IMG/VR virus record: IMGVR_UViG_3300044712_000833
Coordinates: 65,716 to 129,715 of that record
Reading direction: 5' to 3' (one strand)
Length of the DNA stretch: 64,000 nucleotides
From: a virus
Below the pieces are notes generated by a model. The model saw only the letters and a list, made by a program, of their open reading frames with translations. It made no database searches and was not told the origin of the DNA. This document shows positions 1 to 64,000 of the stretch, piece after piece (the first letter of the stretch is position 1; the number at the start of each line of letters is the position of its first letter). Position numbers and translations under genes: made by a program.

Positions 1-37
1 TAGTATCTGCATAAATGTCCTCTATAAAATGTGTCTT

Positions 38-490
38 TTATTGATCTTTTGATAAATTCTTAATTTTGATAACAATATAATCACGTTCATAAGAAACAAC
101 CTGCCATAAATTTTCACAGTTTATTTCTTTATCTTCATACTTATCATAAAAAGGGACGCTATATTGAAATTCTACCTTTTCTTCCTTTTCGTTTTTGCCT
201 ATAACACAAACAGAAGTAATATCTCTGTATTTTTCCATTCTTTTTGTAAATGGAATATGAAAATCTGGATAGTCAGTTTCTTGTAGTGTTTTATAGTCTT
301 TATTCTTTAATTTTATAATAACTTCTTCGCAACGTTGATGGTCATGAAATTGACCAGAAACATTAACAAAAGCATCTGTTTTAATTCCTATAACTACTAA
401 AGAGTGAAAGTCTTCTTTCGCTATTCTATATACTTCACAATTTTCTAAAACTAAATCTACAAACTCTATTTTTTCAATATAATTATTCAT
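38..490 (-). CDS. hypothetical phage protein
   Basis: 150-aa ORF in the minus-strand gene run; its stop codon lies inside the 18-bp motif. Confidence 0.75.
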   Translation of the reverse strand: MNNYIEKIEFVDLVLENCEVYRIAKEDFHSLVVIGIKTDAFVNVSGQFHDHQRCEEVIIKLKNKDYKTLQETDYPDFHIPFTKRMEKYRDITSVCVIGKNEKEEKVEFQYSVPFYDKYEDKEINCENLWQVVSYERDYIVIKIKNLSKDQ

Positions 491-493
491 TAT

Positions 494-679
494 CTACACC
501 ATATATTTTATTTCTTCTAACCAATCAGACAAGGTTTGAAAATCATTGAAGTCATCTCTATCAATTTCCAAGCCCTTTTCTATGTATGCCGTCATATCTT
601 TCATCCATGTCAAAAATTCAACTGTAGACAAACGTGTTTGCGGGGCTGTGTTTTTTAGTAAATCACTTGGTTTCAACAT
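494..679 (-). CDS. hypothetical protein
   Basis: 61-aa ORF tightly packed between neighbours. Confidence 0.65.
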   Translation of the reverse strand: MLKPSDLLKNTAPQTRLSTVEFLTWMKDMTAYIEKGLEIDRDDFNDFQTLSDWLEEIKYMV

Positions 680-683
680 ATGC

Positions 684-1385
684 TTATCCTTCCAATCTTT
701 TAACTGCTAAATAATATGGTTCTTTGTCGTACTCAATTCCAACATAATTTCTTTTGTTCAATTTACACCATTCTCCTAAAGTTCCTGATCCCATGAAATT
801 GTCAAGAATCCAATCTCCTTCGTCAGTAAAGGGAGAAATAATTCTGTCCATAAGTCTAAGAGGCTTTTGCCATCTAATTAATTTACCATCGTCTTTTCTC
901 ACTCTTTCATTCGCTACGGTCGTTAGAACAATATCATCAATCCATGCTGTTGCGGGTTTGGTATCTTTTCCAAACTTATTAAGTCCTTTGCTTTTTGCCG
1001 TAGCCTTTGGTACTTGAATTCTTTCAGGATAAAATTTCCAACCAGATTCCACATTTGTATAAATCATAATAGAGTCAAAACACTGATTGAATCTATCTTT
1101 CTTGTAATTACCCCATTCATTACGCCATTTAATGTCGTTAATAAATGTAGCACCGAGAACATCCTCCATATAAACTCTATATCTATAATCACTATGAAAA
1201 TCGCTCATGGCAATCATGACACCCCCTCTTTTCAACATTTTGAAATATTTGGAAGCCCATTCAAAATTTATGTCTTCATAAACATAATCTGAAAAGATAA
1301 GATCATATTCTCTATCTTTTTCAAACATCATATTATCCATATTTTTAAGGATAATTTCGGTTTTATCACCTAAAGTTTCGGTCAT
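684..1385 (-). CDS. DNA N4-cytosine/N6-adenine methyltransferase, beta-type motif order
   Basis: QKP motif, C-terminal SAM motif ILDNFMGSGT and GIEYD; atypical motif IV (SDYVY). Confidence 0.85.
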   Translation of the reverse strand: MTETLGDKTEIILKNMDNMMFEKDREYDLIFSDYVYEDINFEWASKYFKMLKRGGVMIAMSDFHSDYRYRVYMEDVLGATFINDIKWRNEWGNYKKDRFNQCFDSIMIYTNVESGWKFYPERIQVPKATAKSKGLNKFGKDTKPATAWIDDIVLTTVANERVRKDDGKLIRWQKPLRLMDRIISPFTDEGDWILDNFMGSGTLGEWCKLNKRNYVGIEYDKEPYYLAVKRLEG

Positions 1386-3673
1386 TATTTTCTCTTAAAC
1401 TCCTCAACATTATTTATTTTTTCGTAATCTACAATCCACCAAACATATTCGTCAGGTACTTCCTTAAACCCTTCTCCTGATTTCACAAACTTATTTTTCT
1501 TTTCAAAATTATTTAGAGAAACAATGTCTCCATATCTCAAAGGATTTCCATCAAAAAGTCCTTTTTTAATTTTGAATTTCTGTTCAGTACCTTTAGATAA
1601 AGAATAAAATGTAATACTTGGACTATATTTTAAATCAACTCCTGTAACCAATGCGTATTTAGCATTTACATCATAAGTAAGTTTTCTTTTATTCGCCTCT
1701 CTAACCTCTTTTTCTGTAATTTTCTTATCGAGAGGGCTGGAAGAAACACCTTTCTTTTTCTTCGTAATTTCTTGACCTAAAAAGTTCGTTCTTTTTCCAA
1801 AATCAATACTATTATCGAACATTGAAGTTTGAACAACACTTGGTTCAATTTCTTCAATCATCTTCTTGGCTTCTTTGATATACCATTCTTTGTTTACTAG
1901 ATACGACTCAAACGATTTGGACGGATCATATTCGTTTAGAATCTGAATCATCTTACCAACAAAGAGTCCAATTTGTCGTCCATCTCCGTGTTTCTTTAGA
2001 AGATAACCACCATAATTAGAAATATAAAATCTATTTGTTCGCTGAAGGTCTTGAATTCCAGAAAGCGTTTTTAGTTGCATCTGAAATTCTTTCCCTACTT
2101 TCTGGCTAATGCAAAAATCAAAAATATCTTTAGAAGCATTTATTGTTTCTTTTACAGGAGTATTATGAACAAAATATTCATAAACAGCCTTCGCAACAAT
2201 TGGGTGTTTATATCCCTTTTTTAGATCAATGTCAGGGATAAAAGCACCTTTAGTTTTGACCTTGCCTTTATTATCAATTGCAATATAGTTATTTACATCC
2301 CTTTTAATATAAGATTTGTAATATGTATATTCGAGAGTAAATCCTGTTCTTTCTTGCCATTCTTTACATACCTCATAGTACAAAGTTTCTTTTTTAATTG
2401 GAACTTCACACTCAATACCATCTGTATTTGCCGAAATACAGTGAATGCCGTTTAATTCAAGCATTTCAATCAGCATCAAAATATAAAGCTGTCCGGCAAT
2501 TGTGACTGAAAGCATAGCCTTTGCATCTTCCAACCAAAATGTATCAGAATTTAGTTTTCCATAAAGCCCATTGATAGTAATCTTCAGACCATCAGCTTTT
2601 GTTTTATTGTCTTTCTTTGCCGCTAAACGTTCGGCAGTAAGAATACTTAAAACCTTTACAAATCCTTCATCTAAGTGTTCAGGATAAATGTTATTTAGAA
2701 TAATACAAGTAGGGTACATACTAGCAATATCACAACTAATAATTTTCTTCTCTGGGGTTTCATCAAAACGACAAGATGACTCCATAGAGTGAATACCGCC
2801 TGATCCAATAGAATAACTTGTTCCTTTGTATTTAATAACTTCTTCAAATTTGAAGTTGTCATATCCCATTACCGTAGTATTCTTTATTTTTTCATGAAAA
2901 GAAATTAATTCTGGAGTTTGAAAACTAATTACAACAGGGATACAATCTTTCAGATCAACAGATGAACGTTTTGTTCTAAGGTCTTTGATTGTTCTAACAT
3001 CTACGCCTAATTCTTCTCTATAATAATGCTCCAAAATAATATTACCCATTTTGGAATCCGAAGCGTTCATTACATTCACATCATACAACGCCCCAATTTC
3101 TTCTCGAAGCTTGATTTGAGGTTGAATTTGATTAAAGAGTTTTTGAGTAATTAAAACATCATTGATATTATATTCTAGAACAGTTTTAACTTCTTCTTTT
3201 GTTGAAATAGGATAATCATACGGGTAGGGCAAATCCTGAATTCTTTCATGCTTTAGATTTACTGCACATTGCTTCAAACCAACGCCAAGTCTATCAAAGT
3301 GCATAATCTTGAATAAATCCATAGAATCCCAAGGATAGTAAATATCTCTTGGGTATCTTAGTTTAACAAGATCATCGTCTCGTCTATTAGCGTCTGAAAT
3401 CAATCTCTTAGACAAAGCGAATAGTTTTTTTGGGAGACCGACTCCAACAGTCTGCTCTAAAATAAAACGCAATGCAGGGTCGTCATAAGTAATACTGTTA
3501 AACCCAACTAATAGCATTTTTTGAGAACAAAAATCTTTCATAGATTGAAGGTCGTTGTGTCCACACCCGAAACTAAATTGAATTACTTCCTGAGTTTCTT
3601 TGTCTAAAAATGTCAGACAGGCAAAGCTAGGAAAAGATTCAACATCGTAAAAATATGTTTTTTCGTAATTCAT
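1385..3673 (-). CDS. polB: family B DNA polymerase with 3'-5' exonuclease
   Basis: ExoI YDVESF, ExoII FNSITYD, ExoIII YNINDV; polymerase motifs DIASMYP, KITINGLYG, NTDG; start placed at ATG 3673 after GGAG. Confidence 0.95.
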   Translation of the reverse strand: MNYEKTYFYDVESFPSFACLTFLDKETQEVIQFSFGCGHNDLQSMKDFCSQKMLLVGFNSITYDDPALRFILEQTVGVGLPKKLFALSKRLISDANRRDDDLVKLRYPRDIYYPWDSMDLFKIMHFDRLGVGLKQCAVNLKHERIQDLPYPYDYPISTKEEVKTVLEYNINDVLITQKLFNQIQPQIKLREEIGALYDVNVMNASDSKMGNIILEHYYREELGVDVRTIKDLRTKRSSVDLKDCIPVVISFQTPELISFHEKIKNTTVMGYDNFKFEEVIKYKGTSYSIGSGGIHSMESSCRFDETPEKKIISCDIASMYPTCIILNNIYPEHLDEGFVKVLSILTAERLAAKKDNKTKADGLKITINGLYGKLNSDTFWLEDAKAMLSVTIAGQLYILMLIEMLELNGIHCISANTDGIECEVPIKKETLYYEVCKEWQERTGFTLEYTYYKSYIKRDVNNYIAIDNKGKVKTKGAFIPDIDLKKGYKHPIVAKAVYEYFVHNTPVKETINASKDIFDFCISQKVGKEFQMQLKTLSGIQDLQRTNRFYISNYGGYLLKKHGDGRQIGLFVGKMIQILNEYDPSKSFESYLVNKEWYIKEAKKMIEEIEPSVVQTSMFDNSIDFGKRTNFLGQEITKKKKGVSSSPLDKKITEKEVREANKRKLTYDVNAKYALVTGVDLKYSPSITFYSLSKGTEQKFKIKKGLFDGNPLRYGDIVSLNNFEKKNKFVKSGEGFKEVPDEYVWWIVDYEKINNVEEFKRK

Positions 3674-3713
3674 GAGTTCTCCGTTAAATAAAAATCTTCC
3701 CAATCAAGGGAAG

Positions 3714-3742
3714 ATTATACCACAAGGTTTCAATTTTGTCAA
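3714..3742 (-). promoter_or_regulatory. sigma70-type promoter upstream of the polymerase
   Basis: TTGACA-17 nt-TATAAT with extended -10 TG. Confidence 0.85.
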
Positions 3743-4332
3743 GGATACTTTTCCTCTTTCCAAAGAGGACTTAGAGATTTATCATAAATCAATAAAAATC
3801 GATGTTTCCTACTTCTAGGTTTCCATTCTCCCTCTAACCCTTTAATCTTACCTCTGGAGTGTTTTGTGTAACTACCATCCACATTTTTTATCCAAAAATC
3901 TTTCTTTTCATCCGTTAGTCCATAATATTTAAAATTGCAAGCTTTATAAATTGTGCCAGAATGAAAATCACTGTCCGCATACGATAAAATAGCTTTTACG
4001 TTTGTGTCTTTTTTTAATTGTTTTATGGAACGAGAAACAAACCAAGAAGTTATATTATATTCTTCTTTTTGAGTCTCTGGTTCAACGCAAAGCCTACTTA
4101 ATTCAAAAAATCCATTCTGATTGCTTCTGTCCAGTCCAAACAATCCTTTAACCAATTCTGGAACAGGAAAACCAGTAAAAATTATTGATCCGACCAACTT
4201 TTCATTTTTAAAAAGTCCATAATTATACCCACTCTTAAATCCTTTTGAAATATCTTTTAGATAATGATGTTTCAAAAGGATTTCTGAAGCTTCTTTTTTA
4301 GATATGGATTTTATACAATATTCAGTCTTCAT
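3739..4332 (-). CDS. Mom-like GNAT DNA-modification protein
   Basis: HYL, ELSRLC and SYAD..HSGTIYKACNF motifs typical of the Mom family. Confidence 0.8.
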   Translation of the reverse strand: MKTEYCIKSISKKEASEILLKHHYLKDISKGFKSGYNYGLFKNEKLVGSIIFTGFPVPELVKGLFGLDRSNQNGFFELSRLCVEPETQKEEYNITSWFVSRSIKQLKKDTNVKAILSYADSDFHSGTIYKACNFKYYGLTDEKKDFWIKNVDGSYTKHSRGKIKGLEGEWKPRSRKHRFLLIYDKSLSPLWKEEKYP

Positions 4333-4564
4333 AAAATTATGTTTTTATTCATGTTTCAAGACAGGATAGAATATGTTCAGAACATATTCTGAATCTAGAT
4401 TCTCTATCCATTCAATTATTTCTTCTGGTTCAACAGGAGAACCAAATCTTTTTGAATTAGAATAAATGTCAACTTGTGCCTTTTTTATTAGTGAAATAAT
4501 ATATTCTTTAATAGCTTTAGACTCGTAATTCTCAGTCATTGATTTTCCTTATAAGTTCTTCATT

Positions 4565-5413
4565 TTATTCATAATTTTTATATAAGCTTTCAAATACATA
4601 CTCTTTATTGCTTTTACCGTTCAATCGTCTAAAAGAAGAATTACCGTTTTCTAAAAACTCATGGGATTTATAAATGTCGTTAGGTATTTTTATAACATAA
4701 TCTTCAGAAGTTGTTTTTCCATCAAAAGACAATAACCATTTTGCCTTCTGATTTCTAAGAAAATTCCAAAGAGTATTGTAATTATCTAAAGTACCATAAT
4801 ACATGCCTTTTATTCCAGCATAAGGGGGATCAAGATATATAACATCGTTTTCTGAAGTAGTTATGTTTTCATAAGATTGATTGATAAAAGTAACATTTCT
4901 AGACTCTATTACATTTTTCCATTGCAACATTATATCTAGAAGTTTTTCTGGAATAATTCCATTTCTGTTAGGGTGAAGAGGGTTGTTGAAGTATCCGTTT
5001 TTATTATATCTAGGCATCCCGTTAAATGTGGTTCTCATGATAAACATAAAGTCGTATGGGGACTTTTCTACATTAAACTTTTCTCTGACTTTAATGTAAT
5101 AGTCTTTCTTTTTATCCCAATCATCGATTGAGTTCATTTCTTTCCACAAATCTTTATAGTGCTTATAAACCCCCTCTGCGTCTAAAATAATGGTTTTCCA
5201 GAGAGATATTAAGTCGTTGTTTATGTCGCTTAGAACAAATTTGTTGACCTTTATAGATGATGTGGCTAATTTCACAAAAACACTCCCTCCTCCAACAAAG
5301 GGTTCATAATAAACATCTATTTCTTTAGGCATCATGCCCACTATTTTATCAGCCTGATTTCGTTTGCTACCAGACCACTTGATTACAGGGTTTATTTTTT
5401 TCATATTACGCAT
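4565..5413 (-). CDS. Dam-like (D12 class) DNA adenine methyltransferase
   Basis: KWSGSK, EPFVGGGSV, DIN, FNG..RYN, YLDPPY. Confidence 0.93.
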   Translation of the reverse strand: MRNMKKINPVIKWSGSKRNQADKIVGMMPKEIDVYYEPFVGGGSVFVKLATSSIKVNKFVLSDINNDLISLWKTIILDAEGVYKHYKDLWKEMNSIDDWDKKKDYYIKVREKFNVEKSPYDFMFIMRTTFNGMPRYNKNGYFNNPLHPNRNGIIPEKLLDIMLQWKNVIESRNVTFINQSYENITTSENDVIYLDPPYAGIKGMYYGTLDNYNTLWNFLRNQKAKWLLSFDGKTTSEDYVIKIPNDIYKSHEFLENGNSSFRRLNGKSNKEYVFESLYKNYE

Positions 5414-6303
5414 TATCTAATTGACAAAGCTGATCGTTCAATTGCTCTAACACTTTAATCCAAAGTTCTTCTTCCTCTTTGTTTTTAGGAGGAAAAGGTA
5501 AATCATCTATTTCATATGCTATCTCTATAATCTTATCTTTTATACTTGTCATTTTCACCTCTTAATAAAATGCCTATTTTATAATGTTATCTGTATCTGT
5601 TGAAATTAAGCCAACTGATCCTAAAAGCATAAAAGCAAAAGATACTTTCAAGTATAGAGAACTCATTATTCCATCAAGCCCAAAAAATAAAATATAAATA
5701 AGACAAGCACCTAATCCCACTAAACCAAAAATCCTTTGTTTCATTAGTAACCTCTTCCGTAGAAATCAAATATTTCTGCTACAGACCGAAAAGCCAATTC
5801 GTTACAGTTATTACCTAACACATTTCTTAAATTTTCAGCATATCTTTTCACATGTTCATAAAAGTAACTGTGTTGAGAATTTTTTGAAAAATAATTTCTC
5901 AAAAGTCTAGTAAAATCCATAAATCCATCTGTAGGGTCTTCTCTTCCGTTCTTTGAAGATAAATATGCTGATTCGACTGCTGTTATCAGTCTATTTATAT
6001 CGTCCCAAAAGTAAACTGTTTGTTGAAGTTGAGTTTTCATAATATTTTTATAAAATGTATGCTTTATAATGGTTCCAGCAATTTTTGCATTGCGTGATGA
6101 AAGCTATCACAAATCATATATTTATCTTCTCCATCAATATAGAAGCACCAACCTTCACCCTCTGACCAAGCAACGTGTTTTCCAGTATCTCTAAAAACAA
6201 GGCTAACAGGGTAGAGACTCATTATATACTTCATTTCTTCTGTATTATTAGCATGTTCTATTTGTTCTTTTTTCATATTTGCTCTTTCGATAAAATATCG
6301 CTT

Positions 6304-7671
6304 TTATTCATCGTCTTGTATAAAAGAAGGTTGTTCAGGCTGACCGTTTTCTTCCTGTTCCATATCGTACATTCTAAGAAAATCGCCTTCCCATCCAAGT
6401 TCTCTTTTTCCTTTTTTGCCTTCTCGATTCTTTACCCAAAACACCGCTGGCTTTCTGGTTGTTCTAATCATAACAACTGCATTGGGAGCCTTACCGCCAG
6501 CCTGACTTAAATCGTTAAGTTGATAATCATAAATCTTATCACGATATTCTGATCCGCCTTGACCACTAACTTTTTTATTTTGATGAACTGCTATGATTGC
6601 TACATCCATTTCTCTCTGATAAGCTTTTAATCGATAAGAAATATAATTAATCTTAATATGTTCGGGTTGCGAGTCACCGCTTCCACCTATCATTATTTGT
6701 TCAATTTGGTCAATAAAAATTACCTTTACACCATCAGCAACAGCTTTTCTGATTTTTGTTCTAAGGAGTGGTAATGTCATTTCAGAGGAATCGTCATAAA
6801 CGAGAGGAGACTTTGAAATTTTTCCTAAAGCTTCTTGATACTTAACTAATTCACTATCTGATAATTGACCCTTTTCGATTCGAATTTGAGATATGCCAGT
6901 TTGTCTCTGAACAAGCTTGTTATTAATTTCTTCAGCACTAGACTCGAAGGTAAAAAGTTTTACTTTTACTTTTTTAGTTTCTTCAGGATTTATTGCGATG
7001 TTATAAATAAGATTAAGTACTAAGGTTGACTTTCCTTCGTTTTGTTCTGAAGCAATAAGATAAAATCTAGGCGCAATTCCACCAGCATATTCATCCCAAA
7101 ACTTAAGACCTGTTTCAATATACCTAGATTTTCCGTTGATGGTGTCTTGAAATTGTTGAATATTCTTTTCTGCAACATCCTTAGATGTTCTTGTGTTTTG
7201 AGTTGGTGATCCAACATACGCACTAATTTTACCAGATTCAAAGTCCATCATGGATAAGATTTCAATTGGACGTTTACCTTCCTCAACACCCTTTTTAATC
7301 TTTTCTGCCAACGCAGTTAGCTGTCTACTCGCTCTTAATTCTGAAATTTGAAAAGCGTAATTTTCAATTAATTCTGGACTTGAGTCCATATTTTTCAGAT
7401 AATCTAAAGCATCTCTTCCATATAATTTTGTATTTGGAATGTTTATTTTTTCCAATAAACTTTTTCTTTCAAGATAATGAGAGATAGTATCAATGTCTGG
7501 ATACAAATCTGATTCTACTGTATCTTTAAAAGCCTCGTACAAAACCCCGTAAGGAACCCATCCAAAGGACGGTTTTTCTAACATGTCCTCTACTACAGAG
7601 AACAATGATCCATCTTTAAATAAAATACTAATTACATGAGCTTCTATGTTTTCATTATATGTTTTTGCCAT
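6304..7671 (-). CDS. dnaB: DnaB-like replicative helicase
   Basis: DnaB-type N-terminus, divergent Walker A ASEQNEGKST, FTFES, IFIDQI, KNREG. Confidence 0.85.
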   Translation of the reverse strand: MAKTYNENIEAHVISILFKDGSLFSVVEDMLEKPSFGWVPYGVLYEAFKDTVESDLYPDIDTISHYLERKSLLEKINIPNTKLYGRDALDYLKNMDSSPELIENYAFQISELRASRQLTALAEKIKKGVEEGKRPIEILSMMDFESGKISAYVGSPTQNTRTSKDVAEKNIQQFQDTINGKSRYIETGLKFWDEYAGGIAPRFYLIASEQNEGKSTLVLNLIYNIAINPEETKKVKVKLFTFESSAEEINNKLVQRQTGISQIRIEKGQLSDSELVKYQEALGKISKSPLVYDDSSEMTLPLLRTKIRKAVADGVKVIFIDQIEQIMIGGSGDSQPEHIKINYISYRLKAYQREMDVAIIAVHQNKKVSGQGGSEYRDKIYDYQLNDLSQAGGKAPNAVVMIRTTRKPAVFWVKNREGKKGKRELGWEGDFLRMYDMEQEENGQPEQPSFIQDDE

Positions 7672-8150
7672 TAATCATCATCCTCCTTTAATATAGACTT
7701 CAAATTCTTTAAAGTTTTCTTTTTAGCTTCAGCAGAGGCTACTTCCACCTTCTCTACTGGTTGAACTTTGAATTCTTCACTTGACTTTTCTTCGTCATTT
7801 AAAGTTCTAACTGCATTTATCAAAAGTCCTTTAATAGAAGCTGGACGAATAATCATAAATTTTTTATTTAGATTATCATAATGTCCTTTTGCTATATTCA
7901 TTGCTTTTTTCATTTTTTCTTGAGAGGGCGCAACTGCGTTCAGTTCGTCTAATTGGAGAATCCACTCTTCAAAATTAGATTTCTGTTTTCGATTGGGAAT
8001 GCCGCCTTCTGGAATATTGAATGTCTTATATAACAAACGAAGAGTCCCAATAACTCTTTCTGGATAATGGGTAAAGTGTTCTGGATCATTTCCCATTTTT
8101 CCAAAATAAAACATACCGTCTAAAATGTCGCCTTTCTTATTTTGAGACAT
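7671..8150 (-). CDS. hypothetical protein between primase and helicase
   Basis: AAGGAG SD before ATG 8150; overlaps both neighbours. Confidence 0.7.
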   Translation of the reverse strand: MSQNKKGDILDGMFYFGKMGNDPEHFTHYPERVIGTLRLLYKTFNIPEGGIPNRKQKSNFEEWILQLDELNAVAPSQEKMKKAMNIAKGHYDNLNKKFMIIRPASIKGLLINAVRTLNDEEKSSEEFKVQPVEKVEVASAEAKKKTLKNLKSILKEDDD

Positions 8151-9027
8151 ATAACTCCTTTGGAGCGTTTTTTGCGTAATGAAATATTGTAGCAATTGTT
8201 ATTTGATTCGGAGTAAATCTTTCCCAACGATACTCTAAAGCGTCTCTATCGTATTTAGAACTTTTCTGAGACCACTTATCCCATAAAATAAATCCCTCTT
8301 CCCCCAAAGTCTTCAAAGCAAGACCTACGTTTATCCATGAGAAATAATCTTCACATACCCATTGAGGTATTTTGTCTAAAGCCGTTGCTACTCGTTTTAA
8401 TGTTTTATCAGAACTCTCATTGTAATTACTTTTTGAGTTCTGTTTTTTTTCTTTTCCACGAAGCCAATCAAATTTTTCCTCTAAATCTTTAGGTAAATTT
8501 GCTGGTTCTCTACTCCAATCGTCAGCCATTTTATATTCTTTTTTAATTCCATCCTCGTAAATATAAGACGGAGGAACAATAAAATAAGCACCTTCTGATC
8601 TAATATCTACTCCTGCTTTTACGTTGGCATGGCTATTCATTGTCCCTTTATAAACAACGTGTAATCCTCCAGAAGCAGTTATAGAATGCAAAGCTCCTTG
8701 GTCACTTATTCCCATAGAAGCAAAGCTGTCAAATCCCTTTTTTCCGCCCCTAACGTCAATGTCTAATACAGTTATATTAGATTTCCCACAATAAATGCCA
8801 ATACAAGCTTCAGGGTATCTACCCCACCATTCCTTGATTTGTTGAATGTCTAATGTAGCCATTTTAAAACCACCCTTGTTATAAGGGGCTTTGGTTGGAA
8901 TTATTATTGTCTTTCCTTTTTCATTTACAAACGGCTTGCTAGGCTTTTCTCTTGCAGGAAAAACATACCACCCACGCCTAGCATATTCAATTGCCTTTTC
9001 AAGTAGAATGTTTTGCATTTTATTCAC
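8137..9027 (-). CDS. bifunctional primase-polymerase (Prim-Pol) with PriCT-2-like domain
   Basis: A..YARRGWYVFP, VLDIDVR, TASGGLH, VPPS; C-terminal W..VGLALK...W..WS. Confidence 0.9.
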   Translation of the reverse strand: MNKMQNILLEKAIEYARRGWYVFPAREKPSKPFVNEKGKTIIIPTKAPYNKGGFKMATLDIQQIKEWWGRYPEACIGIYCGKSNITVLDIDVRGGKKGFDSFASMGISDQGALHSITASGGLHVVYKGTMNSHANVKAGVDIRSEGAYFIVPPSYIYEDGIKKEYKMADDWSREPANLPKDLEEKFDWLRGKEKKQNSKSNYNESSDKTLKRVATALDKIPQWVCEDYFSWINVGLALKTLGEEGFILWDKWSQKSSKYDRDALEYRWERFTPNQITIATIFHYAKNAPKELYVSK

Positions 9028-9493
9028 TCCAATATTCGTCTGATCCGTAGTCGTATATAATAGGGCTATGTTTTCCTATCATTCCCCAATTTCTATTTTC
9101 GTAATGCGGAACATCACCTATATCGTATTTTTTACAAAATTCCTTGACAATATTTCTTATCTCATCTGTTCTTTTATGAGAAGTAAAATGCAATCTTTTT
9201 TGAACAAGATATAACCCTTTTTTATCACATTTTACAACTGGTGCAAAATAATCTTCGTCCTTGTTTTTAACAATATATTTCCACTTTAAACTTTCTAATA
9301 TATTTTGCTCAATTGAAGAATCATCTTTCTTGTTTAAAACTACCTTAACAACATAATCTTTATGTAAGAATATTTCTCTACAATGATTGCGCCAAGGAAT
9401 GTTCTTTTTCTTTAATAATTGATTATCTAAATAAACGTCTTTTCCAATTATTTCCACTGTCAGCATATTTTTATACAGGGATGTTATTGGCAT
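9020..9493 (-). CDS. minimal protein-kinase-like fold protein
   Basis: VVKV lysine, helix-C Glu, D-x5-N catalytic loop, IYDYG (DFG-like). Confidence 0.6.
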   Translation of the reverse strand: MPITSLYKNMLTVEIIGKDVYLDNQLLKKKNIPWRNHCREIFLHKDYVVKVVLNKKDDSSIEQNILESLKWKYIVKNKDEDYFAPVVKCDKKGLYLVQKRLHFTSHKRTDEIRNIVKEFCKKYDIGDVPHYENRNWGMIGKHSPIIYDYGSDEYWSE

Positions 9494-9512
9494 CCCTGTA
9501 TTTATAAAATTT

Positions 9513-10124
9513 CTATTCTATTAATTCTTTTGAAAAAATAATCCATTCTAAAATTTTATTTTTTCTTTCTTCTGTAAAGAAATCCAGCGATGAGTTATAC
9601 CAATCTTCAAAACCCATCTTTCTTTTTGAACTATTGCATGATTTACAAGAAGGGACACAGTTGGTTATATCGTTTGAGCCATCGTTTATAATGTGGTCTT
9701 TATGAAAATCTTGTTTATTTATTTTTAAGTGAGTTTCTATATCGATTCCGCAATAGCAACAAAGATTGTCGAAATAATTTTTACAATTTCTCCATTGATT
9801 ATCGGATATTTTATGAAATCCTTTTTGGTAATATCTCTTTAGTTGATATTCTTTTATTTTAGATTTATTATTTTTTCTCCAGTTGGATTGAATGTTTTTA
9901 TATTTTTCTGGATTGTCTTTATAGTTTCTCTTCGCCTTATCTAAAAAATAATCTTTGTCATTCAAATAAAGACTTTTATTGTAGGAACTTACTTTTTCTC
10001 TGTTCTCTATTTGATATTCTTTTTGATATTCAACCCTGCATTTTTTACAGGGTTGAATTATTTTATTTGATTTTTTGTAAAAGTCTTTATCTTCTTTTTC
10101 TATTAAGCACTTCGAACACTTCAT
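9513..10124 (-). CDS. HNH endonuclease
   Basis: CCYCG...DHII...NCVPSCKSCNSSK plus N-terminal CxxC pairs. Confidence 0.9.
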   Translation of the reverse strand: MKCSKCLIEKEDKDFYKKSNKIIQPCKKCRVEYQKEYQIENREKVSSYNKSLYLNDKDYFLDKAKRNYKDNPEKYKNIQSNWRKNNKSKIKEYQLKRYYQKGFHKISDNQWRNCKNYFDNLCCYCGIDIETHLKINKQDFHKDHIINDGSNDITNCVPSCKSCNSSKRKMGFEDWYNSSLDFFTEERKNKILEWIIFSKELIE

Positions 10125-10130
10125 TATTAA

Positions 10131-10535
10131 TTAGAAGGGAATATCTGATTCGTCAGGGGTTTCCACAGGAACTTCTACTTCAGATTGACGAGGGTTTCCA
10201 GAAGCATTTGATCCAAGGAATTGAAAATTACTCATAACAACCTTTGTGAAATACTTTACATCACCATTCTTATCTTCAAACTTATCAGTCTTTAAGCGAC
10301 CTTCAACATAGAGTTGACTTCCCTTATGAACATATTCCTGAATAACATCGCCCAACTTTCCCCAAACTTCAATGTTGAACCATTCGGTTTCTTTTCTGGT
10401 TTCGCCACCCTGAGTCTTGTAAGAATTGTTTACCGCAATGCTGAAAGAAACAACTTTCTTTCCTGAATTAGTATATTTTCCTTCAGGGTCTTTTCCTACA
10501 TTCCCCATTAATTGTACGCGATTTAGATTAGCCAT
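10131..10535 (-). CDS. ssb: single-stranded DNA-binding protein
   Basis: LNRVQLMGNVGKDPE, VEGRLKT, acidic tail DIPF. Confidence 0.97.
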   Translation of the reverse strand: MANLNRVQLMGNVGKDPEGKYTNSGKKVVSFSIAVNNSYKTQGGETRKETEWFNIEVWGKLGDVIQEYVHKGSQLYVEGRLKTDKFEDKNGDVKYFTKVVMSNFQFLGSNASGNPRQSEVEVPVETPDESDIPF

Positions 10536-10550
10536 TTTTATTTAGTCTCC

Positions 10551-11495
10551 TTATACCTTTTTCATTTCATCAAGAACAATTTTTAACTTTTCAAGACTGA
10601 GTTCGTTTGGATTTCCATGTTTTTCAAAAACAAGAGTCTTGTAATCCTTTTCAGGATTAGATTTTACCAACTGAGCAACTTCGCGTTTCACATCAGCCAA
10701 TGTTCGATTATCAGCCAAAACAACAGGTGCTTCATCTGAACCACTGTCGAGCCAATTCATCAAATCTCGACCAACTTGAGGATTAATCTTGAAAGTCTTA
10801 CCGTCCAAGAGTCCAGTACGATCTTTACTTGCTACGGCAGTATGATTGTCATCAATGTCCAAAAAGACAGTGAATTCGTATTCCATACCTTCACGTTGAA
10901 CAGGCTTCAAACCCAACTTGCGAACTCGACTGTTACCGTGTTCGTCTTTCTCTTGAACATACTCCATCTTTGACCGCATGGTTGCGATTAAGTGCATGTT
11001 GCATTGGAGCATCTTGTCAACAAATCGGTTGTGGTCAGGTGTTACTTCTCGCCATGCCGTATAACTATTTCCAGATTTGCTCTTCGTTGCTACAGTATTT
11101 TGCTTTTCAAGCAAACCCCCTTCTCCAGCCCATAGATGAGTAGTGCTGTCAACAATAGCAACTTCAATACCATTGTTTTCGCAAATTTCAATTGCATTGA
11201 TATACTTATCTGCACTAAATGGAGCTGTAAGAGTAATGGCGTTGTATTCGCCAATTTTAGTATTTGCAATCACGGAATTTACATAAAGTTCTCCGCTACC
11301 GTTTTCGGTATCGATAACTGCAATCTTTTCCCAAACTTTTTCGTCAGATAGATTGGGATATTTTTCTTTCATCAAACCAAAAGCCAACAAAAGTGATCCG
11401 GCAGTTTTTCCACCTCCGGCAGGAGCCGTAATGCCCATTTTCAAATAAGCCTTGCGACGAGCGGCTTTCTTCAATTGTAAAACTTGACTATTCAT
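10551..11495 (-). CDS. AAA_24 / Sak4-like recombination ATPase
   Basis: APAGGGKT, IDTENGS, VDSTTHLW, EYEF, KDRT; adjacent to ssb. Confidence 0.85.
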   Translation of the reverse strand: MNSQVLQLKKAARRKAYLKMGITAPAGGGKTAGSLLLAFGLMKEKYPNLSDEKVWEKIAVIDTENGSGELYVNSVIANTKIGEYNAITLTAPFSADKYINAIEICENNGIEVAIVDSTTHLWAGEGGLLEKQNTVATKSKSGNSYTAWREVTPDHNRFVDKMLQCNMHLIATMRSKMEYVQEKDEHGNSRVRKLGLKPVQREGMEYEFTVFLDIDDNHTAVASKDRTGLLDGKTFKINPQVGRDLMNWLDSGSDEAPVVLADNRTLADVKREVAQLVKSNPEKDYKTLVFEKHGNPNELSLEKLKIVLDEMKKV

Positions 11496-11507
11496 TTATC
11501 CTCCAAA

Positions 11508-12005
11508 TTATTTTGTTAGTACTTCAACAATTCTATTTACTTCAATTGTAAAATTTTCATCATCCTCATATAAAACGGTATAATCATTTAAATTTTCATT
11601 TGAATGATATTCTCGTTTTGAAAGATGAATTTTAAAGACCCCGTATTCTTCTTGTAAAAAGGGGACTAAACTCTTAGAAACCCCATGCACAATAAGAACG
11701 AATTTATCAAACGTTTTATTCTCATGAATCTTTACTTCAGAGTCATCATCATTAAATGCTATAATTTTCTCTGCTAAATAACTCTTCTCAAAATCAAATA
11801 GTTCATTATATGAAACCAATTGATCTGATATAAACTTTTCTACTTCTTCTGTCTTATCGCCCTTCCAATAAAAATTCGATTTTAAATTGTTTCTAAGTTT
11901 ATTCTTCGGATTTATATTCCAAATCCATGCCATAGATTCAACTATATCGATGAACTTGTTTTTAGTTTGTGGGTCGCCTGACAGGAGAATTATTGCTTTT
12001 TTCAT
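11508..12005 (-). CDS. hypothetical protein, possibly a degenerate P-loop kinase
   Basis: N-terminal IILLSGDPQTK; strong SD. Confidence 0.6.
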   Translation of the reverse strand: MKKAIILLSGDPQTKNKFIDIVESMAWIWNINPKNKLRNNLKSNFYWKGDKTEEVEKFISDQLVSYNELFDFEKSYLAEKIIAFNDDDSEVKIHENKTFDKFVLIVHGVSKSLVPFLQEEYGVFKIHLSKREYHSNENLNDYTVLYEDDENFTIEVNRIVEVLTK

Positions 12006-12094
12006 TGTTTTCTCCTTTTTTATTTTATTTTTTACTGCGATTTTATCATCTAAAAATCACTTCATTATTATAACCTCCAATTTAATTTTATAGG

Positions 12095-12171
12095 CGCGGG
12101 AGACAGGATTTGAACCCGTATGTGTCCAGTTACCCTTTCAACATGTTAGAAGCATGAGGGGATACACCCGC
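12095..12171 (-). tRNA. non-canonical tRNA-Arg(TCT) lacking a normal D-arm
   Basis: Acceptor GCGGGTG/CTCCCGC, anticodon arm CATG-CTTCTAA-CATG, T-arm ACGGG-TTCAAAT-CCTGT. Confidence 0.75.
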
Positions 12172-12284
12172 AAAATGAGAGTTTAGGATTTCTCACAACC
12201 AGCACATAATTATCCTACGCAAAGTTCGCCAATCTTGCGCTTCGATGAATGTGAAGTTCCGCTTCAACGGCATCCATCTATTTG

Positions 12285-12357
12285 AGCGAACAACGGGGAA
12301 CGATCCCGCAACATCTTGATTGGAAATCAAGTACTCTACCAATTGAGTTATGTTCGC
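12285..12357 (-). tRNA. tRNA-Gly(TCC)
   Basis: Cloverleaf GCGAACA/TGTTCGC, anticodon loop TTTCCAA; atypical T-loop ATCGTTC; no encoded CCA. Confidence 0.9.
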
Positions 12358-12375
12358 ATCTCAATCAATAATATA

Positions 12376-12404
12376 ATTCTACCACAATTTTTTATTCTTG
12401 TCAA
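12376..12404 (-). promoter_or_regulatory. sigma70-type promoter for tRNA-Gly/Arg
   Basis: TTGACA-17-TAGAAT with extended TG. Confidence 0.85.
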
Positions 12405-12414
12405 GTGCTAAAAT

Positions 12415-12446
12415 AAAATTACCAGCCAAACATGACTGGTAATTTT
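12415..12446. terminator. intrinsic terminator hairpin
   Basis: AAAATTACCAG/CTGGTAATTTT inverted repeat downstream of Hsp20. Confidence 0.75.
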
Positions 12447-12472
12447 TAGAACAAGAGAACATTGAAATTAAA

Positions 12473-12826
12473 TTACTTCCAATTAACCTTTACATCAGGT
12501 TTAATTGGTTCATCAAATTAGATGGAAAGAGTTAGAAATCCATTTTCAAGTTGAGAGTCAATTTGTTTAGGGGTTTTTCTAAACAAAAATCGATTGTTGA
12601 CCTTGAATGTCCCAAAAAGATCATCTTCTTTTTCTCCTCGAATAGAGACTGAAGCCGTATATGGATATTCTCCGTCAAGAACTTCAATTGTAAGGTCTTC
12701 TCTAGATAAGCCAGCAACGTTTACTTTCAGAATAACCTTACCGTCTTTTTCTTGCGCCGCATACCCTGATCTTTCAAGAAAAGGTCGTTTAAAATATATT
12801 GAACTGTCAAAAAGTGAAGTGAACAT
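12473..12826 (-). CDS. small heat-shock protein (Hsp20) with an in-frame TAA at 12518-12520
   Basis: VNVAGLSREDLTIEV, IRGEK, LENGFLTLSI; the frame continues FDEPIKPDVKVNWK after the TAA. Confidence 0.8.
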
Positions 12827-12872
12827 ATAACCTCCTAAAGTGAAATGAAATTATCTGTTCTCTTGTTCTTAG

Positions 12873-12946
12873 TGAGTCCGAGAGGGGTCGAACCTCCAAC
12901 TACGATGCTTAAAAGGCATGTCCTCTGCCAATTGAGGTACGGACTC
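12873..12946 (-). tRNA. tRNA-Lys(TTT)
   Basis: GAGTCCG/CGGACTC acceptor, loop CTTTTAA, GGTTCGAC T-arm. Confidence 0.92.
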
Positions 12947-12955
12947 GCTTTTTTG

Positions 12956-13028
12956 TGGGGATGGTAGGATTCGAACCTACGACCAAAGAATTATGAGTTC
13001 CCTGCGCTAACCTCTGCGCCACACCCCC
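12956..13028 (-). tRNA. tRNA with CAT anticodon (Ile2 or elongator Met)
   Basis: GGGGGTG/CATCCCC acceptor, loop CTCATAA, GGTTCGAATCC. Confidence 0.9.
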
Positions 13029-13035
13029 GAATTAT

Positions 13036-13200
13036 CGGTTTTACTGCGGCTCCTCCGCTCTGATCCGCTCAGAGTCTCCCACCGAAAAGTCTTATCGTTA
13101 TCATATCCGATAACGAAAACCGCTAGAATTAATAACGTTCAAAAGAGTTACAAAGACGAAAGTGACTTTGACTATCCTTTCATTACAAACTCTCGTTATT
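13036..13200 (-). ncRNA. candidate structured RNA(s) between tRNA-Trp and tRNA-CAT
   Basis: Nested stems CGGTTTT/AAAACCG, CGTTATC/GATAACG, CTCTGA/TCAGAG and AATAACG/CGTTATT. Confidence 0.45.
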
Positions 13201-13202
13201 AG

Positions 13203-13273
13203 CAGTACCCAAAGGAGTCGAACCTTCACCCTCGGTTTTGGAGACCTAGTGACTACCATTATCTTAGGGTACT
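13203..13273 (-). tRNA. tRNA-Trp(CCA)
   Basis: AGTACCC/GGGTACT acceptor, loop CTCCAAA, GGTTCGACTCC. Confidence 0.88.
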
Positions 13274-13366
13274 AAATAAAATCCATATTTTATAAATTTT
13301 TTGGTTAGATACGAGGAAAGTAGTCAATTCAACTGCATCTCATTACGGACTATTCCACCAAAAAAT

Positions 13367-15280
13367 CTATGAAAACATCTTTACAAAAGTTGTTTTATCC
13401 AAAGACTCTAGTGACAAGTCAATAATCTCTACATCTTCTGGAATATCGCTTCTCTCGTCCACAATCGTTCCTCCAGCAAGTTCGATAATTTCTCGAAGAT
13501 CAATTGTATTAGTTGAAGTCTTCAAAAGAAAATCTCTAATTAATTCTGATTGAGAACCAACACTTGAACTAATCGAATTACCTACAGATGTCATCAAAAA
13601 GTAAACACGAGTCTCTCCGTCCTTATTGGAAATCAGTCCAATTGAATTTTGCTTCTTGTCGATTGTAACATTCTGAGAAAACAAAACATTGTTAGGATTA
13701 ACCATATATCCACCTTCAGTTCTTCGTCCACCTTCAAAGTTTTTACCAACGTTTTCTCTAGCCACGAAAAGTTTGCAGTTTTCAACTTGACCATCAGAGC
13801 GACCCATATTGAACCAGTTAGCCGAAATCAAAGCATCAGACATTCCTTTGAACGAAGAGAAATAAAACATTTCACTTGCCCCATTTGGGCGAGGAGCATC
13901 TGTCATATCGCCGGAGAAAAGAATTGATTTACTAGATGATCGATATTTTGCATCCCAACCATATTTACCCGTAGCGTCAATAATTGAAAAGTCAATATCA
14001 ATTCTTTCATGTGGATTATTGTACCAATGAATACCAACCACCAAGTCATCTGATCCAACCGACACAGAAGTATTTGCAGGAACATTCCCAACAAACTGCT
14101 TTTCTGATTGAGGAAGTGAGTAATTTACATAAGAAGGAATATGAAACACTTTTCCGTCAACATTTTTTGAAATATCTGAAGCGATTGATTGAATGGTGTA
14201 ATTCAAAACTTTTTTAAGTTGGTTTTCATCAAACCAGTCAGAAAATTCAGTAGCAAACCCTTTACCGTTTCGAACACGATAAACGATTGATTCCATTCCA
14301 GAAAGCCGATTCTTTAAAGCATATGCCAAACGAACCTTCCGCCAAACAGAATACTCGGAAATTTTATTCTTAAACTCTCGAATCTTAAATTCTCCATTCT
14401 TCATTTTTCCAGTAATGGAATTCATATAGTCTTCAGGGAGTGGTTTGTGAAGTTTATTCGCCTTCTTTCGAAGATTATTAAAGAACGTCTTATTTTGACT
14501 AATAGACTTCATAGCCAAGAAGAGAGGCTTGTATCTGAAAAAAATAGAAGCTAAATTTTTCGGTGTCTTTTCAAGCAAAGAATCTAATACACGATAATCA
14601 GAACTCTTGATTTTAGAAATCAAATAATTATTTTTGATTACAAGAGATTCTCCAGTTAACTTTGTAATTACAAATCTTAACCAAGCATTAGGTTCTGAAG
14701 GGACAATGTTATAATGATTCATCAATAGAGTACGAAATTCTCTATTCTGAATTTCAGAAACCCATCCTTCTTGATATTTATTTTCTTTTACAACAGTCAT
14801 TAAATCTGTAAGAGTTTGTTTGGAAAGAGCAATTCCAGATGATCCAAGATTTACAACTTCATTTAATACTTCTTCTGCGTTTAAAGATTTAATGAAAACA
14901 AGAGGGATATTATCATATTCTTCTGGAAGATTTAGTTTTTCTGCTGGAATATAAACATAGTTTTCATTATAAACACCAAGAGATTCAAAACCGTATGTGG
15001 TGATATAGTGAAAAATCTGCTCTGCCATCAATTGAATAATCGAAGCGTTTGCCACCTTACCCCAAGTCTTGTGAAAAGATGAATTCAGTTTTTCTCCACC
15101 AATCCCTACAACATCTTCAATTGCAGAAAAAAGAGATTGGTTTGGAATAATTTTAGGATCAAGAATATAACCATTCTTAATCATTCTAAAAATATCATTT
15201 ACATGAAAAACAAACTCAGATTGACTTTCTGTTTGAACCGCGTTAAAAAGTCGAAGTAATGCGATTTCTTTAGTACTCAT
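13367..15280 (-). CDS. 637-aa protein with helical N-terminal region and TerD-like C-terminal domain
   Basis: Long ORF with SD AGGAG; VGIHW..IDIDFS and FSGDMTDAP..GASE resemble TerD motifs (domain call is inference). Confidence 0.7.
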   Translation of the reverse strand: MSTKEIALLRLFNAVQTESQSEFVFHVNDIFRMIKNGYILDPKIIPNQSLFSAIEDVVGIGGEKLNSSFHKTWGKVANASIIQLMAEQIFHYITTYGFESLGVYNENYVYIPAEKLNLPEEYDNIPLVFIKSLNAEEVLNEVVNLGSSGIALSKQTLTDLMTVVKENKYQEGWVSEIQNREFRTLLMNHYNIVPSEPNAWLRFVITKLTGESLVIKNNYLISKIKSSDYRVLDSLLEKTPKNLASIFFRYKPLFLAMKSISQNKTFFNNLRKKANKLHKPLPEDYMNSITGKMKNGEFKIREFKNKISEYSVWRKVRLAYALKNRLSGMESIVYRVRNGKGFATEFSDWFDENQLKKVLNYTIQSIASDISKNVDGKVFHIPSYVNYSLPQSEKQFVGNVPANTSVSVGSDDLVVGIHWYNNPHERIDIDFSIIDATGKYGWDAKYRSSSKSILFSGDMTDAPRPNGASEMFYFSSFKGMSDALISANWFNMGRSDGQVENCKLFVARENVGKNFEGGRRTEGGYMVNPNNVLFSQNVTIDKKQNSIGLISNKDGETRVYFLMTSVGNSISSSVGSQSELIRDFLLKTSTNTIDLREIIELAGGTIVDERSDIPEDVEIIDLSLESLDKTTFVKMFS

Positions 15281-15305
15281 TTTTATACTGTCTCCTATAA
15301 TAAAA

Positions 15306-15617
15306 ATGTGGCGAATGGTAATTAGATTAACAGTCTGTGAAAAGGAACCATTTATGCCACATACTAATAAAACTGGCGGGTGCTATACTTGTGATCTCCA
15401 AAAGGTCATGTTTTAAAGGAAGCACCTTTGCCAAAATTAGTGGAGAGGGCAGGACTCGAACCTGCAACCCAAAGTTCCGGTTTATAAGGAACTGCGTGTG
15501 CGCCTAGCGGGCAGTAAATAAGACTTTTGCTCTGCCAATTGAGCTACCTCCCCAGAAGTTGAGCGAGAACTATATATTCGCAAAAGGTGAAAGTTTAAGG
15601 AAGTTCTTTTGCTCAAC
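15306..15617 (-). ncRNA. array of four copies of a stem/internal-loop RNA motif
   Basis: Consensus GC-AHA-[6-bp stem]-TCCTT...T-[stem']-C-GC at 15558-15617, 15374-15433, 15306-15362 and permuted inside the tRNA-like gene. Confidence 0.85.
15441..15553 (-). tRNA. tRNA-like RNA whose anticodon loop is replaced by a ~47-nt insert; G3:U70 and A73
   Basis: GGGGAGG/CCTCTCC acceptor, GCTC-AATTGGCA-GAGC D-arm, AAAGT/ACTTT stem, GCAGG-TTCGAGT-CCTGC T-arm. Confidence 0.85.
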
Positions 15618-15627
15618 AACAGTATTA

Positions 15628-15656
15628 ATAATACCACATATTTTATATTTTGTCAA
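15628..15656 (-). promoter_or_regulatory. sigma70-type promoter driving the RNA array and 637-aa gene
   Basis: TTGACA-17-TATTAT with extended TG, about 10 nt upstream of the first motif copy. Confidence 0.85.
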
Positions 15657-15663
15657 GGGTATT

Positions 15664-16080
15664 TTACTTTGAATTTAAAGTGATTCTAGTAGAAATTTTT
15701 TCACTTCGTAAACCTAATAGTTTAGGGTTCTCTAACGCCATTCCTTCTAAAGCATCAACATCATATTCTATTTTTCTATCAAGACCTATTCTAATTAGTT
15801 TTGATTTTATTTCACCTTTATCTTTTAAGATAATAGTTTGGGCATAATCTTTAGCATATGCTTCCAGTAATTTCTTTTTTGTTTTTTCTGCTTTTTCAGC
15901 GGTTTCAATTTTTGGATTAAACTCTTCTTCCATATCTTGAATTTCTTGGGCTACTTCAGGATGTTTTTCTAAAATCTTTTGGAGAGCCGTTTCCTTAGAT
16001 GATTTCAAATCTTCCAAAAGATAACGAACATTTCCGTAATCATCCATGATCTGTTGCAATTGCTCTAAACTTGTTGTCAC
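15664..16080 (-). CDS. hypothetical coiled-coil protein (possibly Gam/Gp157-like)
   Basis: Helical charged sequence beside an exonuclease; weak inference. Confidence 0.55.
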   Translation of the reverse strand: MTTSLEQLQQIMDDYGNVRYLLEDLKSSKETALQKILEKHPEVAQEIQDMEEEFNPKIETAEKAEKTKKKLLEAYAKDYAQTIILKDKGEIKSKLIRIGLDRKIEYDVDALEGMALENPKLLGLRSEKISTRITLNSK

Positions 16081-16811
16081 TAAATAACTCCTTCTTCCCT
16101 AAGAACTTTTTCTGGAATCCAATTATAAAAATCTTCTCTATTTGGTGCTGAAGTCATCCATGATGTATCGGGTTTTTCTAACTTCAAACATTCTTTCACA
16201 GTCAACATCTGAGTTTTTAAGTAATTATCTTTTCCAGAATTTGATTTCCATCGAATGTAACCGCTTGATTGAATGTGATTTGCTAACTTTAATGGCTGAA
16301 TCACATCGTACTTGAGATATTCACGAACTGCTGAGTATTCCCCTGACCTCCACAACATCGGGGCTTTGGAGCCGTTCATTTGACTAAACTTAGTTTTATC
16401 ATTTAGTTCAACCTCATGAAGTTTAGTTTCCATCTTTGCACCAATAAGAGCCTTATCTAATCCGAGATAAAAACCTTTTTGGGCAACAACTAGAAACATT
16501 CCATCAATATGATTAAGTGCCAATCTCCCACACTCTTCCAACATTCCAGAGTAAAGAGCAAGTAATCGTAGATCAAAGTGGAGTCCGTTCCAAGTAAATA
16601 AAGTAAACCCCTCATTTACTTTCTTCTGTAAATCTAAAACAAGGTTTTGAGCTTTTACTTTAGACATATGAGGAACATCATCATAGTAATGGACATTTTC
16701 ATAATCCGTACAAAAAGCCGCTACTGAAGGAGTAATTTTTGATAAATCAACATTTTCTCCTTCAGGTAAGTCTTCGTAAATTTCAATATCGTAACTTAAG
16801 AATTCTTTCAT
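16080..16811 (-). CDS. RNase H-fold 3'-5' exonuclease
   Basis: SYDIE, TWNGLHFD, YLKYDV (ExoI-III). Confidence 0.8.
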   Translation of the reverse strand: MKEFLSYDIEIYEDLPEGENVDLSKITPSVAAFCTDYENVHYYDDVPHMSKVKAQNLVLDLQKKVNEGFTLFTWNGLHFDLRLLALYSGMLEECGRLALNHIDGMFLVVAQKGFYLGLDKALIGAKMETKLHEVELNDKTKFSQMNGSKAPMLWRSGEYSAVREYLKYDVIQPLKLANHIQSSGYIRWKSNSGKDNYLKTQMLTVKECLKLEKPDTSWMTSAPNREDFYNWIPEKVLREEGVI

Positions 16812-17544
16812 TATAAAATAATCCAGTCTAGAATTCTAATATTGGGATTCTTAACCATAACCATATCTTTATTGTAGGTCTCCAGATAATACATGTATTT
16901 ATTTTCCAAATCATCGGTGTTTTGAATAACTTCAATTGCTCCACTAGGAAGTTGAACTGCTACAACAATCAATCGAACATTAACCTTTTCAGAATAATCT
17001 TGAGTAAATTTCATTTTAAGAGACATGTGTTCCCTCCAATTTTGGATAACTTGCTACAAAGTCTATAATGTAAATAATAGGAGTTTGATTCGTTTTTTCA
17101 AACCGCGTTTCGTTTTTGATTCTCAATGTAACTCCCATAGGAACCGAACCAGAGTTCATATTTTGTAGCTTTGTTTTTAAACAGTTCTCACTACAGTAAA
17201 TATATCTAGACTCTTTACCATCAAGTCTAGCAAGTAATTCAGCCCGACTTGGTAGGAATTTGTAAAACAAAGAGGAGCAATTTGGGCATTTTTCAAGGGT
17301 CTCGGTTAGTTTCAATTTGGCTTCCTCTTATTTCCAAGAGCCAGTCTTAATTGATTCTCAAGGTAGTTTGCTTCTTTGTTACAGTAATCTCGGATAAACC
17401 CCCTATTATACATTGCTTCAAGTCTATACTCTGAAATCAGGGTGTTAATTTTAGATGTCATATTCCTGATCCTCCAGTTGTTTTTGTTTGGATTTTTAGA
17501 AATAACATTTAAATAATGTCGAATTGTAATATCCATGTTTTCTC

Positions 17545-18105
17545 CTAAGCGTAATATGTAAAACCATTTTCATTAAGCAACTGACGAACAGATGACTTAA
17601 ACATTTTTTCGAACATTCTTTTGTAATTTTTGGCAAACATCCAGCTATTTATAAGTGAAATATCAACTAACGAACTAGAAATAAAATCCACGTATTTTGT
17701 GTATCCAGACATAAATAAAATCCCAGTTTTATCCATAAAATCATAAATGGACTCCTGAGAAGATGACATTACCCCACAAGAAGCAAGATGGAGTCCAAAC
17801 CCTTGAAATCTCCTTCCCATCATAACAGCAAGATCATTCAGAGTCACTTCAAATTCTGTATACATGCCCGTATGAATTTTTTCAGGATCGCCATGTAAAG
17901 CCAGATACAACAAAGAAAAGTTCCTTGTGGGAACGTTGTTTAAAATATATTTCATTTCCTCTGGTGTGTAGAAGAATTTATAGTAATTTTTCGTACCATG
18001 AAAATCTGAAACAAATCTCAGTATCGGTTGCATACTCGCGTTTTCTGAATTACTACCATCCCAAGATTCCAAGCTAATGATCCCTTTTGTTGTTCTTTTC
18101 TTCAT
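17545..18105 (-). CDS. caspase/CHAT-like fold protein
   Basis: LYLALHG and LHLASC His/Cys motifs, SGYTKYVD. Confidence 0.55.
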   Translation of the reverse strand: MKKRTTKGIISLESWDGSNSENASMQPILRFVSDFHGTKNYYKFFYTPEEMKYILNNVPTRNFSLLYLALHGDPEKIHTGMYTEFEVTLNDLAVMMGRRFQGFGLHLASCGVMSSSQESIYDFMDKTGILFMSGYTKYVDFISSSLVDISLINSWMFAKNYKRMFEKMFKSSVRQLLNENGFTYYA

Positions 18106-18412
18106 TCCAAAATTTCATCTCCTCTTCGAATTCTTCTTTTGTTAGAGTTTCTTTCATTTCGGAAATTTCTTCTTCGGATAGTTCGTCTTTTGCAAACTTT
18201 ACCTCCCCGTCAACCAGAATTGGGTTTCCGCAAGCTTTCAAACACCAACCGATATATTGTTTTAAATCATCAAGTGTCTCACAGGTTAAATCAATTGGGT
18301 TTTCTGTGTAAGCATATATTTCTCCCTTTTCATTATAAAACACTTCATGAATTCCATACGACTCTTCCCCAGATGGATAAGTCTTTTTTACTACCCTATG
18401 ATTCCAAGTCAT
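18074..18412 (-). CDS. hypothetical phage protein
   Basis: 112-aa ORF, MTWNHRVV..YGIHEVFY. Confidence 0.7.
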   Translation of the reverse strand: MTWNHRVVKKTYPSGEESYGIHEVFYNEKGEIYAYTENPIDLTCETLDDLKQYIGWCLKACGNPILVDGEVKFAKDELSEEEISEMKETLTKEEFEEEMKFWNEEKNNKRDH

Positions 18413-20026
18413 TTATAATTTACTCCATTCTTTTCAATGCTGTATTTTACCGCTTCTTCAATGGTATCTTTCCAGTCATCTGAATCGATGTGAAAAATAT
18501 ATTTCTCCCCTGTCTTATTTTCAACCTGAACAGTTAATTCGAAAGACAAAGCCCACTTGCCATCGTCGTCAAAAAGTAATGCGGGGCAATAACCGCTATC
18601 CGCTAATTTATTTAATTCTTTGATTAGGTTCATTTATGTCTCCCATAAATTTGGTCTAAACACAAGTACAATAGATACCAAACTGACCAGCGAAGTCTCT
18701 GAAAATTTTTTACTGATCCGCCTTTCCAAATTTTCTTATCAGAATTCTTTTCAAATATTTTAAACTGATAATTTCCCAAACTTTTTGTACCAGTAATATC
18801 GTTCCAAATTTCCATAATCCATGTTTCTTTGGCTGGTGAAAACCCTAAAGGTAGAAGTTCTATTTTAATTCTAATCATGATTTATAAAAATTTTAATGGA
18901 TTTTCTTAAAACCTTATCATATTCTTTTTTACTTATTTCGTCCATTTGATTATATGAGAATGTAAACCTATCAGCATCGTTTAATTCGGTGTTTGGTTTA
19001 CTAATCAAAATTTCATCCTCCCATAACTTAAAATATTCTCCAATTAAAGTACCATGTTTATTTTGGTATCTTATTCTTAAATATAGAGTATAAGGATTTC
19101 CAGTATCAAAATAATATTTAAAATATTTTCCAACCCATTTTCCATTTATGTCAAATCTTTCAGACGCATAGATTTCATTAAGTTCTTCTCTCGCATCATC
19201 TATAATTTTTATCAATTCCTGCGTTCTATTCATTTATGTCTCCAATCATAAAATAATCATTTTATACACTATTGTAATCTATTTTTACACTTTTATAAAA
19301 AGCACTTCCTTGAGTGAAGTCTTTTTCATCAACCCTCATTTGAAATCTTCTAGGACATTTCGGGCAATAGCAATAGAGTGTATTTTTTCCGTCCACCCAA
19401 AAATAACCAAATTTACCAATCCAAAATTTTCTATGATTTTTACTGCAAACATCCGACTGTTTTATCTTATTTCCCACGAATATCCTTTCATAAAAGAACA
19501 ATTTTATTAATTAACTTTTTAAATTGTTTTTATTTAATAAATAATCAATCCTACTATTGACTAAAGCAAAACTCCCAAGTCCAAAAAGTAAAATTCCTAT
19601 CCTAAGCCATGTGTCAGCAGAGCCTCCTAAAAAATCACCCATGTTCCCGCTTTGAACAATTATAAACGCCCCAAAAGTAAAAAAAATAAATCCTAAAGAC
19701 ATAATCAGTATCCTTTATAAAATATACCTTTTATTTATTAATAGTCTCTATAATATTTAATAGAGTTCGCAATGGTCGGAAATAATAACTTGGCTATTTC
19801 GTAAGAAATAGGGTCTCCTCGCTCTGCAACTTCACTGTCGCCCCAATGACTCAAACCTCGATAAGCAAGCCAGCTATCTTCTTCATGTACAACAGCGATA
19901 ATTTTATACCCAAATCTATCTCCTACTTCAATCTCGTTTAGGGTAATGCTGTATGAATTTAAAGTATTTTCCTTATTGAAAATCCTTACCATTTTAAATC
20001 TCCTGATTTATAGAATAGATGTTTTA

Positions 20027-20887
20027 TTAATTTTCCGATAACATAATGTTCTTTACTGCCATATCATTCTTACCGATATATAACTCAGTGGTGGTATGAG
20101 ATTTATGACGAGCAATCGCTTGAGCCGCACGATCACCGTGTTCGTATGCTACATTGGTAATACGAGTAGCACGTAGACGATGTGCCGTGATTTTCTTTTC
20201 AATACCTGCACGTTCACAGGCATCTTTTACACGATTGTTTACAGTGTCTCCGGTCATTGACACAGACTGTTTTCCGCGAGTTCCGTAAAACAAATATTCG
20301 CTATCTGTGTTGCGTTCCTTCAAAACATATTCCTGAAGCATAGCGCAAAGACGGTCATTCAAATAAGTTTTCGCTTCGTCTCCTCCCTTGCCTGTAATAG
20401 TAATCTCACAACCACTAATATCGGACATTTTGATACCAGCGATTTCAGAGCGACGAAGAGCAGTCTTTAGAGCCATAGCCAACATAAACTTTTCTTGAAG
20501 ATTGCGACCTGCGTTGATAACTAATTCTTCCTCGTCTGGAGAAAGAATATCCTTAAACTTTCGCTTTACGTCTACAAATTTAGTCTTCCCGAATTTGACG
20601 AAGAAAAAGGGGCATTCGTTAGAAACATACTTCCCTTCTTTCAAATAAGCAAAGAACGCACTAAGGTTTCGAATAAGTCCGTTCAAACTAACATTGGAAA
20701 GACCAAGAGAGCCGTAGAAGTTATGATACTTATCCACAGAAATTTCTTCGATTTCAGATGTATCTTTAATTTCAAAATGATTGATGAACTTCTGAATATC
20801 CTTTGTGTAGGATCGAATAGTGTTTTCTGATTTATCACCGATTTTTAGTACCGCGATATAAGCACTCACGACATTTTGAATTTCCAT
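20027..20887 (-). CDS. tyrosine recombinase (XerC/D-like)
   Basis: N-terminal SENTIRSY domain; catalytic R (LRRSE), K (GKG), HRLR, H (RHKS), Y (TELY). Confidence 0.95.
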   Translation of the reverse strand: MEIQNVVSAYIAVLKIGDKSENTIRSYTKDIQKFINHFEIKDTSEIEEISVDKYHNFYGSLGLSNVSLNGLIRNLSAFFAYLKEGKYVSNECPFFFVKFGKTKFVDVKRKFKDILSPDEEELVINAGRNLQEKFMLAMALKTALRRSEIAGIKMSDISGCEITITGKGGDEAKTYLNDRLCAMLQEYVLKERNTDSEYLFYGTRGKQSVSMTGDTVNNRVKDACERAGIEKKITAHRLRATRITNVAYEHGDRAAQAIARHKSHTTTELYIGKNDMAVKNIMLSEN

Positions 20888-20915
20888 GACAATCTCCTTA
20901 TTTGATTATGCTTTA

Positions 20916-20944
20916 ATTATACAATATTATCGTGAGTTTGTCAA
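20916..20944 (-). promoter_or_regulatory. sigma70-type promoter of the recombinase
   Basis: Perfect TTGACA-17-TATAAT. Confidence 0.88.
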
Positions 20945-20953
20945 GGGTCAATT

Positions 20954-21871
20954 TTAGAGACTTTTCCTTACAATATCAAAATATAATTCTTTGATACCAT
21001 TAATGTTCGGCTTATGAGGAAGTGGACTTTCATTATACCACGTTTCAAATTCAGATTCCATGTTCTTAGCCATATCTAAGATTTCTTCATATTTATAAAA
21101 TCCGTCTTTTATGGCTTTGATCCATTCTGCATTAGGAAGAGGAAATGTAATATTACCAGTAAGTAGCAATTCTTTTCCTTCGGTCATTAAACGAAAAACA
21201 TGAGAAGCGAACTTAGTATCGTATCCAAATTTTTCTTCTGTTTCTCTACGTTTGGGATTACGATTCTTCAACCAAGACTGATAATTATCCCAATCCTTTT
21301 TTACGTCCCTATATTCTTTCTCCCTCTTAACGTTGTCTAAATATTCTTCTTTGAATAAGTCTTGAGGAAGAGAAAGAGTATTTTGAAGATGGGCTTCAGA
21401 GATCAAAGGAACAGCACCTAGTCCAAAATCCTCTCTCGTTGGTTTTCTTTTAGGTGGATTAATAAACCACCTCCGATGACGCTCAATCGCTTTAATTTGA
21501 GCAAAAGCGTAACCTGTAAAAGTGTATTTGATTTTCTTTGATAAAAATAAGTCCCTATTATTTAGAATATATTCCCACATTTTTGTTTTGTACAAAACAT
21601 GAGAGTCTGGAATAAACCACAATTCAATTATATTAGGATTTGCTTGCGAAGATAAATTAAAGAATTTTCCCAAATCATAAATAGCCATATCCTCCTCTTC
21701 TTCAAAAGAGTCTTTAACTTCAAAATTATGAAATGGATCGATTAATACCGACAACGGGGGAAGACAAACCCCACGTTTATCATAGTCTGAATCTTTATTG
21801 GCTGTTCCATATAACCTAGAACCAGTTGTTGCCTTAAACAGTAAATATTCTTCTGGATCAAATTGTTTCAT
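20954..21871 (-). CDS. Pol beta-superfamily nucleotidyltransferase
   Basis: GSRLYGT...SDYDKRG, NPNIIE, YDTK..SH..RL. Confidence 0.85.
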   Translation of the reverse strand: MKQFDPEEYLLFKATTGSRLYGTANKDSDYDKRGVCLPPLSVLIDPFHNFEVKDSFEEEEDMAIYDLGKFFNLSSQANPNIIELWFIPDSHVLYKTKMWEYILNNRDLFLSKKIKYTFTGYAFAQIKAIERHRRWFINPPKRKPTREDFGLGAVPLISEAHLQNTLSLPQDLFKEEYLDNVKREKEYRDVKKDWDNYQSWLKNRNPKRRETEEKFGYDTKFASHVFRLMTEGKELLLTGNITFPLPNAEWIKAIKDGFYKYEEILDMAKNMESEFETWYNESPLPHKPNINGIKELYFDIVRKSL

Positions 21872-21903
21872 TACATCTCCGATAAAATGATTGTTTTATT
21901 CAA

Positions 21904-22749
21904 CTAATCTACCCATTGAAGCCCAATGCCGTTAGAAATTACTACGTCGTATTCTTCCAAAGAAATCTCTTGTGGAATATTGTTGATAACAACCTCGTAT
22001 GCTTTTTGACGGTTCTCTTGAAACAAACTTGTAGTCTTTACATTACCGTTTGTCGGATTAATTTTAGGAATCAAATACGCAGTAAAAGAATTTCCCGTAA
22101 AGTTTCTTTCTGTATTCAAAATTGAAAAATCAAATGGTTTATTTTCCCAAGAATTGTCTTTTTTCTTTTCGATTTTGGGAAACACTTCAAATTCAATTTT
22201 TTTAACTATTTCTGAAAAGGGATGTTCAGGAAGACCATTAGAATAAAAAACAACATTTCTAAAAAATAAACATAATTCTACTTTGTTTAGAGTTGGGTCT
22301 ATTTCAAAAATCTTAGAGTTTAGAAACTCAAAAACAGGAACTTCATCTACGGTTGAAAAAGCGTTATGAGGAGCATGAGTACCTTTATATCCAGAACGAG
22401 AATCTACCCCCTGAGACGACGATCCTCCACTTTGAAATAAAGTAACTTTACAACCATCAGAGTATTCCGCTCTATAAATCCAGTCTTTTTGAGAATCCTC
22501 CATGCTTCTACCGCATTCGTGACAAGATGCAGAATACAACCCGTTTCCTCTAGGGTACGCAGGAGAATTTTTTCCACACCAGCCACATATTATATCGACT
22601 GCCCCCTGCTTTTCCATAACTTCATATCTACTATCGTACCAATAAGAACGTTTATATGTCAATAAAGGTTGAATTCCTGTTTTCTTAAATAGATTAGAAA
22701 AACATCCTTTTTCTCGATTATCAAAAAATATTGGTAAATTTGTTTTCAT
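21904..22749 (-). CDS. hypothetical Zn-ribbon protein
   Basis: CGWC and CHEC pairs; bounded by 18-bp motifs on both sides. Confidence 0.7.
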   Translation of the reverse strand: MKTNLPIFFDNREKGCFSNLFKKTGIQPLLTYKRSYWYDSRYEVMEKQGAVDIICGWCGKNSPAYPRGNGLYSASCHECGRSMEDSQKDWIYRAEYSDGCKVTLFQSGGSSSQGVDSRSGYKGTHAPHNAFSTVDEVPVFEFLNSKIFEIDPTLNKVELCLFFRNVVFYSNGLPEHPFSEIVKKIEFEVFPKIEKKKDNSWENKPFDFSILNTERNFTGNSFTAYLIPKINPTNGNVKTTSLFQENRQKAYEVVINNIPQEISLEEYDVVISNGIGLQWVD

Positions 22750-23839
22750 ATTTTATCCTTTTAATAAAATCGTCGTTTTATTGGCATTAATATTTTATTT
22801 TTGAACAAATCTTAAATCCGTCTTCTGGATTGTTCCAAATAATAACCAAGCATTCCCAAAACCCAAACCAAAAATTATCAGTATAATGCTTATGAGTCCT
22901 ATCAGGATCAATAAAACCATATCCGTAATCCGTTCGAATTAGAAATTGTCCTTTGTTGTTTTTTAATGAAAAATTCATCTGTAATCTCCGAAATTATTTT
23001 TTATGATACCATTGAATTTCTAATCATTGCTGAACAGGATTCGATAGTAGCGTCTCCACTGCCTTCCCATCTAATTGCCGACATTTCTTTCTTCCATTTT
23101 TCGTTATTTTTGGAGATTATTTCTCTTGAATATTCTTTAGTTTTTTCCTCGGCAACGGCAGGCGATAAGCCGTTTCTAATGTTTTGCAAAAAATCTCTTG
23201 TTACTTCTTGCTTTAAAAACCATTCGAAAGAAGCGTTTCCAACAGGAGTTGTTCCAAAAGGCGGAGTCAATTCTTTTTCTTTTTTTATGTAGAAAAAACA
23301 CTTCTGACCCAAATCAATCATGACTTGAAATACTTTTAATCTTTTTTCTTCGTCCAAAGATTTTATCCAATTTTCATTTTCATTCATTCTAAAGGCACTC
23401 CTCCGAGCCATTGAGTTAGGGTTGCAATATCATCTCTATCGTTTATAGTTGCTTTACACCAAAGAAAAGGAACATCTAACGGATTGCATGGGAAAATTTC
23501 TAAGGTTTCTTTTTTCTGAAGTGATTCCATATACCATAAATTCAACTGAATTAAAGATATTGGTTTTCCTATTTCTGGAGAAATATTCATTTTATTTTCC
23601 TAATTAACGAAGAGAGCATTATTTCGATACTTTTTGACTTTCCATCTTTGAGAAGATAAATCAAAAACCTCATTGTACCGCATAATTTGATACCCTTTTA
23701 CTTCGGAATCTTTCTCAAGCACGAATACTAAAAAATGAAGTTCTGGCATAGTTACACAAGCATATTGAAGCAATGAACCGCCATAATCAACAACTATTGT
23801 GAACATTTATTCTCCTTTTAACCCAATAAAATTGCTATT

Positions 23840-24361
23840 TTATTCTTTCTGTAATCCTTCATTGTAAATTTTCGTTTCAATTTTTTCTAGATTTGAACAC
23901 TTAATATGATAAACTTTCATCCATTGCTTCTTCGCTCTTTTAATCATATCTCTAGTTCCAGTGTTCCCTTTCTTTCTTTCAGCGTCAAAAGCAATACATA
24001 TTTCTCCAACGCAGTAATTAGCCATTTCCTGATTCCTCAAGTAGCCCGCTAAACTATTATAGCCACCATAAAAATCAGGTTTCCAAATACAAGTTGGAGT
24101 ATTTCCCCAATTTTCAGGCTTCTTTGGTTCTTCATTTGTCCATTCAGCAGGGAATAAAGTTAGTTTCAAATTATGACTCTTAGCCCACTGTTCACCTAGA
24201 TAATCTGCACCCTTCGGATTGTTACCAGAAACTACTTCAATATCTTTAGAAGATATTTCTTTGAAATACTGTTCTTTAGATACAATGTCGGTTAGAGTCT
24301 GGAAAATGAAATCCTTATTTTTTAATTCGATATTTCTTGATCCGCAAATAAGAATTTTCAT
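23840..24361 (-). CDS. YspA/SLOG family protein
   Basis: ILICGSRN, VSG..KGAD, AGYLRNQEM, GTRDMI. Confidence 0.85.
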   Translation of the reverse strand: MKILICGSRNIELKNKDFIFQTLTDIVSKEQYFKEISSKDIEVVSGNNPKGADYLGEQWAKSHNLKLTLFPAEWTNEEPKKPENWGNTPTCIWKPDFYGGYNSLAGYLRNQEMANYCVGEICIAFDAERKKGNTGTRDMIKRAKKQWMKVYHIKCSNLEKIETKIYNEGLQKE

Positions 24362-24636
24362 TCTATTCCTTTATATCATATGAAACAAGAATAGCTTTAC
24401 CACCCATCTTCTGAGGATAGTAATCTCGAAGAACAATCTTTTTTTCTAATGATTCCACCCATTCCCAAGCCATTTGGATACTGTGATTATAAGTATCTCC
24501 TACGAAATGAGCAATGTGTTTTCCAGATAAAAGCTTGATAGCGGATTTTTCTGGAAGATATTGATCTTTTTCTAATTCAACTTCAATAATTTTTCTATGA
24601 CGACCCATGTTTTCTCCTATTTATAAAACTGTGCTT

Positions 24637-25203
24637 TTATTCATGTTTTCTTGACTTACCAGCAAATTCGCCATAATATTTTTCACGCATCTTCTTTGCA
24701 AACTCTCCAGCATCATGTACGTCCTCGAACTTTTCAGGGAATAATTTATTCTTTCCATCCACTTGCAATTGAACTCTCCAATGTCCGTTTATCCAAGAAA
24801 CATTACGATACCCCGAAGTGTTGTTTTTATTTTCTCCGCTTCTATTCATTAGATTGAACTTATCTGTTGTTATTCTTAAATTTTCATCCGTATAGTCTAA
24901 TGTGTCGTTATTTATATGGTCAATTATATAATTATAGTCATAACATTCAGTAATAAATCTTCCCAATTGCAGAGGTTTTGACTTTTGTTTTCCGTTATCT
25001 GTTCCTAATTGAATTGTACATTTTGCATAATACTTATTATTACTCCAATTCCAAAACATATGCCAATGCTGATCTAAATTTAAAAGTCTCTTTAAATGTT
25101 TTTTAGAAACTTTGACTATAAATTTTTTAGTGCCTTTATAAATCGATATTTCTACTACATTTCCCCTTATTGTGTATTCATTAAATCCCTTCTTTTTACC
25201 CAT
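24637..25203 (-). CDS. HNH-AP2 homing-type endonuclease
   Basis: IDHINNDTLD...NLR, NTSGYRNV, YYGEFA. Confidence 0.88.
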   Translation of the reverse strand: MGKKKGFNEYTIRGNVVEISIYKGTKKFIVKVSKKHLKRLLNLDQHWHMFWNWSNNKYYAKCTIQLGTDNGKQKSKPLQLGRFITECYDYNYIIDHINNDTLDYTDENLRITTDKFNLMNRSGENKNNTSGYRNVSWINGHWRVQLQVDGKNKLFPEKFEDVHDAGEFAKKMREKYYGEFAGKSRKHE

Positions 25204-25406
25204 CTTTTCCTTTTATGAATAAACTTGTCATTTTATTAGCAGTCTCTACTACCATCTTCATAACCTTTTTCCCAAGCATCATGTAACTCTTTCTCATTTT
25301 CTTGGTTAAAGGGATTTGATGGAGGTAAATCGTCGTATCCTGCCGAAAAACCATCCCAATATGCGTTTGAAACCTCATTGGTCATTTTATCTCCTTATTT
25401 TTAATA

Positions 25407-25456
25407 AGTATATCATAAAACAAAAATCCTGTCAAGGTCTAATTTTGACAGGATTT
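25407..25456 (-). promoter_or_regulatory. sigma70 promoter overlapped by a terminator-like inverted repeat
   Basis: TTGACA-17-TATACT; AAATCCTGTCAA/TTGACAGGATTT hairpin covers the -35. Confidence 0.7.
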
Positions 25457-25743
25457 AATAACTACTTTTTAGATTTCTTAGAATTACTCAATTCATCTAA
25501 AGTTACAAATTTTGGATTATTTTTAATTGTCCCCTTTGAAGTGACTGTAAGAATGAAAATTTTACAATCTGAAATATCTGTTTCAACTTCATTGTAACTC
25601 ATTAGTTCTTGAAGAGTTCTAAAATAAGAAACTCCTCCATCAATCATGAAATCAACCAAATCAATTTCTGAGAACTCCAATTCCTCTGAACTATCGATTA
25701 CTGCATAAACTGTATTACTCATTTTTCGTCTCCTTTGTTTGTA

Positions 25744-25980
25744 TTATTCTTTAAAAGAAATTCGATTAGCCAAATATAACTCTTGGAAAAAAGAAGCGAT
25801 TATATGAGCGATAACTTGCGTTGATATTAGCTCCGCTTCCTCTCTACCGTCATTCAACATTTTCACCATAGAATTAGTATTTTTCAGAACAAGGACAAGT
25901 GAAGTTTTGTCATCTTCCGATATAATAACATCTAATTTTTCAATGGCTTTACTTACTACTTCTTCGTAATTTTGACTCAT
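25744..25980 (-). CDS. hypothetical protein, paralog of 26356-26592
   Basis: Shared NYEE, NTN, EL.STQ.IA.II and FKE. Confidence 0.75.
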   Translation of the reverse strand: MSQNYEEVVSKAIEKLDVIISEDDKTSLVLVLKNTNSMVKMLNDGREEAELISTQVIAHIIASFFQELYLANRISFKE

Positions 25981-26355
25981 TATACTCCTTTTAATAAAAT
26001 TAGTCTTTTATCAATTCAATTTCTTGGATTAAATTTTCCAACTGGTCATAATTATACTTACCCCATATAAATTCCCATATTATATATACTCAACGGGTTC
26101 GTCAATCCAACTAATATTTCTTCCAATTAACTTAGCAATACTTCCTTTTGGTACAACTACATAATTACAATTCTTTTCCTCGATTTCCTTATCACTGTAG
26201 TTAGAATAATGCCAATAATTCCAATGACCACTGACATATTTTCCATCCATCATCCACCCGTCCCACCTAAAAGGTTTTTCTTGAAAGATTTCTTCAGTTC
26301 CGTCCTCTCCAACACAAAGCCAACTCATATTTTAATCCTTTATAAAATCACAATT

Positions 26356-26592
26356 TTATTCTTTAAATTTAGCATCACCAGATAACGACAATTCCATTAG
26401 ATACCAATTTATAATGTATGCAATGAGTTGAGTCGATACAAGCTCCGATCCTTCATCCCAGTTATTTAATACCTTGACTATCCGATTTGTATTATTCAAA
26501 AATAAAACCATGTTTCTCTTTCCTTTTTCGGAAACATCTAGGTTCAAGTCATTGATTACTTTTTCTACCATTTCTTCGTAATTGGGTTTCAT
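26356..26592 (-). CDS. hypothetical protein, paralog of 25744-25980
   Basis: Same length (78 aa) and shared motifs. Confidence 0.75.
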   Translation of the reverse strand: MKPNYEEMVEKVINDLNLDVSEKGKRNMVLFLNNTNRIVKVLNNWDEGSELVSTQLIAYIINWYLMELSLSGDAKFKE

Positions 26593-27428
26593 TTATTCTT
26601 ATCTCCTACAAGTATGAACAAAAAGATTCCAATTGCTAAAAATATTGCGTCTATCCATAGCGCATTGTATCCCAAATGTGGACTCGTACTATTTCCAATT
26701 ATGAAACCGTCTATAATCAGATATGACAAAGGACATCCGATAAATGGCAATCCTAAGACTATTCTAGGGTCAAAATGCATTGTCCGCTCCAATCCACGTT
26801 CACATTCTTAACGACAGCCACATAACAAGGCTCTTCGTTTGTAGAAAAAAGACAAACGGGAGTCCCATCGGGTTCAAACATTTTAATAACGTCTCCATAA
26901 ACCAACATCTTGGGGTGAATCTCCACCCAAATGCCAGATAGACTAAATCGAATGAATCTTGTCTCGGACTCTTTCATACTACATGACTGATCCCATAACT
27001 TTCTTATTTTCATTCCATCTTGGTTTACAGCCCATATTTCAACCGAAGAATACTTTCTCTCTAAGGTTCTAATTCGGGGAATAACCTCTCCATATAAAGA
27101 CGCATTGCTAGGAAATGGAATTTGATATATTTCATTTCCGTTTTCAGTTTCAACCACTGGAACAATACTGATTGTATCTACTAACATTTTTCTCCTTCTA
27201 ATAAAAGATAAATTTTATTTACTTTTTAAAACAAAAGTATCAGCGAAAAACCAAAAAGCAATTGACATAAATAACAAAGGAATTACTGCAAAAATAATGA
27301 ACCATCCATAAGAAGATATTTTTTCAACAGCAAGCCCAATTCCTCCAATTGATGCGAAAACCATAAGAACAGAAACGCTTTTATATGTTAGAAATATAAG
27401 AATGTCAATTAATTTTTCTTTATTCATT

Positions 27429-27767
27429 TTATTTTTTCACTTTTTTCCATTCAAGAAAGTATTGATCTGAAACATAATCTCCAGATTTGAATTGTCCAGT
27501 GGATAAAACTATTTGAAGAACAATTGCCATATCTTTATGCAACTTCCAACAATATTTCTCTTGTTGAGAAGTTAATCTCAATTCGCCGCCCTCAATTTCA
27601 ACAAAGTCTAAATCTATCGCTTCAGCGATACTTCGGGGAATATCAGAGTCTCCATATGGTCTTTTAGAGTCTATATTGACTCTTTGAGTATCTTCGTTCC
27701 AATAAACTAAAATAGACTTTACTAGCTTAATATGATCCCTTGTTACTTCAAAATATTTTTTACTCAC
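27429..27767 (-). CDS. hypothetical phage protein
   Basis: 112-aa ORF, IDSKRPYGDSDI. Confidence 0.7.
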   Translation of the reverse strand: MSKKYFEVTRDHIKLVKSILVYWNEDTQRVNIDSKRPYGDSDIPRSIAEAIDLDFVEIEGGELRLTSQQEKYCWKLHKDMAIVLQIVLSTGQFKSGDYVSDQYFLEWKKVKK

Positions 27768-28722
27768 TTAGACTCCTCTTGATAACAAATGGATGATCCA
27801 CCAGCCACAGCCTGTAAAGCACAGGAAGTTGATTGACATCCTATAATAAAAACAGTTACGACTACAAGAATAATATATTTTAATCTTTTCATTCTAATTC
27901 TCTCAATCTATTAGATAGTTCGTATAGGTCAGATGTCATTTCTACCCTATATCCGTTTCTAAATATCATATAATTATTTATATCCCTCCCCCACATAAAT
28001 GAACAACATTGTTCGACCTCAAATTTCCCATCAAAAATAAAAACCTCTCCTGCTGGTTTCACTTCGGACAATGTGGAGTTAGCTATTTCAATATTTATAC
28101 GATTTACTCTTACAATCTTAATCATAAAACTTTCCCTTTATTAATCTATGTTGAAAACATAACCGCAATTAGAGCAGAGGTTAAAATACTCTTTTCTCAT
28201 TGGAGATAATCGATTAAACCCATAAACTTTTTCATCAGTATATTTTTGATCTTCAAAAACTGTATCATAATCTGTTTCAATGTGAAGTTCTTCGATGCTT
28301 TTACAATTTGGACAAACTTGTTTCCAATATTCATGCCAAGTAGTTATTTGCCTCGGAATTAAAAATTTCTTTGTGTTCATAAAATGTTCCTTTTATTTTC
28401 CATCTAGAACTGCGTTTGAAATCAGTTCTCTAATTTCTCCCCAAGGGACTCCGTTATAATTATCATCACCATGAGAAATCCAAGAATCGACAAGTTCCAT
28501 GTAATAAGGTAATCTTTCTTCTGGAGACATATCTTTCCAACAGTATTCACATAAGGGAAAACAGCCACTACCCATTCTGTAAGGTGTTGAATGGAAATTA
28601 TCTATAACAAAAGAGATATGACATCTTCCACAAGAAGCGGTATCTGGAAACATTATTTCAGAAATCTTTCCAATCTTAGTTCTGCTTTGCAACATAAGTT
28701 TTTTGTTCATAAAATCTGCCTT

Positions 28723-28986
28723 TTATTTAGGTTCAAAATTTGGTTCTTCAGGAAGACTCGTCCAGCACTTAGGATCATATACAACATCGTATCCTCCTTG
28801 TTCATCTTGCCAACTTCCAATCCTGCACCATCTCCAACCAATGTACCCATTGGGATAGTTCACAGAGTCTTCGTTCCAAGAAACATGAACCCACTCCCCT
28901 TTTCCATCTGCGCTAAGTTCTTCGCTCCATACAAGAATCGGAGTCCCATCTTTAGGGGCTATATCCATTGAGTTATATTTTGTCAT
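28723..28986 (-). CDS. DUF551-like phage protein
   Basis: IAPKDGTPILVW...PKCWTSLPEEP. Confidence 0.7.
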   Translation of the reverse strand: MTKYNSMDIAPKDGTPILVWSEELSADGKGEWVHVSWNEDSVNYPNGYIGWRWCRIGSWQDEQGGYDVVYDPKCWTSLPEEPNFEPK

Positions 28987-29999
28987 TATAAAATTTACCT
29001 CTTATTTACTCTTCATAATTTTATTTTGAAGTTCTAAAATTCTATCTTTAGATAAAGGAGGGGCATTGTCAATTTCAATTTCTGTTGCTACTCCATTGTG
29101 GTAAAAAACAACATCCCAATGAGTAATATTATATTTACGCCTTAATGTGTCTTGAATTTTTGAATATTCATTAACCAGAGAAATTATTTCTTTCCACTCG
29201 GCTTTGTGGAATTCAAAAATATGATTTCTCAAAGGTTTTGCTGAAGCGTTATCGTGAAACCTTCCTAAGTCACTTCCGCATATCGGACATATTACATTTC
29301 TTTTTGTCATCGAATAAAATCCTTCTTTTATTCGTTTGGAATTAATTTAACCAAGACAGGAGCATATGCACTGTGGTTAGTATCGTAAAACCAGTCGCAT
29401 GTCTTTTCTTCTGTAACATTAAATGTTTCAACAACTCTCCCTAATCTCCCGCCAATTTCCTTATTTACGATATTTTTAACCTGATAAACTTCAGGATAAG
29501 TATCTTCCATAAAGAAATCACCAATAGATAAATCGTAAAGATCAACGTACCCAGTTTGACCTACGAACAAGGCAGTAAAATTTTTCCAGTTCTTTCCCAT
29601 ATTTTACTCTTTTCCTATAATGTAATAAGAATCTAAATTAATTTCAGTTGATATTTTAGATAAAACAAAAACATCAGTTAGTCCGAAAGTCTCTTCTGAT
29701 CCAACAATAGAGAACAGACCATCACTATCATATCTACCTACGGTAACGTACTTTGAATCATTTATGCTAACCCAATAAAAACAATTTTTTTCTAAGTATT
29801 TAATGTTCATACTTAATTCCTTTCATTTGTAATCATATCCTCAATCATCCAATAAGTAGACCAATTACAGGGAACTTTCTCTAATAGAATATTATTAAAC
29901 CTAATCTCATAATTTCTTCGATTATCAACCATTCTAATATCAAAACCATTATAAATAAATGGTTCGCCGCTCAAAAGGATTTCGTTCATGTCGTCAATA

Positions 30000-30482
30000 C
30001 TATTTTGTCCACACATAAGGTAAAGTCACATTTCCTTTCTTGTCAATTTTTATGGGAGCAGCGGGTTCTTCACTCCAACCGAATCTGCCGTACCAATCCA
30101 TATCCTTGTAAAGCAAAGCAGAACGATAAGCAGATAAAACATCCTCGCGCCTGATCCAATCTGGTTCTTTGTAATCTTCGAACGATATTTGAGAAACAAT
30201 CGCTTCAGCTTCAACACCGTTCTTGTGAGTCCGCTTTCCACCACGACGACCGTCATCGAAACGGGCAATCCATTCGTCGTGTAAAGCACAAATATAAGAA
30301 AGCAAGCACTTATGATAACCCTCCCACATGAGATATGGATGAATGTTGCCTTGACGCTTCCCTTGACCAGTTATGTAACGATATACCTGAAAGGCTTCAG
30401 TGATTTGTTTGCCTAAACGCTTTGTGTCTAGGCATTTTGCGTTTTCGTGAAAATCTGTTGAAGTCAAAAATATGTTTGTCAT
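30000..30482 (-). CDS. pyrimidine-dimer DNA glycosylase (DenV-like)
   Basis: LDTKRLGKQITEA, HP..MWEGY, RSALLYKD; consensus promoter at 30492-30520. Confidence 0.85.
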   Translation of the reverse strand: MTNIFLTSTDFHENAKCLDTKRLGKQITEAFQVYRYITGQGKRQGNIHPYLMWEGYHKCLLSYICALHDEWIARFDDGRRGGKRTHKNGVEAEAIVSQISFEDYKEPDWIRREDVLSAYRSALLYKDMDWYGRFGWSEEPAAPIKIDKKGNVTLPYVWTK

Positions 30483-30509
30483 AGTGAAGTAATTATAAAC
30501 GAAAACCCC

Positions 30510-31007
30510 TTATTTGTCAAGGGGCAATTTATAAATATAAACATCTAATGTTGGATAACATTTTAGAGCATCTTTAATAAGAGATAAAACAATATCCCAA
30601 TCGCCACCACCCAACCCACATCCAATACCATAAGGAATAGCGACAGACAGATTAAGATTTTCGGCGTAAATAAAAACAGAATTTAATCCATTAATAAGAG
30701 AGAAATAATTCGTGTGTCTCCTGTCTGTACCATAATTTTCTTGACCAAAAATAGATGCTATGTATTGAACCCTATATTTATCGTCGCTTATTCCAAACCA
30801 ATAAACCAAGCCCTCAATCGATATTTCATTGAATTTATATTTTTCACACATCAAAATATAATCATCTAATATATTGGGATATTTCTGTCTAATTTGTTTT
30901 GCTAATCCAGAACCCATTACTTTTTTATGATTCACAGATTGAACAATAATGTTTGCGTGAGAGTCTAAAATATTCCCTTCTACAAATTCAATTCCGAAAA
31001 ATTTCAT
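30510..31007 (-). CDS. macro domain (ADP-ribose processing) protein
   Basis: EGNIL, QSVN..VMGSGLA, PYGIGCGLGGGDW. Confidence 0.92.
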   Translation of the reverse strand: MKFFGIEFVEGNILDSHANIIVQSVNHKKVMGSGLAKQIRQKYPNILDDYILMCEKYKFNEISIEGLVYWFGISDDKYRVQYIASIFGQENYGTDRRHTNYFSLINGLNSVFIYAENLNLSVAIPYGIGCGLGGGDWDIVLSLIKDALKCYPTLDVYIYKLPLDK

Positions 31008-31036
31008 ATTTTATCCTTTATAAAACTGCTATTTTA

Positions 31037-31393
31037 TTATTCTTTAAATCTCAAAGGGACTAAACCAATTGTAGAACGATGACCTCTGTACTTTAAATTT
31101 GCATCTGTTTGTTGCTGAATTTGAAAATCAATCGGGAGTCCTGTCATTTTCTCTCCTAATGCAGAAAAAGCCATACACAAAGAAATCCATTTAGCATTAT
31201 CTAGACATTCATCAGGTTTTCCAAAGCCCATTTTTTCATAATCATCATCTGATAAAATCAATCTAACATCAACGTCTCTCCATATTTTATTATCCAAAGA
31301 TGATCCAACATGATAAGGAGGAACTCCAAAAGCGTCCCAAACTTTTGATCCAAATTCATTTAAAAATAAATGTTGTGGCATTCCTACGCCCAT
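31037..31393 (-). CDS. minimal nucleotidyltransferase-like protein
   Basis: YHVGSSL...RDVDVRL, PIDFQ. Confidence 0.65.
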   Translation of the reverse strand: MGVGMPQHLFLNEFGSKVWDAFGVPPYHVGSSLDNKIWRDVDVRLILSDDDYEKMGFGKPDECLDNAKWISLCMAFSALGEKMTGLPIDFQIQQQTDANLKYRGHRSTIGLVPLRFKE

Positions 31394-31394
31394 A

Positions 31395-31502
31395 TTATAA
31401 CTCCTTCATTGTCTCAATTACTTGTTCAATTGAAATAGGGTAAAAATTGTGGCAATCTACACCAATGTCAAAAGATTTTCCATAAGAGGACATATTGCCA
31501 TT
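31395..31502 (-). pseudogene. C-terminal fragment of a metallophosphoesterase
   Basis: Manual translation NGNMSSYGKSFDIGVDCHNFYPISIEQVIETMKEL*. Confidence 0.6.
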
Positions 31503-32272
31503 TTTATTCCTTAACATATTGAACTCTGTCGGTATAAAAAGTATCCATTTTACTACCATCTTGTAGAAAACACTCTACATAAAATTGATTGTCAGACTCT
31601 TTATAAAAACAGTCCCATCTGTTTTCATAATACCGTTTAGCACCTAAGCCATCTCCAAAAATCCAATATGATCCTTCCAATGGCATTCGAGGAGAACAGG
31701 CTAATAAAATAAAAACTGTTATTGATAAAAACAATATTTTATTCATAAATTTAAACATATCTAAAATGACGCTCCTCTTGTTCTAAAACTTCCTGTAACC
31801 AAATTGGGAAATCTTCCGCTTTTTTACCCTTCCATTTTTTACCGCATTCACAAACGATTTCGAGAGAAGCGTATTTTTCTATATCCCATTCGTTAGACCA
31901 ATCATTTTCAATCTTTGCCTCATGATAATTATCTTCATTCTTTTTAATAGACAATTCAGTTACATGAAAAGTTAATAAGTCTTTATATATTTTTAGTCTT
32001 TCATGTCTGCATTTATTATTAAAAAGGGTTGGTTTTATGATTGCTTTTGGTTCTAAAAACATAATCCCATCCTTAAATGGTTGCTTCGTCAGGTTTATCA
32101 AAAACTCGTTGCAATTGAAAAGCTCTGACAAATGTTGGATGCCCGTCATCGGCAGAATAAATTTTTATCCAATTTTCATCTTTAGTCAAAGGAGGAATTA
32201 CTGGTTCACCCTCATAAATTCTACCTTCGGTTAACCATAAGTCCAGAGAATCTTTTACAACACATTTATATT

Positions 32273-32896
32273 TCATAAGAGACCTAAAAGTGCCTTGCTT
32301 TGATTAGTGGTAAACAATTTGTTAACAATGGCTTTTCTTAAGTTTTCTTCTCCGGTATTCGAATATACGGTAACATCCAAATTTATATTATCCAAATCTG
32401 TTTCTGAAGGATGAAGTCTTTGGGAAGGACTTAAAGAATTTTCGTAATTAAGTCTTCCTATTCTTACAGAAGTATAGCAAAGGGGGTTATATTCTTCAAA
32501 AATACTAATTTCATTTTTGAAACGAGTATCATCTAAAATAAAATAATCAAATTCTCCATCAAAAGTCGTAATAAAATCAAAAACTGTTTTTGCCCAAAAA
32601 TCAGGATTTTTCTTTCTAACAACGTCTGTTCCCAATCGTTGAAGTAACGATCTTCCTTCTTCATTTTTCTTTCCATCCCATTTATAATAGGATTTACAAA
32701 TAAACTTCAAATAACCAGCGAAAGACATGATAAGAGCAGTTTTACCTAGAGATTCAATTTCCTCTTTGATAATATTAGCCGCAAGAGTCTTTCCTGATTC
32801 AGCTTTTCCAGCAAGTAAAATTACATGACTCATCATACAGATATAATCTCCTGTCCATTCTTTTGTTTTGAAAAGAAGTCTACAACTTCTATCCAA
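32273..32896 (-). CDS. deoxynucleoside monophosphate kinase
   Basis: GKAESGKT, SFA..LK, RSLLQRLGTD, DTRFKNE, HPSE. Confidence 0.9.
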   Translation of the reverse strand: MDRSCRLLFKTKEWTGDYICMMSHVILLAGKAESGKTLAANIIKEEIESLGKTALIMSFAGYLKFICKSYYKWDGKKNEEGRSLLQRLGTDVVRKKNPDFWAKTVFDFITTFDGEFDYFILDDTRFKNEISIFEEYNPLCYTSVRIGRLNYENSLSPSQRLHPSETDLDNINLDVTVYSNTGEENLRKAIVNKLFTTNQSKALLGLL

Positions 32897-33384
32897 TTAT
32901 TTACTCTCGGATACCCAGTTAAATATTTATTCCACTCTTTCGTATATATAACACCTTTTCCATACGCTTTTATTACATTTTCTGGTCTGTCGTCTACAAG
33001 ATAATCACAAGCAATAAGGCTTTTATCTAAAGCTTCAAAATAATCTTCTCTTTTTGTAATCAACCCATGCTTTTGTAACCATATATATTTTGCGTTTGTT
33101 TGTTCTGGAGTAGAAGCAGTTACGAAAATAACTCTATACCCCATATTTCTAAGAGTGCTAACTCCAAAAAAAGAATTTTTTTCTGGAAGAATGTCATCAT
33201 AAAGATTAGGAAGTTTTAGATAATCATACATTTTACTTCCAATCTTAGTATAATCCCCTATATTCCAATCTTTTATATCCGACTCTTGCAAAACATCATT
33301 GTGATCGAAATTATAATACTGTAACCATCTAGAAACCAGTTTGGCAATAGTGTCATCTACATCTATACCAACAATTTTATTCAT
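32833..33384 (-). CDS. 5'(3')-deoxyribonucleotidase (HAD)
   Basis: DVDDT, VTA, K..WL, LVDD, WN. Confidence 0.9.
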   Translation of the reverse strand: MNKIVGIDVDDTIAKLVSRWLQYYNFDHNDVLQESDIKDWNIGDYTKIGSKMYDYLKLPNLYDDILPEKNSFFGVSTLRNMGYRVIFVTASTPEQTNAKYIWLQKHGLITKREDYFEALDKSLIACDYLVDDRPENVIKAYGKGVIYTKEWNKYLTGYPRVNNWIEVVDFFSKQKNGQEIISV

Positions 33385-33881
33385 AAAATTTTCCTTTTAT
33401 TTCTTCATCTCCAAAACATAAGTCACAGCCAAATCTTTATTGTCATCCCATAAATCCAAATCTTCCTTTAGCGGTTCAACTGAATTATTTATAATTGTCT
33501 TAAACACTCTTTCCAGTTCTGGAGAATTCTTTTTGAAGTCCATCGTTTTACCACCTTCCCAAAGATATTTTCGGTATTTGAAAATTCTCACTGAAGCGAT
33601 TTGAGTTTCTTTGTCACAAAAAATCTTTACTTCTTTAGTTGTTGAAGTTCTCATATTATCTCCTATTTCAATGCGATCAAAACTGAACTCTGCACAGATA
33701 AACTAATAACATCTTCTTTGTCGAAAATATAATATCCATCCCCTCTCAAAATATCAAGTCTATATCTTCCTTCAGTTGTTGTTTTCTTTAAAAGACCATA
33801 GAGAGACATCTTTTCATTAAAGATATTGACAAACGACCCAACATGTTCTTGCAGTTCTTTATTATTCATAAAATGTCCATT

Positions 33882-34283
33882 CTATACAACTTCAAAAAAA
33901 ATTGATGTTTCTAAACCCGGATTATCTTTACAGTAAATTTTTAGTCTTGTTTTTCCTTTTCTGTTTCCATAAATCCATCCGTCATTTGAAACAAGAAGAA
34001 CTCCGTAATTTTCAGATTCAAAATTTAACCAAGTATTCAATAGTGAAAAAGGTGCGTTTGAGTTTGGAATTCCAAAAACTTTTAATTCTTTCTTACTTCC
34101 GTAATAAACACTTGTGTCTCCCCCTTGAACACCGATTGCAATTAAATCTTCTAAATAATAATTTATGTGATTTCTAATGTTTGTTTGTTCAATATTTTTG
34201 GGGATTATAGGTGCGCCACAACGAGGACATTCTCTATCTTCTGGAAATAATTTTGTAGAACAAAAATCACAATTAGTAATCAT
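33882..34283 (-). CDS. Zn-ribbon plus Ig-like domain protein
   Basis: CDFC/CPRCGAP; beta-rich C-terminus VSNDG.I.G..KGKT. Confidence 0.55.
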   Translation of the reverse strand: MITNCDFCSTKLFPEDRECPRCGAPIIPKNIEQTNIRNHINYYLEDLIAIGVQGGDTSVYYGSKKELKVFGIPNSNAPFSLLNTWLNFESENYGVLLVSNDGWIYGNRKGKTRLKIYCKDNPGLETSIFFEVV

Positions 34284-35023
34284 AAAACTCCAATTCTATT
34301 AACTTGTTTCGTCCATCCACAAACTGTGAAATAATGCGGCGAAGCCGAGCGATGGTGAAAACAGAGGGCTAAAAAACTTTTCTCTAGTAAAAAATACAAT
34401 TCCCATCATAATGAGAATAAAAAAATAAAACAATAATCCACTAACAGTTATTTCTCTCATTTATTATTTTCCTCTTTTGTCAATGATTTCTTAATTTGAT
34501 CTTGATAAATTTTTATTTCATTGTTTACTTCGGATAAAGAAGTGATTCTTTGTGGAAGAACAACTTCTTTTAACCAAGCAACCATGTTTGAAAATAAAAT
34601 AGTTAAATCTTCTCCGTAACATCTTTCAAATAATGATTGTGGCATATTGTAATCTCCTTCCGTTCCATCCGTTGTCTCAACGGTATACAATCCATCACTA
34701 CACCACACTTTATATTCTCTATAAGAATATATTCTATCATCATATGTCAATCGATATAATTTTTTAATTTCCATTTTATCCTCATAAAATCACTCTTCTA
34801 TCCATCTATCCCAATTGTATTTTCAACGAGACTTATAAAATCATCAATGGCTGTTTTTAGTTCATCATATCCGTTTGGAACATGATTGTTGTTCTCGTAC
34901 CATTCTGGGTAAAAGGTCGATAACATGGATTCTAGTTCTCCTTTTGCTCTTGCCCACGCCATTGCTCTTAATGTAGAAAGCATTTCTTTATCCATCTATT
35001 CTCCTGTTAATAAAATCGCGGTT

Positions 35024-35770
35024 TTATTTATTTTTTTCCACAACAATAATTCTTGTCTTAACCATTGTTCCAGATTCTTTGAATTCACCAGCGTCTAATT
35101 CAATAATTTTTCCATTGTTTTCTTCAAGCCATGATCTAAACTCTTTACTCAAACTATTTTCTCTGAAAAAAGGACTCTCAGAGACGACTGATACTAAACG
35201 ACCACCCTTCTTCAAACAATCCCACATATGGAAAACATGCTTAACGTCTTGTTGTTTCGTAAATGGAGGATTTGCAATAATTTTATCAAACTTTTCAATT
35301 GGACTCCAAGATAAGAAGTCAATGTGAGCGACTGAATATCCCTTGTCCTTTAAGACCTTGCAATTCTCTGGCATCAGTTCAACGGCTACATAAGCGTTGT
35401 TTTTAGGAAATTCTTCTAGAATTGATCCTTGTCCAGCAGAAGGTTCAAGCAACATATCTCTCGATTGAATATCTGCCAATCCAATCATTTGGAGGACAAT
35501 ATCTTTCGGAGTTGGGAAATATTGATACTCTTTTTTCTTATCTGTCCATTCTCCTGTATTAATCATCTCATCAATATCGTCTGAGGGATTATGGTCAAAC
35601 AAGTGACCTTTCAATTTACGATTCCACTTTCCTCCGATACTCTCCAAACACTTGTTAACATCCGTATAAAGTTTTCGATCCAATTGAATGTCTGGAAGAA
35701 AAAGAAGATTTGACTCTTCTTCAACGGTAGACGTTTTTAAAATATTTAGAACTTCTTGTTTAATTTTCAT
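35024..35770 (-). CDS. N6-adenine DNA methyltransferase
   Basis: YFPTP, LEPSAGQG, IANPPF, GEFKESGT. Confidence 0.9.
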   Translation of the reverse strand: MKIKQEVLNILKTSTVEEESNLLFLPDIQLDRKLYTDVNKCLESIGGKWNRKLKGHLFDHNPSDDIDEMINTGEWTDKKKEYQYFPTPKDIVLQMIGLADIQSRDMLLEPSAGQGSILEEFPKNNAYVAVELMPENCKVLKDKGYSVAHIDFLSWSPIEKFDKIIANPPFTKQQDVKHVFHMWDCLKKGGRLVSVVSESPFFRENSLSKEFRSWLEENNGKIIELDAGEFKESGTMVKTRIIVVEKNK

Positions 35771-36461
35771 TTTATATTTTCCTCATTTAAATTATCTGAT
35801 TGACATCTTCACAGTGTAAATATCCAAATCGCTACGCAAAGCACCTGTACCGAAATACAAATAACTATCAAATCTCATTCCCCTAATAGAGTCAGGGTTA
35901 TTGTAGTAAATAAATTCGCATCCTTCATATAATCCTTCTTGTGACCATTTATAAAGAGCAATATCTATAAATGTTTCAAATTCTCTTATACTCCCTGCTA
36001 TCACAAGAACTTTTCGACTATTTATTTTTGAAAACAATTCTTCAAGACTATTCATCGACACTCTCAAATGGATCAAAAGGTTCTGCTACCTTTCTGTCTC
36101 CAAATTCTCGTTGATAATCTCTTCCTGCTTGAAAACAAAACCAAATGATTTGATGAATTTGTTCATAAGGAATTCCTTGTAGAACAGAATAATTAGCTAC
36201 TTGACAAACCTTCTTTTCTGATTCTGTCAATTCAATTGCATCAGACATTTTTACTCCAATCTATAATTATGTCCCAATTGTTTTTGCAGGATTGGCACTT
36301 TTTGGTCTCCACACTGTATCCTTGATCTGAAAAATGTTTTTCAATCCCATTCGCCGTTTCGGTATTCATTTCGGCTGAAATCAAATACAACTTCTTTCTT
36401 CCTTTATTTTTCAATCTGATAATGTCTTCTGTTAGTTCTTTTATCCATTCGCTTTTCTTTT

Positions 36462-37160
36462 TCATAAAATAGGAGTTTCCTTTCCGTGTTCTGGTGAAAT
36501 ATCACCACCAATAAAAACTCTATCCGTTGCAACGCAAGCATCTAATGACAAAAATGATCCTGCACAGGGGTCTAAGATAACGTCTCCAATATTTGTAACC
36601 GATTCAATCAAAGTCTTTGTTAGTAACATAGGTTTTTTGTGAGGATGACCTAACCTTGGATTATCTATTTTTTCAACCCAAGTATCTCGAATGCTTTTGT
36701 TTTTCCAGTTTTTAGTCGTCTTTGGTAATTTCTGATAAATAAGTAATTCTTCGTTTGTTCTCCTGCTTCTTGATCCCATACCAAAAGACTCTTTGTACCA
36801 AACAATTTTATCTACAAGACTAAATGTATCGGAAAAATATTTATCAGACCTCATCCAATCCAAATGAATACCTTCAGCAACAGTAAATTTATCTACCCAT
36901 AAAAATAAATATGATGATGGAGTCAAAACCCTTCCTATTTCAAGCAAAAACCGAACAATCAACTCGTCGCTCATTTGAGCAAGTGCTGATCGCTTGACCA
37001 TTCTACTTTTTCCCTCATTTCCAAATTTTAATTTATCTAACCCCTTCCTATATTGAGGATCGAAGATAGATAGATTTACACTATTCGACTCCAAATAAGA
37101 TAGAAGAGCAAGACCGTCGCATAATAGTTTTTTATTTTGATTATTTTCTAAAAAAGTCAT
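36462..37160 (-). CDS. DNA N4/N6 methyltransferase
   Basis: FDPQY, HPHKKP, LDPCAGS. Confidence 0.88.
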
Positions 37161-37889
37161 GCAATAACTCCTATTTTTGGGTATGGGAGAGTCTTATCTT
37201 TTATAAATTCAAAATTCTTTCGTTTTACTCTCTTGTTCCCTCTTAGAAAAACATATCTGTGTTTTCCAGAACTTTCTTTATAAGTCCATCCATATATTTT
37301 CATCAATTCACTGTTTGACATGCTTTTATATTCTGGATGTCTCATTTTGTATATTCCCAAAAGACGAGGGTGTTTTTCTACTCCATCTTCTGTGACTAAA
37401 ACTTTTCCTCCATTTGACATACCACAATAATACCAGTTAGTCGCCTGATATATATCCTGCATGATTTTGGGATGGGTCTGCAAATGATACTAGTATTTCG
37501 ACCTCTTCATGGAGAAGTTTAATCGCTTCAGAAATAAGTTTGCTTTCCGTGTTTCTTGGCATCCCATCTGCACTCCACATTCTAGTTAACTCCAAATACT
37601 GACCATTTTCAATATTTGGAAATAGTGCCGTATATTGATTTTTTCCAGAACCCATTCCAAAAACAATTACTCCAGCAAGCTTATCTCCGTAATATCCAGC
37701 ATAAACGTATTTTGTGCTATCTGGCATTGTTTTAGAGTAATGATATGTTGCAATGTATGGTCTAGCAAATTTTACGTCCACTTGTTTTACCAACATCTGA
37801 GAAACTGGAATGTTATTGTAATTCAATTCTTCAAAATTTGATTTATCTAAATATTCTTTTCTAGCTTTATCATCAAATGTTTTTGTCAT
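37157..37889 (-). pseudogene. second Mom-like GNAT, split by a frameshift in an (AT)4 tract
   Basis: Upstream frame ends SFADPSQNHAGYI; downstream frame continues IYQATNW. Confidence 0.8.
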
Positions 37890-38583
37890 TTATTTTCCTT
37901 AATGAATAAAAGTCTTGTTCTATCAATCATTTGTTACGGCAATTCTCAATCTTTCAGGTTCAACCCAACTAATCCAACCAGTCGAAGTCCATTCGATTTT
38001 TATTTTACCGCTTACCACTTCTCCAGTGAGAACGTGGGCAGGATACCACTTTTTGTCAAAACTATCTTGGGCTTCATATTCAATACGTTTAGTTGTTTCA
38101 TTTTGATTCAACATAAAAACTCCATTTTATTCATTCACCATAAACATATTGTGAACAATAGTTTGTTTTCCATTAAATTCTGCCGTAAAGTAATGAGTAG
38201 GCTTTTCGTAAAAAACACCAAAGGTTTTCTTTAGTGTTTGGAACTCTTCCTCTGAAAATACCCAAGCGTCTTTGCTTGTTTCATGACGATACCACCAAAG
38301 TCCTTTTGCTAAATAATAGCAAACATCACCTTCTTGACGACAAACAACATATCCATTCATAAAATTATCCTTTTATTTATTATTGATTTCGTCTTCATAA
38401 ATAATGAAAAAGTGTGTTCCGCAAATATCGCATATAAAACCGTCACATTCCTCACAAATAATTCTTCTTCCTTCAACTTCAAACGGAATATGATTGCAAT
38501 GGGGATCAAGTACTCTAGCATTTTCAGGGTATCTGTATAAAAATTTACTCATTTATTTTCTCCTAATAAAATATCACTTTTAT

Positions 38584-39099
38584 TTACAAATTTGCGAGAC
38601 CTTGTGGGTCTGTTCTAAAGTCCTCGGAGTTCCAATAAACATATTTTTCTCTTTTTTGTTTCCACTCTCCAGTTTCGTAATCTTTTTCATAATGGGTATG
38701 ATAATCAATATAGTTTTCCATTTCTTTTATCTTAGAAATAGACTCCCAAAAAATTTTCTTTTCTCCGCTTGAGTCTTCTATAACAAAACAAATTCTGACA
38801 TCAACTTTTTCTTGAACCTCTACAATTTGATAACTCTTATAAGATTTTAATTTCATTGCTATTGCGTTTTGTCTTCCATTAAAGTATCCTGTATACCCTT
38901 TAACCTCTACCAGTAAAGAAAGTTTGTTTTCATTATAAAACTCTAAATCAGGGTACGCCACCCAAAAGTCAAGATTGGGATATTTTTTGGCTTGCGGAAG
39001 AGTTTTGCCACTCTTGTCTTTCGGTTCAAAAAACTTCCATGCACCTAAATTAGAATATCTATTGAGCAAATTCATTACGTAAGATTCACTCAGATACAT
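38584..39099 (-). CDS. PD-(D/E)XK nuclease-like protein
   Basis: YPDLE...LVEVKG. Confidence 0.7.
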   Translation of the reverse strand: MYLSESYVMNLLNRYSNLGAWKFFEPKDKSGKTLPQAKKYPNLDFWVAYPDLEFYNENKLSLLVEVKGYTGYFNGRQNAIAMKLKSYKSYQIVEVQEKVDVRICFVIEDSSGEKKIFWESISKIKEMENYIDYHTHYEKDYETGEWKQKREKYVYWNSEDFRTDPQGLANL

Positions 39100-39452
39100 C
39101 TTTTTGTTCCTTTTGAATAGATTTTATAAAATTATCTATGTCAAAATCTTCATCAATCATTTTTTCACCGTTTGGTAAAACTGACTCATTTACTTCTCTA
39201 GGAACTTCAACTATCCCTCCATCGTCTCGTTTAGCGTATAATGGCATTTCTTGTTCACATTGTTTAAAACCTTCTACATATGCCAACTCAAGCATTTGTT
39301 TTATAGATAGAGACGTTAAATTCTCTGATTTCTCAGAAAATATGGAAAACCACTTTTCAAATTCGTTATTCATATATTTTCTCCTTAAATAAATTAAACC
39401 AAGATTTCTAACTTGGTTTAATTTTATCACATCTCTATTAAATTGTCAAGAG

Positions 39453-40268
39453 CTATTTTGAACCTGCAAGCATTGATCTCATGTTGCTAGTAAGGATTTC
39501 TGCAAAACCACAAAGAATGGTAACAATAATCATAACGCTTATAACTAAGAGATTGTATAACCACTTCATTCCAATAAAGTTTTCTGGAGTGAAAAGAACA
39601 AGCGTAGGGGAAACGTCTAAGAGAGTATCGATTACCCACAAAAATAACGCTGTCCACAAAAAACCCCTAACATCGTTAGGAATGTTTTTCCACATTCTAG
39701 GACTCAATATCCACTTAGCAGAAATACCTCTTTTTTGAATAAGAGACCACATGTAAATTTGTATGGCAGATGCCCCCATAGACAGTATTGATCCAAAACC
39801 AAAACCGTTAACGAAAGTTAAGGTGTTGATTTTTGTATTGATAATCAAACTGATACCAATAGACCCCATGATAAAATCCGCAAGGTTCGATGCAATAATA
39901 CCGCCAACAATCATTACTCCTTTTATAATATCCAAGGCAATTTCTGTTGCAGTAAATACCCACCCCCAAGCTGTTTCAGACATACCAGTTCGTTGAGAAT
40001 TAATATATTGAGAACTCTTTGGTAGATTTGCTGTTAAATCTTTTCTTTTGTCTGGTGTATGTTGATACGGATATACTTTTTTTGTTTCTTCCATTCTACT
40101 TTGTTCGGTATAATTTGTAGGTTTTGTATTATAGGATGTAGTGTAAGGATAATTCGTATTTGTTTTTTCTCTTTCTTCTTTTACGACTTTTCCAATATCC
40201 AACGCGCTAATAGGAACAGGATTGTTTTTTCTTTTTTCTTCTATTTGTGATCTCAAACTATTGTTCAT
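39453..40268 (-). CDS. multi-pass membrane protein
   Basis: Several hydrophobic segments after a polar N-terminus. Confidence 0.75.
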   Translation of the reverse strand: MNNSLRSQIEEKRKNNPVPISALDIGKVVKEEREKTNTNYPYTTSYNTKPTNYTEQSRMEETKKVYPYQHTPDKRKDLTANLPKSSQYINSQRTGMSETAWGWVFTATEIALDIIKGVMIVGGIIASNLADFIMGSIGISLIINTKINTLTFVNGFGFGSILSMGASAIQIYMWSLIQKRGISAKWILSPRMWKNIPNDVRGFLWTALFLWVIDTLLDVSPTLVLFTPENFIGMKWLYNLLVISVMIIVTILCGFAEILTSNMRSMLAGSK

Positions 40269-40502
40269 AAAATCAACCTTTTATCAATTCTGCCATTTCT
40301 CTATACTGTTCAATTCGATAAGGAAACAAATTGGTTCCAAACATCACAAGGCTGAGATGTCTTGGATGTTTGAACTCTTCTATAAAATTTTTATTTTCAA
40401 TTCCTTGTAATATCTCATTCAATTTTTGAATGTAGGTTGGGTTTGTAGACTCAGAAATCATCCATTTAATTATTATAGAATAAACCTGAGAGTCTGTGTT
40501 CA

Positions 40503-41411
40503 TTAGTGCGCTCGTTTGTCTGCATCATGGAGCATTTCAAGAAAATAGAATAAATCTTCCCCGACAATAGATTTTAGTTTTTCCTTAGCCTTATCCGTCT
40601 TGACATCGTACATTCTCATGTGGTAGTTAATCAAAGTGATTGCGTTAATCAAATCAACCATTCTTGTAACTTTAGTGTCAAGATAAAACATGGCTTCATA
40701 CGCGCTAACGTTTTCGTGATTGAAATATCTTGCGATTACTTTGTCCTCTTTTTCTTCAAAACTCTGAACCATAGGTTTGCCACAATCATGAAGGAGACCA
40801 GCCAGTTCAACCCACTTATCAACATTGTTCATGGAAAGGTACTCTGCGACTTTACGACTGTGTATTCCAAGCGTCATGGAATGATAAGGGTTCATTTGGT
40901 CAAAATGATCCGCAAAAGACAAATATTCATCCAAATCATAAACGGTTTCATCATAATTGTATTCGATGTCAATTAAATCCCAACCTTCAGTCGGAGTCGG
41001 AAACTGAAAAGATTTCCACATTCTGTCGATAACTTCTTTGGGAACAACACGAGAACGGCTCTGATTGTTTTCAACACAACGACCATAAGAAGTTGCAAGC
41101 ACAATACATTCCTTGACTACGTTATTACCCAACTTTTGAAGAAGGGCTACTCTATGTTTTCGGGAAACATTAGTGGCATCAAAAACAACGTTCAACCCAT
41201 TCGAGAGATTGGCTAAAATGTCATTATGAATAATTTCAAACAACTTATTATTATCTCCCTGAATTTCAGGTTTTCCGTAAAATATCTCTCGGTAAGCATC
41301 AGACTCAATAATCAGAGTCTTGTCTGATCCGTATGTGTCTTTTAGTTTTTTGGCGCATGTAGACTTTCCACTTCCTACCAGCCCTACTAACATTGTAAAA
41401 GTAACGCTCAT
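40503..41411 (-). CDS. polynucleotide kinase (AAA_33) fused to HD phosphohydrolase
   Basis: GLVGSGKST, DATN; LLHDCGK, HENVSA, HM, HDAD. Confidence 0.9.
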   Translation of the reverse strand: MSVTFTMLVGLVGSGKSTCAKKLKDTYGSDKTLIIESDAYREIFYGKPEIQGDNNKLFEIIHNDILANLSNGLNVVFDATNVSRKHRVALLQKLGNNVVKECIVLATSYGRCVENNQSRSRVVPKEVIDRMWKSFQFPTPTEGWDLIDIEYNYDETVYDLDEYLSFADHFDQMNPYHSMTLGIHSRKVAEYLSMNNVDKWVELAGLLHDCGKPMVQSFEEKEDKVIARYFNHENVSAYEAMFYLDTKVTRMVDLINAITLINYHMRMYDVKTDKAKEKLKSIVGEDLFYFLEMLHDADKRAH

Positions 41412-42532
41412 TGTTTAGCTCCTATTGAAACAAGTAATTTTTCACTATCAATACTCAAAATCCAACTCAAAATAGATTCTTTATTATTTGAAACCTTATT
41501 ATCTAAAAGAAGAAAAAATAGAGAAGGACACGAAGTTTCTTTAGCCCACATAGCAAAATCTTTTCTTGTTGAAAAACTTAGATTTTTATATTGTTCGTAA
41601 TCATGTAAAACATTATCGATGTACACGACAAATTTGTTTTTTACATAGTCAAAATAGTCTTTATACTCTGGATAAATAGATAAAAAATCGTCATCTCCGT
41701 TTACTTTTATCATATCTAAGACTCTGGAATAGGTAATAACTCCATTATTCTTCAAGTGATGAGCGGACACATAAGCAGGGGACTTAATTTTAACTCTGTT
41801 ATAATTTTTATCTACTACAACATATCCCTCTGCGCTAAAAGGTAAATTTTCAGCGGCGGATAAACATTCTTCTAAAGTATTCAACGGATAAGAATACGGC
41901 TTTTCAATCCCTATTTCCAATTCTTCTTCTAAAAGAGTTATGTTATTTCTTGATCCAATATGAAACAACTTTGTTTTCTGATATGGAACGACGACTCTGT
42001 TATAAGGGCTTACCAATTCAAAAATATAAGTATAATTCTTATCTAAACTATTTTTCCAATTTTGATAATCAATTCCTTCAAGTACAAAAGCATATCTAAA
42101 CAAATCATAGTAATCATCTAAACGAACTTCTCCGTTATTAACAAATACGGAATTCATTAACTCTGCGTCTGAGGCATTAATTGTTCCGTTTGTTGAAACA
42201 TGCCAGATATTTCCATGCCACCAAAGTTTTATAATTAATCCATCTAACTTCTCTAAAACACTAACTCCCGAATTCCAATCTATTTCATGGGCATTGGTTT
42301 CTTGAACATTAAAGAATTTGAAAAAAGGAACACAAACTGGAGTCAATGTTGGCTCATGTAAAATAATTCCTCTACATTCTTGAACAATACGCAAAGACAT
42401 ATTGCTTTCAATTCCATACTTAAAAAGAGTATAATCACCATCTCTCTTTATGGATAAACTATAAGGAGAACTAGACAGAACTTCTTCCCAATTATCATTA
42501 TTTTTTATAAAATCTACTAATTTCAAATTCAT
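41408..42532 (-). CDS. Rnl1-like RNA ligase
   Basis: ECRG, PFFKFFN, EKLDG, FEL, EGYVV, RVKIK; promoter at 42553-42581. Confidence 0.92.
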   Translation of the reverse strand: MNLKLVDFIKNNDNWEEVLSSSPYSLSIKRDGDYTLFKYGIESNMSLRIVQECRGIILHEPTLTPVCVPFFKFFNVQETNAHEIDWNSGVSVLEKLDGLIIKLWWHGNIWHVSTNGTINASDAELMNSVFVNNGEVRLDDYYDLFRYAFVLEGIDYQNWKNSLDKNYTYIFELVSPYNRVVVPYQKTKLFHIGSRNNITLLEEELEIGIEKPYSYPLNTLEECLSAAENLPFSAEGYVVVDKNYNRVKIKSPAYVSAHHLKNNGVITYSRVLDMIKVNGDDDFLSIYPEYKDYFDYVKNKFVVYIDNVLHDYEQYKNLSFSTRKDFAMWAKETSCPSLFFLLLDNKVSNNKESILSWILSIDSEKLLVSIGAKQ

Positions 42533-42596
42533 AATTTATCTCCTAAAATATAAGTATACCACAACATAGTAAATTTGTCAAGGAATCAAAAGGAGG

Positions 42597-43805
42597 CTAT
42601 GCGCCTCCTCCTGACATTATTTCTTCCGCCTGTCGAATAGTTTGTTCGTCAACTAAATTGTTTTGTACAATCCAGTCACGATTATCGACGATAAATCTCG
42701 CCAACTCTTTAGGAGGAATTACAGTTTGTTTGACTTCTTCAGTGTTCAAAAATCTATTATTTCGCTTGATAAAGTCTTTAATTAGAGTTCCATAATATTT
42801 TTTATTAGTTTCCTCCAAATCTTTTTCTGTAATCTTTCCTGATCCCAACAATAATTGTGCGTTATCAATTACAAATTTCTGTAATGCGGAGTAAGATGTT
42901 CCTAAAGCGACTCCAGCCGTTTCTGAGACAGTTTTGTTTGTAGGAATGTTTTCGTTTTGTAAATAATAATCGTTGATAAAATTATAAGCCATTTCAAATT
43001 TGCTTAGTTTTTTCTGTTGCTCCTGTTTCTGTTCTTGTTTGGGTTGTTGTTGAGATTGAGGGGATTGGGTGTTACCATAGACTCTATCACTTTTCTTGTG
43101 ACGAATGTTATAGTGAGAACTCACATAAGAATCTCTAGCGTCTTCTCTCCATCTCATATCTGCTTTTCTATGTTCGTATAATTTTTCATTCTTTTTAGAT
43201 GAAACATTATTCAAAATAAAACCAAGATTTTCAGATGAATAAAACGCGACAAGAGCAGAAGCACCTCCCGTAATAAGAGCCAAGACTATATTCATAAAGG
43301 CTTGCCAACCCTCACTAACTGTTACGATGCTGAAGCTAGAAAAAATACCCGCTGAAATAACTGTTACCAGAGATACAACCAAACCTGTTTTTGAGACTTC
43401 CATTTTTCCAGACTCCCTACCTTTAGTCAAGCCGTACCCAAGCAAAAACCCTTCAAAAGCTAAAAGAGCAAAAATCATTGATCCAAAACCAAGCACGTTC
43501 CCCAAAAAACTAAATTGGGAATCTAATCCAAACTTTTGAAAAAGAAGTTCCTCCAATAACCAGAATAACCCCCCTGTACGAATAGCACTCAATAGAGCAG
43601 AACCAATTGCAGACATAACAAACAAAGAAGACTCAAGACCTGCTAAACGCCAAAAACTAAGTTCTTCTGGAGTCGGGGGTTCAGGACGAGGAACATCTTT
43701 TTTGTAAATGTTGTTTAGATAAGCTTCAAACGCCTCATTGTCTTTTCGAAGTTCTTCTTCATAAATATTTCTTTCTTCTTGAGAAACAATATTTTCTTCA
43801 GTCAT
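42597..43805 (-). CDS. membrane protein with C-terminal helical/HTH-like region
   Basis: About four TM segments, Q-rich linker, PTNKTVSETAGVALGT. Confidence 0.7.
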   Translation of the reverse strand: MTEENIVSQEERNIYEEELRKDNEAFEAYLNNIYKKDVPRPEPPTPEELSFWRLAGLESSLFVMSAIGSALLSAIRTGGLFWLLEELLFQKFGLDSQFSFLGNVLGFGSMIFALLAFEGFLLGYGLTKGRESGKMEVSKTGLVVSLVTVISAGIFSSFSIVTVSEGWQAFMNIVLALITGGASALVAFYSSENLGFILNNVSSKKNEKLYEHRKADMRWREDARDSYVSSHYNIRHKKSDRVYGNTQSPQSQQQPKQEQKQEQQKKLSKFEMAYNFINDYYLQNENIPTNKTVSETAGVALGTSYSALQKFVIDNAQLLLGSGKITEKDLEETNKKYYGTLIKDFIKRNNRFLNTEEVKQTVIPPKELARFIVDNRDWIVQNNLVDEQTIRQAEEIMSGGGA

Positions 43806-44410
43806 TTATTATCCTTTAATTTTCTGATAGATTTATATTCGTAAAGTCTTCCTTTAGCCCACTCTGTATCAAGTATTAAATGTATTCCGTCCCCTATAAA
43901 CCATGCTGTAAATTGAGATAGAACATATTGAGGAAACCATTTTTCCATAGCAAACGAATGGTATATGCTTACAGTCCGTATCCAACTCCAATTAACTAAT
44001 CCATAAGAATAAATACCATAAAACAATAACATAACAGGGATATTGTAAAATATCATTCTTCCGATTGTTCCGAGAATAAAGCCATGTGACAAAGGCGATC
44101 TATGCCCTCCAAAGAGTCCTATAATGTAAGCGTATATAAACGTGTACGCAACGAATAAAGCACCCAAAAAACCCAAATAAAATTTTCTTGTAAATCTGAG
44201 TACTCTGCCCTCAGAACTCGTTAAGCCCAACTGATCTGCATCAGGATCAATTATTTCACATAAAAGAAAATTCAAATATAAAAATAGAGCGTACAAGTAC
44301 GAATTGTTATCCCCTGCTACAAAAAGAAAAATCCAAAGTATTAAACCAAGAGGGATGATAACATACCATCCCATTCTTAAATATTTATTATGTACATCAC
44401 CAGAAGCCAT
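43802..44410 (-). CDS. membrane metal-binding hydrolase (DUF2227-like)
   Basis: MASGDVH, DPDAD, HRSPLSH, HLILD. Confidence 0.75.
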   Translation of the reverse strand: MASGDVHNKYLRMGWYVIIPLGLILWIFLFVAGDNNSYLYALFLYLNFLLCEIIDPDADQLGLTSSEGRVLRFTRKFYLGFLGALFVAYTFIYAYIIGLFGGHRSPLSHGFILGTIGRMIFYNIPVMLLFYGIYSYGLVNWSWIRTVSIYHSFAMEKWFPQYVLSQFTAWFIGDGIHLILDTEWAKGRLYEYKSIRKLKDNK

Positions 44411-44815
44411 TAAGTCATTTTAACCTCGTAATTCATAAAATAACTATTTTATTTATATTTAACAACTAACGCAACAATTATAACAATCATTCCTAAAACC
44501 GCTGGAACATACATGTCGTCCATTTCAAATTCAAAACTACCAAGTTTGATTTTCATCTAGTTTCTCTTTCCACAATAAGGACATACCGCAAAACCATCCT
44601 CATACTGAACAGTAAACAAATTAAATCTGTTACCACATCCCCGTCTCCTATTGCCACCACACCAAGCGAGTTCTAATTTATCGTTTGGTACGGTGACTTG
44701 TAACAATTGTTCGTTTGTTGGTTCAATTAAATTTTCTTCATCCAACATTAAGATTGCTTCTTTAATATGTTCTTGAATAAGAGCTTTTGCATTCATTTTA
44801 TTTTCCTTCTTGATT

Positions 44816-45808
44816 TTAGAAATATAGTGTTTTTAATTTTTCATCTATGAAAAATATTGCTTCTTCGAGTGTTTTTATTTTTCTTAAATCTACTTCTATA
44901 TATGTTCCGTTTTTACGAGCAAATCTGCGCTTAAGTCTGTCTCTGTGTTTTTGATTTTCAAATTCTTCCTCTGAACTTGTTCCTTTTTTCTTTGCCGATT
45001 GTTTATGCCTTTGTTCAATCATATAATGCTGTTTCCAATGAACTTCAATGTAAATCCCGTTGATTGTTTGATCTTTTCCACCAAAAATATAAATGTCAAA
45101 AGGAAGAGGACGATTTGTTTCAGGATTTTTAAAAATAGGATATTCTTCTTCTGCATGATGTTTATTAAGAATATACCGTTTTAGCCCAGTGGCTATTTTT
45201 GATTCTTGTTGATTATTAGAACATTTTTTACAACCACTACCCATATTTGTTCGGTTATTAACAGATGAATAATAATCATGTCCGTTGGGACATAACCACC
45301 AAACCTCTTTATTTACTCCATATGTAATATCAAAAGGAGTCAAATTTCCGTTCTTGGTTGGATGCCACTCCGAGGCTATTTCTGGAAACTGAACAGCCAG
45401 ATCATGATATATTCCAACCTGATCCCCTGAACATATTGGACATCCTCTTTTTTGATAAATCTTATTCCAAGAAATTTTTGGATAATCTTTGCATTTTTTA
45501 CAGTAAAAATTTAATTTTAAAGAACTTCCTTTATATTCATTATTTTCCAATAATTTAAATTGACTATTATTCAATTCTAACCATAAAGGAATGTTATGAG
45601 ATAAGGTGAATGGATTTTCTTTATGAACAAAACTTATATTTTTACTTTTTAAAATTTTTATCGATGTTACATCATATCTGTATCCGTTTTTATCTTCTAC
45701 TACAACCCTATTGGCTTGATTGTGTATATAACCATAGATATATTTATAATTAAAAGATTCGACAAGTTCTTTTATTTCTTCGTCAGTTCTCTTTTTACCA
45801 GAAGACAT
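44816..45808 (-). CDS. Zn-ribbon-repeat endonuclease (homing-type)
   Basis: GCPIC, PEIASEWHPTKN, VWWLC, LPFD.Y, IEV. Confidence 0.75.
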   Translation of the reverse strand: MSSGKKRTDEEIKELVESFNYKYIYGYIHNQANRVVVEDKNGYRYDVTSIKILKSKNISFVHKENPFTLSHNIPLWLELNNSQFKLLENNEYKGSSLKLNFYCKKCKDYPKISWNKIYQKRGCPICSGDQVGIYHDLAVQFPEIASEWHPTKNGNLTPFDITYGVNKEVWWLCPNGHDYYSSVNNRTNMGSGCKKCSNNQQESKIATGLKRYILNKHHAEEEYPIFKNPETNRPLPFDIYIFGGKDQTINGIYIEVHWKQHYMIEQRHKQSAKKKGTSSEEEFENQKHRDRLKRRFARKNGTYIEVDLRKIKTLEEAIFFIDEKLKTLYF

Positions 45809-46451
45809 TTTAAATTTTATTTTCCAATCTTTTTGATTTGATAATTCATTTCGTCTTCTGAAATAACACTAAACTTTCTAAGCCACTTCAAAACAGGAGG
45901 TACAGAAATTCCAGTATATATAATGCTTTTAGTAGATATTTTTACTGCATTATAATATACTGCGTCTGTCCCAAAAACAGCTTGCCATTCAGGATCAGTT
46001 TGCTCTACAATAGCGTATTCTTTATTTGGTGTTTCGTAAATAATTTTCATTCTTCCTCTTCAACGTCATTTATAAACCGATAAGGAACCCAATCGAAATT
46101 GAAATCTAGTTTTTCTTCCCATACAGCCCATTCTAACCAACGCTTTTCAGTATAAATACTCAACGGAAAATATAAGAATCCACTTTTAATTCTAGTATCA
46201 CCAACTCGATATTTCATTCAACCTCCACTGTATTTTCTTCTTCTCTATTGTAACCCAATAATTGTAAACAAGAATTTATAGGAATATATCTAACGCATTC
46301 CTGATATTTAACATTCCAAACCCCACTATTATCTAAATGAACTGATCCAATAAAAATTCCTTGCCTGTAAACTAAACAAAGCCAGCCGTTTACAGCCATG
46401 TATTCGTAAATCTTTCCTTCAATCATATTTCTCCTTTATAAAATAGCACTT

Positions 46452-47015
46452 TTATTCATTGCTTATCCAAGAAAAATCGGTATTCAAACTATTATATTTC
46501 CATTTATAATGACTTCTCTGGTCTCTTGGAAAATATAATTTCTTCGGAGATTCTTTAGATAAATCTAAATCTATCAAATCTTTCCAATACCAATCATCAG
46601 ATTCTTTTACATGAAAAACAACTTTTATATCTATTTCTTCGTATTCCAAAAGTTTCAAATAATCATGAAACTGATCTTCAGGTATTGTTACGAACAAATC
46701 ATTTCCGTCTTTATATAGTTTTGTATAACTTTTCACTTCTATCCTAAGTATTACACTTCCGCTTTCTTCTAAAACTTCTATATCTGGACAAACAAGAAGT
46801 ATGCCCCTAAATGTTTCGATTAACTGTCCGCCCTTCCCGTTAAGTTCAGAATAATATATTTTCGCTATTCTTCCTGCGTTTTTAAGGTTTTGAAGAAATT
46901 TATACTCGGACTCTTTTCCTCTTTCAAGATTTTCTCTATATCTTTTATTTGACATAAGGTTCTTTATAAACAGAATAGTTTTTGAATGTTGAAACCCTAC
47001 TTTTAAAATCATCAA
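46452..47015 (-). CDS. PD-(D/E)XK nuclease-like protein
   Basis: CPDIE...IEVKS; resembles 38584-39099. Confidence 0.7.
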   Translation of the reverse strand: MMILKVGFQHSKTILFIKNLMSNKRYRENLERGKESEYKFLQNLKNAGRIAKIYYSELNGKGGQLIETFRGILLVCPDIEVLEESGSVILRIEVKSYTKLYKDGNDLFVTIPEDQFHDYLKLLEYEEIDIKVVFHVKESDDWYWKDLIDLDLSKESPKKLYFPRDQRSHYKWKYNSLNTDFSWISNE

Positions 47016-47326
47016 TTATGGTAAAGTCTTTTGGAATATTTATATCGATATCCATGTGAGAAATAAATATATTCGTCCAAACTTCTCTCAAATGACTTTC
47101 AAATACCTCCAAAATTAAAGAAGACGGATTATTAATTTTTTTAGATAGGTATTTTTTTATTAAACCATCCAGTCTAATGTAATCTTTTACAGTTTCATCT
47201 GATATAATCTTAGAATGATAAGATGAAAAAACCCAAGTAGAAAGACCATCTGAAAGATAAAGAATCATTCCAATATTTTTTATATTATCCTCAATCATAT
47301 TTCTCCTTATGAATAAAAGTCAAATT

Positions 47327-48350
47327 TTATCCATTAATGTCTTTAAGCAAAACCTCAGCCATTTGATTCATACGAGTAGCACGTTGCCCCATTAAAATAC
47401 TCAGATTAGCAGGTTTCTTTTCCATCTGTCCATAATTAAAGTATTCGGTCGCAGAGTTGAACAATCCCCAATAATCCTGAGTAATAGCAGTACCTTGACC
47501 AGCAAACAAACTATAAATTCCATCTCGATACTGAGTCATAAGTTTCTTTTCCGTTTCCAACTTTTCTTCCTTGCTTGCGCGAAGTTTAGTCGGATAATCT
47601 TCAGGAAGAGGTTTCGGATCAGGATAAGCAGTAAACAAAAGACGGTAGACTTCTTTCTCTTCAATGAGAGGGACTTTAGTAAGTTGTTTGAAAAACGAAT
47701 TTGTCAACTCAACTTGCTTCTTAGTGCTAGATTGAACATGATTCATCCATTCACCAAGTTCAAACTTCATATTCTTGGACGTATGCTTCCCTGCATATAT
47801 ACGACCCTTGTTTGACTTCTTTTCCTGCATGGCTTCAGCAATAGCCGCAAGTCCAAGTGTTTTGACAAACAACACGAGTCGTTACAACATTCAGGCTTGC
47901 TCCCATCACGCCGTCAAATCCAATGGCACAAAAACCATACCATTGAACAACATCATCTTTTACAACTTCAGTTTCAGGAAGTTTCCAAGTAAGAAAAAGA
48001 CGTTCTCCTTTTCCTAACATACCAAGAGTCTCAACCGGTTCAGAAACTTTTTGGTCAAATAATTCTACGGCATCTAGAGGTTGAAGAATATTGTATCGGT
48101 CAGTTGTATATCCGAAAACACGTTCTTTAGGGTCATCAGGAAGAGCAGAACGAACAATTGCAAAATCACCCGTTTCGGTTGGAATATCGTTGAGAGTCAC
48201 AGTTACAGGGCGTTTTTCAATCCAATAACCACCACCCAAAGCGGTTAGGGCTTCAACCCCTGTTTGATCTTCTTTAGAAACCACACCTAAACCATGCCAA
48301 GCAGGTTCTCGATTTCCATAAAAACGCTGTCCAAAAATGTTATGAGCCAT
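47327..48350 (-). pseudogene. DUF932-family phage/plasmid protein split by a frameshift near 47852
   Basis: MAHN..REPAWHGLG...RVVCQNTW, then in another frame LAAIAEA...WGLFNSATEY. Confidence 0.8.
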
Positions 48351-48886
48351 TTATTTTCTCCTGTTTGTTTATTGATTATACAATAATTATAAAACAGTTA
48401 TTTAGATTTGTCAAGGTTTCTGAAAAACTCATCTATCAAATCTTTTATGTACGATCCATTTTCAACTGTTTCCTGAACGTTTTTAAAATCAGGATACCAA
48501 TATCCAATTACAGAACTATAGTTTTGAGGGTTCAAATACCATTTTTTATTGATAACAACTATAGAAACCTCGTCGTCTTCCATTTCGGTGACAAAAGAAA
48601 AGCTTAACCAATATTGATTTTCGGATAATAATTTTAACATGTTTATAAAACCCTTATTTTATTTAAAATTCTGAGACTCGTATACCTTATCGCCCAACAT
48701 CCACAAAAAGAGACCGATAAGGGGAAAAATCAAACCAATAATTGTAACAACTCCTCCAATAAAATTACTATCTAAATCGAGCAACATTTTTATGTATCCC
48801 GCTGTAAAAATTATTGGTAAAATTCTAAAAATAAATAGTGTCAAAATTTTATTATTCATTTGTTCTCCATAAAAGCATCCTTTTAT

Positions 48887-49576
48887 TTATTTCCTTTTCT
48901 CATTTGTTGGCTTCAGCCAGATTGATCCAGAAAAACAAGCCTTAGCCAACAAAGGATAATCACTAAAGAGTTTCATTGTATCGAAGGTATTCGACGCGAA
49001 CATTTTATGAACTTCGTTTTGAATTCGTTCTTCTGAAACCATCTTGAGTCTATCCATCCAGCCATGAGAGGTAAAAAAGTACATAATATCTGAGTCAACA
49101 CTCATGTCTTTTGTAATAGAAAATCTCAATGCTCTAAGGAGTCGAAGGGAATCCTTTATCATTTTGTCTCTAGTATCGCCTACACATCGTATAAAACGAC
49201 GACTAATATCACTAACTCCCCCGAATGGGTCAATGATTTCCCCTGTCTCAACGTTTCTGGCGATGGCGTTCATTGTAAAATCTCGCCTAGCAAGATCATC
49301 AAAAATGTCTCCTTCTTCGACATAATCAGGACGACGACCATCCGAGTAAGTTCCGTCTTTCCTACAAAGAACAAAGTCAGCCGCGATTTCATTTACGTTA
49401 GCCCGAATAGTAAAATATTCAGGACTTTCTAAATATATTTTTCCACCCTCGGCAATTATGTAATCGCGCATTGCTTCATAAGAGGGTGCTTCTACTGCAT
49501 AATCAACATCTTTATTTTGCAAACCCATAAACTCATCTCTGAGTTTTCCACCAACTTCATATACTTTAATTTTCAT
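48887..49576 (-). CDS. tRNA nucleotidyltransferase / poly(A) polymerase family
   Basis: VGG.LRD, DVDY, DLARRDFTMNA, DPFGG, D.LR.LRA.RF, ERI..E. Confidence 0.93.
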   Translation of the reverse strand: MKIKVYEVGGKLRDEFMGLQNKDVDYAVEAPSYEAMRDYIIAEGGKIYLESPEYFTIRANVNEIAADFVLCRKDGTYSDGRRPDYVEEGDIFDDLARRDFTMNAIARNVETGEIIDPFGGVSDISRRFIRCVGDTRDKMIKDSLRLLRALRFSITKDMSVDSDIMYFFTSHGWMDRLKMVSEERIQNEVHKMFASNTFDTMKLFSDYPLLAKACFSGSIWLKPTNEKRK

Positions 49577-52500
49577 TTAATCCTCAAAATAATACAAATT
49601 ATGTTTCTTGACAATTTCATCAACATACTTTTTTAGAAATTCTCTGGCTTGTTCGTCGTTTTCAGGAATGTACTTTAAAGTAATCCACTCGAAATTAGGT
49701 TTTCCTTCAATTTCTTTATTGACTGATAATTTTATACGAATTCTTTTATCGCTACTGCTCCAATTCGGGTGAGCAATATATCCGCACACTTTACCGTTAA
49801 TTTTAATATCAATGTCTGGATCACCAGCCCCAACTGATGCTAAACCCGTTACTTCTGGATGCTTTTTGAAACGAATTTTATTTTTCATAATATTAATTAT
49901 AAGCGAAAAACCCTTGCTTGTCAAGGGTTTAACAAATGTTTCTTTGAACCACATTCCATACATAAATATAGCTTTTTACTGTAAATTCTTCTCTTCCATC
50001 GTGCGCCCTCATAGCCTCTAAAAGACTCGTGTAACCATGTCTAGGAAGTTCTTTTAAATTCTCTAATTCGGATATTCGAACAACAAAGTAAAGTTCATGA
50101 ACAATTACAGGAGTCATTTTCATTCCTTTATAAAACAGTGATTTTATTTATGTTCTTTGCAGATGCCCCAACGCCAGTATTTAGGGACTATTTGATCCGA
50201 AATCCATTTTCCACACAAGCCGCAATGACAGCCCGTAACTAAATCATCGACTTGGTAATATCCGTAATCGTTTAAGATAGACTTAATCTTATTTTTTATA
50301 AAACTAAAAACATTCATAATATTCTGATCCTATAAAATTACCATTTTATTCATATGCAAGTTTCTGTCTAACAAATTCATTCACAGAAATTTCTTTTACC
50401 AGCCATTTACGAAAACGACCTTTCACTTGTTCAAAAGACGTTCCTAAAACCCATCGTGTTTCAACTTGATTAGTGACCATAAAGCATTTTTTACCTTCAG
50501 CTAAAGCCCGAAGAATGTTATAGTGTTTCATATTTATTCCTCCACATAGATAAAATGCTAGTTTTATTATGACTCATATTCTAAATGAGAAATTTCTTTG
50601 TAATCTTCAGGTGGTTGAGTCGATAAACTAAATTCTATTCCAAAAGTTTTAGCATATCTGTCTCCACCATATTTAACAATTCGTATGTCAGAAGATTCCA
50701 AATTTGGAAAATCTTGTTTAGCAACGGAAACTAATCCTTCGAATTTATCATACTGTGATCCATAATTAGATTCTCGTATGACAAAATGATAATCACCATT
50801 TTTTGCAGGGCAAAATTCTTTAATTAACATTATTTACTCTCCCAAATTTCGCCCGACAATATACCATCTTTGATTTCGTCCGATCCAAATTCGATAGTAA
50901 CAGAAGAGAAGAAACCAGCATCAAGAATTTTTACATATAGAGTTGCAGAATGTTCAGTGATTGTTTCATACCCAACAACCTTAAATTTCATGTTACCTGT
51001 TTGATAAACTTTATCTTTCATTTTTTCGTAGTTCATTCTTCGTCTCCGCTTGGGATATAGAATTCGTCGGTATATTCTGTAAAGTCACGTTTAGCAATTA
51101 AATTTCGCCCTTCATCTGTATTAATATAATTCCAAACCCTATCAACCAGAGTTTCAGGATCATTGGCTGTAAAAATCATAGGCGATGAGGGGTAGGGAAA
51201 TCGAACAGAGTAATTATTATGAGTAGTAAGTTCACTAACAAGAGCATGTTCGCAAACATAATTAATGATAGTTGACTTTTCCATTTTGTTTATCCTTAAT
51301 AAAATTTATGTTTTATTCGTTTACCAGTCTTCTTCGTCTTCAAATTCATCAACAGAATCTAATTCATCATCTCCATTTTGATTTTCAATTTCTTCCCATT
51401 CAATATCGGGAAAATAAATAACTACTCCCAGCCCCATAGAGTCCGATTTTGCCCCCATAAAAAGAGGAGTAATATCTTCCAATTCAATACCATCATCATG
51501 AGATTCAACATAGGATTGAATAGCTTCTGCAATGGATAAGAAAGCGTCAAACCCATTTTCCCCACTTTCAAGATTGAAAGACAAGCATTTCTTTCCGTAC
51601 ACTCCGCGACCAGAATATGATTGTGTTTCAAATCCCGCATCTTCTACAATATCTTGCAAATCTGAAAAATTCATTTTGATTCTCCTGTTATTTTTTTTGT
51701 TTTATCAAATTTCGCCCAATAAAAGAATACTTTTATTCATCCGCTACATGTATCTCAAGACTTTCCCAAAACTCTAATTTTTCAGTTGTTTCAGTTCCCT
51801 TTTCAACCTGTGTCACATATACCAAAATCCGAGGAGAGTCTTTTTCAGGAAATTGCTGAAACAATTTTACATTATAAAAAGTCTTTCTTGAGCCATCCAA
51901 TTCTTCCAATATTAACTTCATAATTCATCCTTTACATAAAATACAGATTTTATGTGTTAAAAAGAAGTGAAACAAACGATTCTCTTCCACAATTAAAGCA
52001 ATCTTTGTTGTAAACATTGTTTTCTTCGTCACAAAAAACACAAATCTTTGTAAGGTCTTCAGATTCGACACTCTTCCACGTAGTATATTCTTCCTTTTGC
52101 CAAAAATAGAATTCGCCTCTTAGAGAATGAGAATTATAATCACTTACTCTTTCTCTCGCTTCTTCCTCTGTTTCAACATTTTCCGCACCCCATTTTCCAT
52201 ACTCGTCTAACATCCAAATAGCATAAGGTTTCATTTTCATTTATCCTATTCGTTGATAATGCAAGCCAAACAGGTTACTTTGAAGGGGCATTTGTTACAA
52301 TTTTCGCCCGTTTCATTTACATAAAAATCTTTCGACTGATCCAAAGTTGCATTTGGTAAAAGTTCTCCGTTTGCAATCAACGTTGAAAGGCAGAGAATAT
52401 CTTCAATACTTTCGGCGTTTTCAATCTTAGGATGAGTAACGGTTAGAGTCTTTACGTTTGTCATTTTAGTTTTCCTTGTTTTCAATTTTCGCCCTTTGAA

Positions 52501-54505
52501 GAAGAAATCGGGCTTTTTCTTTGGCTTGAGATTCGTCATCCCAAAAACCTACAATGTCTTTTGGGTCAAGACCACCTTTGTATTGATTACAGAGTCCTTC
52601 GGTCAAATCCGTTTGAAAGCAAATGTCTTCCAGTGTTGAATTTTTGTTCGGTTTGGTTACAACCCAAAGGCGAGATATTTTCATTTGATCCTCTTTTAAT
52701 AAAACCTTGATTTTATAAATTAAATATTTATTGTTGAAAACTCAACACTATAGCCAAGTAATTGCAACTCAGTTTTCAACCACATAGCTACTTTCATAGC
52801 CGATTTCTTGTTCTTGAAAAAGCAATCGCCATCATCAAATTTTCCGCTATTTTCAACAACCTTTTTATGAAAAGAATCGTTTCCTAAGATGACATCAGGA
52901 TTAGCTACGAAAACGTCTTCAAATCCATCATCGTCTAAATAATATTTGTTTCCGTTTTCATCTCGATTATTATCCAAGCAAATACTTACGCAGTAAATAT
53001 TATCCCCAGACTTTGCCTTTGGAAATAGAGTCTCTAAACTCCCCCAATTTTCCAATCTTTCACAGGAAACAGATAAATCAATATTGTTCAAGAATTGTTT
53101 TCCTTGATAATTCATTTGAGACTCCTTTTGTTTATCTGAATAAAATCCTCATTTTATCGATTAGAGTTCTCCCGGCTGTCTTCCAAAGCCGAAAATAGTC
53201 CAAACTTTATCCATAAATTTCGATTTTGTCATACTGCTTACTTCACCAGCACCAGATACAAAAATCGTAAGTGTTCCGTCTTTACAGTCCGAACTAGGGG
53301 AAAAATTCAATCTGATTTCTTGATTGATATTGTTTCTTTTAATCTTTACAACAACTTCTCCCGTATTAACATCTCTGCTAACTTTCATGTCTGAGTTTGT
53401 TGGATAATCTGCCATTTTTATTCTCCTTATTCATTGATATAATAATTATAGCACACTACTAAATAAAAAGCAATAGAAAATTTCGCATATATTAATTGCA
53501 ATTTTCGCCCGATAATATTAAGCCAGTGTAGACATTGTATTTATTATTAGGAGTCCTAACAACTCTAGCGCGACCATAAACGATAGGTTCACCGAGTCCG
53601 TTGTTTTCTTTTTCAGTCCAGACATCAACCTCATCAAACAAAAGTAGAATTTCATCCAGAGAATAAAACTTAAATGTTTGCCCCGCATTTAGTTTGTGAG
53701 AAGTGAAAATTTGCGCCATTGTTTTATCCAAAGATAACGAGAGAAAAACCAATGCCAAATAACACAACAATCGCAATTACAAAAATAGTTGTTCCCATAT
53801 TTTATCCTTTTACATAACCTTCTTGAATTAGAAATTTTTCAAAATTAGCCAGTTTCTTTTTATTCTTGAAAATTTTTATATCAAAGAAAGGACTCCCGTC
53901 ATTGTGAGTTTTATATCCGTCATGAAAGTTGACAAGATACTTACACTTGGCGACCCCATACATTATGTTATATGTTTTGTCCATAAAATGATCCTTTTAT
54001 TCGTTTACGACTTTGAAGATAGAAATTTCAGATAGCAAAATTTCTTCTTTGCTACCAACATACAGGGAAATTGTTATCATATTGTACCCATAATGAATCT
54101 CTTCTACATTAAGTATGGTTTCCTGATTTCCATTTTTGTAAGAAATGTGAATTAACATATTTTCTCCTAGAAAATTTCGCCCGATATAAACGTTAACTTT
54201 GATCCAAAAACCTGCATGATTTCAAAATACTTTTCTTTATAAATTACAGGGTCATAAATGTCATAACTAACCGACTGAGGTAACCATGACCAGAGATTAT
54301 TACAAACTGAACGCAAGTATTCATCTATTTTTTGACCTGTTTTATCGTCAGTACGATATTCTTCAAATTTCTTAGTCTCAAGATTGAACAATCGAATTAC
54401 CCAAAAGGTAACACCGTTCTTATTTATAGGATTAACTGTCATTGTAAATTCGTTTTGGTCAATCATTATATTTTCTCCATATATAAAAGATTACTTTTAT
54501 TAATA

Positions 54506-54988
54506 TCAAACCGCCATATCCTTTACAATCTCATCTTGCCCCATATCTAGCAAGACTTCCTTAAGTTTCGCATAGAATTCAGCCCGACCATTATCATACA
54601 GGCTAATACCCATTTCACGGACAATATCAGCGGCGTAGTGGATGGTAATCATGTGAATTTGTTTTTCAGTCAGAACATCCCCAAAGTCTGCGAGAAATTC
54701 CATATTACCTGAAGAGTAATTTGCATTCCAGCCAGCAGATTCAATGTGTTCAGTATCAGAGTCAATGTACAATACTTTCAAGGTATCATAGGTTGACTTC
54801 TTAGGGGCATTCCAGAATTCGCCAGCCTTGCGAGGATCGGTAGTTTGCCGAACAACGCGCATACCCTTTTTCTTGTCTGATTCAATCCAGACACGCATTT
54901 TACAGCGCAAACGAAAACCAAAGGGGTAATCTTCAATAATAAAGGCGGTATCTTCTGAAGTGTGAATTTGTTCTAATAGTTGTTTCAT
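54506..54988 (-). CDS. hypothetical phage protein
   Basis: 160-aa ORF, DYPFGFRLRC..R.WIE..WNAPKKSTY. Confidence 0.75.
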   Translation of the reverse strand: MKQLLEQIHTSEDTAFIIEDYPFGFRLRCKMRVWIESDKKKGMRVVRQTTDPRKAGEFWNAPKKSTYDTLKVLYIDSDTEHIESAGWNANYSSGNMEFLADFGDVLTEKQIHMITIHYAADIVREMGISLYDNGRAEFYAKLKEVLLDMGQDEIVKDMAV

Positions 54989-55067
54989 TTGTTTAGTCTC
55001 CTGTTTTTATTGATACATCTATTATAATCGATTTTCGCCCTAGTAACATTGCAAATTCATTGCAAAA

Positions 55068-55432
55068 TTATTCAATAAACAATTTTTCATTTTCTACCCA
55101 AGCGGATTTTTCGCCCATTGAACGAGCAATATCAGAAAATAAATCAGCACAGTCTCCCCAAATTTCAGGGCGATCCCAAAAACCAACACCGTGACCATTG
55201 CGAGTCAACCAAAAATCATGACCCATTTGGTTCATAATCTCTTGATTGCTCCAATCAATAATGAAAGTTTTCTTTTTGTATTCCTCATTAGTCAATATTT
55301 TTTCAATAAATGAGTAGCAATCTTGATAAGTTGATTTCCATGAATCAACATCGAAACCGCTTCAAAATATGCCCCCATAATTGAAAGAGCCTTATTTGTA
55401 TCATTTGGTGCATGGGACGGGTTTTTATTCAT
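55068..55432 (-). pseudogene. frameshifted phage gene (GHDFWLTRNGHG family)
   Basis: ATG 55432 frame reads ...AYFEAV; the C-terminal frame GFDVDSW...GHDFWLTRNGHG has no start of its own. Confidence 0.55.
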
Positions 55433-55530
55433 AAAACTCCTTTATTTTGTTATAATATAATTATACCAAATATCTTTATAAATTGCAAGAGCAAATTTCG
55501 CATAGAATAATTGCAGATTCATATTAAAAA

Positions 55531-55656
55531 TTATGACCTATCTTGATTATTTCTTAGTTTTGATCTATGCTGGATAAATCTTTGATTAGGGTTTACACTT
55601 AGTCCTATATATTTCTTGCCATTAACTTTATTTTCAATACAATAAATTTCGCCCAT
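55531..55656 (-). pseudogene. truncated GIY-YIG endonuclease
   Basis: MGEIYCIENKVNGKKYIGLSVNPNQRFIQH, stop after 41 codons. Confidence 0.75.
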
Positions 55657-55659
55657 TGA

Positions 55660-55932
55660 TTACTTAATTCTCTTTCTTTCTCTTGCTATATCAGTAATTA
55701 AAGTTCCTTGTAAGTGATGACTCTCATGTTGTGCAATACGGGCAAGCATTCCAGATAATACAATCGACTTAGATTCTCCGTCAGATGACGTGTAATCTAA
55801 CGTAATAAAATTATGACGTTCAATAAGACATAGAAGATTAGGAATTGATCCGCATCCTTCCCAGTCCCACGATGTACCTTTGTCTTTGTGACGTTTGATT
55901 GTAGGATTGATAAAGGCTTGCCAAATTTCGCC
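55660..55932 (-). pseudogene. def: peptide deformylase C-terminal fragment
   Basis: Manual translation AFINP...EGCGSIP...ARIAQHESHHLQG; no start codon and motif I absent. Confidence 0.85.
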
Positions 55933-58900
55933 CTATGTAAAAGGCGAGTCGGTCTTCGGCGGTAATAGTTTTGATCCAGTCTTTACCTTTCAGAGTATAA
56001 CGAGATTTGAAAAGGTTAGGATAAATCATTATATCGTTATAATTACTTCAAAATTAGGTTTATCAGGCATGACTCGGTCAATTCCATATTTACGACTCGC
56101 ATAATCTAGAGTCTTATCGTACATTTCAATTGCAGATTCGTAATTATTAGCATATGCGTTAGGGCGAAACGTTTTTTCTACTGTTTGTCCTTCTATAATC
56201 CCCCCTACAATCCAGTCATATCCATATTCGCTTATATATAACTCACATTCTCCGCATTTTTCTTGATATAAAACTTTTCCGATTGTTTCCATGATTAACT
56301 CCTTGATTATTTATACTTCAATTATAGCAGAGAAAAATATAAATGTCAATGATTTTTTATTGCAGGTTCATTACAGAAAATTTGCCCTTATGAATTAAGT
56401 AAAATTTCCGGCATGAGTTCAGTCATTTTGTTATAAATCGTTTCCCACTCAATTTGATCTCCGCAATGAGTAAAAATAATATAACGTAAGAGAGACTGAA
56501 TAGATTTGTCTTGAATATTATAAAGTAAGTTAGACAACATAACTTTAATTTCAATATCTCGCACAGAATCTACTTTTTGAGGTTCAGGCATTCCTTCCCC
56601 CTTCCACATTTCAAGAATTTTAGAAGGATGAAAATTAATAAGTCCAAAAGAGTATTTTTTCTCAAGGATTTTCCAATCGTTTACGCTTAGAGAATTATGC
56701 CATTCGATAGCCTTATCAATTTCGTTTGTCATTTTAGACTCCTAGTTTCTTTGTTAAAAGTTCTTTATGGTTACTGTGAATAAGGTCATTTTGCAAGTCT
56801 TCAACAAGAGACTTTTTAAGGGCAATGCAAAACTTTTCGAAAACCTGTAAAATCTTTTCTACGTTCCCTTCAGCCTTACGAAAAGACAACTTGCGCCGAC
56901 CATAAGCAGAATATTTGTCTTCAGGCTTAAGCCAGTACGATTTATTGACATTTTCAATTAAGATAATTTCGGGCAATTCGGAGTCGATTGTAACATCTTT
57001 GGAAAATTCGCCCGATGGAGTCACAATGCGAAAGGTAATGTGTAGCATGTCATTATCCCAGTAACTCCTTGAGTTTTCTTCTTTTGATCCTGCCAAGAAA
57101 AGATTAACGTAAATGCTAGAATAAAAGCGAGAGTCAAATTTCGCAAACGCTTTACTATGTGGAAAGTGTTTATTATAAATTGACTCAAGGCTAGAGCATA
57201 ATTTAGATGTAATCATTGTGACTCCTTATTTATTTAAACCTGAGAAGGTAATGGAAGTTCAATTTTATTTAAGAGACAAAGTACCTTTTTTGCTTCCGCA
57301 AGATTTTTACCATCTGCAATTAATTCTCCATCTCCATTATCTGCAAAAATTTTAACTCCTTTGAATCCGCTTTTACTTTCAAAGTGTTCAATTTTTACAT
57401 TCCAGCCAGAATTAACAAACCGCGTAATAATGTCCATTTTTTTGATTTCCTTTTTTGTTATAACTAATTATACCCTATTTTGCCCCTAGAAATATTGCAA
57501 AATCATTACAAATTTTTATTTAAGATGTCTATGTAATCAAAACAAATTTTTTTGTAATTTTGGAATCCCCCTCGCATTGATAAAATAGAAAACTGAGTCA
57601 TTTGATGACTTGTAAACCCTTCAGCCAGCATAGCCCGCCAAACATAGCCACCCATAGCGGTAACAGAAGTTTGATCTACATTATCCAAAGAATATTTTTC
57701 CATAGTTGACTCCTTATAAAATGGCGATTTTATCCAAGTTATTTGGTATAAATCCTGAACCCATACCCCTGCTTTGTGGGTTCGGTAGTAAAATTAGACT
57801 TTACTTTGTTCCTAATAATCCCAAGATTACAAGAATTAATATAATCCTCTATAAATTTCTCTTGATATTCGGTAAATGGTTTTAAATTGCTGATGGGTCT
57901 AATATAAATATGACCCGTCAAAGCATGAATGATTTTTACAGGGAAAGGGAAAGATTCAGATTCTAATTTTGCGCCCATGTTATGACTCCTGATCCTGACT
58001 TTCGCCCATCAAATAATCATAGGCGGTTTTTGTGATAACATAAGAGTTCCGTTCAGCCCGCATTACGTAGACCGTCTTAAAGAATCCCTTTGCTAGATTT
58101 TCTTTATCTTGATTATATTTGATAACTTCAGGATGATTAGGATTACCAAACGGAAAATCCCAAGAGCGGCAAATCTGACGGAGTCGCTCCGCTTCTTTTT
58201 CTTCTTTGTTGTCATCCCGTACCGTTTCAATAGAAGGGCTATAACCTTCATTCTTAAGGGTCTCTAACCATTCCTTGACCGTCATTACTTTTTTATTGTG
58301 ACGGATAAGGGAATTTAAGTATTTTTCAGTCCGTGCCTTTTGCGCTTGAGTAATCATTACGACTCCTTGTTTGATACAATAATTATAACCCAATTTTGCC
58401 CCTAGAAACATTGCAAAAACGTTGCAATTATTTGATTTTTTCTATCTTTACACAGTCTCCGGTATAAAACCTATACCCCTTAACTCTTGATTTTCCCTTA
58501 GTAACCGTAATCATGGTCATTTTATCATCTGATTTTATTTCTACAACCTTACCAAAATCGGATGACTCCATAAGAAGAGAGTTATTAAAACTGTAAGTTA
58601 CTTTATCCCCTACCGCGATTCCTTCTAAATCCGATTGTTCTAAAATTACTTGGGGAAGGTCTAGTAATAATCCTGTTTTATGAAGTTCAGGAATATCTTT
58701 AGCGGGAACATAACACCAGTTCCCAAAATGAGAAGTTACCCTATAAGAATCTCTACTTATAATACCTTTTAATTCAATGTCTGAGATTTTTAAACCGACT
58801 TTCCCCAACTCCTCGGTTAAGACTTCTTCCATTGATTTATTTTCACTATAGGGAATATCGACTCGGATTGTTTTAATCATTTTTGAATACCTTTAAATCA

Positions 58901-61900
58901 CTTGAAAAATAGCATAATCCGACAACATGCCGCCGCCGATAATTTTAATGGCTTTTTCGTATTCGGGCATTGTTTTAATGTAATCTTCTGGACAAAGGTA
59001 CAAGAGTCTGTAATTATCTTTTGGCTTTTCCTCAAGATAATATGCAATTTGAATTGTGCCGCCTTTTAATGCCTCATGTTCGGATAATACCAGTTTCCCC
59101 TTATTTTCGCCCGATAAACTAAGGCGATTTTCAGGACGGACTCCGGTATTGAAGTACATTTTATAACCTTTATTTTCTTCCATGTTTGAATCTCCTGTAT
59201 AATTCAATTGTAGCACAATTTGAAAACAGAGTCAAGGAATTTTCGCCCTTTATTTTCCAGTATAACCCGAATCGTTTACAGATTCGCCCCGTGCTATTTT
59301 TGCATCCCGTAAATGGTAGGTAATCGCCCATGCAATAGCATCTAATTTTTTACGGGCTGAAGGGGTGTATAGATAGAATTGACCCCTTAACCGATTCTTT
59401 GGGTCTTCCTTGATTTTCTTTTCCATCTCTTGCAATTCTGCTATGGAGTATTTATTGTAGAGTTTCGCGGAGTCCATTATTCGACTCCACCGTAAAGAGG
59501 AAAATTTTCGCCCTTGAAAGTATCCCATAGTAAAAAGTCAATATACCCGTTTTCAACAATTGAATCAAGCGGGTTAACAATATGGTAATTATGAATGTTA
59601 GTCCATGCTCGCCCACGAAGAGTCACACTTTCATTATCTTCGATGGTTGAATCTTCACAGATTACCAAACATTGACTCATTTGCCCTAACTCATCGGCAT
59701 TACAAACATGCCAGCCATTACACCAGTAAGACTCGGTTAATTCAATAAATGCTTGGTCAGAATTCGGGGTATAACTTGTTAACATGTCTTCTTCATGGTC
59801 TTTTATAAACTGCAAAAAATCTGCCTGATTTTCAGCCGTTACACGCAAGACTCGCCCGTTATCGATAATTTCAAATTTTAGATTTTCTGTCATGATTGAC
59901 TCCTTATTCGCCTTGAATGAATTCGATTCGATTCGATTGTTTAGCGTCCTTAATCCATTCTTGCAATTCTTTTTTACTCACGTTTACATCAGGCAAAAGA
60001 ATATATGAGTTATTCAGGATAGCGGAGGGGATTTTATTACCATACTTGTAAACTGCCAAGATGACCCCGTTAAGGTCGTATTGTACAAAGATTGCAAGGC
60101 GATTCCCGTTGGAGTCATGACCTGCCTTAAGACATTGTACAAGAGTTAAAGGGTTTTCACTGATAAAACATTCCCCCATTTTTCGCCCTGCATTGTCTTC
60201 GATGTAATTAGTCCCTTTTTGGTAGACTCCAGCCGTGATTTTTGCGCCAACTGAATGAAGGGTATTCTCTAGGTCATCAGCCTGAGAAAAGAATTTATCA
60301 GTTAATTTAATGTTGTAATTCATTTTTGACTCCTTGTTTGTTGTACTTCTATTATACCAAATTTGCGCCAATGAAACATTACAAAATCATTGCAAAATTA
60401 ATCTGTTACTTTTCCATAGCCAACAATGTTAACTGCCTGTAAGATATTCAAGGGAGTCATATAATCGACAAGTGACTCCCAGCATGGAAAAGTCTTTAAC
60501 CAGTTCCCCGGTGAACCGTTTATATAATGGTATGCTATCCAATAGCGGGCGATTTTTGCCCCGTTAGATGAGCAGATTATACAGTGATGATTACCCGGAT
60601 TCTCGTGTATAAAGTTCATTGATTCAATCTCAGCCCGTGAAAAGTTTAACCCTTGACTTCTTGAGAGTTCCATTTTGTAATCCTATTCAGACAAAAGAGT
60701 CTTAATTTGAGATTCCAACTCTTCAATTGTACGGGCTGAAATAGTAAAAACAATCCCGCCGCCAAATTGTTTATTATGGAATTTTCGCCCACCGATTCTT
60801 TTAGCACGACTTAATGCAATTTTATATTGAATCGAAGTACTATTTAAACCATGCTTAAGGCTGAATTCTTGACTCTTCTCTTCAGGCTTAAGAAGGTTCA
60901 GAAAATGGCATACATGGCGAGAATGTCCCCATTGATTCGGTTTAACTTCAGTAAATTTAATCTCCATTTTATGACTCCTGTTTTGTTTTGTACAATACAA
61001 TTATAAACCAGTTTATCAACTAATGCAAGGGTTGAATCGTTGTAATTTCATTGCGATTTTCGCCCTATATATATTTAAGTATTACACATTAACGGGATTT
61101 TCAGGGTTAGTACTAAGTAATTTGATTCTTTCATTACGTTCATTGTAAGAGTCGGATAGTTCTTGAGCGTATTCGATACTACAACTACGGCATGAAGACA
61201 TATAAATTTCATTCCCTGCCACAACATTATAAAAATAATTTACTTCTTCTTTGCTATGCCACTTTTCGCATTTATAGCAGTAGAAACCAGATTCATTTTT
61301 TACTTTGAACGGATTGTATAATTTTTTATCTGTCATGGTTGAATCCTTAATTTTCGCCCGTTATTAGAACGGACATTCTGAATTCTGAAAAGACAATCCC
61401 ATGTGACTCCGTAAGTCTATAACTTCAGCGGGCGGCTCTTCTTTAGTCTCGTATGGATTCCCCTTTTCGTCTTCCACCATATACCACCGGATTCCCTCTT
61501 CATCATAATAGACTCCAGTATATTTATGACCGTCTTTTGTTTTCAGCCCCTCTAATCGTCCACTATATGACTCGGTCATTTTTGACTCCTTAAATTTGCG
61601 CCTATAATCCCATAAAATCAGGATTTTATTAATCGTTATTATGCCAGTAGTTATTATAACGACGTAAAGCATTAAGGGGCGTATACTCGGTATATGTTCG
61701 CCCGTTAATCATAACTTCATAGGTAGGATACAATCCTACCCCTCTATCAGTCGTCATATTAAGGGGAAGGATAATGTCATCAACCAAGTTATAATACTTG
61801 TCCGAATTATCACGAGTCACAATTTGATTATTATAATTTTCCCATGCCTGAGCCGCGTTTTTTGTGATTGACTCTAATTCAGTTGCCAAAATTTCAGGGT

Positions 61901-62096
61901 AATCACTAGCTACGATTTTAATATGTTCTGAAATACTCGATTCTTCAGTAAAAACGCCTCCGCACTTTTCGACGATTCGCTTAACTGCCTTTTGTAGGTT
62001 GTTCATTATAGACTCCTGTTTTTATTTTATTATATCATGACCTTATGAGAAGAGTCAAGGGTTGACTCGTGTCAATTTTGAATCCTCTTATAAAAC

Positions 62097-62115
62097 GGGG
62101 AGTCATTGACTCCCC
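62097..62115. terminator. GC-rich hairpin
   Basis: GGGGAGTCA-T-TGACTCCCC downstream of ORF 62121-62540. Confidence 0.6.
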
Positions 62116-62120
62116 TTGTG

Positions 62121-62540
62121 TTATTGAGATTCAAATTCCGCCTTAATGGACAATTCGCCCGGATCATTATTATCATTGTACAATTTGCAAATTTCGCGGG
62201 CGTGGAATATGTCTACACCTTCAGCGATGTATTTTTTATCGCCGGGATAATTTAATAATTCTCCCGTCTTTTCATCTCGCGTATACCATGATCGAATGAA
62301 TACATCATAAAACGGAGTCTCCTCTTCCTCTTCCTCTTCCATAAAGGTGCAACATTCACCCGCTAATTCTGAATCGGTATATTTTGATCCGCATTCTGAA
62401 CATGTGAAAATCTCATCCCATGACTCGGATTCAGGATTGTATTTTTTACCCTGATTTGGGCATCCAGACTCGTGACAAAAGACTCCGTTAATCACGGAGG
62501 GGTTGCATTGATTACATTTGATTTTAACTTTTGTTGTCAT
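62121..62540 (-). CDS. Cys-rich acidic hypothetical protein
   Basis: CNQC..INGVFCHESGCP, CSECG. Confidence 0.75.
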   Translation of the reverse strand: MTTKVKIKCNQCNPSVINGVFCHESGCPNQGKKYNPESESWDEIFTCSECGSKYTDSELAGECCTFMEEEEEEETPFYDVFIRSWYTRDEKTGELLNYPGDKKYIAEGVDIFHAREICKLYNDNNDPGELSIKAEFESQ

Positions 62541-63095
62541 TATTGACTCCTTTATTTTTACCTTGTAAAGATTGTATCAAAAGAAAAACAAAGAGTCAAG
62601 CGATTCAAGGTATCAATTTTAAATCTGTTATGAAATTAATATGATATTGCAATGTTTAAAACCTTGACAGAATCGCGATTCTCATGCCTGCCATTTTTTA
62701 CCGTCAAATTTCAATGATTCCCCTGAATCCGACCCCTACCCCATAAATCAATTAATGCGTATAACTACCTTAAAATATTCTGGTGGTATTGACAAAACAA
62801 TAATTATAGAGTAGCAATGGATTATTTTAGAATATACGTTCTATTGACGCGAGACTCTTTATTTGATAGAATGTTATAGTAGGAAAACATTTTAAAAAAT
62901 ATAGTAAATTTTTAGAACATAAATTCTAATTCGATTTTTTAAGGTTTATAGCCTTGCGCGAATTCGGAGTCAATTTTGCGTATATAATGAAGAGGGATTA
63001 TATTATATTGAAAGTGAAAATTGATACCCTTTTACCCTTGACTCTTGCGTGATTATCTGTATAATGTGGACATTCTAAAATATAAGGAGTCTAAA
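62541..63095. promoter_or_regulatory. divergent control region (strand switch) with several promoters
   Basis: No long ORF; TTGACG-17-TAGAAT at 62844-62872 and TTGACT-16-TATAAT from 63038 on +. Confidence 0.7.
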
Positions 63096-63326
63096 ATGTT
63101 ATATATCAGAACCAAAAAAGGATGGCTTGAGGAATTGCAAATAAATCTTTTTATTAAGTCATGTTTTGAATTATCAGATCAAATGTATAATTTTATTAAG
63201 AGACTTAAAAAAGATCAAATTAAAGACCTTGCAAATATTTTACGGTATGATAGCAAAGCGTCATTTGAAAGCGAATTAATATCACTAGGTTATAAAGGCG
63301 AATTAATTTATAAAGTTGTAAAATAA
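63096..63326 (+). CDS. hypothetical protein
   Basis: AAGGAG SD and ATG 63096 downstream of a promoter. Confidence 0.7.
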   Translation: MLYIRTKKGWLEELQINLFIKSCFELSDQMYNFIKRLKKDQIKDLANILRYDSKASFESELISLGYKGELIYKVVK

Positions 63327-63575
63327 ACGGAGTCACAATGCTTGAATTGAACTACTTAACATGGTTTATTATTTTTATTGTTGTGGGTTTAATAACTGTA
63401 ATCTTTGCAGGTGTAGCAAGGATTAAAAGGGACGGGTTAAGATCAACTAATACCACGTACATTGACTCGCCTTATAAAATAACAGGAAAAGACGATTGTA
63501 ACGCAGATTATTAACCCTTGACATATTTCAATAACTGATTTTATAATCAGAAAAAAAGACAAAAGGAGTCTTAAA

Positions 63576-63755
63576 ATGAACACAAAGGTTAACCGATACA
63601 ATCCCGAATCCGTAGCACTTGCGGAACTTCGCAAGGCTGAATCCCGTTGGATTAACATTAAACCAGATCAACCAGACCATGAAATTAAACAGGCATGGCG
63701 TAGGATGCAATCCGCTAAAAAGAATCTCAACATGATTCGCACTGGTAAAAAATAA
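63576..63755 (+). CDS. 59-aa hypothetical protein (below the ORF-track cutoff)
   Basis: TTGACA/TATAAT promoter 63518-63547, AAGGAG SD, MNTKVNRYNPE..., terminator after. Confidence 0.7.
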   Translation: MNTKVNRYNPESVALAELRKAESRWINIKPDQPDHEIKQAWRRMQSAKKNLNMIRTGKK

Positions 63756-63777
63756 GAGGGATTACAATTAAATAACG

Positions 63778-63810
63778 AAGACTCCCACTATGGGGAGTCT
63801 TTTTTATTTT
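63778..63810 (+). terminator. intrinsic terminator
   Basis: AAGACTCCC/GGGAGTCTT followed by a T-run. Confidence 0.8.
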
Positions 63811-64000
63811 AAGGCTGAATTTTCAAAACAGGATTCAAATTGAATTAATTTGAAAATAGGATAATCAAAGGGGATTCACTTTAGCCGTTCAAAAGGGGCA
63901 AAGATGAAAATATAATCATAACTTGAAAATTCTACGGCTCAGGACACGTAAAAATTGAAAATAGAATGAATGTTCTATAATGGATTTTTTAAGGTTGGGA

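Follow-up and report, generated by a model that had tools for sequence, protein, structure and literature searches.

What role is played by an 18-bp inverted repeat that recurs at dozens of gene junctions is the question raised by the window analysed here, a stretch of 64,000 nucleotides from the genome of a 130-kb SPbeta-like phage. Indeed, the window holds 45 perfect copies of ATAAAA-N6-TTTTAT against 0.19 expected (100 shuffles, largest count 3), in agreement with the sequence-only reading, which had put the chance expectation below one copy. All 41 perfect and all nine one-mismatch copies that it listed were recovered at their positions (6 of the 9 variants carry an ATAGAA-type arm, in line with its ‘mostly’), and four perfect copies that it had missed (17715, 21095, 31725 and 61612) complete the series (Table 1). 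The core is always 6 bp and differs between copies, as had been claimed: perfect matches at spacers of 0–15 other than 6 number only 0–1 each in the window scan, and no two of the 45 cores are alike. Note that other spacer lengths give 2–10 one-mismatch matches each, so that some of the five further one-mismatch matches in the window (4796, 11868, 25219, 30670 and 46611) are due to chance; the cores of one-mismatch sites 20010 and 28124 are found again in perfect sites of a relative, L002. The inner bases of all perfect sites are AAAA and TTTT, and conservation covers the 18 bp only, plus a weak 4-bp extension on the 5′ side. Inverted arms around a fixed 6-bp spacer are the geometry of a tyrosine-recombinase site. 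Within the window, sites are spaced by a median of 867 bp (range 202–6986), and 53 of the 56 perfect copies in the whole genome lie in the early arm.

The location of these sites at gene boundaries, which had been proposed from the letters alone, holds in numbers. Among the 53 perfect sites of the early arm, the stop of a long ORF lies at most 12 bp away in 46 cases, an SD plus ATG follows downstream in 41 and both are found in 38, versus 23, 27 and 8, respectively, for the 196 lone ATAAAA half-sites used as control. Among 72 sites counted with at most one mismatch, the stop falls within the left arm in 29 and the ATG overlaps the right arm in 12; cores beginning with GG complete the SD of genes whose start lies within the right arm. 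Many inter-site segments contain a single small gene. Two perfect window copies fall within conserved genes (Table 1), and the one at 17715 may be a captured site or a coding coincidence.

Table 1. Coordinates of the sites, genes and candidate recombinases (window positions unless stated otherwise; sites are listed by their first base).
Feature	Position	Strand	Remark
Perfect-site series	24..61629	.	runs on past the window start, in the same early arm
Perfect 18-bp sites 1–15	24, 4331, 5565, 6290, 13276, 17715, 19248, 19490, 19717, 21095, 21882, 22764, 23826, 24623, 25994		
Perfect 18-bp sites 16–30	26342, 27201, 28379, 28709, 29314, 31020, 31725, 33383, 35010, 38113, 38359, 38566, 40267, 44435, 46438		
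Perfect 18-bp sites 31–45	47313, 48645, 48869, 50130, 50332, 50550, 51299, 51719, 51936, 52699, 53140, 53983, 54483, 57716, 61612		
One-mismatch sites at gene junctions	6050..37923	.	6050, 9504, 20010, 25219, 28124, 28988, 33868, 34282, 34784, 37906
Perfect site in 186-aa ORF 17545-18105	17715..17732	-	core conserved in L002
Perfect site in RlaP-family gene 20954-21871	21095..21112	-	arms kept and cores point-variant in L002, L003, L004
Orphan address, core TAGGCA	5565..5582	-	identical over exactly 18 bp in G036, flanks unrelated
Orphan address, core GAAGGA (coding strand)	29314..29331	-	18-bp site identical in L002, both flanks unrelated
84-aa gene between sites 20010 and 19717	19738..19992	-	flanked by two other cores in L002, with extra genes on both sides
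281-aa gene between sites 22764 and 21882	21904..22749	-	missing in L003, where the core of 22764 directly abuts the flank of 21882
59-aa gene	38373..38552	-	three downstream cores: GGATAA here, GGCAGA in L002, GGAACA in a run X3 contig
XerA/XerC-like tyrosine recombinase, 286 aa	20027..20887	-	R145, K167, H236, R239, H261, Y270 invariant
YomM-like recombinase, 331 aa	genome 38398-39393, outside the window		just before a tape-measure-sized gene

The same arms occur in SPbeta (34 copies) and in phages whose core lists are unrelated; the six motif-rich genomes carry 34–59 sites each. Among seven Bacillus phages, namely SPbeta and six relatives, core order showed 0 conflicts over 3066 core pairs. 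More than one flank allele was seen for 26 of the 32 recurring cores, and TATTCC, TTCAAT and GTTTTA are examples of orphan cores in these phages, with non-homologous flanks. One-flank switches, counted pairwise among related phages and hence not independent, kept the same core 148 times versus 9 times with a different core, and only 8 of 70 recurring flank alleles stood beside more than one core (4 of these 8 being point variants). Moreover, repeats are avoided within genomes: over six unrelated genomes with 276 sites, identical core pairs number 0 versus 4.3 by column permutation (P 0.014) and one-mismatch core pairs 41 versus 63 expected (P 0.0015), the depletion of near-identical cores reaching P < 0.05 in 1 of the 6 genomes taken singly. 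A four-allele test for reciprocal exchange was positive at 1 of 25 cores only.

Relatives were found in metagenomes and through a two-site pattern search, whole-record site counts being entered for 48 of 65 motif-pair loci (9 of those 48 without a record). Contigs from four runs were compared at 80% likeness, and only two long records were used because most joints are short-sided and may come from other organisms; run X1 may be where the window itself comes from, and run X2 contigs gave near-identical pieces with no joint listed. When the window recombinase, its alignment and a 637-aa protein served as queries, locus searches over viral contigs returned no matches. Compared with the window, L002 has the same core in the same order at 13 of 19 sites (chance mean 1.2, maximum 7 in 5000 draws) and G036 at 10 of 14 (chance mean 0.9, maximum 5), with nucleotide identities of 82% and 78% in the aligned parts. 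At about 80% identity of the alignable DNA, 26 of 28 matched cores were identical, and a single point variant accounts for the other two. Neither 50-bp flank is homologous at 18 of 26 shared cores, and the island of identity is often no longer than the site itself, as in the two orphan addresses of Table 1; an independent pair of relatives (G027 and G029) shows the same pattern of shared cores and site-sized islands. Same-core sites with a changed flank number 22 in this lineage versus 5 true different-core junctions (among 38 sites of three relatives), and one more mismatched-core junction was seen in run contigs. On these alignments, such events point to cassette-style gain, loss or moves between non-matching cores as a real minor route in the lineage, and the 59-aa gene is a module that moved between slots.

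Breakpoints between relatives had been named as a check, and those of gain, loss and replacement do fall at sites. In the Bacillus set, the ends of near-exact blocks (at least 500 bp) with unrelated DNA beyond carry a perfect site in 31 of 39 cases, or a site with one mismatch allowed in 36 of 39 (about 21 of 24 distinct ends; background 1.6–2.9%), whereas block ends with homologous DNA beyond carry one in 6 of 170. With shorter blocks (at least 200 bp), 49 of 74 non-homologous ends lie at sites; 174 of 233 SPbeta BLAST block ends lie away from perfect sites, and in the window's lineage 7 of 18 and 7 of 21 block ends are at sites. The ends of the documented phi3T-to-phi3Ts replacement are not at sites, and in four laboratory hybrids no switch could be pinned to a lone site. 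These four hybrids are uninformative on the sites, since their switches lie within identical blocks of 1.4–18 kb or in short site-free homologies. The published recombination points between phi3Ts and SPbeta in these hybrids number 16, including one non-homologous junction ‘following yosA’; the SPbeta site at 116414, near yosA, has flanks unrelated to phi3T, and this junction could bear directly on the claim of crossover at sites.

Sequence comparison shows that cores keep their order, that some are orphans, that breakpoints fall at sites and that repeats are avoided, and we consider it probable that a site-specific crossover between matching cores of related phage DNAs swaps genes, the core acting as a positional address. 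The motif would consist of two inverted arms around a 6-bp overlap region whose sequence is this address, each SPbeta-like population would share an ordered address list along its accessory (early) arm, and an individual genome would carry a repeat-free part of that list. If the DNAs of two related phages share a cell, a phage tyrosine recombinase would cross same-core sites, and two crossovers, or one plus ordinary homologous recombination, would swap the unrelated genes between them, while a genome would not delete itself because no two of its cores match. Stops in the left arm and an SD or ATG in the right arm would leave the swapped genes intact. Rarer crossovers between non-matching cores would lead to deletion, insertion or moves and create new alleles, and multimers could be resolved by same-core crossover between sister copies, maybe as an everyday role. 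We also lean, with less assurance, towards a dedicated ‘mating’ system of SPbeta-like phages, SPbeta included, in which one tyrosine recombinase would serve a population-wide ordered code of 30–60 incompatible sites, that is, numbered swappable slots. Of the earlier proposal that the sites delimit shuffled cassettes, the exchangeable gene modules, the breakpoints at sites and a geometry that fits a tyrosine recombinase are retained; the core-blind use is given up, as cores are fixed in order across relatives and flanks in the Bacillus set nearly always keep the same core.

We infer catalysis by a tyrosine recombinase, and both recombinases of this genome (Table 1) possess the R, K, HxxR, H/W and Y residues. 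The enzyme at 20027–20887, first suggested as the driver, keeps intact catalytic residues, and its relatives sit among sites in all four long clade loci (L002, L004, L006 and L007). Against this role, it is missing in G006, a genome rated 100% complete with 41 perfect sites in which only a recombinase of the tail-linked YomM-like type was detected, and SPbeta has only a distant match to it. A YomM-like recombinase is present in all near-complete motif-rich genomes examined (G000, G001, G002, G003, G006, G028, SPbeta, Goe11, SPR, L4, FADO and BcoS-136) and also in motif-poor ones (relaxed sites: LW81 7, SEP9 10, G014 6 and W08 4); SPbeta YomM and YopP have HxxK in place of the expected HxxR. 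The Enterocloster phage CB457P1 lacks the motif and has a recombinase match (about 1e-35); an archaeal XerA-type structure scores at least as well, so this phage is no evidence that the window enzyme would not suffice. Both phage enzymes score below the XerC and XerD cut-offs. We would tentatively name the YomM-like enzyme, or just as tentatively another enzyme or several, and hold the 20027–20887 type to be an unlikely catalyst.

The arms might instead be kept because a dimeric protein, regulatory or DNA-organising, binds them, the sites being passive linkers for general or single-strand-annealing recombination over 18–25 bp of identity that is present only when cores match. With passive linkers, no site-specific enzyme would be needed to explain the swaps at matched cores, the breakpoints at sites or the avoidance of identical cores, and the motif co-occurs only loosely with any one recombinase. 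In addition, in the available parts of two sources, SPbeta-like phages turned a tyrosine-recombinase fold into a repressor (PMC10516654), and hybrids arise by ordinary homologous recombination (four laboratory hybrids; 10.1101/2020.05.06.055103). We nevertheless judge this explanation rather doubtful: the spacer of a free operator should drift, yet the matched cores of the window's lineage are nearly all identical at about 80% identity. Moreover, the identity islands span 18 bp, which is short for homologous recombination. The known SPbeta repressor acts at a 15-bp element at about ten promoters, different from the motif by its description in the accessible text (PMC10516654), and an ATACA-N7-TGTAT palindrome near several repressor-element genes is distinct from the motif and absent from this genome.

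An integron-like or Tn916-like array, with single genes excised as circles and inserted at any core by the 20027–20887 recombinase, was the engine originally proposed; it now seems improbable, even with the 59-aa gene beside three cores, the five mismatched-core junctions, the many single-small-gene segments and the sites around all four long loci of the recombinase clade in its favour. Indeed, we infer that core-blind insertion predicts about one different-core per same-core junction, as would Tn916-type transposition, in which foreign and resident 6-bp coupling sequences should be about equally used, whereas the counts were 148 versus 9 in the Bacillus set and 22 versus 5 in the window's lineage. 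Cassette order was not shuffled in the Bacillus set (one moved gene was seen in the window's lineage), flank alleles rarely changed core, the enzyme is missing in G006, and on the integron-integrase profile TIGR02249 the two enzymes score 39.4 and 21.8 bits versus a cut-off of 265. Far less probable still is a motif acting only in RNA, as a processing or translational-coupling hairpin. Its position between stop and start and the SD-completing GG cores would suit such a role, but 5 of the 6 sites tested folded no better than shuffles (z -1.2 to 0.05; z -2.5 for the other), Rfam gave only tRNA matches, and a hairpin leaves unique ordered cores and site breakpoints unaccounted for. The RNA and integron readings were dropped on these grounds.

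Returning to matching-core exchange, the best reading is that the phage sites may work like Acinetobacter xrs/pdif plasmid exchange and not like an integron. As described in the available text, differing 6-bp centres of xrs/pdif (XerCD) block intramolecular excision, and two replicons that share a core form co-integrates and exchange genes (10.1101/2024.04.09.588662); the phage sites likewise have two arms and 6-bp cores that flank accessory genes, differing within and matching between replicons. Unlike the ATAA-core-TTAT motif of that account, their inner bases are AAAA and TTTT, their arms are symmetric, so that one protein would do, their 34–59 sites per genome follow one conserved order and are fused to stops and starts, and their enzyme is probably phage-encoded. 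Judging from the consulted portion of the source, the T4-type PeSL, promoter-terminator repeats of about 100 bp between which recombination takes place within one genome (PMC2839356), are likewise repeated intergenic elements of phage variable regions with gene gain, loss and replacement, whereas the present sites are 18 bp (plus the weak extension), mutually non-matching in a genome and position-specific in core. Short conserved boundary sequences at mosaic junctions, proposed in the accessible text as module-exchange targets via general homology and missing at most junctions (PMC3029335), resemble our sites as short elements at gene boundaries; in contrast, one fixed-spacer palindromic design here covers most recent non-homologous junctions. 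The SPBRE, a 15-bp SPbeta element at about ten promoters bound by the catalytically dead MrpR (YopR, SroF), is, in the available parts of the reports, also a repeated intergenic element of SPbeta-like phages whose binder has a tyrosine-recombinase fold (PMC10516654, 10.1101/2025.11.27.690993); by description, and not by comparison of sequences, it differs from an 18-bp motif with 34 copies in SPbeta versus about 10. Integrons, including phage-borne ones as partly described (PMC9892861), share small promoterless-looking genes and sites with a stop codon. Unlike in integrons, neither recombinase of this genome is an integron integrase, the order is conserved rather than shuffled, and the site is an 18-bp A/T palindrome instead of a long foldable attC. 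In engineered cassette exchange, heterospecific lox or FRT spacers are mutually incompatible and the segment between two of them is swapped; distinct spacers are common to both, but the lox/FRT scheme is artificial with few sites, whereas the phage version would be natural and genome-wide.

A full-text literature search, with most subscription papers and the original SPbeta genome paper outside its reach, turned up no account of the motif. The precision with which phages fuse unrelated genes at gene borders is an old problem, for which illegitimate recombination together with selection is the usual answer. In the model phage group studied here, the majority of recent non-homologous junctions coincide with a single kind of site that looks designed and has position-specific cores. 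If the dedicated system is real, phage mosaicism would have an enzymatic cause that has evolved, and the sites would form a natural library for orthogonal recombination. SPbeta, phi3T and relatives are cultured in laboratory Bacillus subtilis, so that the idea can be put to the test directly and could assign a role to YomM or YopP, two unstudied proteins. For engineering, too, a recombinase whose dozens of orthogonal cores come from nature would be useful. The cargo between sites includes DNA-modification and RNA-repair genes, and the system may therefore speed counter-defence evolution.

On re-scanning the window, every site coordinate given by the sequence-only reading proved correct, and its list of perfect ATAAAA-N6-TTTTAT sites, right at each position, had overlooked four copies. 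The window holds 45 perfect copies against 0.19 expected, with only 0–1 perfect copies for each spacer other than 6 bp. Over the whole 129,715-bp virus record, of which the window is the second half, 53 of the 56 perfect sites lie within the minus-strand early arm, the structural arm being plus-strand, and the gene layout (a recombinase ahead of a very long tail gene as well as helicase and polymerase genes) appears SPbeta-like. On the coding strand, the sites display a weak consensus (ATRA-ATAAAA-core-TTTTAT), and the 6-bp core carries mostly G or T at position 1 and mostly A at position 6 in this genome. An upstream stop combined with a downstream SD plus ATG was found at 38/53 early-arm sites vs 8/196 lone half-sites. 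Note that some sites stand in pairs just 19–20 bases apart, like empty slots (62817 and 62837 in viral record G000, 124128 and 124147 in G003), and in G036, a relative of the window, the same two cores are separated by ~950 bases.

Judged from sequence, the motif is a family-wide feature of SPbeta-like phages. Indeed, a two-site pattern search matched 65 viral loci, with up to 41–53 perfect sites per whole record (G006, G011 and G003), and SPbeta itself contains 34 TAAAA-N6-TTTTA sites vs 2.35 expected, other spacers giving 0–3. Among seven cultured Bacillus phages (SPbeta, phi3T, Goe11, Goe13, Goe14, SPR and SPbetaL4; 50–80 kb of each compared), the core lists were nearly identical, and 0 of 3066 core pairs conflicted in order. 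Their 365 pairwise same-core matches had homologous DNA on both flanks in 113 cases, on one in 148 and on neither in 104. A homologous flank beside another core occurred at only 19 sites, 10 of which had both flanks homologous and are point variants; counted by allele, 8/70 recurring flank alleles adjoined more than one core.

The same holds nearer to the window, where the cores, on these comparisons, behave as addresses. The metagenome locus L002, whose recombinase is 97% identical to that of the window and whose DNA shows 82% identity in the aligned part (13.8 of 20.9 kb), carries 19 sites (at most one mismatch), and 13 of their cores also occur in the window with the order fully kept (by chance, mean 1.2 and maximum 7 in-order shared cores among 5000 draws). 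G036, 78% identical to the window, has 10/14 cores in common, again in order. Together with the related locus L003, 26/38 sites share their core with the window and 8 are unshared; by 50-bp flank homology, 18 of the 26 matched on neither flank, 4 on one and 4 on both, and for several the identity was limited to the 18-bp site alone. Of the alignment ends, 7/18 for L002 (background 6%) and 7/21 for G036 (background 5%) were no more than 20 bp from a site, and a 796-bp contig from run X4 is identical to window 23993-24643, ending three bases beyond a site. The pattern was repeated in G027/G029, an unrelated pair.

Breakpoints also concentrate at the sites. In SPbeta (82.5–134 kb), 59 of 233 ends of BLAST blocks of at least 100 bp fell near a site vs 5.8 expected, and block ends were found at 18/20 motif junctions vs 36/74 others (Fisher P 0.0006, with wider windows for motif junctions, 140 vs 92 bp). 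For recent exchanges, taken as near-exact blocks of at least 500 bp, 31/39 ends with unrelated DNA beyond had a site within 12 bp (36/39 allowing one mismatch; about 21/24 distinct ends) vs 6/170 ends with homologous DNA beyond; with blocks of at least 200 bp, 49/74 non-homologous ends were at sites. In AF020713 (SPbeta), the site at 39885, just downstream of yomM, starts an 18.6-kb near-exact block common to phi3Ts. The four-allele signature of reciprocal exchange was seen for only 1/25 cores in the seven genomes compared. The ends of the phi3T-to-phi3Ts replacement, an event described in the available text of 10.1101/2020.05.06.055103, are not at sites, and four laboratory hybrids switch parents inside long identical blocks or at short homologies without sites; thus, ordinary homologous and illegitimate recombination shape these genomes too. 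Some of the identical blocks holding these switches themselves start or stop at sites.

Seven of the 38 sites in L002, L003 and G036 have a flank that adjoins a different core in this genome, five being true hybrid junctions and the other two one point variant. The hybrid junctions include gain or loss of gene 21904-22749 and relocation of gene 38373-38552, and a run X3 contig places the latter beside a third core, the junction falling within that core (a side of 185 letters, matched at 80% likeness). The window lineage therefore does lose, gain and move genes at sites that do not match. Within genomes, identical core pairs were avoided (0 vs 4.3 expected, column permutation, P 0.014; 276 sites in six unrelated genomes), as were one-mismatch pairs (41 vs 63, P 0.0015); taken genome by genome, P was below 0.05 in this genome only. 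Such avoidance is expected if matching cores recombine, since the DNA between them would be deleted.

Concerning the enzyme, the window recombinase is XerA/XerC-like, with six catalytic positions invariant among 36 aligned sequences; its relatives on long loci are flanked by sites down to 44% identity, and closer ones are present in G001-G005 and G009. The proposal that it drives the system is weakened by G006, a 160-kb genome rated 100% complete with 41 perfect sites, whose sole detectable tyrosine recombinase (in a scan covering all but the last 179 bases) is of the tail-linked YomM type, and by SPbeta, which gives only distant matches. YomM would be the better candidate. A YomM-like gene is intact in this genome, and such genes were found in every near-complete motif-rich genome examined, but also in the motif-poor LW81, SEP9, G014 and W08. 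SPbeta YomM (40301-41335) and YopP (78670-79767) both have HxxK instead of HxxR and keep the tyrosine at the expected place. Neither the window recombinase nor the YomM-like protein reaches the integron integrase or true XerC/XerD cut-off.

Tyrosine recombinases cleave at the borders of a 6–8 bp overlap, and most require overlap identity. We lean, at slightly better than even confidence, towards a dedicated phage site-specific exchange system with ordered, mutually incompatible sites served by one tyrosine recombinase. Two related phage DNAs would cross over where their sites match, and a second crossover would free a genome carrying the swapped segment; genes would stay whole thanks to left-arm stops and a right-arm SD or ATG, unique cores would prevent self-deletion, and rare mismatched events would supply new alleles. 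Its routine use may be resolution of sister-genome multimers. The sequence-only reading was partly right, its core-blind cassette array giving way to a logic of addressed exchange between genomes. The main rival, in which a protein-bound palindrome serves as passive microhomology, accounts for most of the data, but it does not explain spacers remaining identical as genes drift by 20%. A role of the motif in RNA was unsupported.

The addressed exchange would work like Acinetobacter plasmid xrs/pdif, for which the accessible part of 10.1101/2024.04.09.588662 describes that diverging central regions block excision and that matching ones on co-resident plasmids lead to co-integrates and exchange, although the phage sites do not match the xrs/pdif site motif. 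PeSLs (PMC2839356), boundary sequences (PMC3029335) and phage integrons (PMC9892861), as far as their available texts describe them, are looser analogues. The motif is unmentioned in the accessible text, supplements aside, of PMC8270828, 10.1101/2021.11.22.469490, PMC10516654 and 10.1101/2025.11.27.690993, and a whole-word literature search for yomM gave only three papers, all unrelated.

Features of the early arm and candidate enzymes (window coordinates unless stated)
Feature	Coordinates	Strand	Remark
Window recombinase	20027-20887	-	
YomM-like recombinase	38398-39393 (genome)		outside window
Mom-family genes	3739-4332, 37437-37889		
DNA methyltransferase-like genes	684-1385, 4565-5413, 35024-35770, 36462-37160		
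RlaP nucleotidyltransferase	20954-21871		
RNA ligase	40503-42532		adjoins kinase-HD protein
Poly(A) polymerase head domain	48887-49576		
Macro domain	30510-31007		
SLOG	23840-24361		
637-aa protein	13367-15280		no PHROG or Pfam match
402-aa protein	42597-43805		no PHROG or Pfam match
271-aa protein	39453-40268		no PHROG match
tRNA-Gly, -Lys, -Met, -Trp and a fifth tRNA-like match (113 bases)	12284-13273, 15441-15553	-	

The Mom-family and methyltransferase-like genes suggest heavy DNA modification against restriction, and the RlaP, RNA ligase/kinase-HD, poly(A) polymerase head, macro and SLOG proteins form a possible RNA-repair and counter-defence set. In the 39-kb virus record G031, four close motif copies (34371-35571), three with the same core, are apparently a different kind of repeat. 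Finally, site 13276 precedes tRNA-Trp by three bases; L002 retains this site without window 13202-13269, the tRNA-Trp body.
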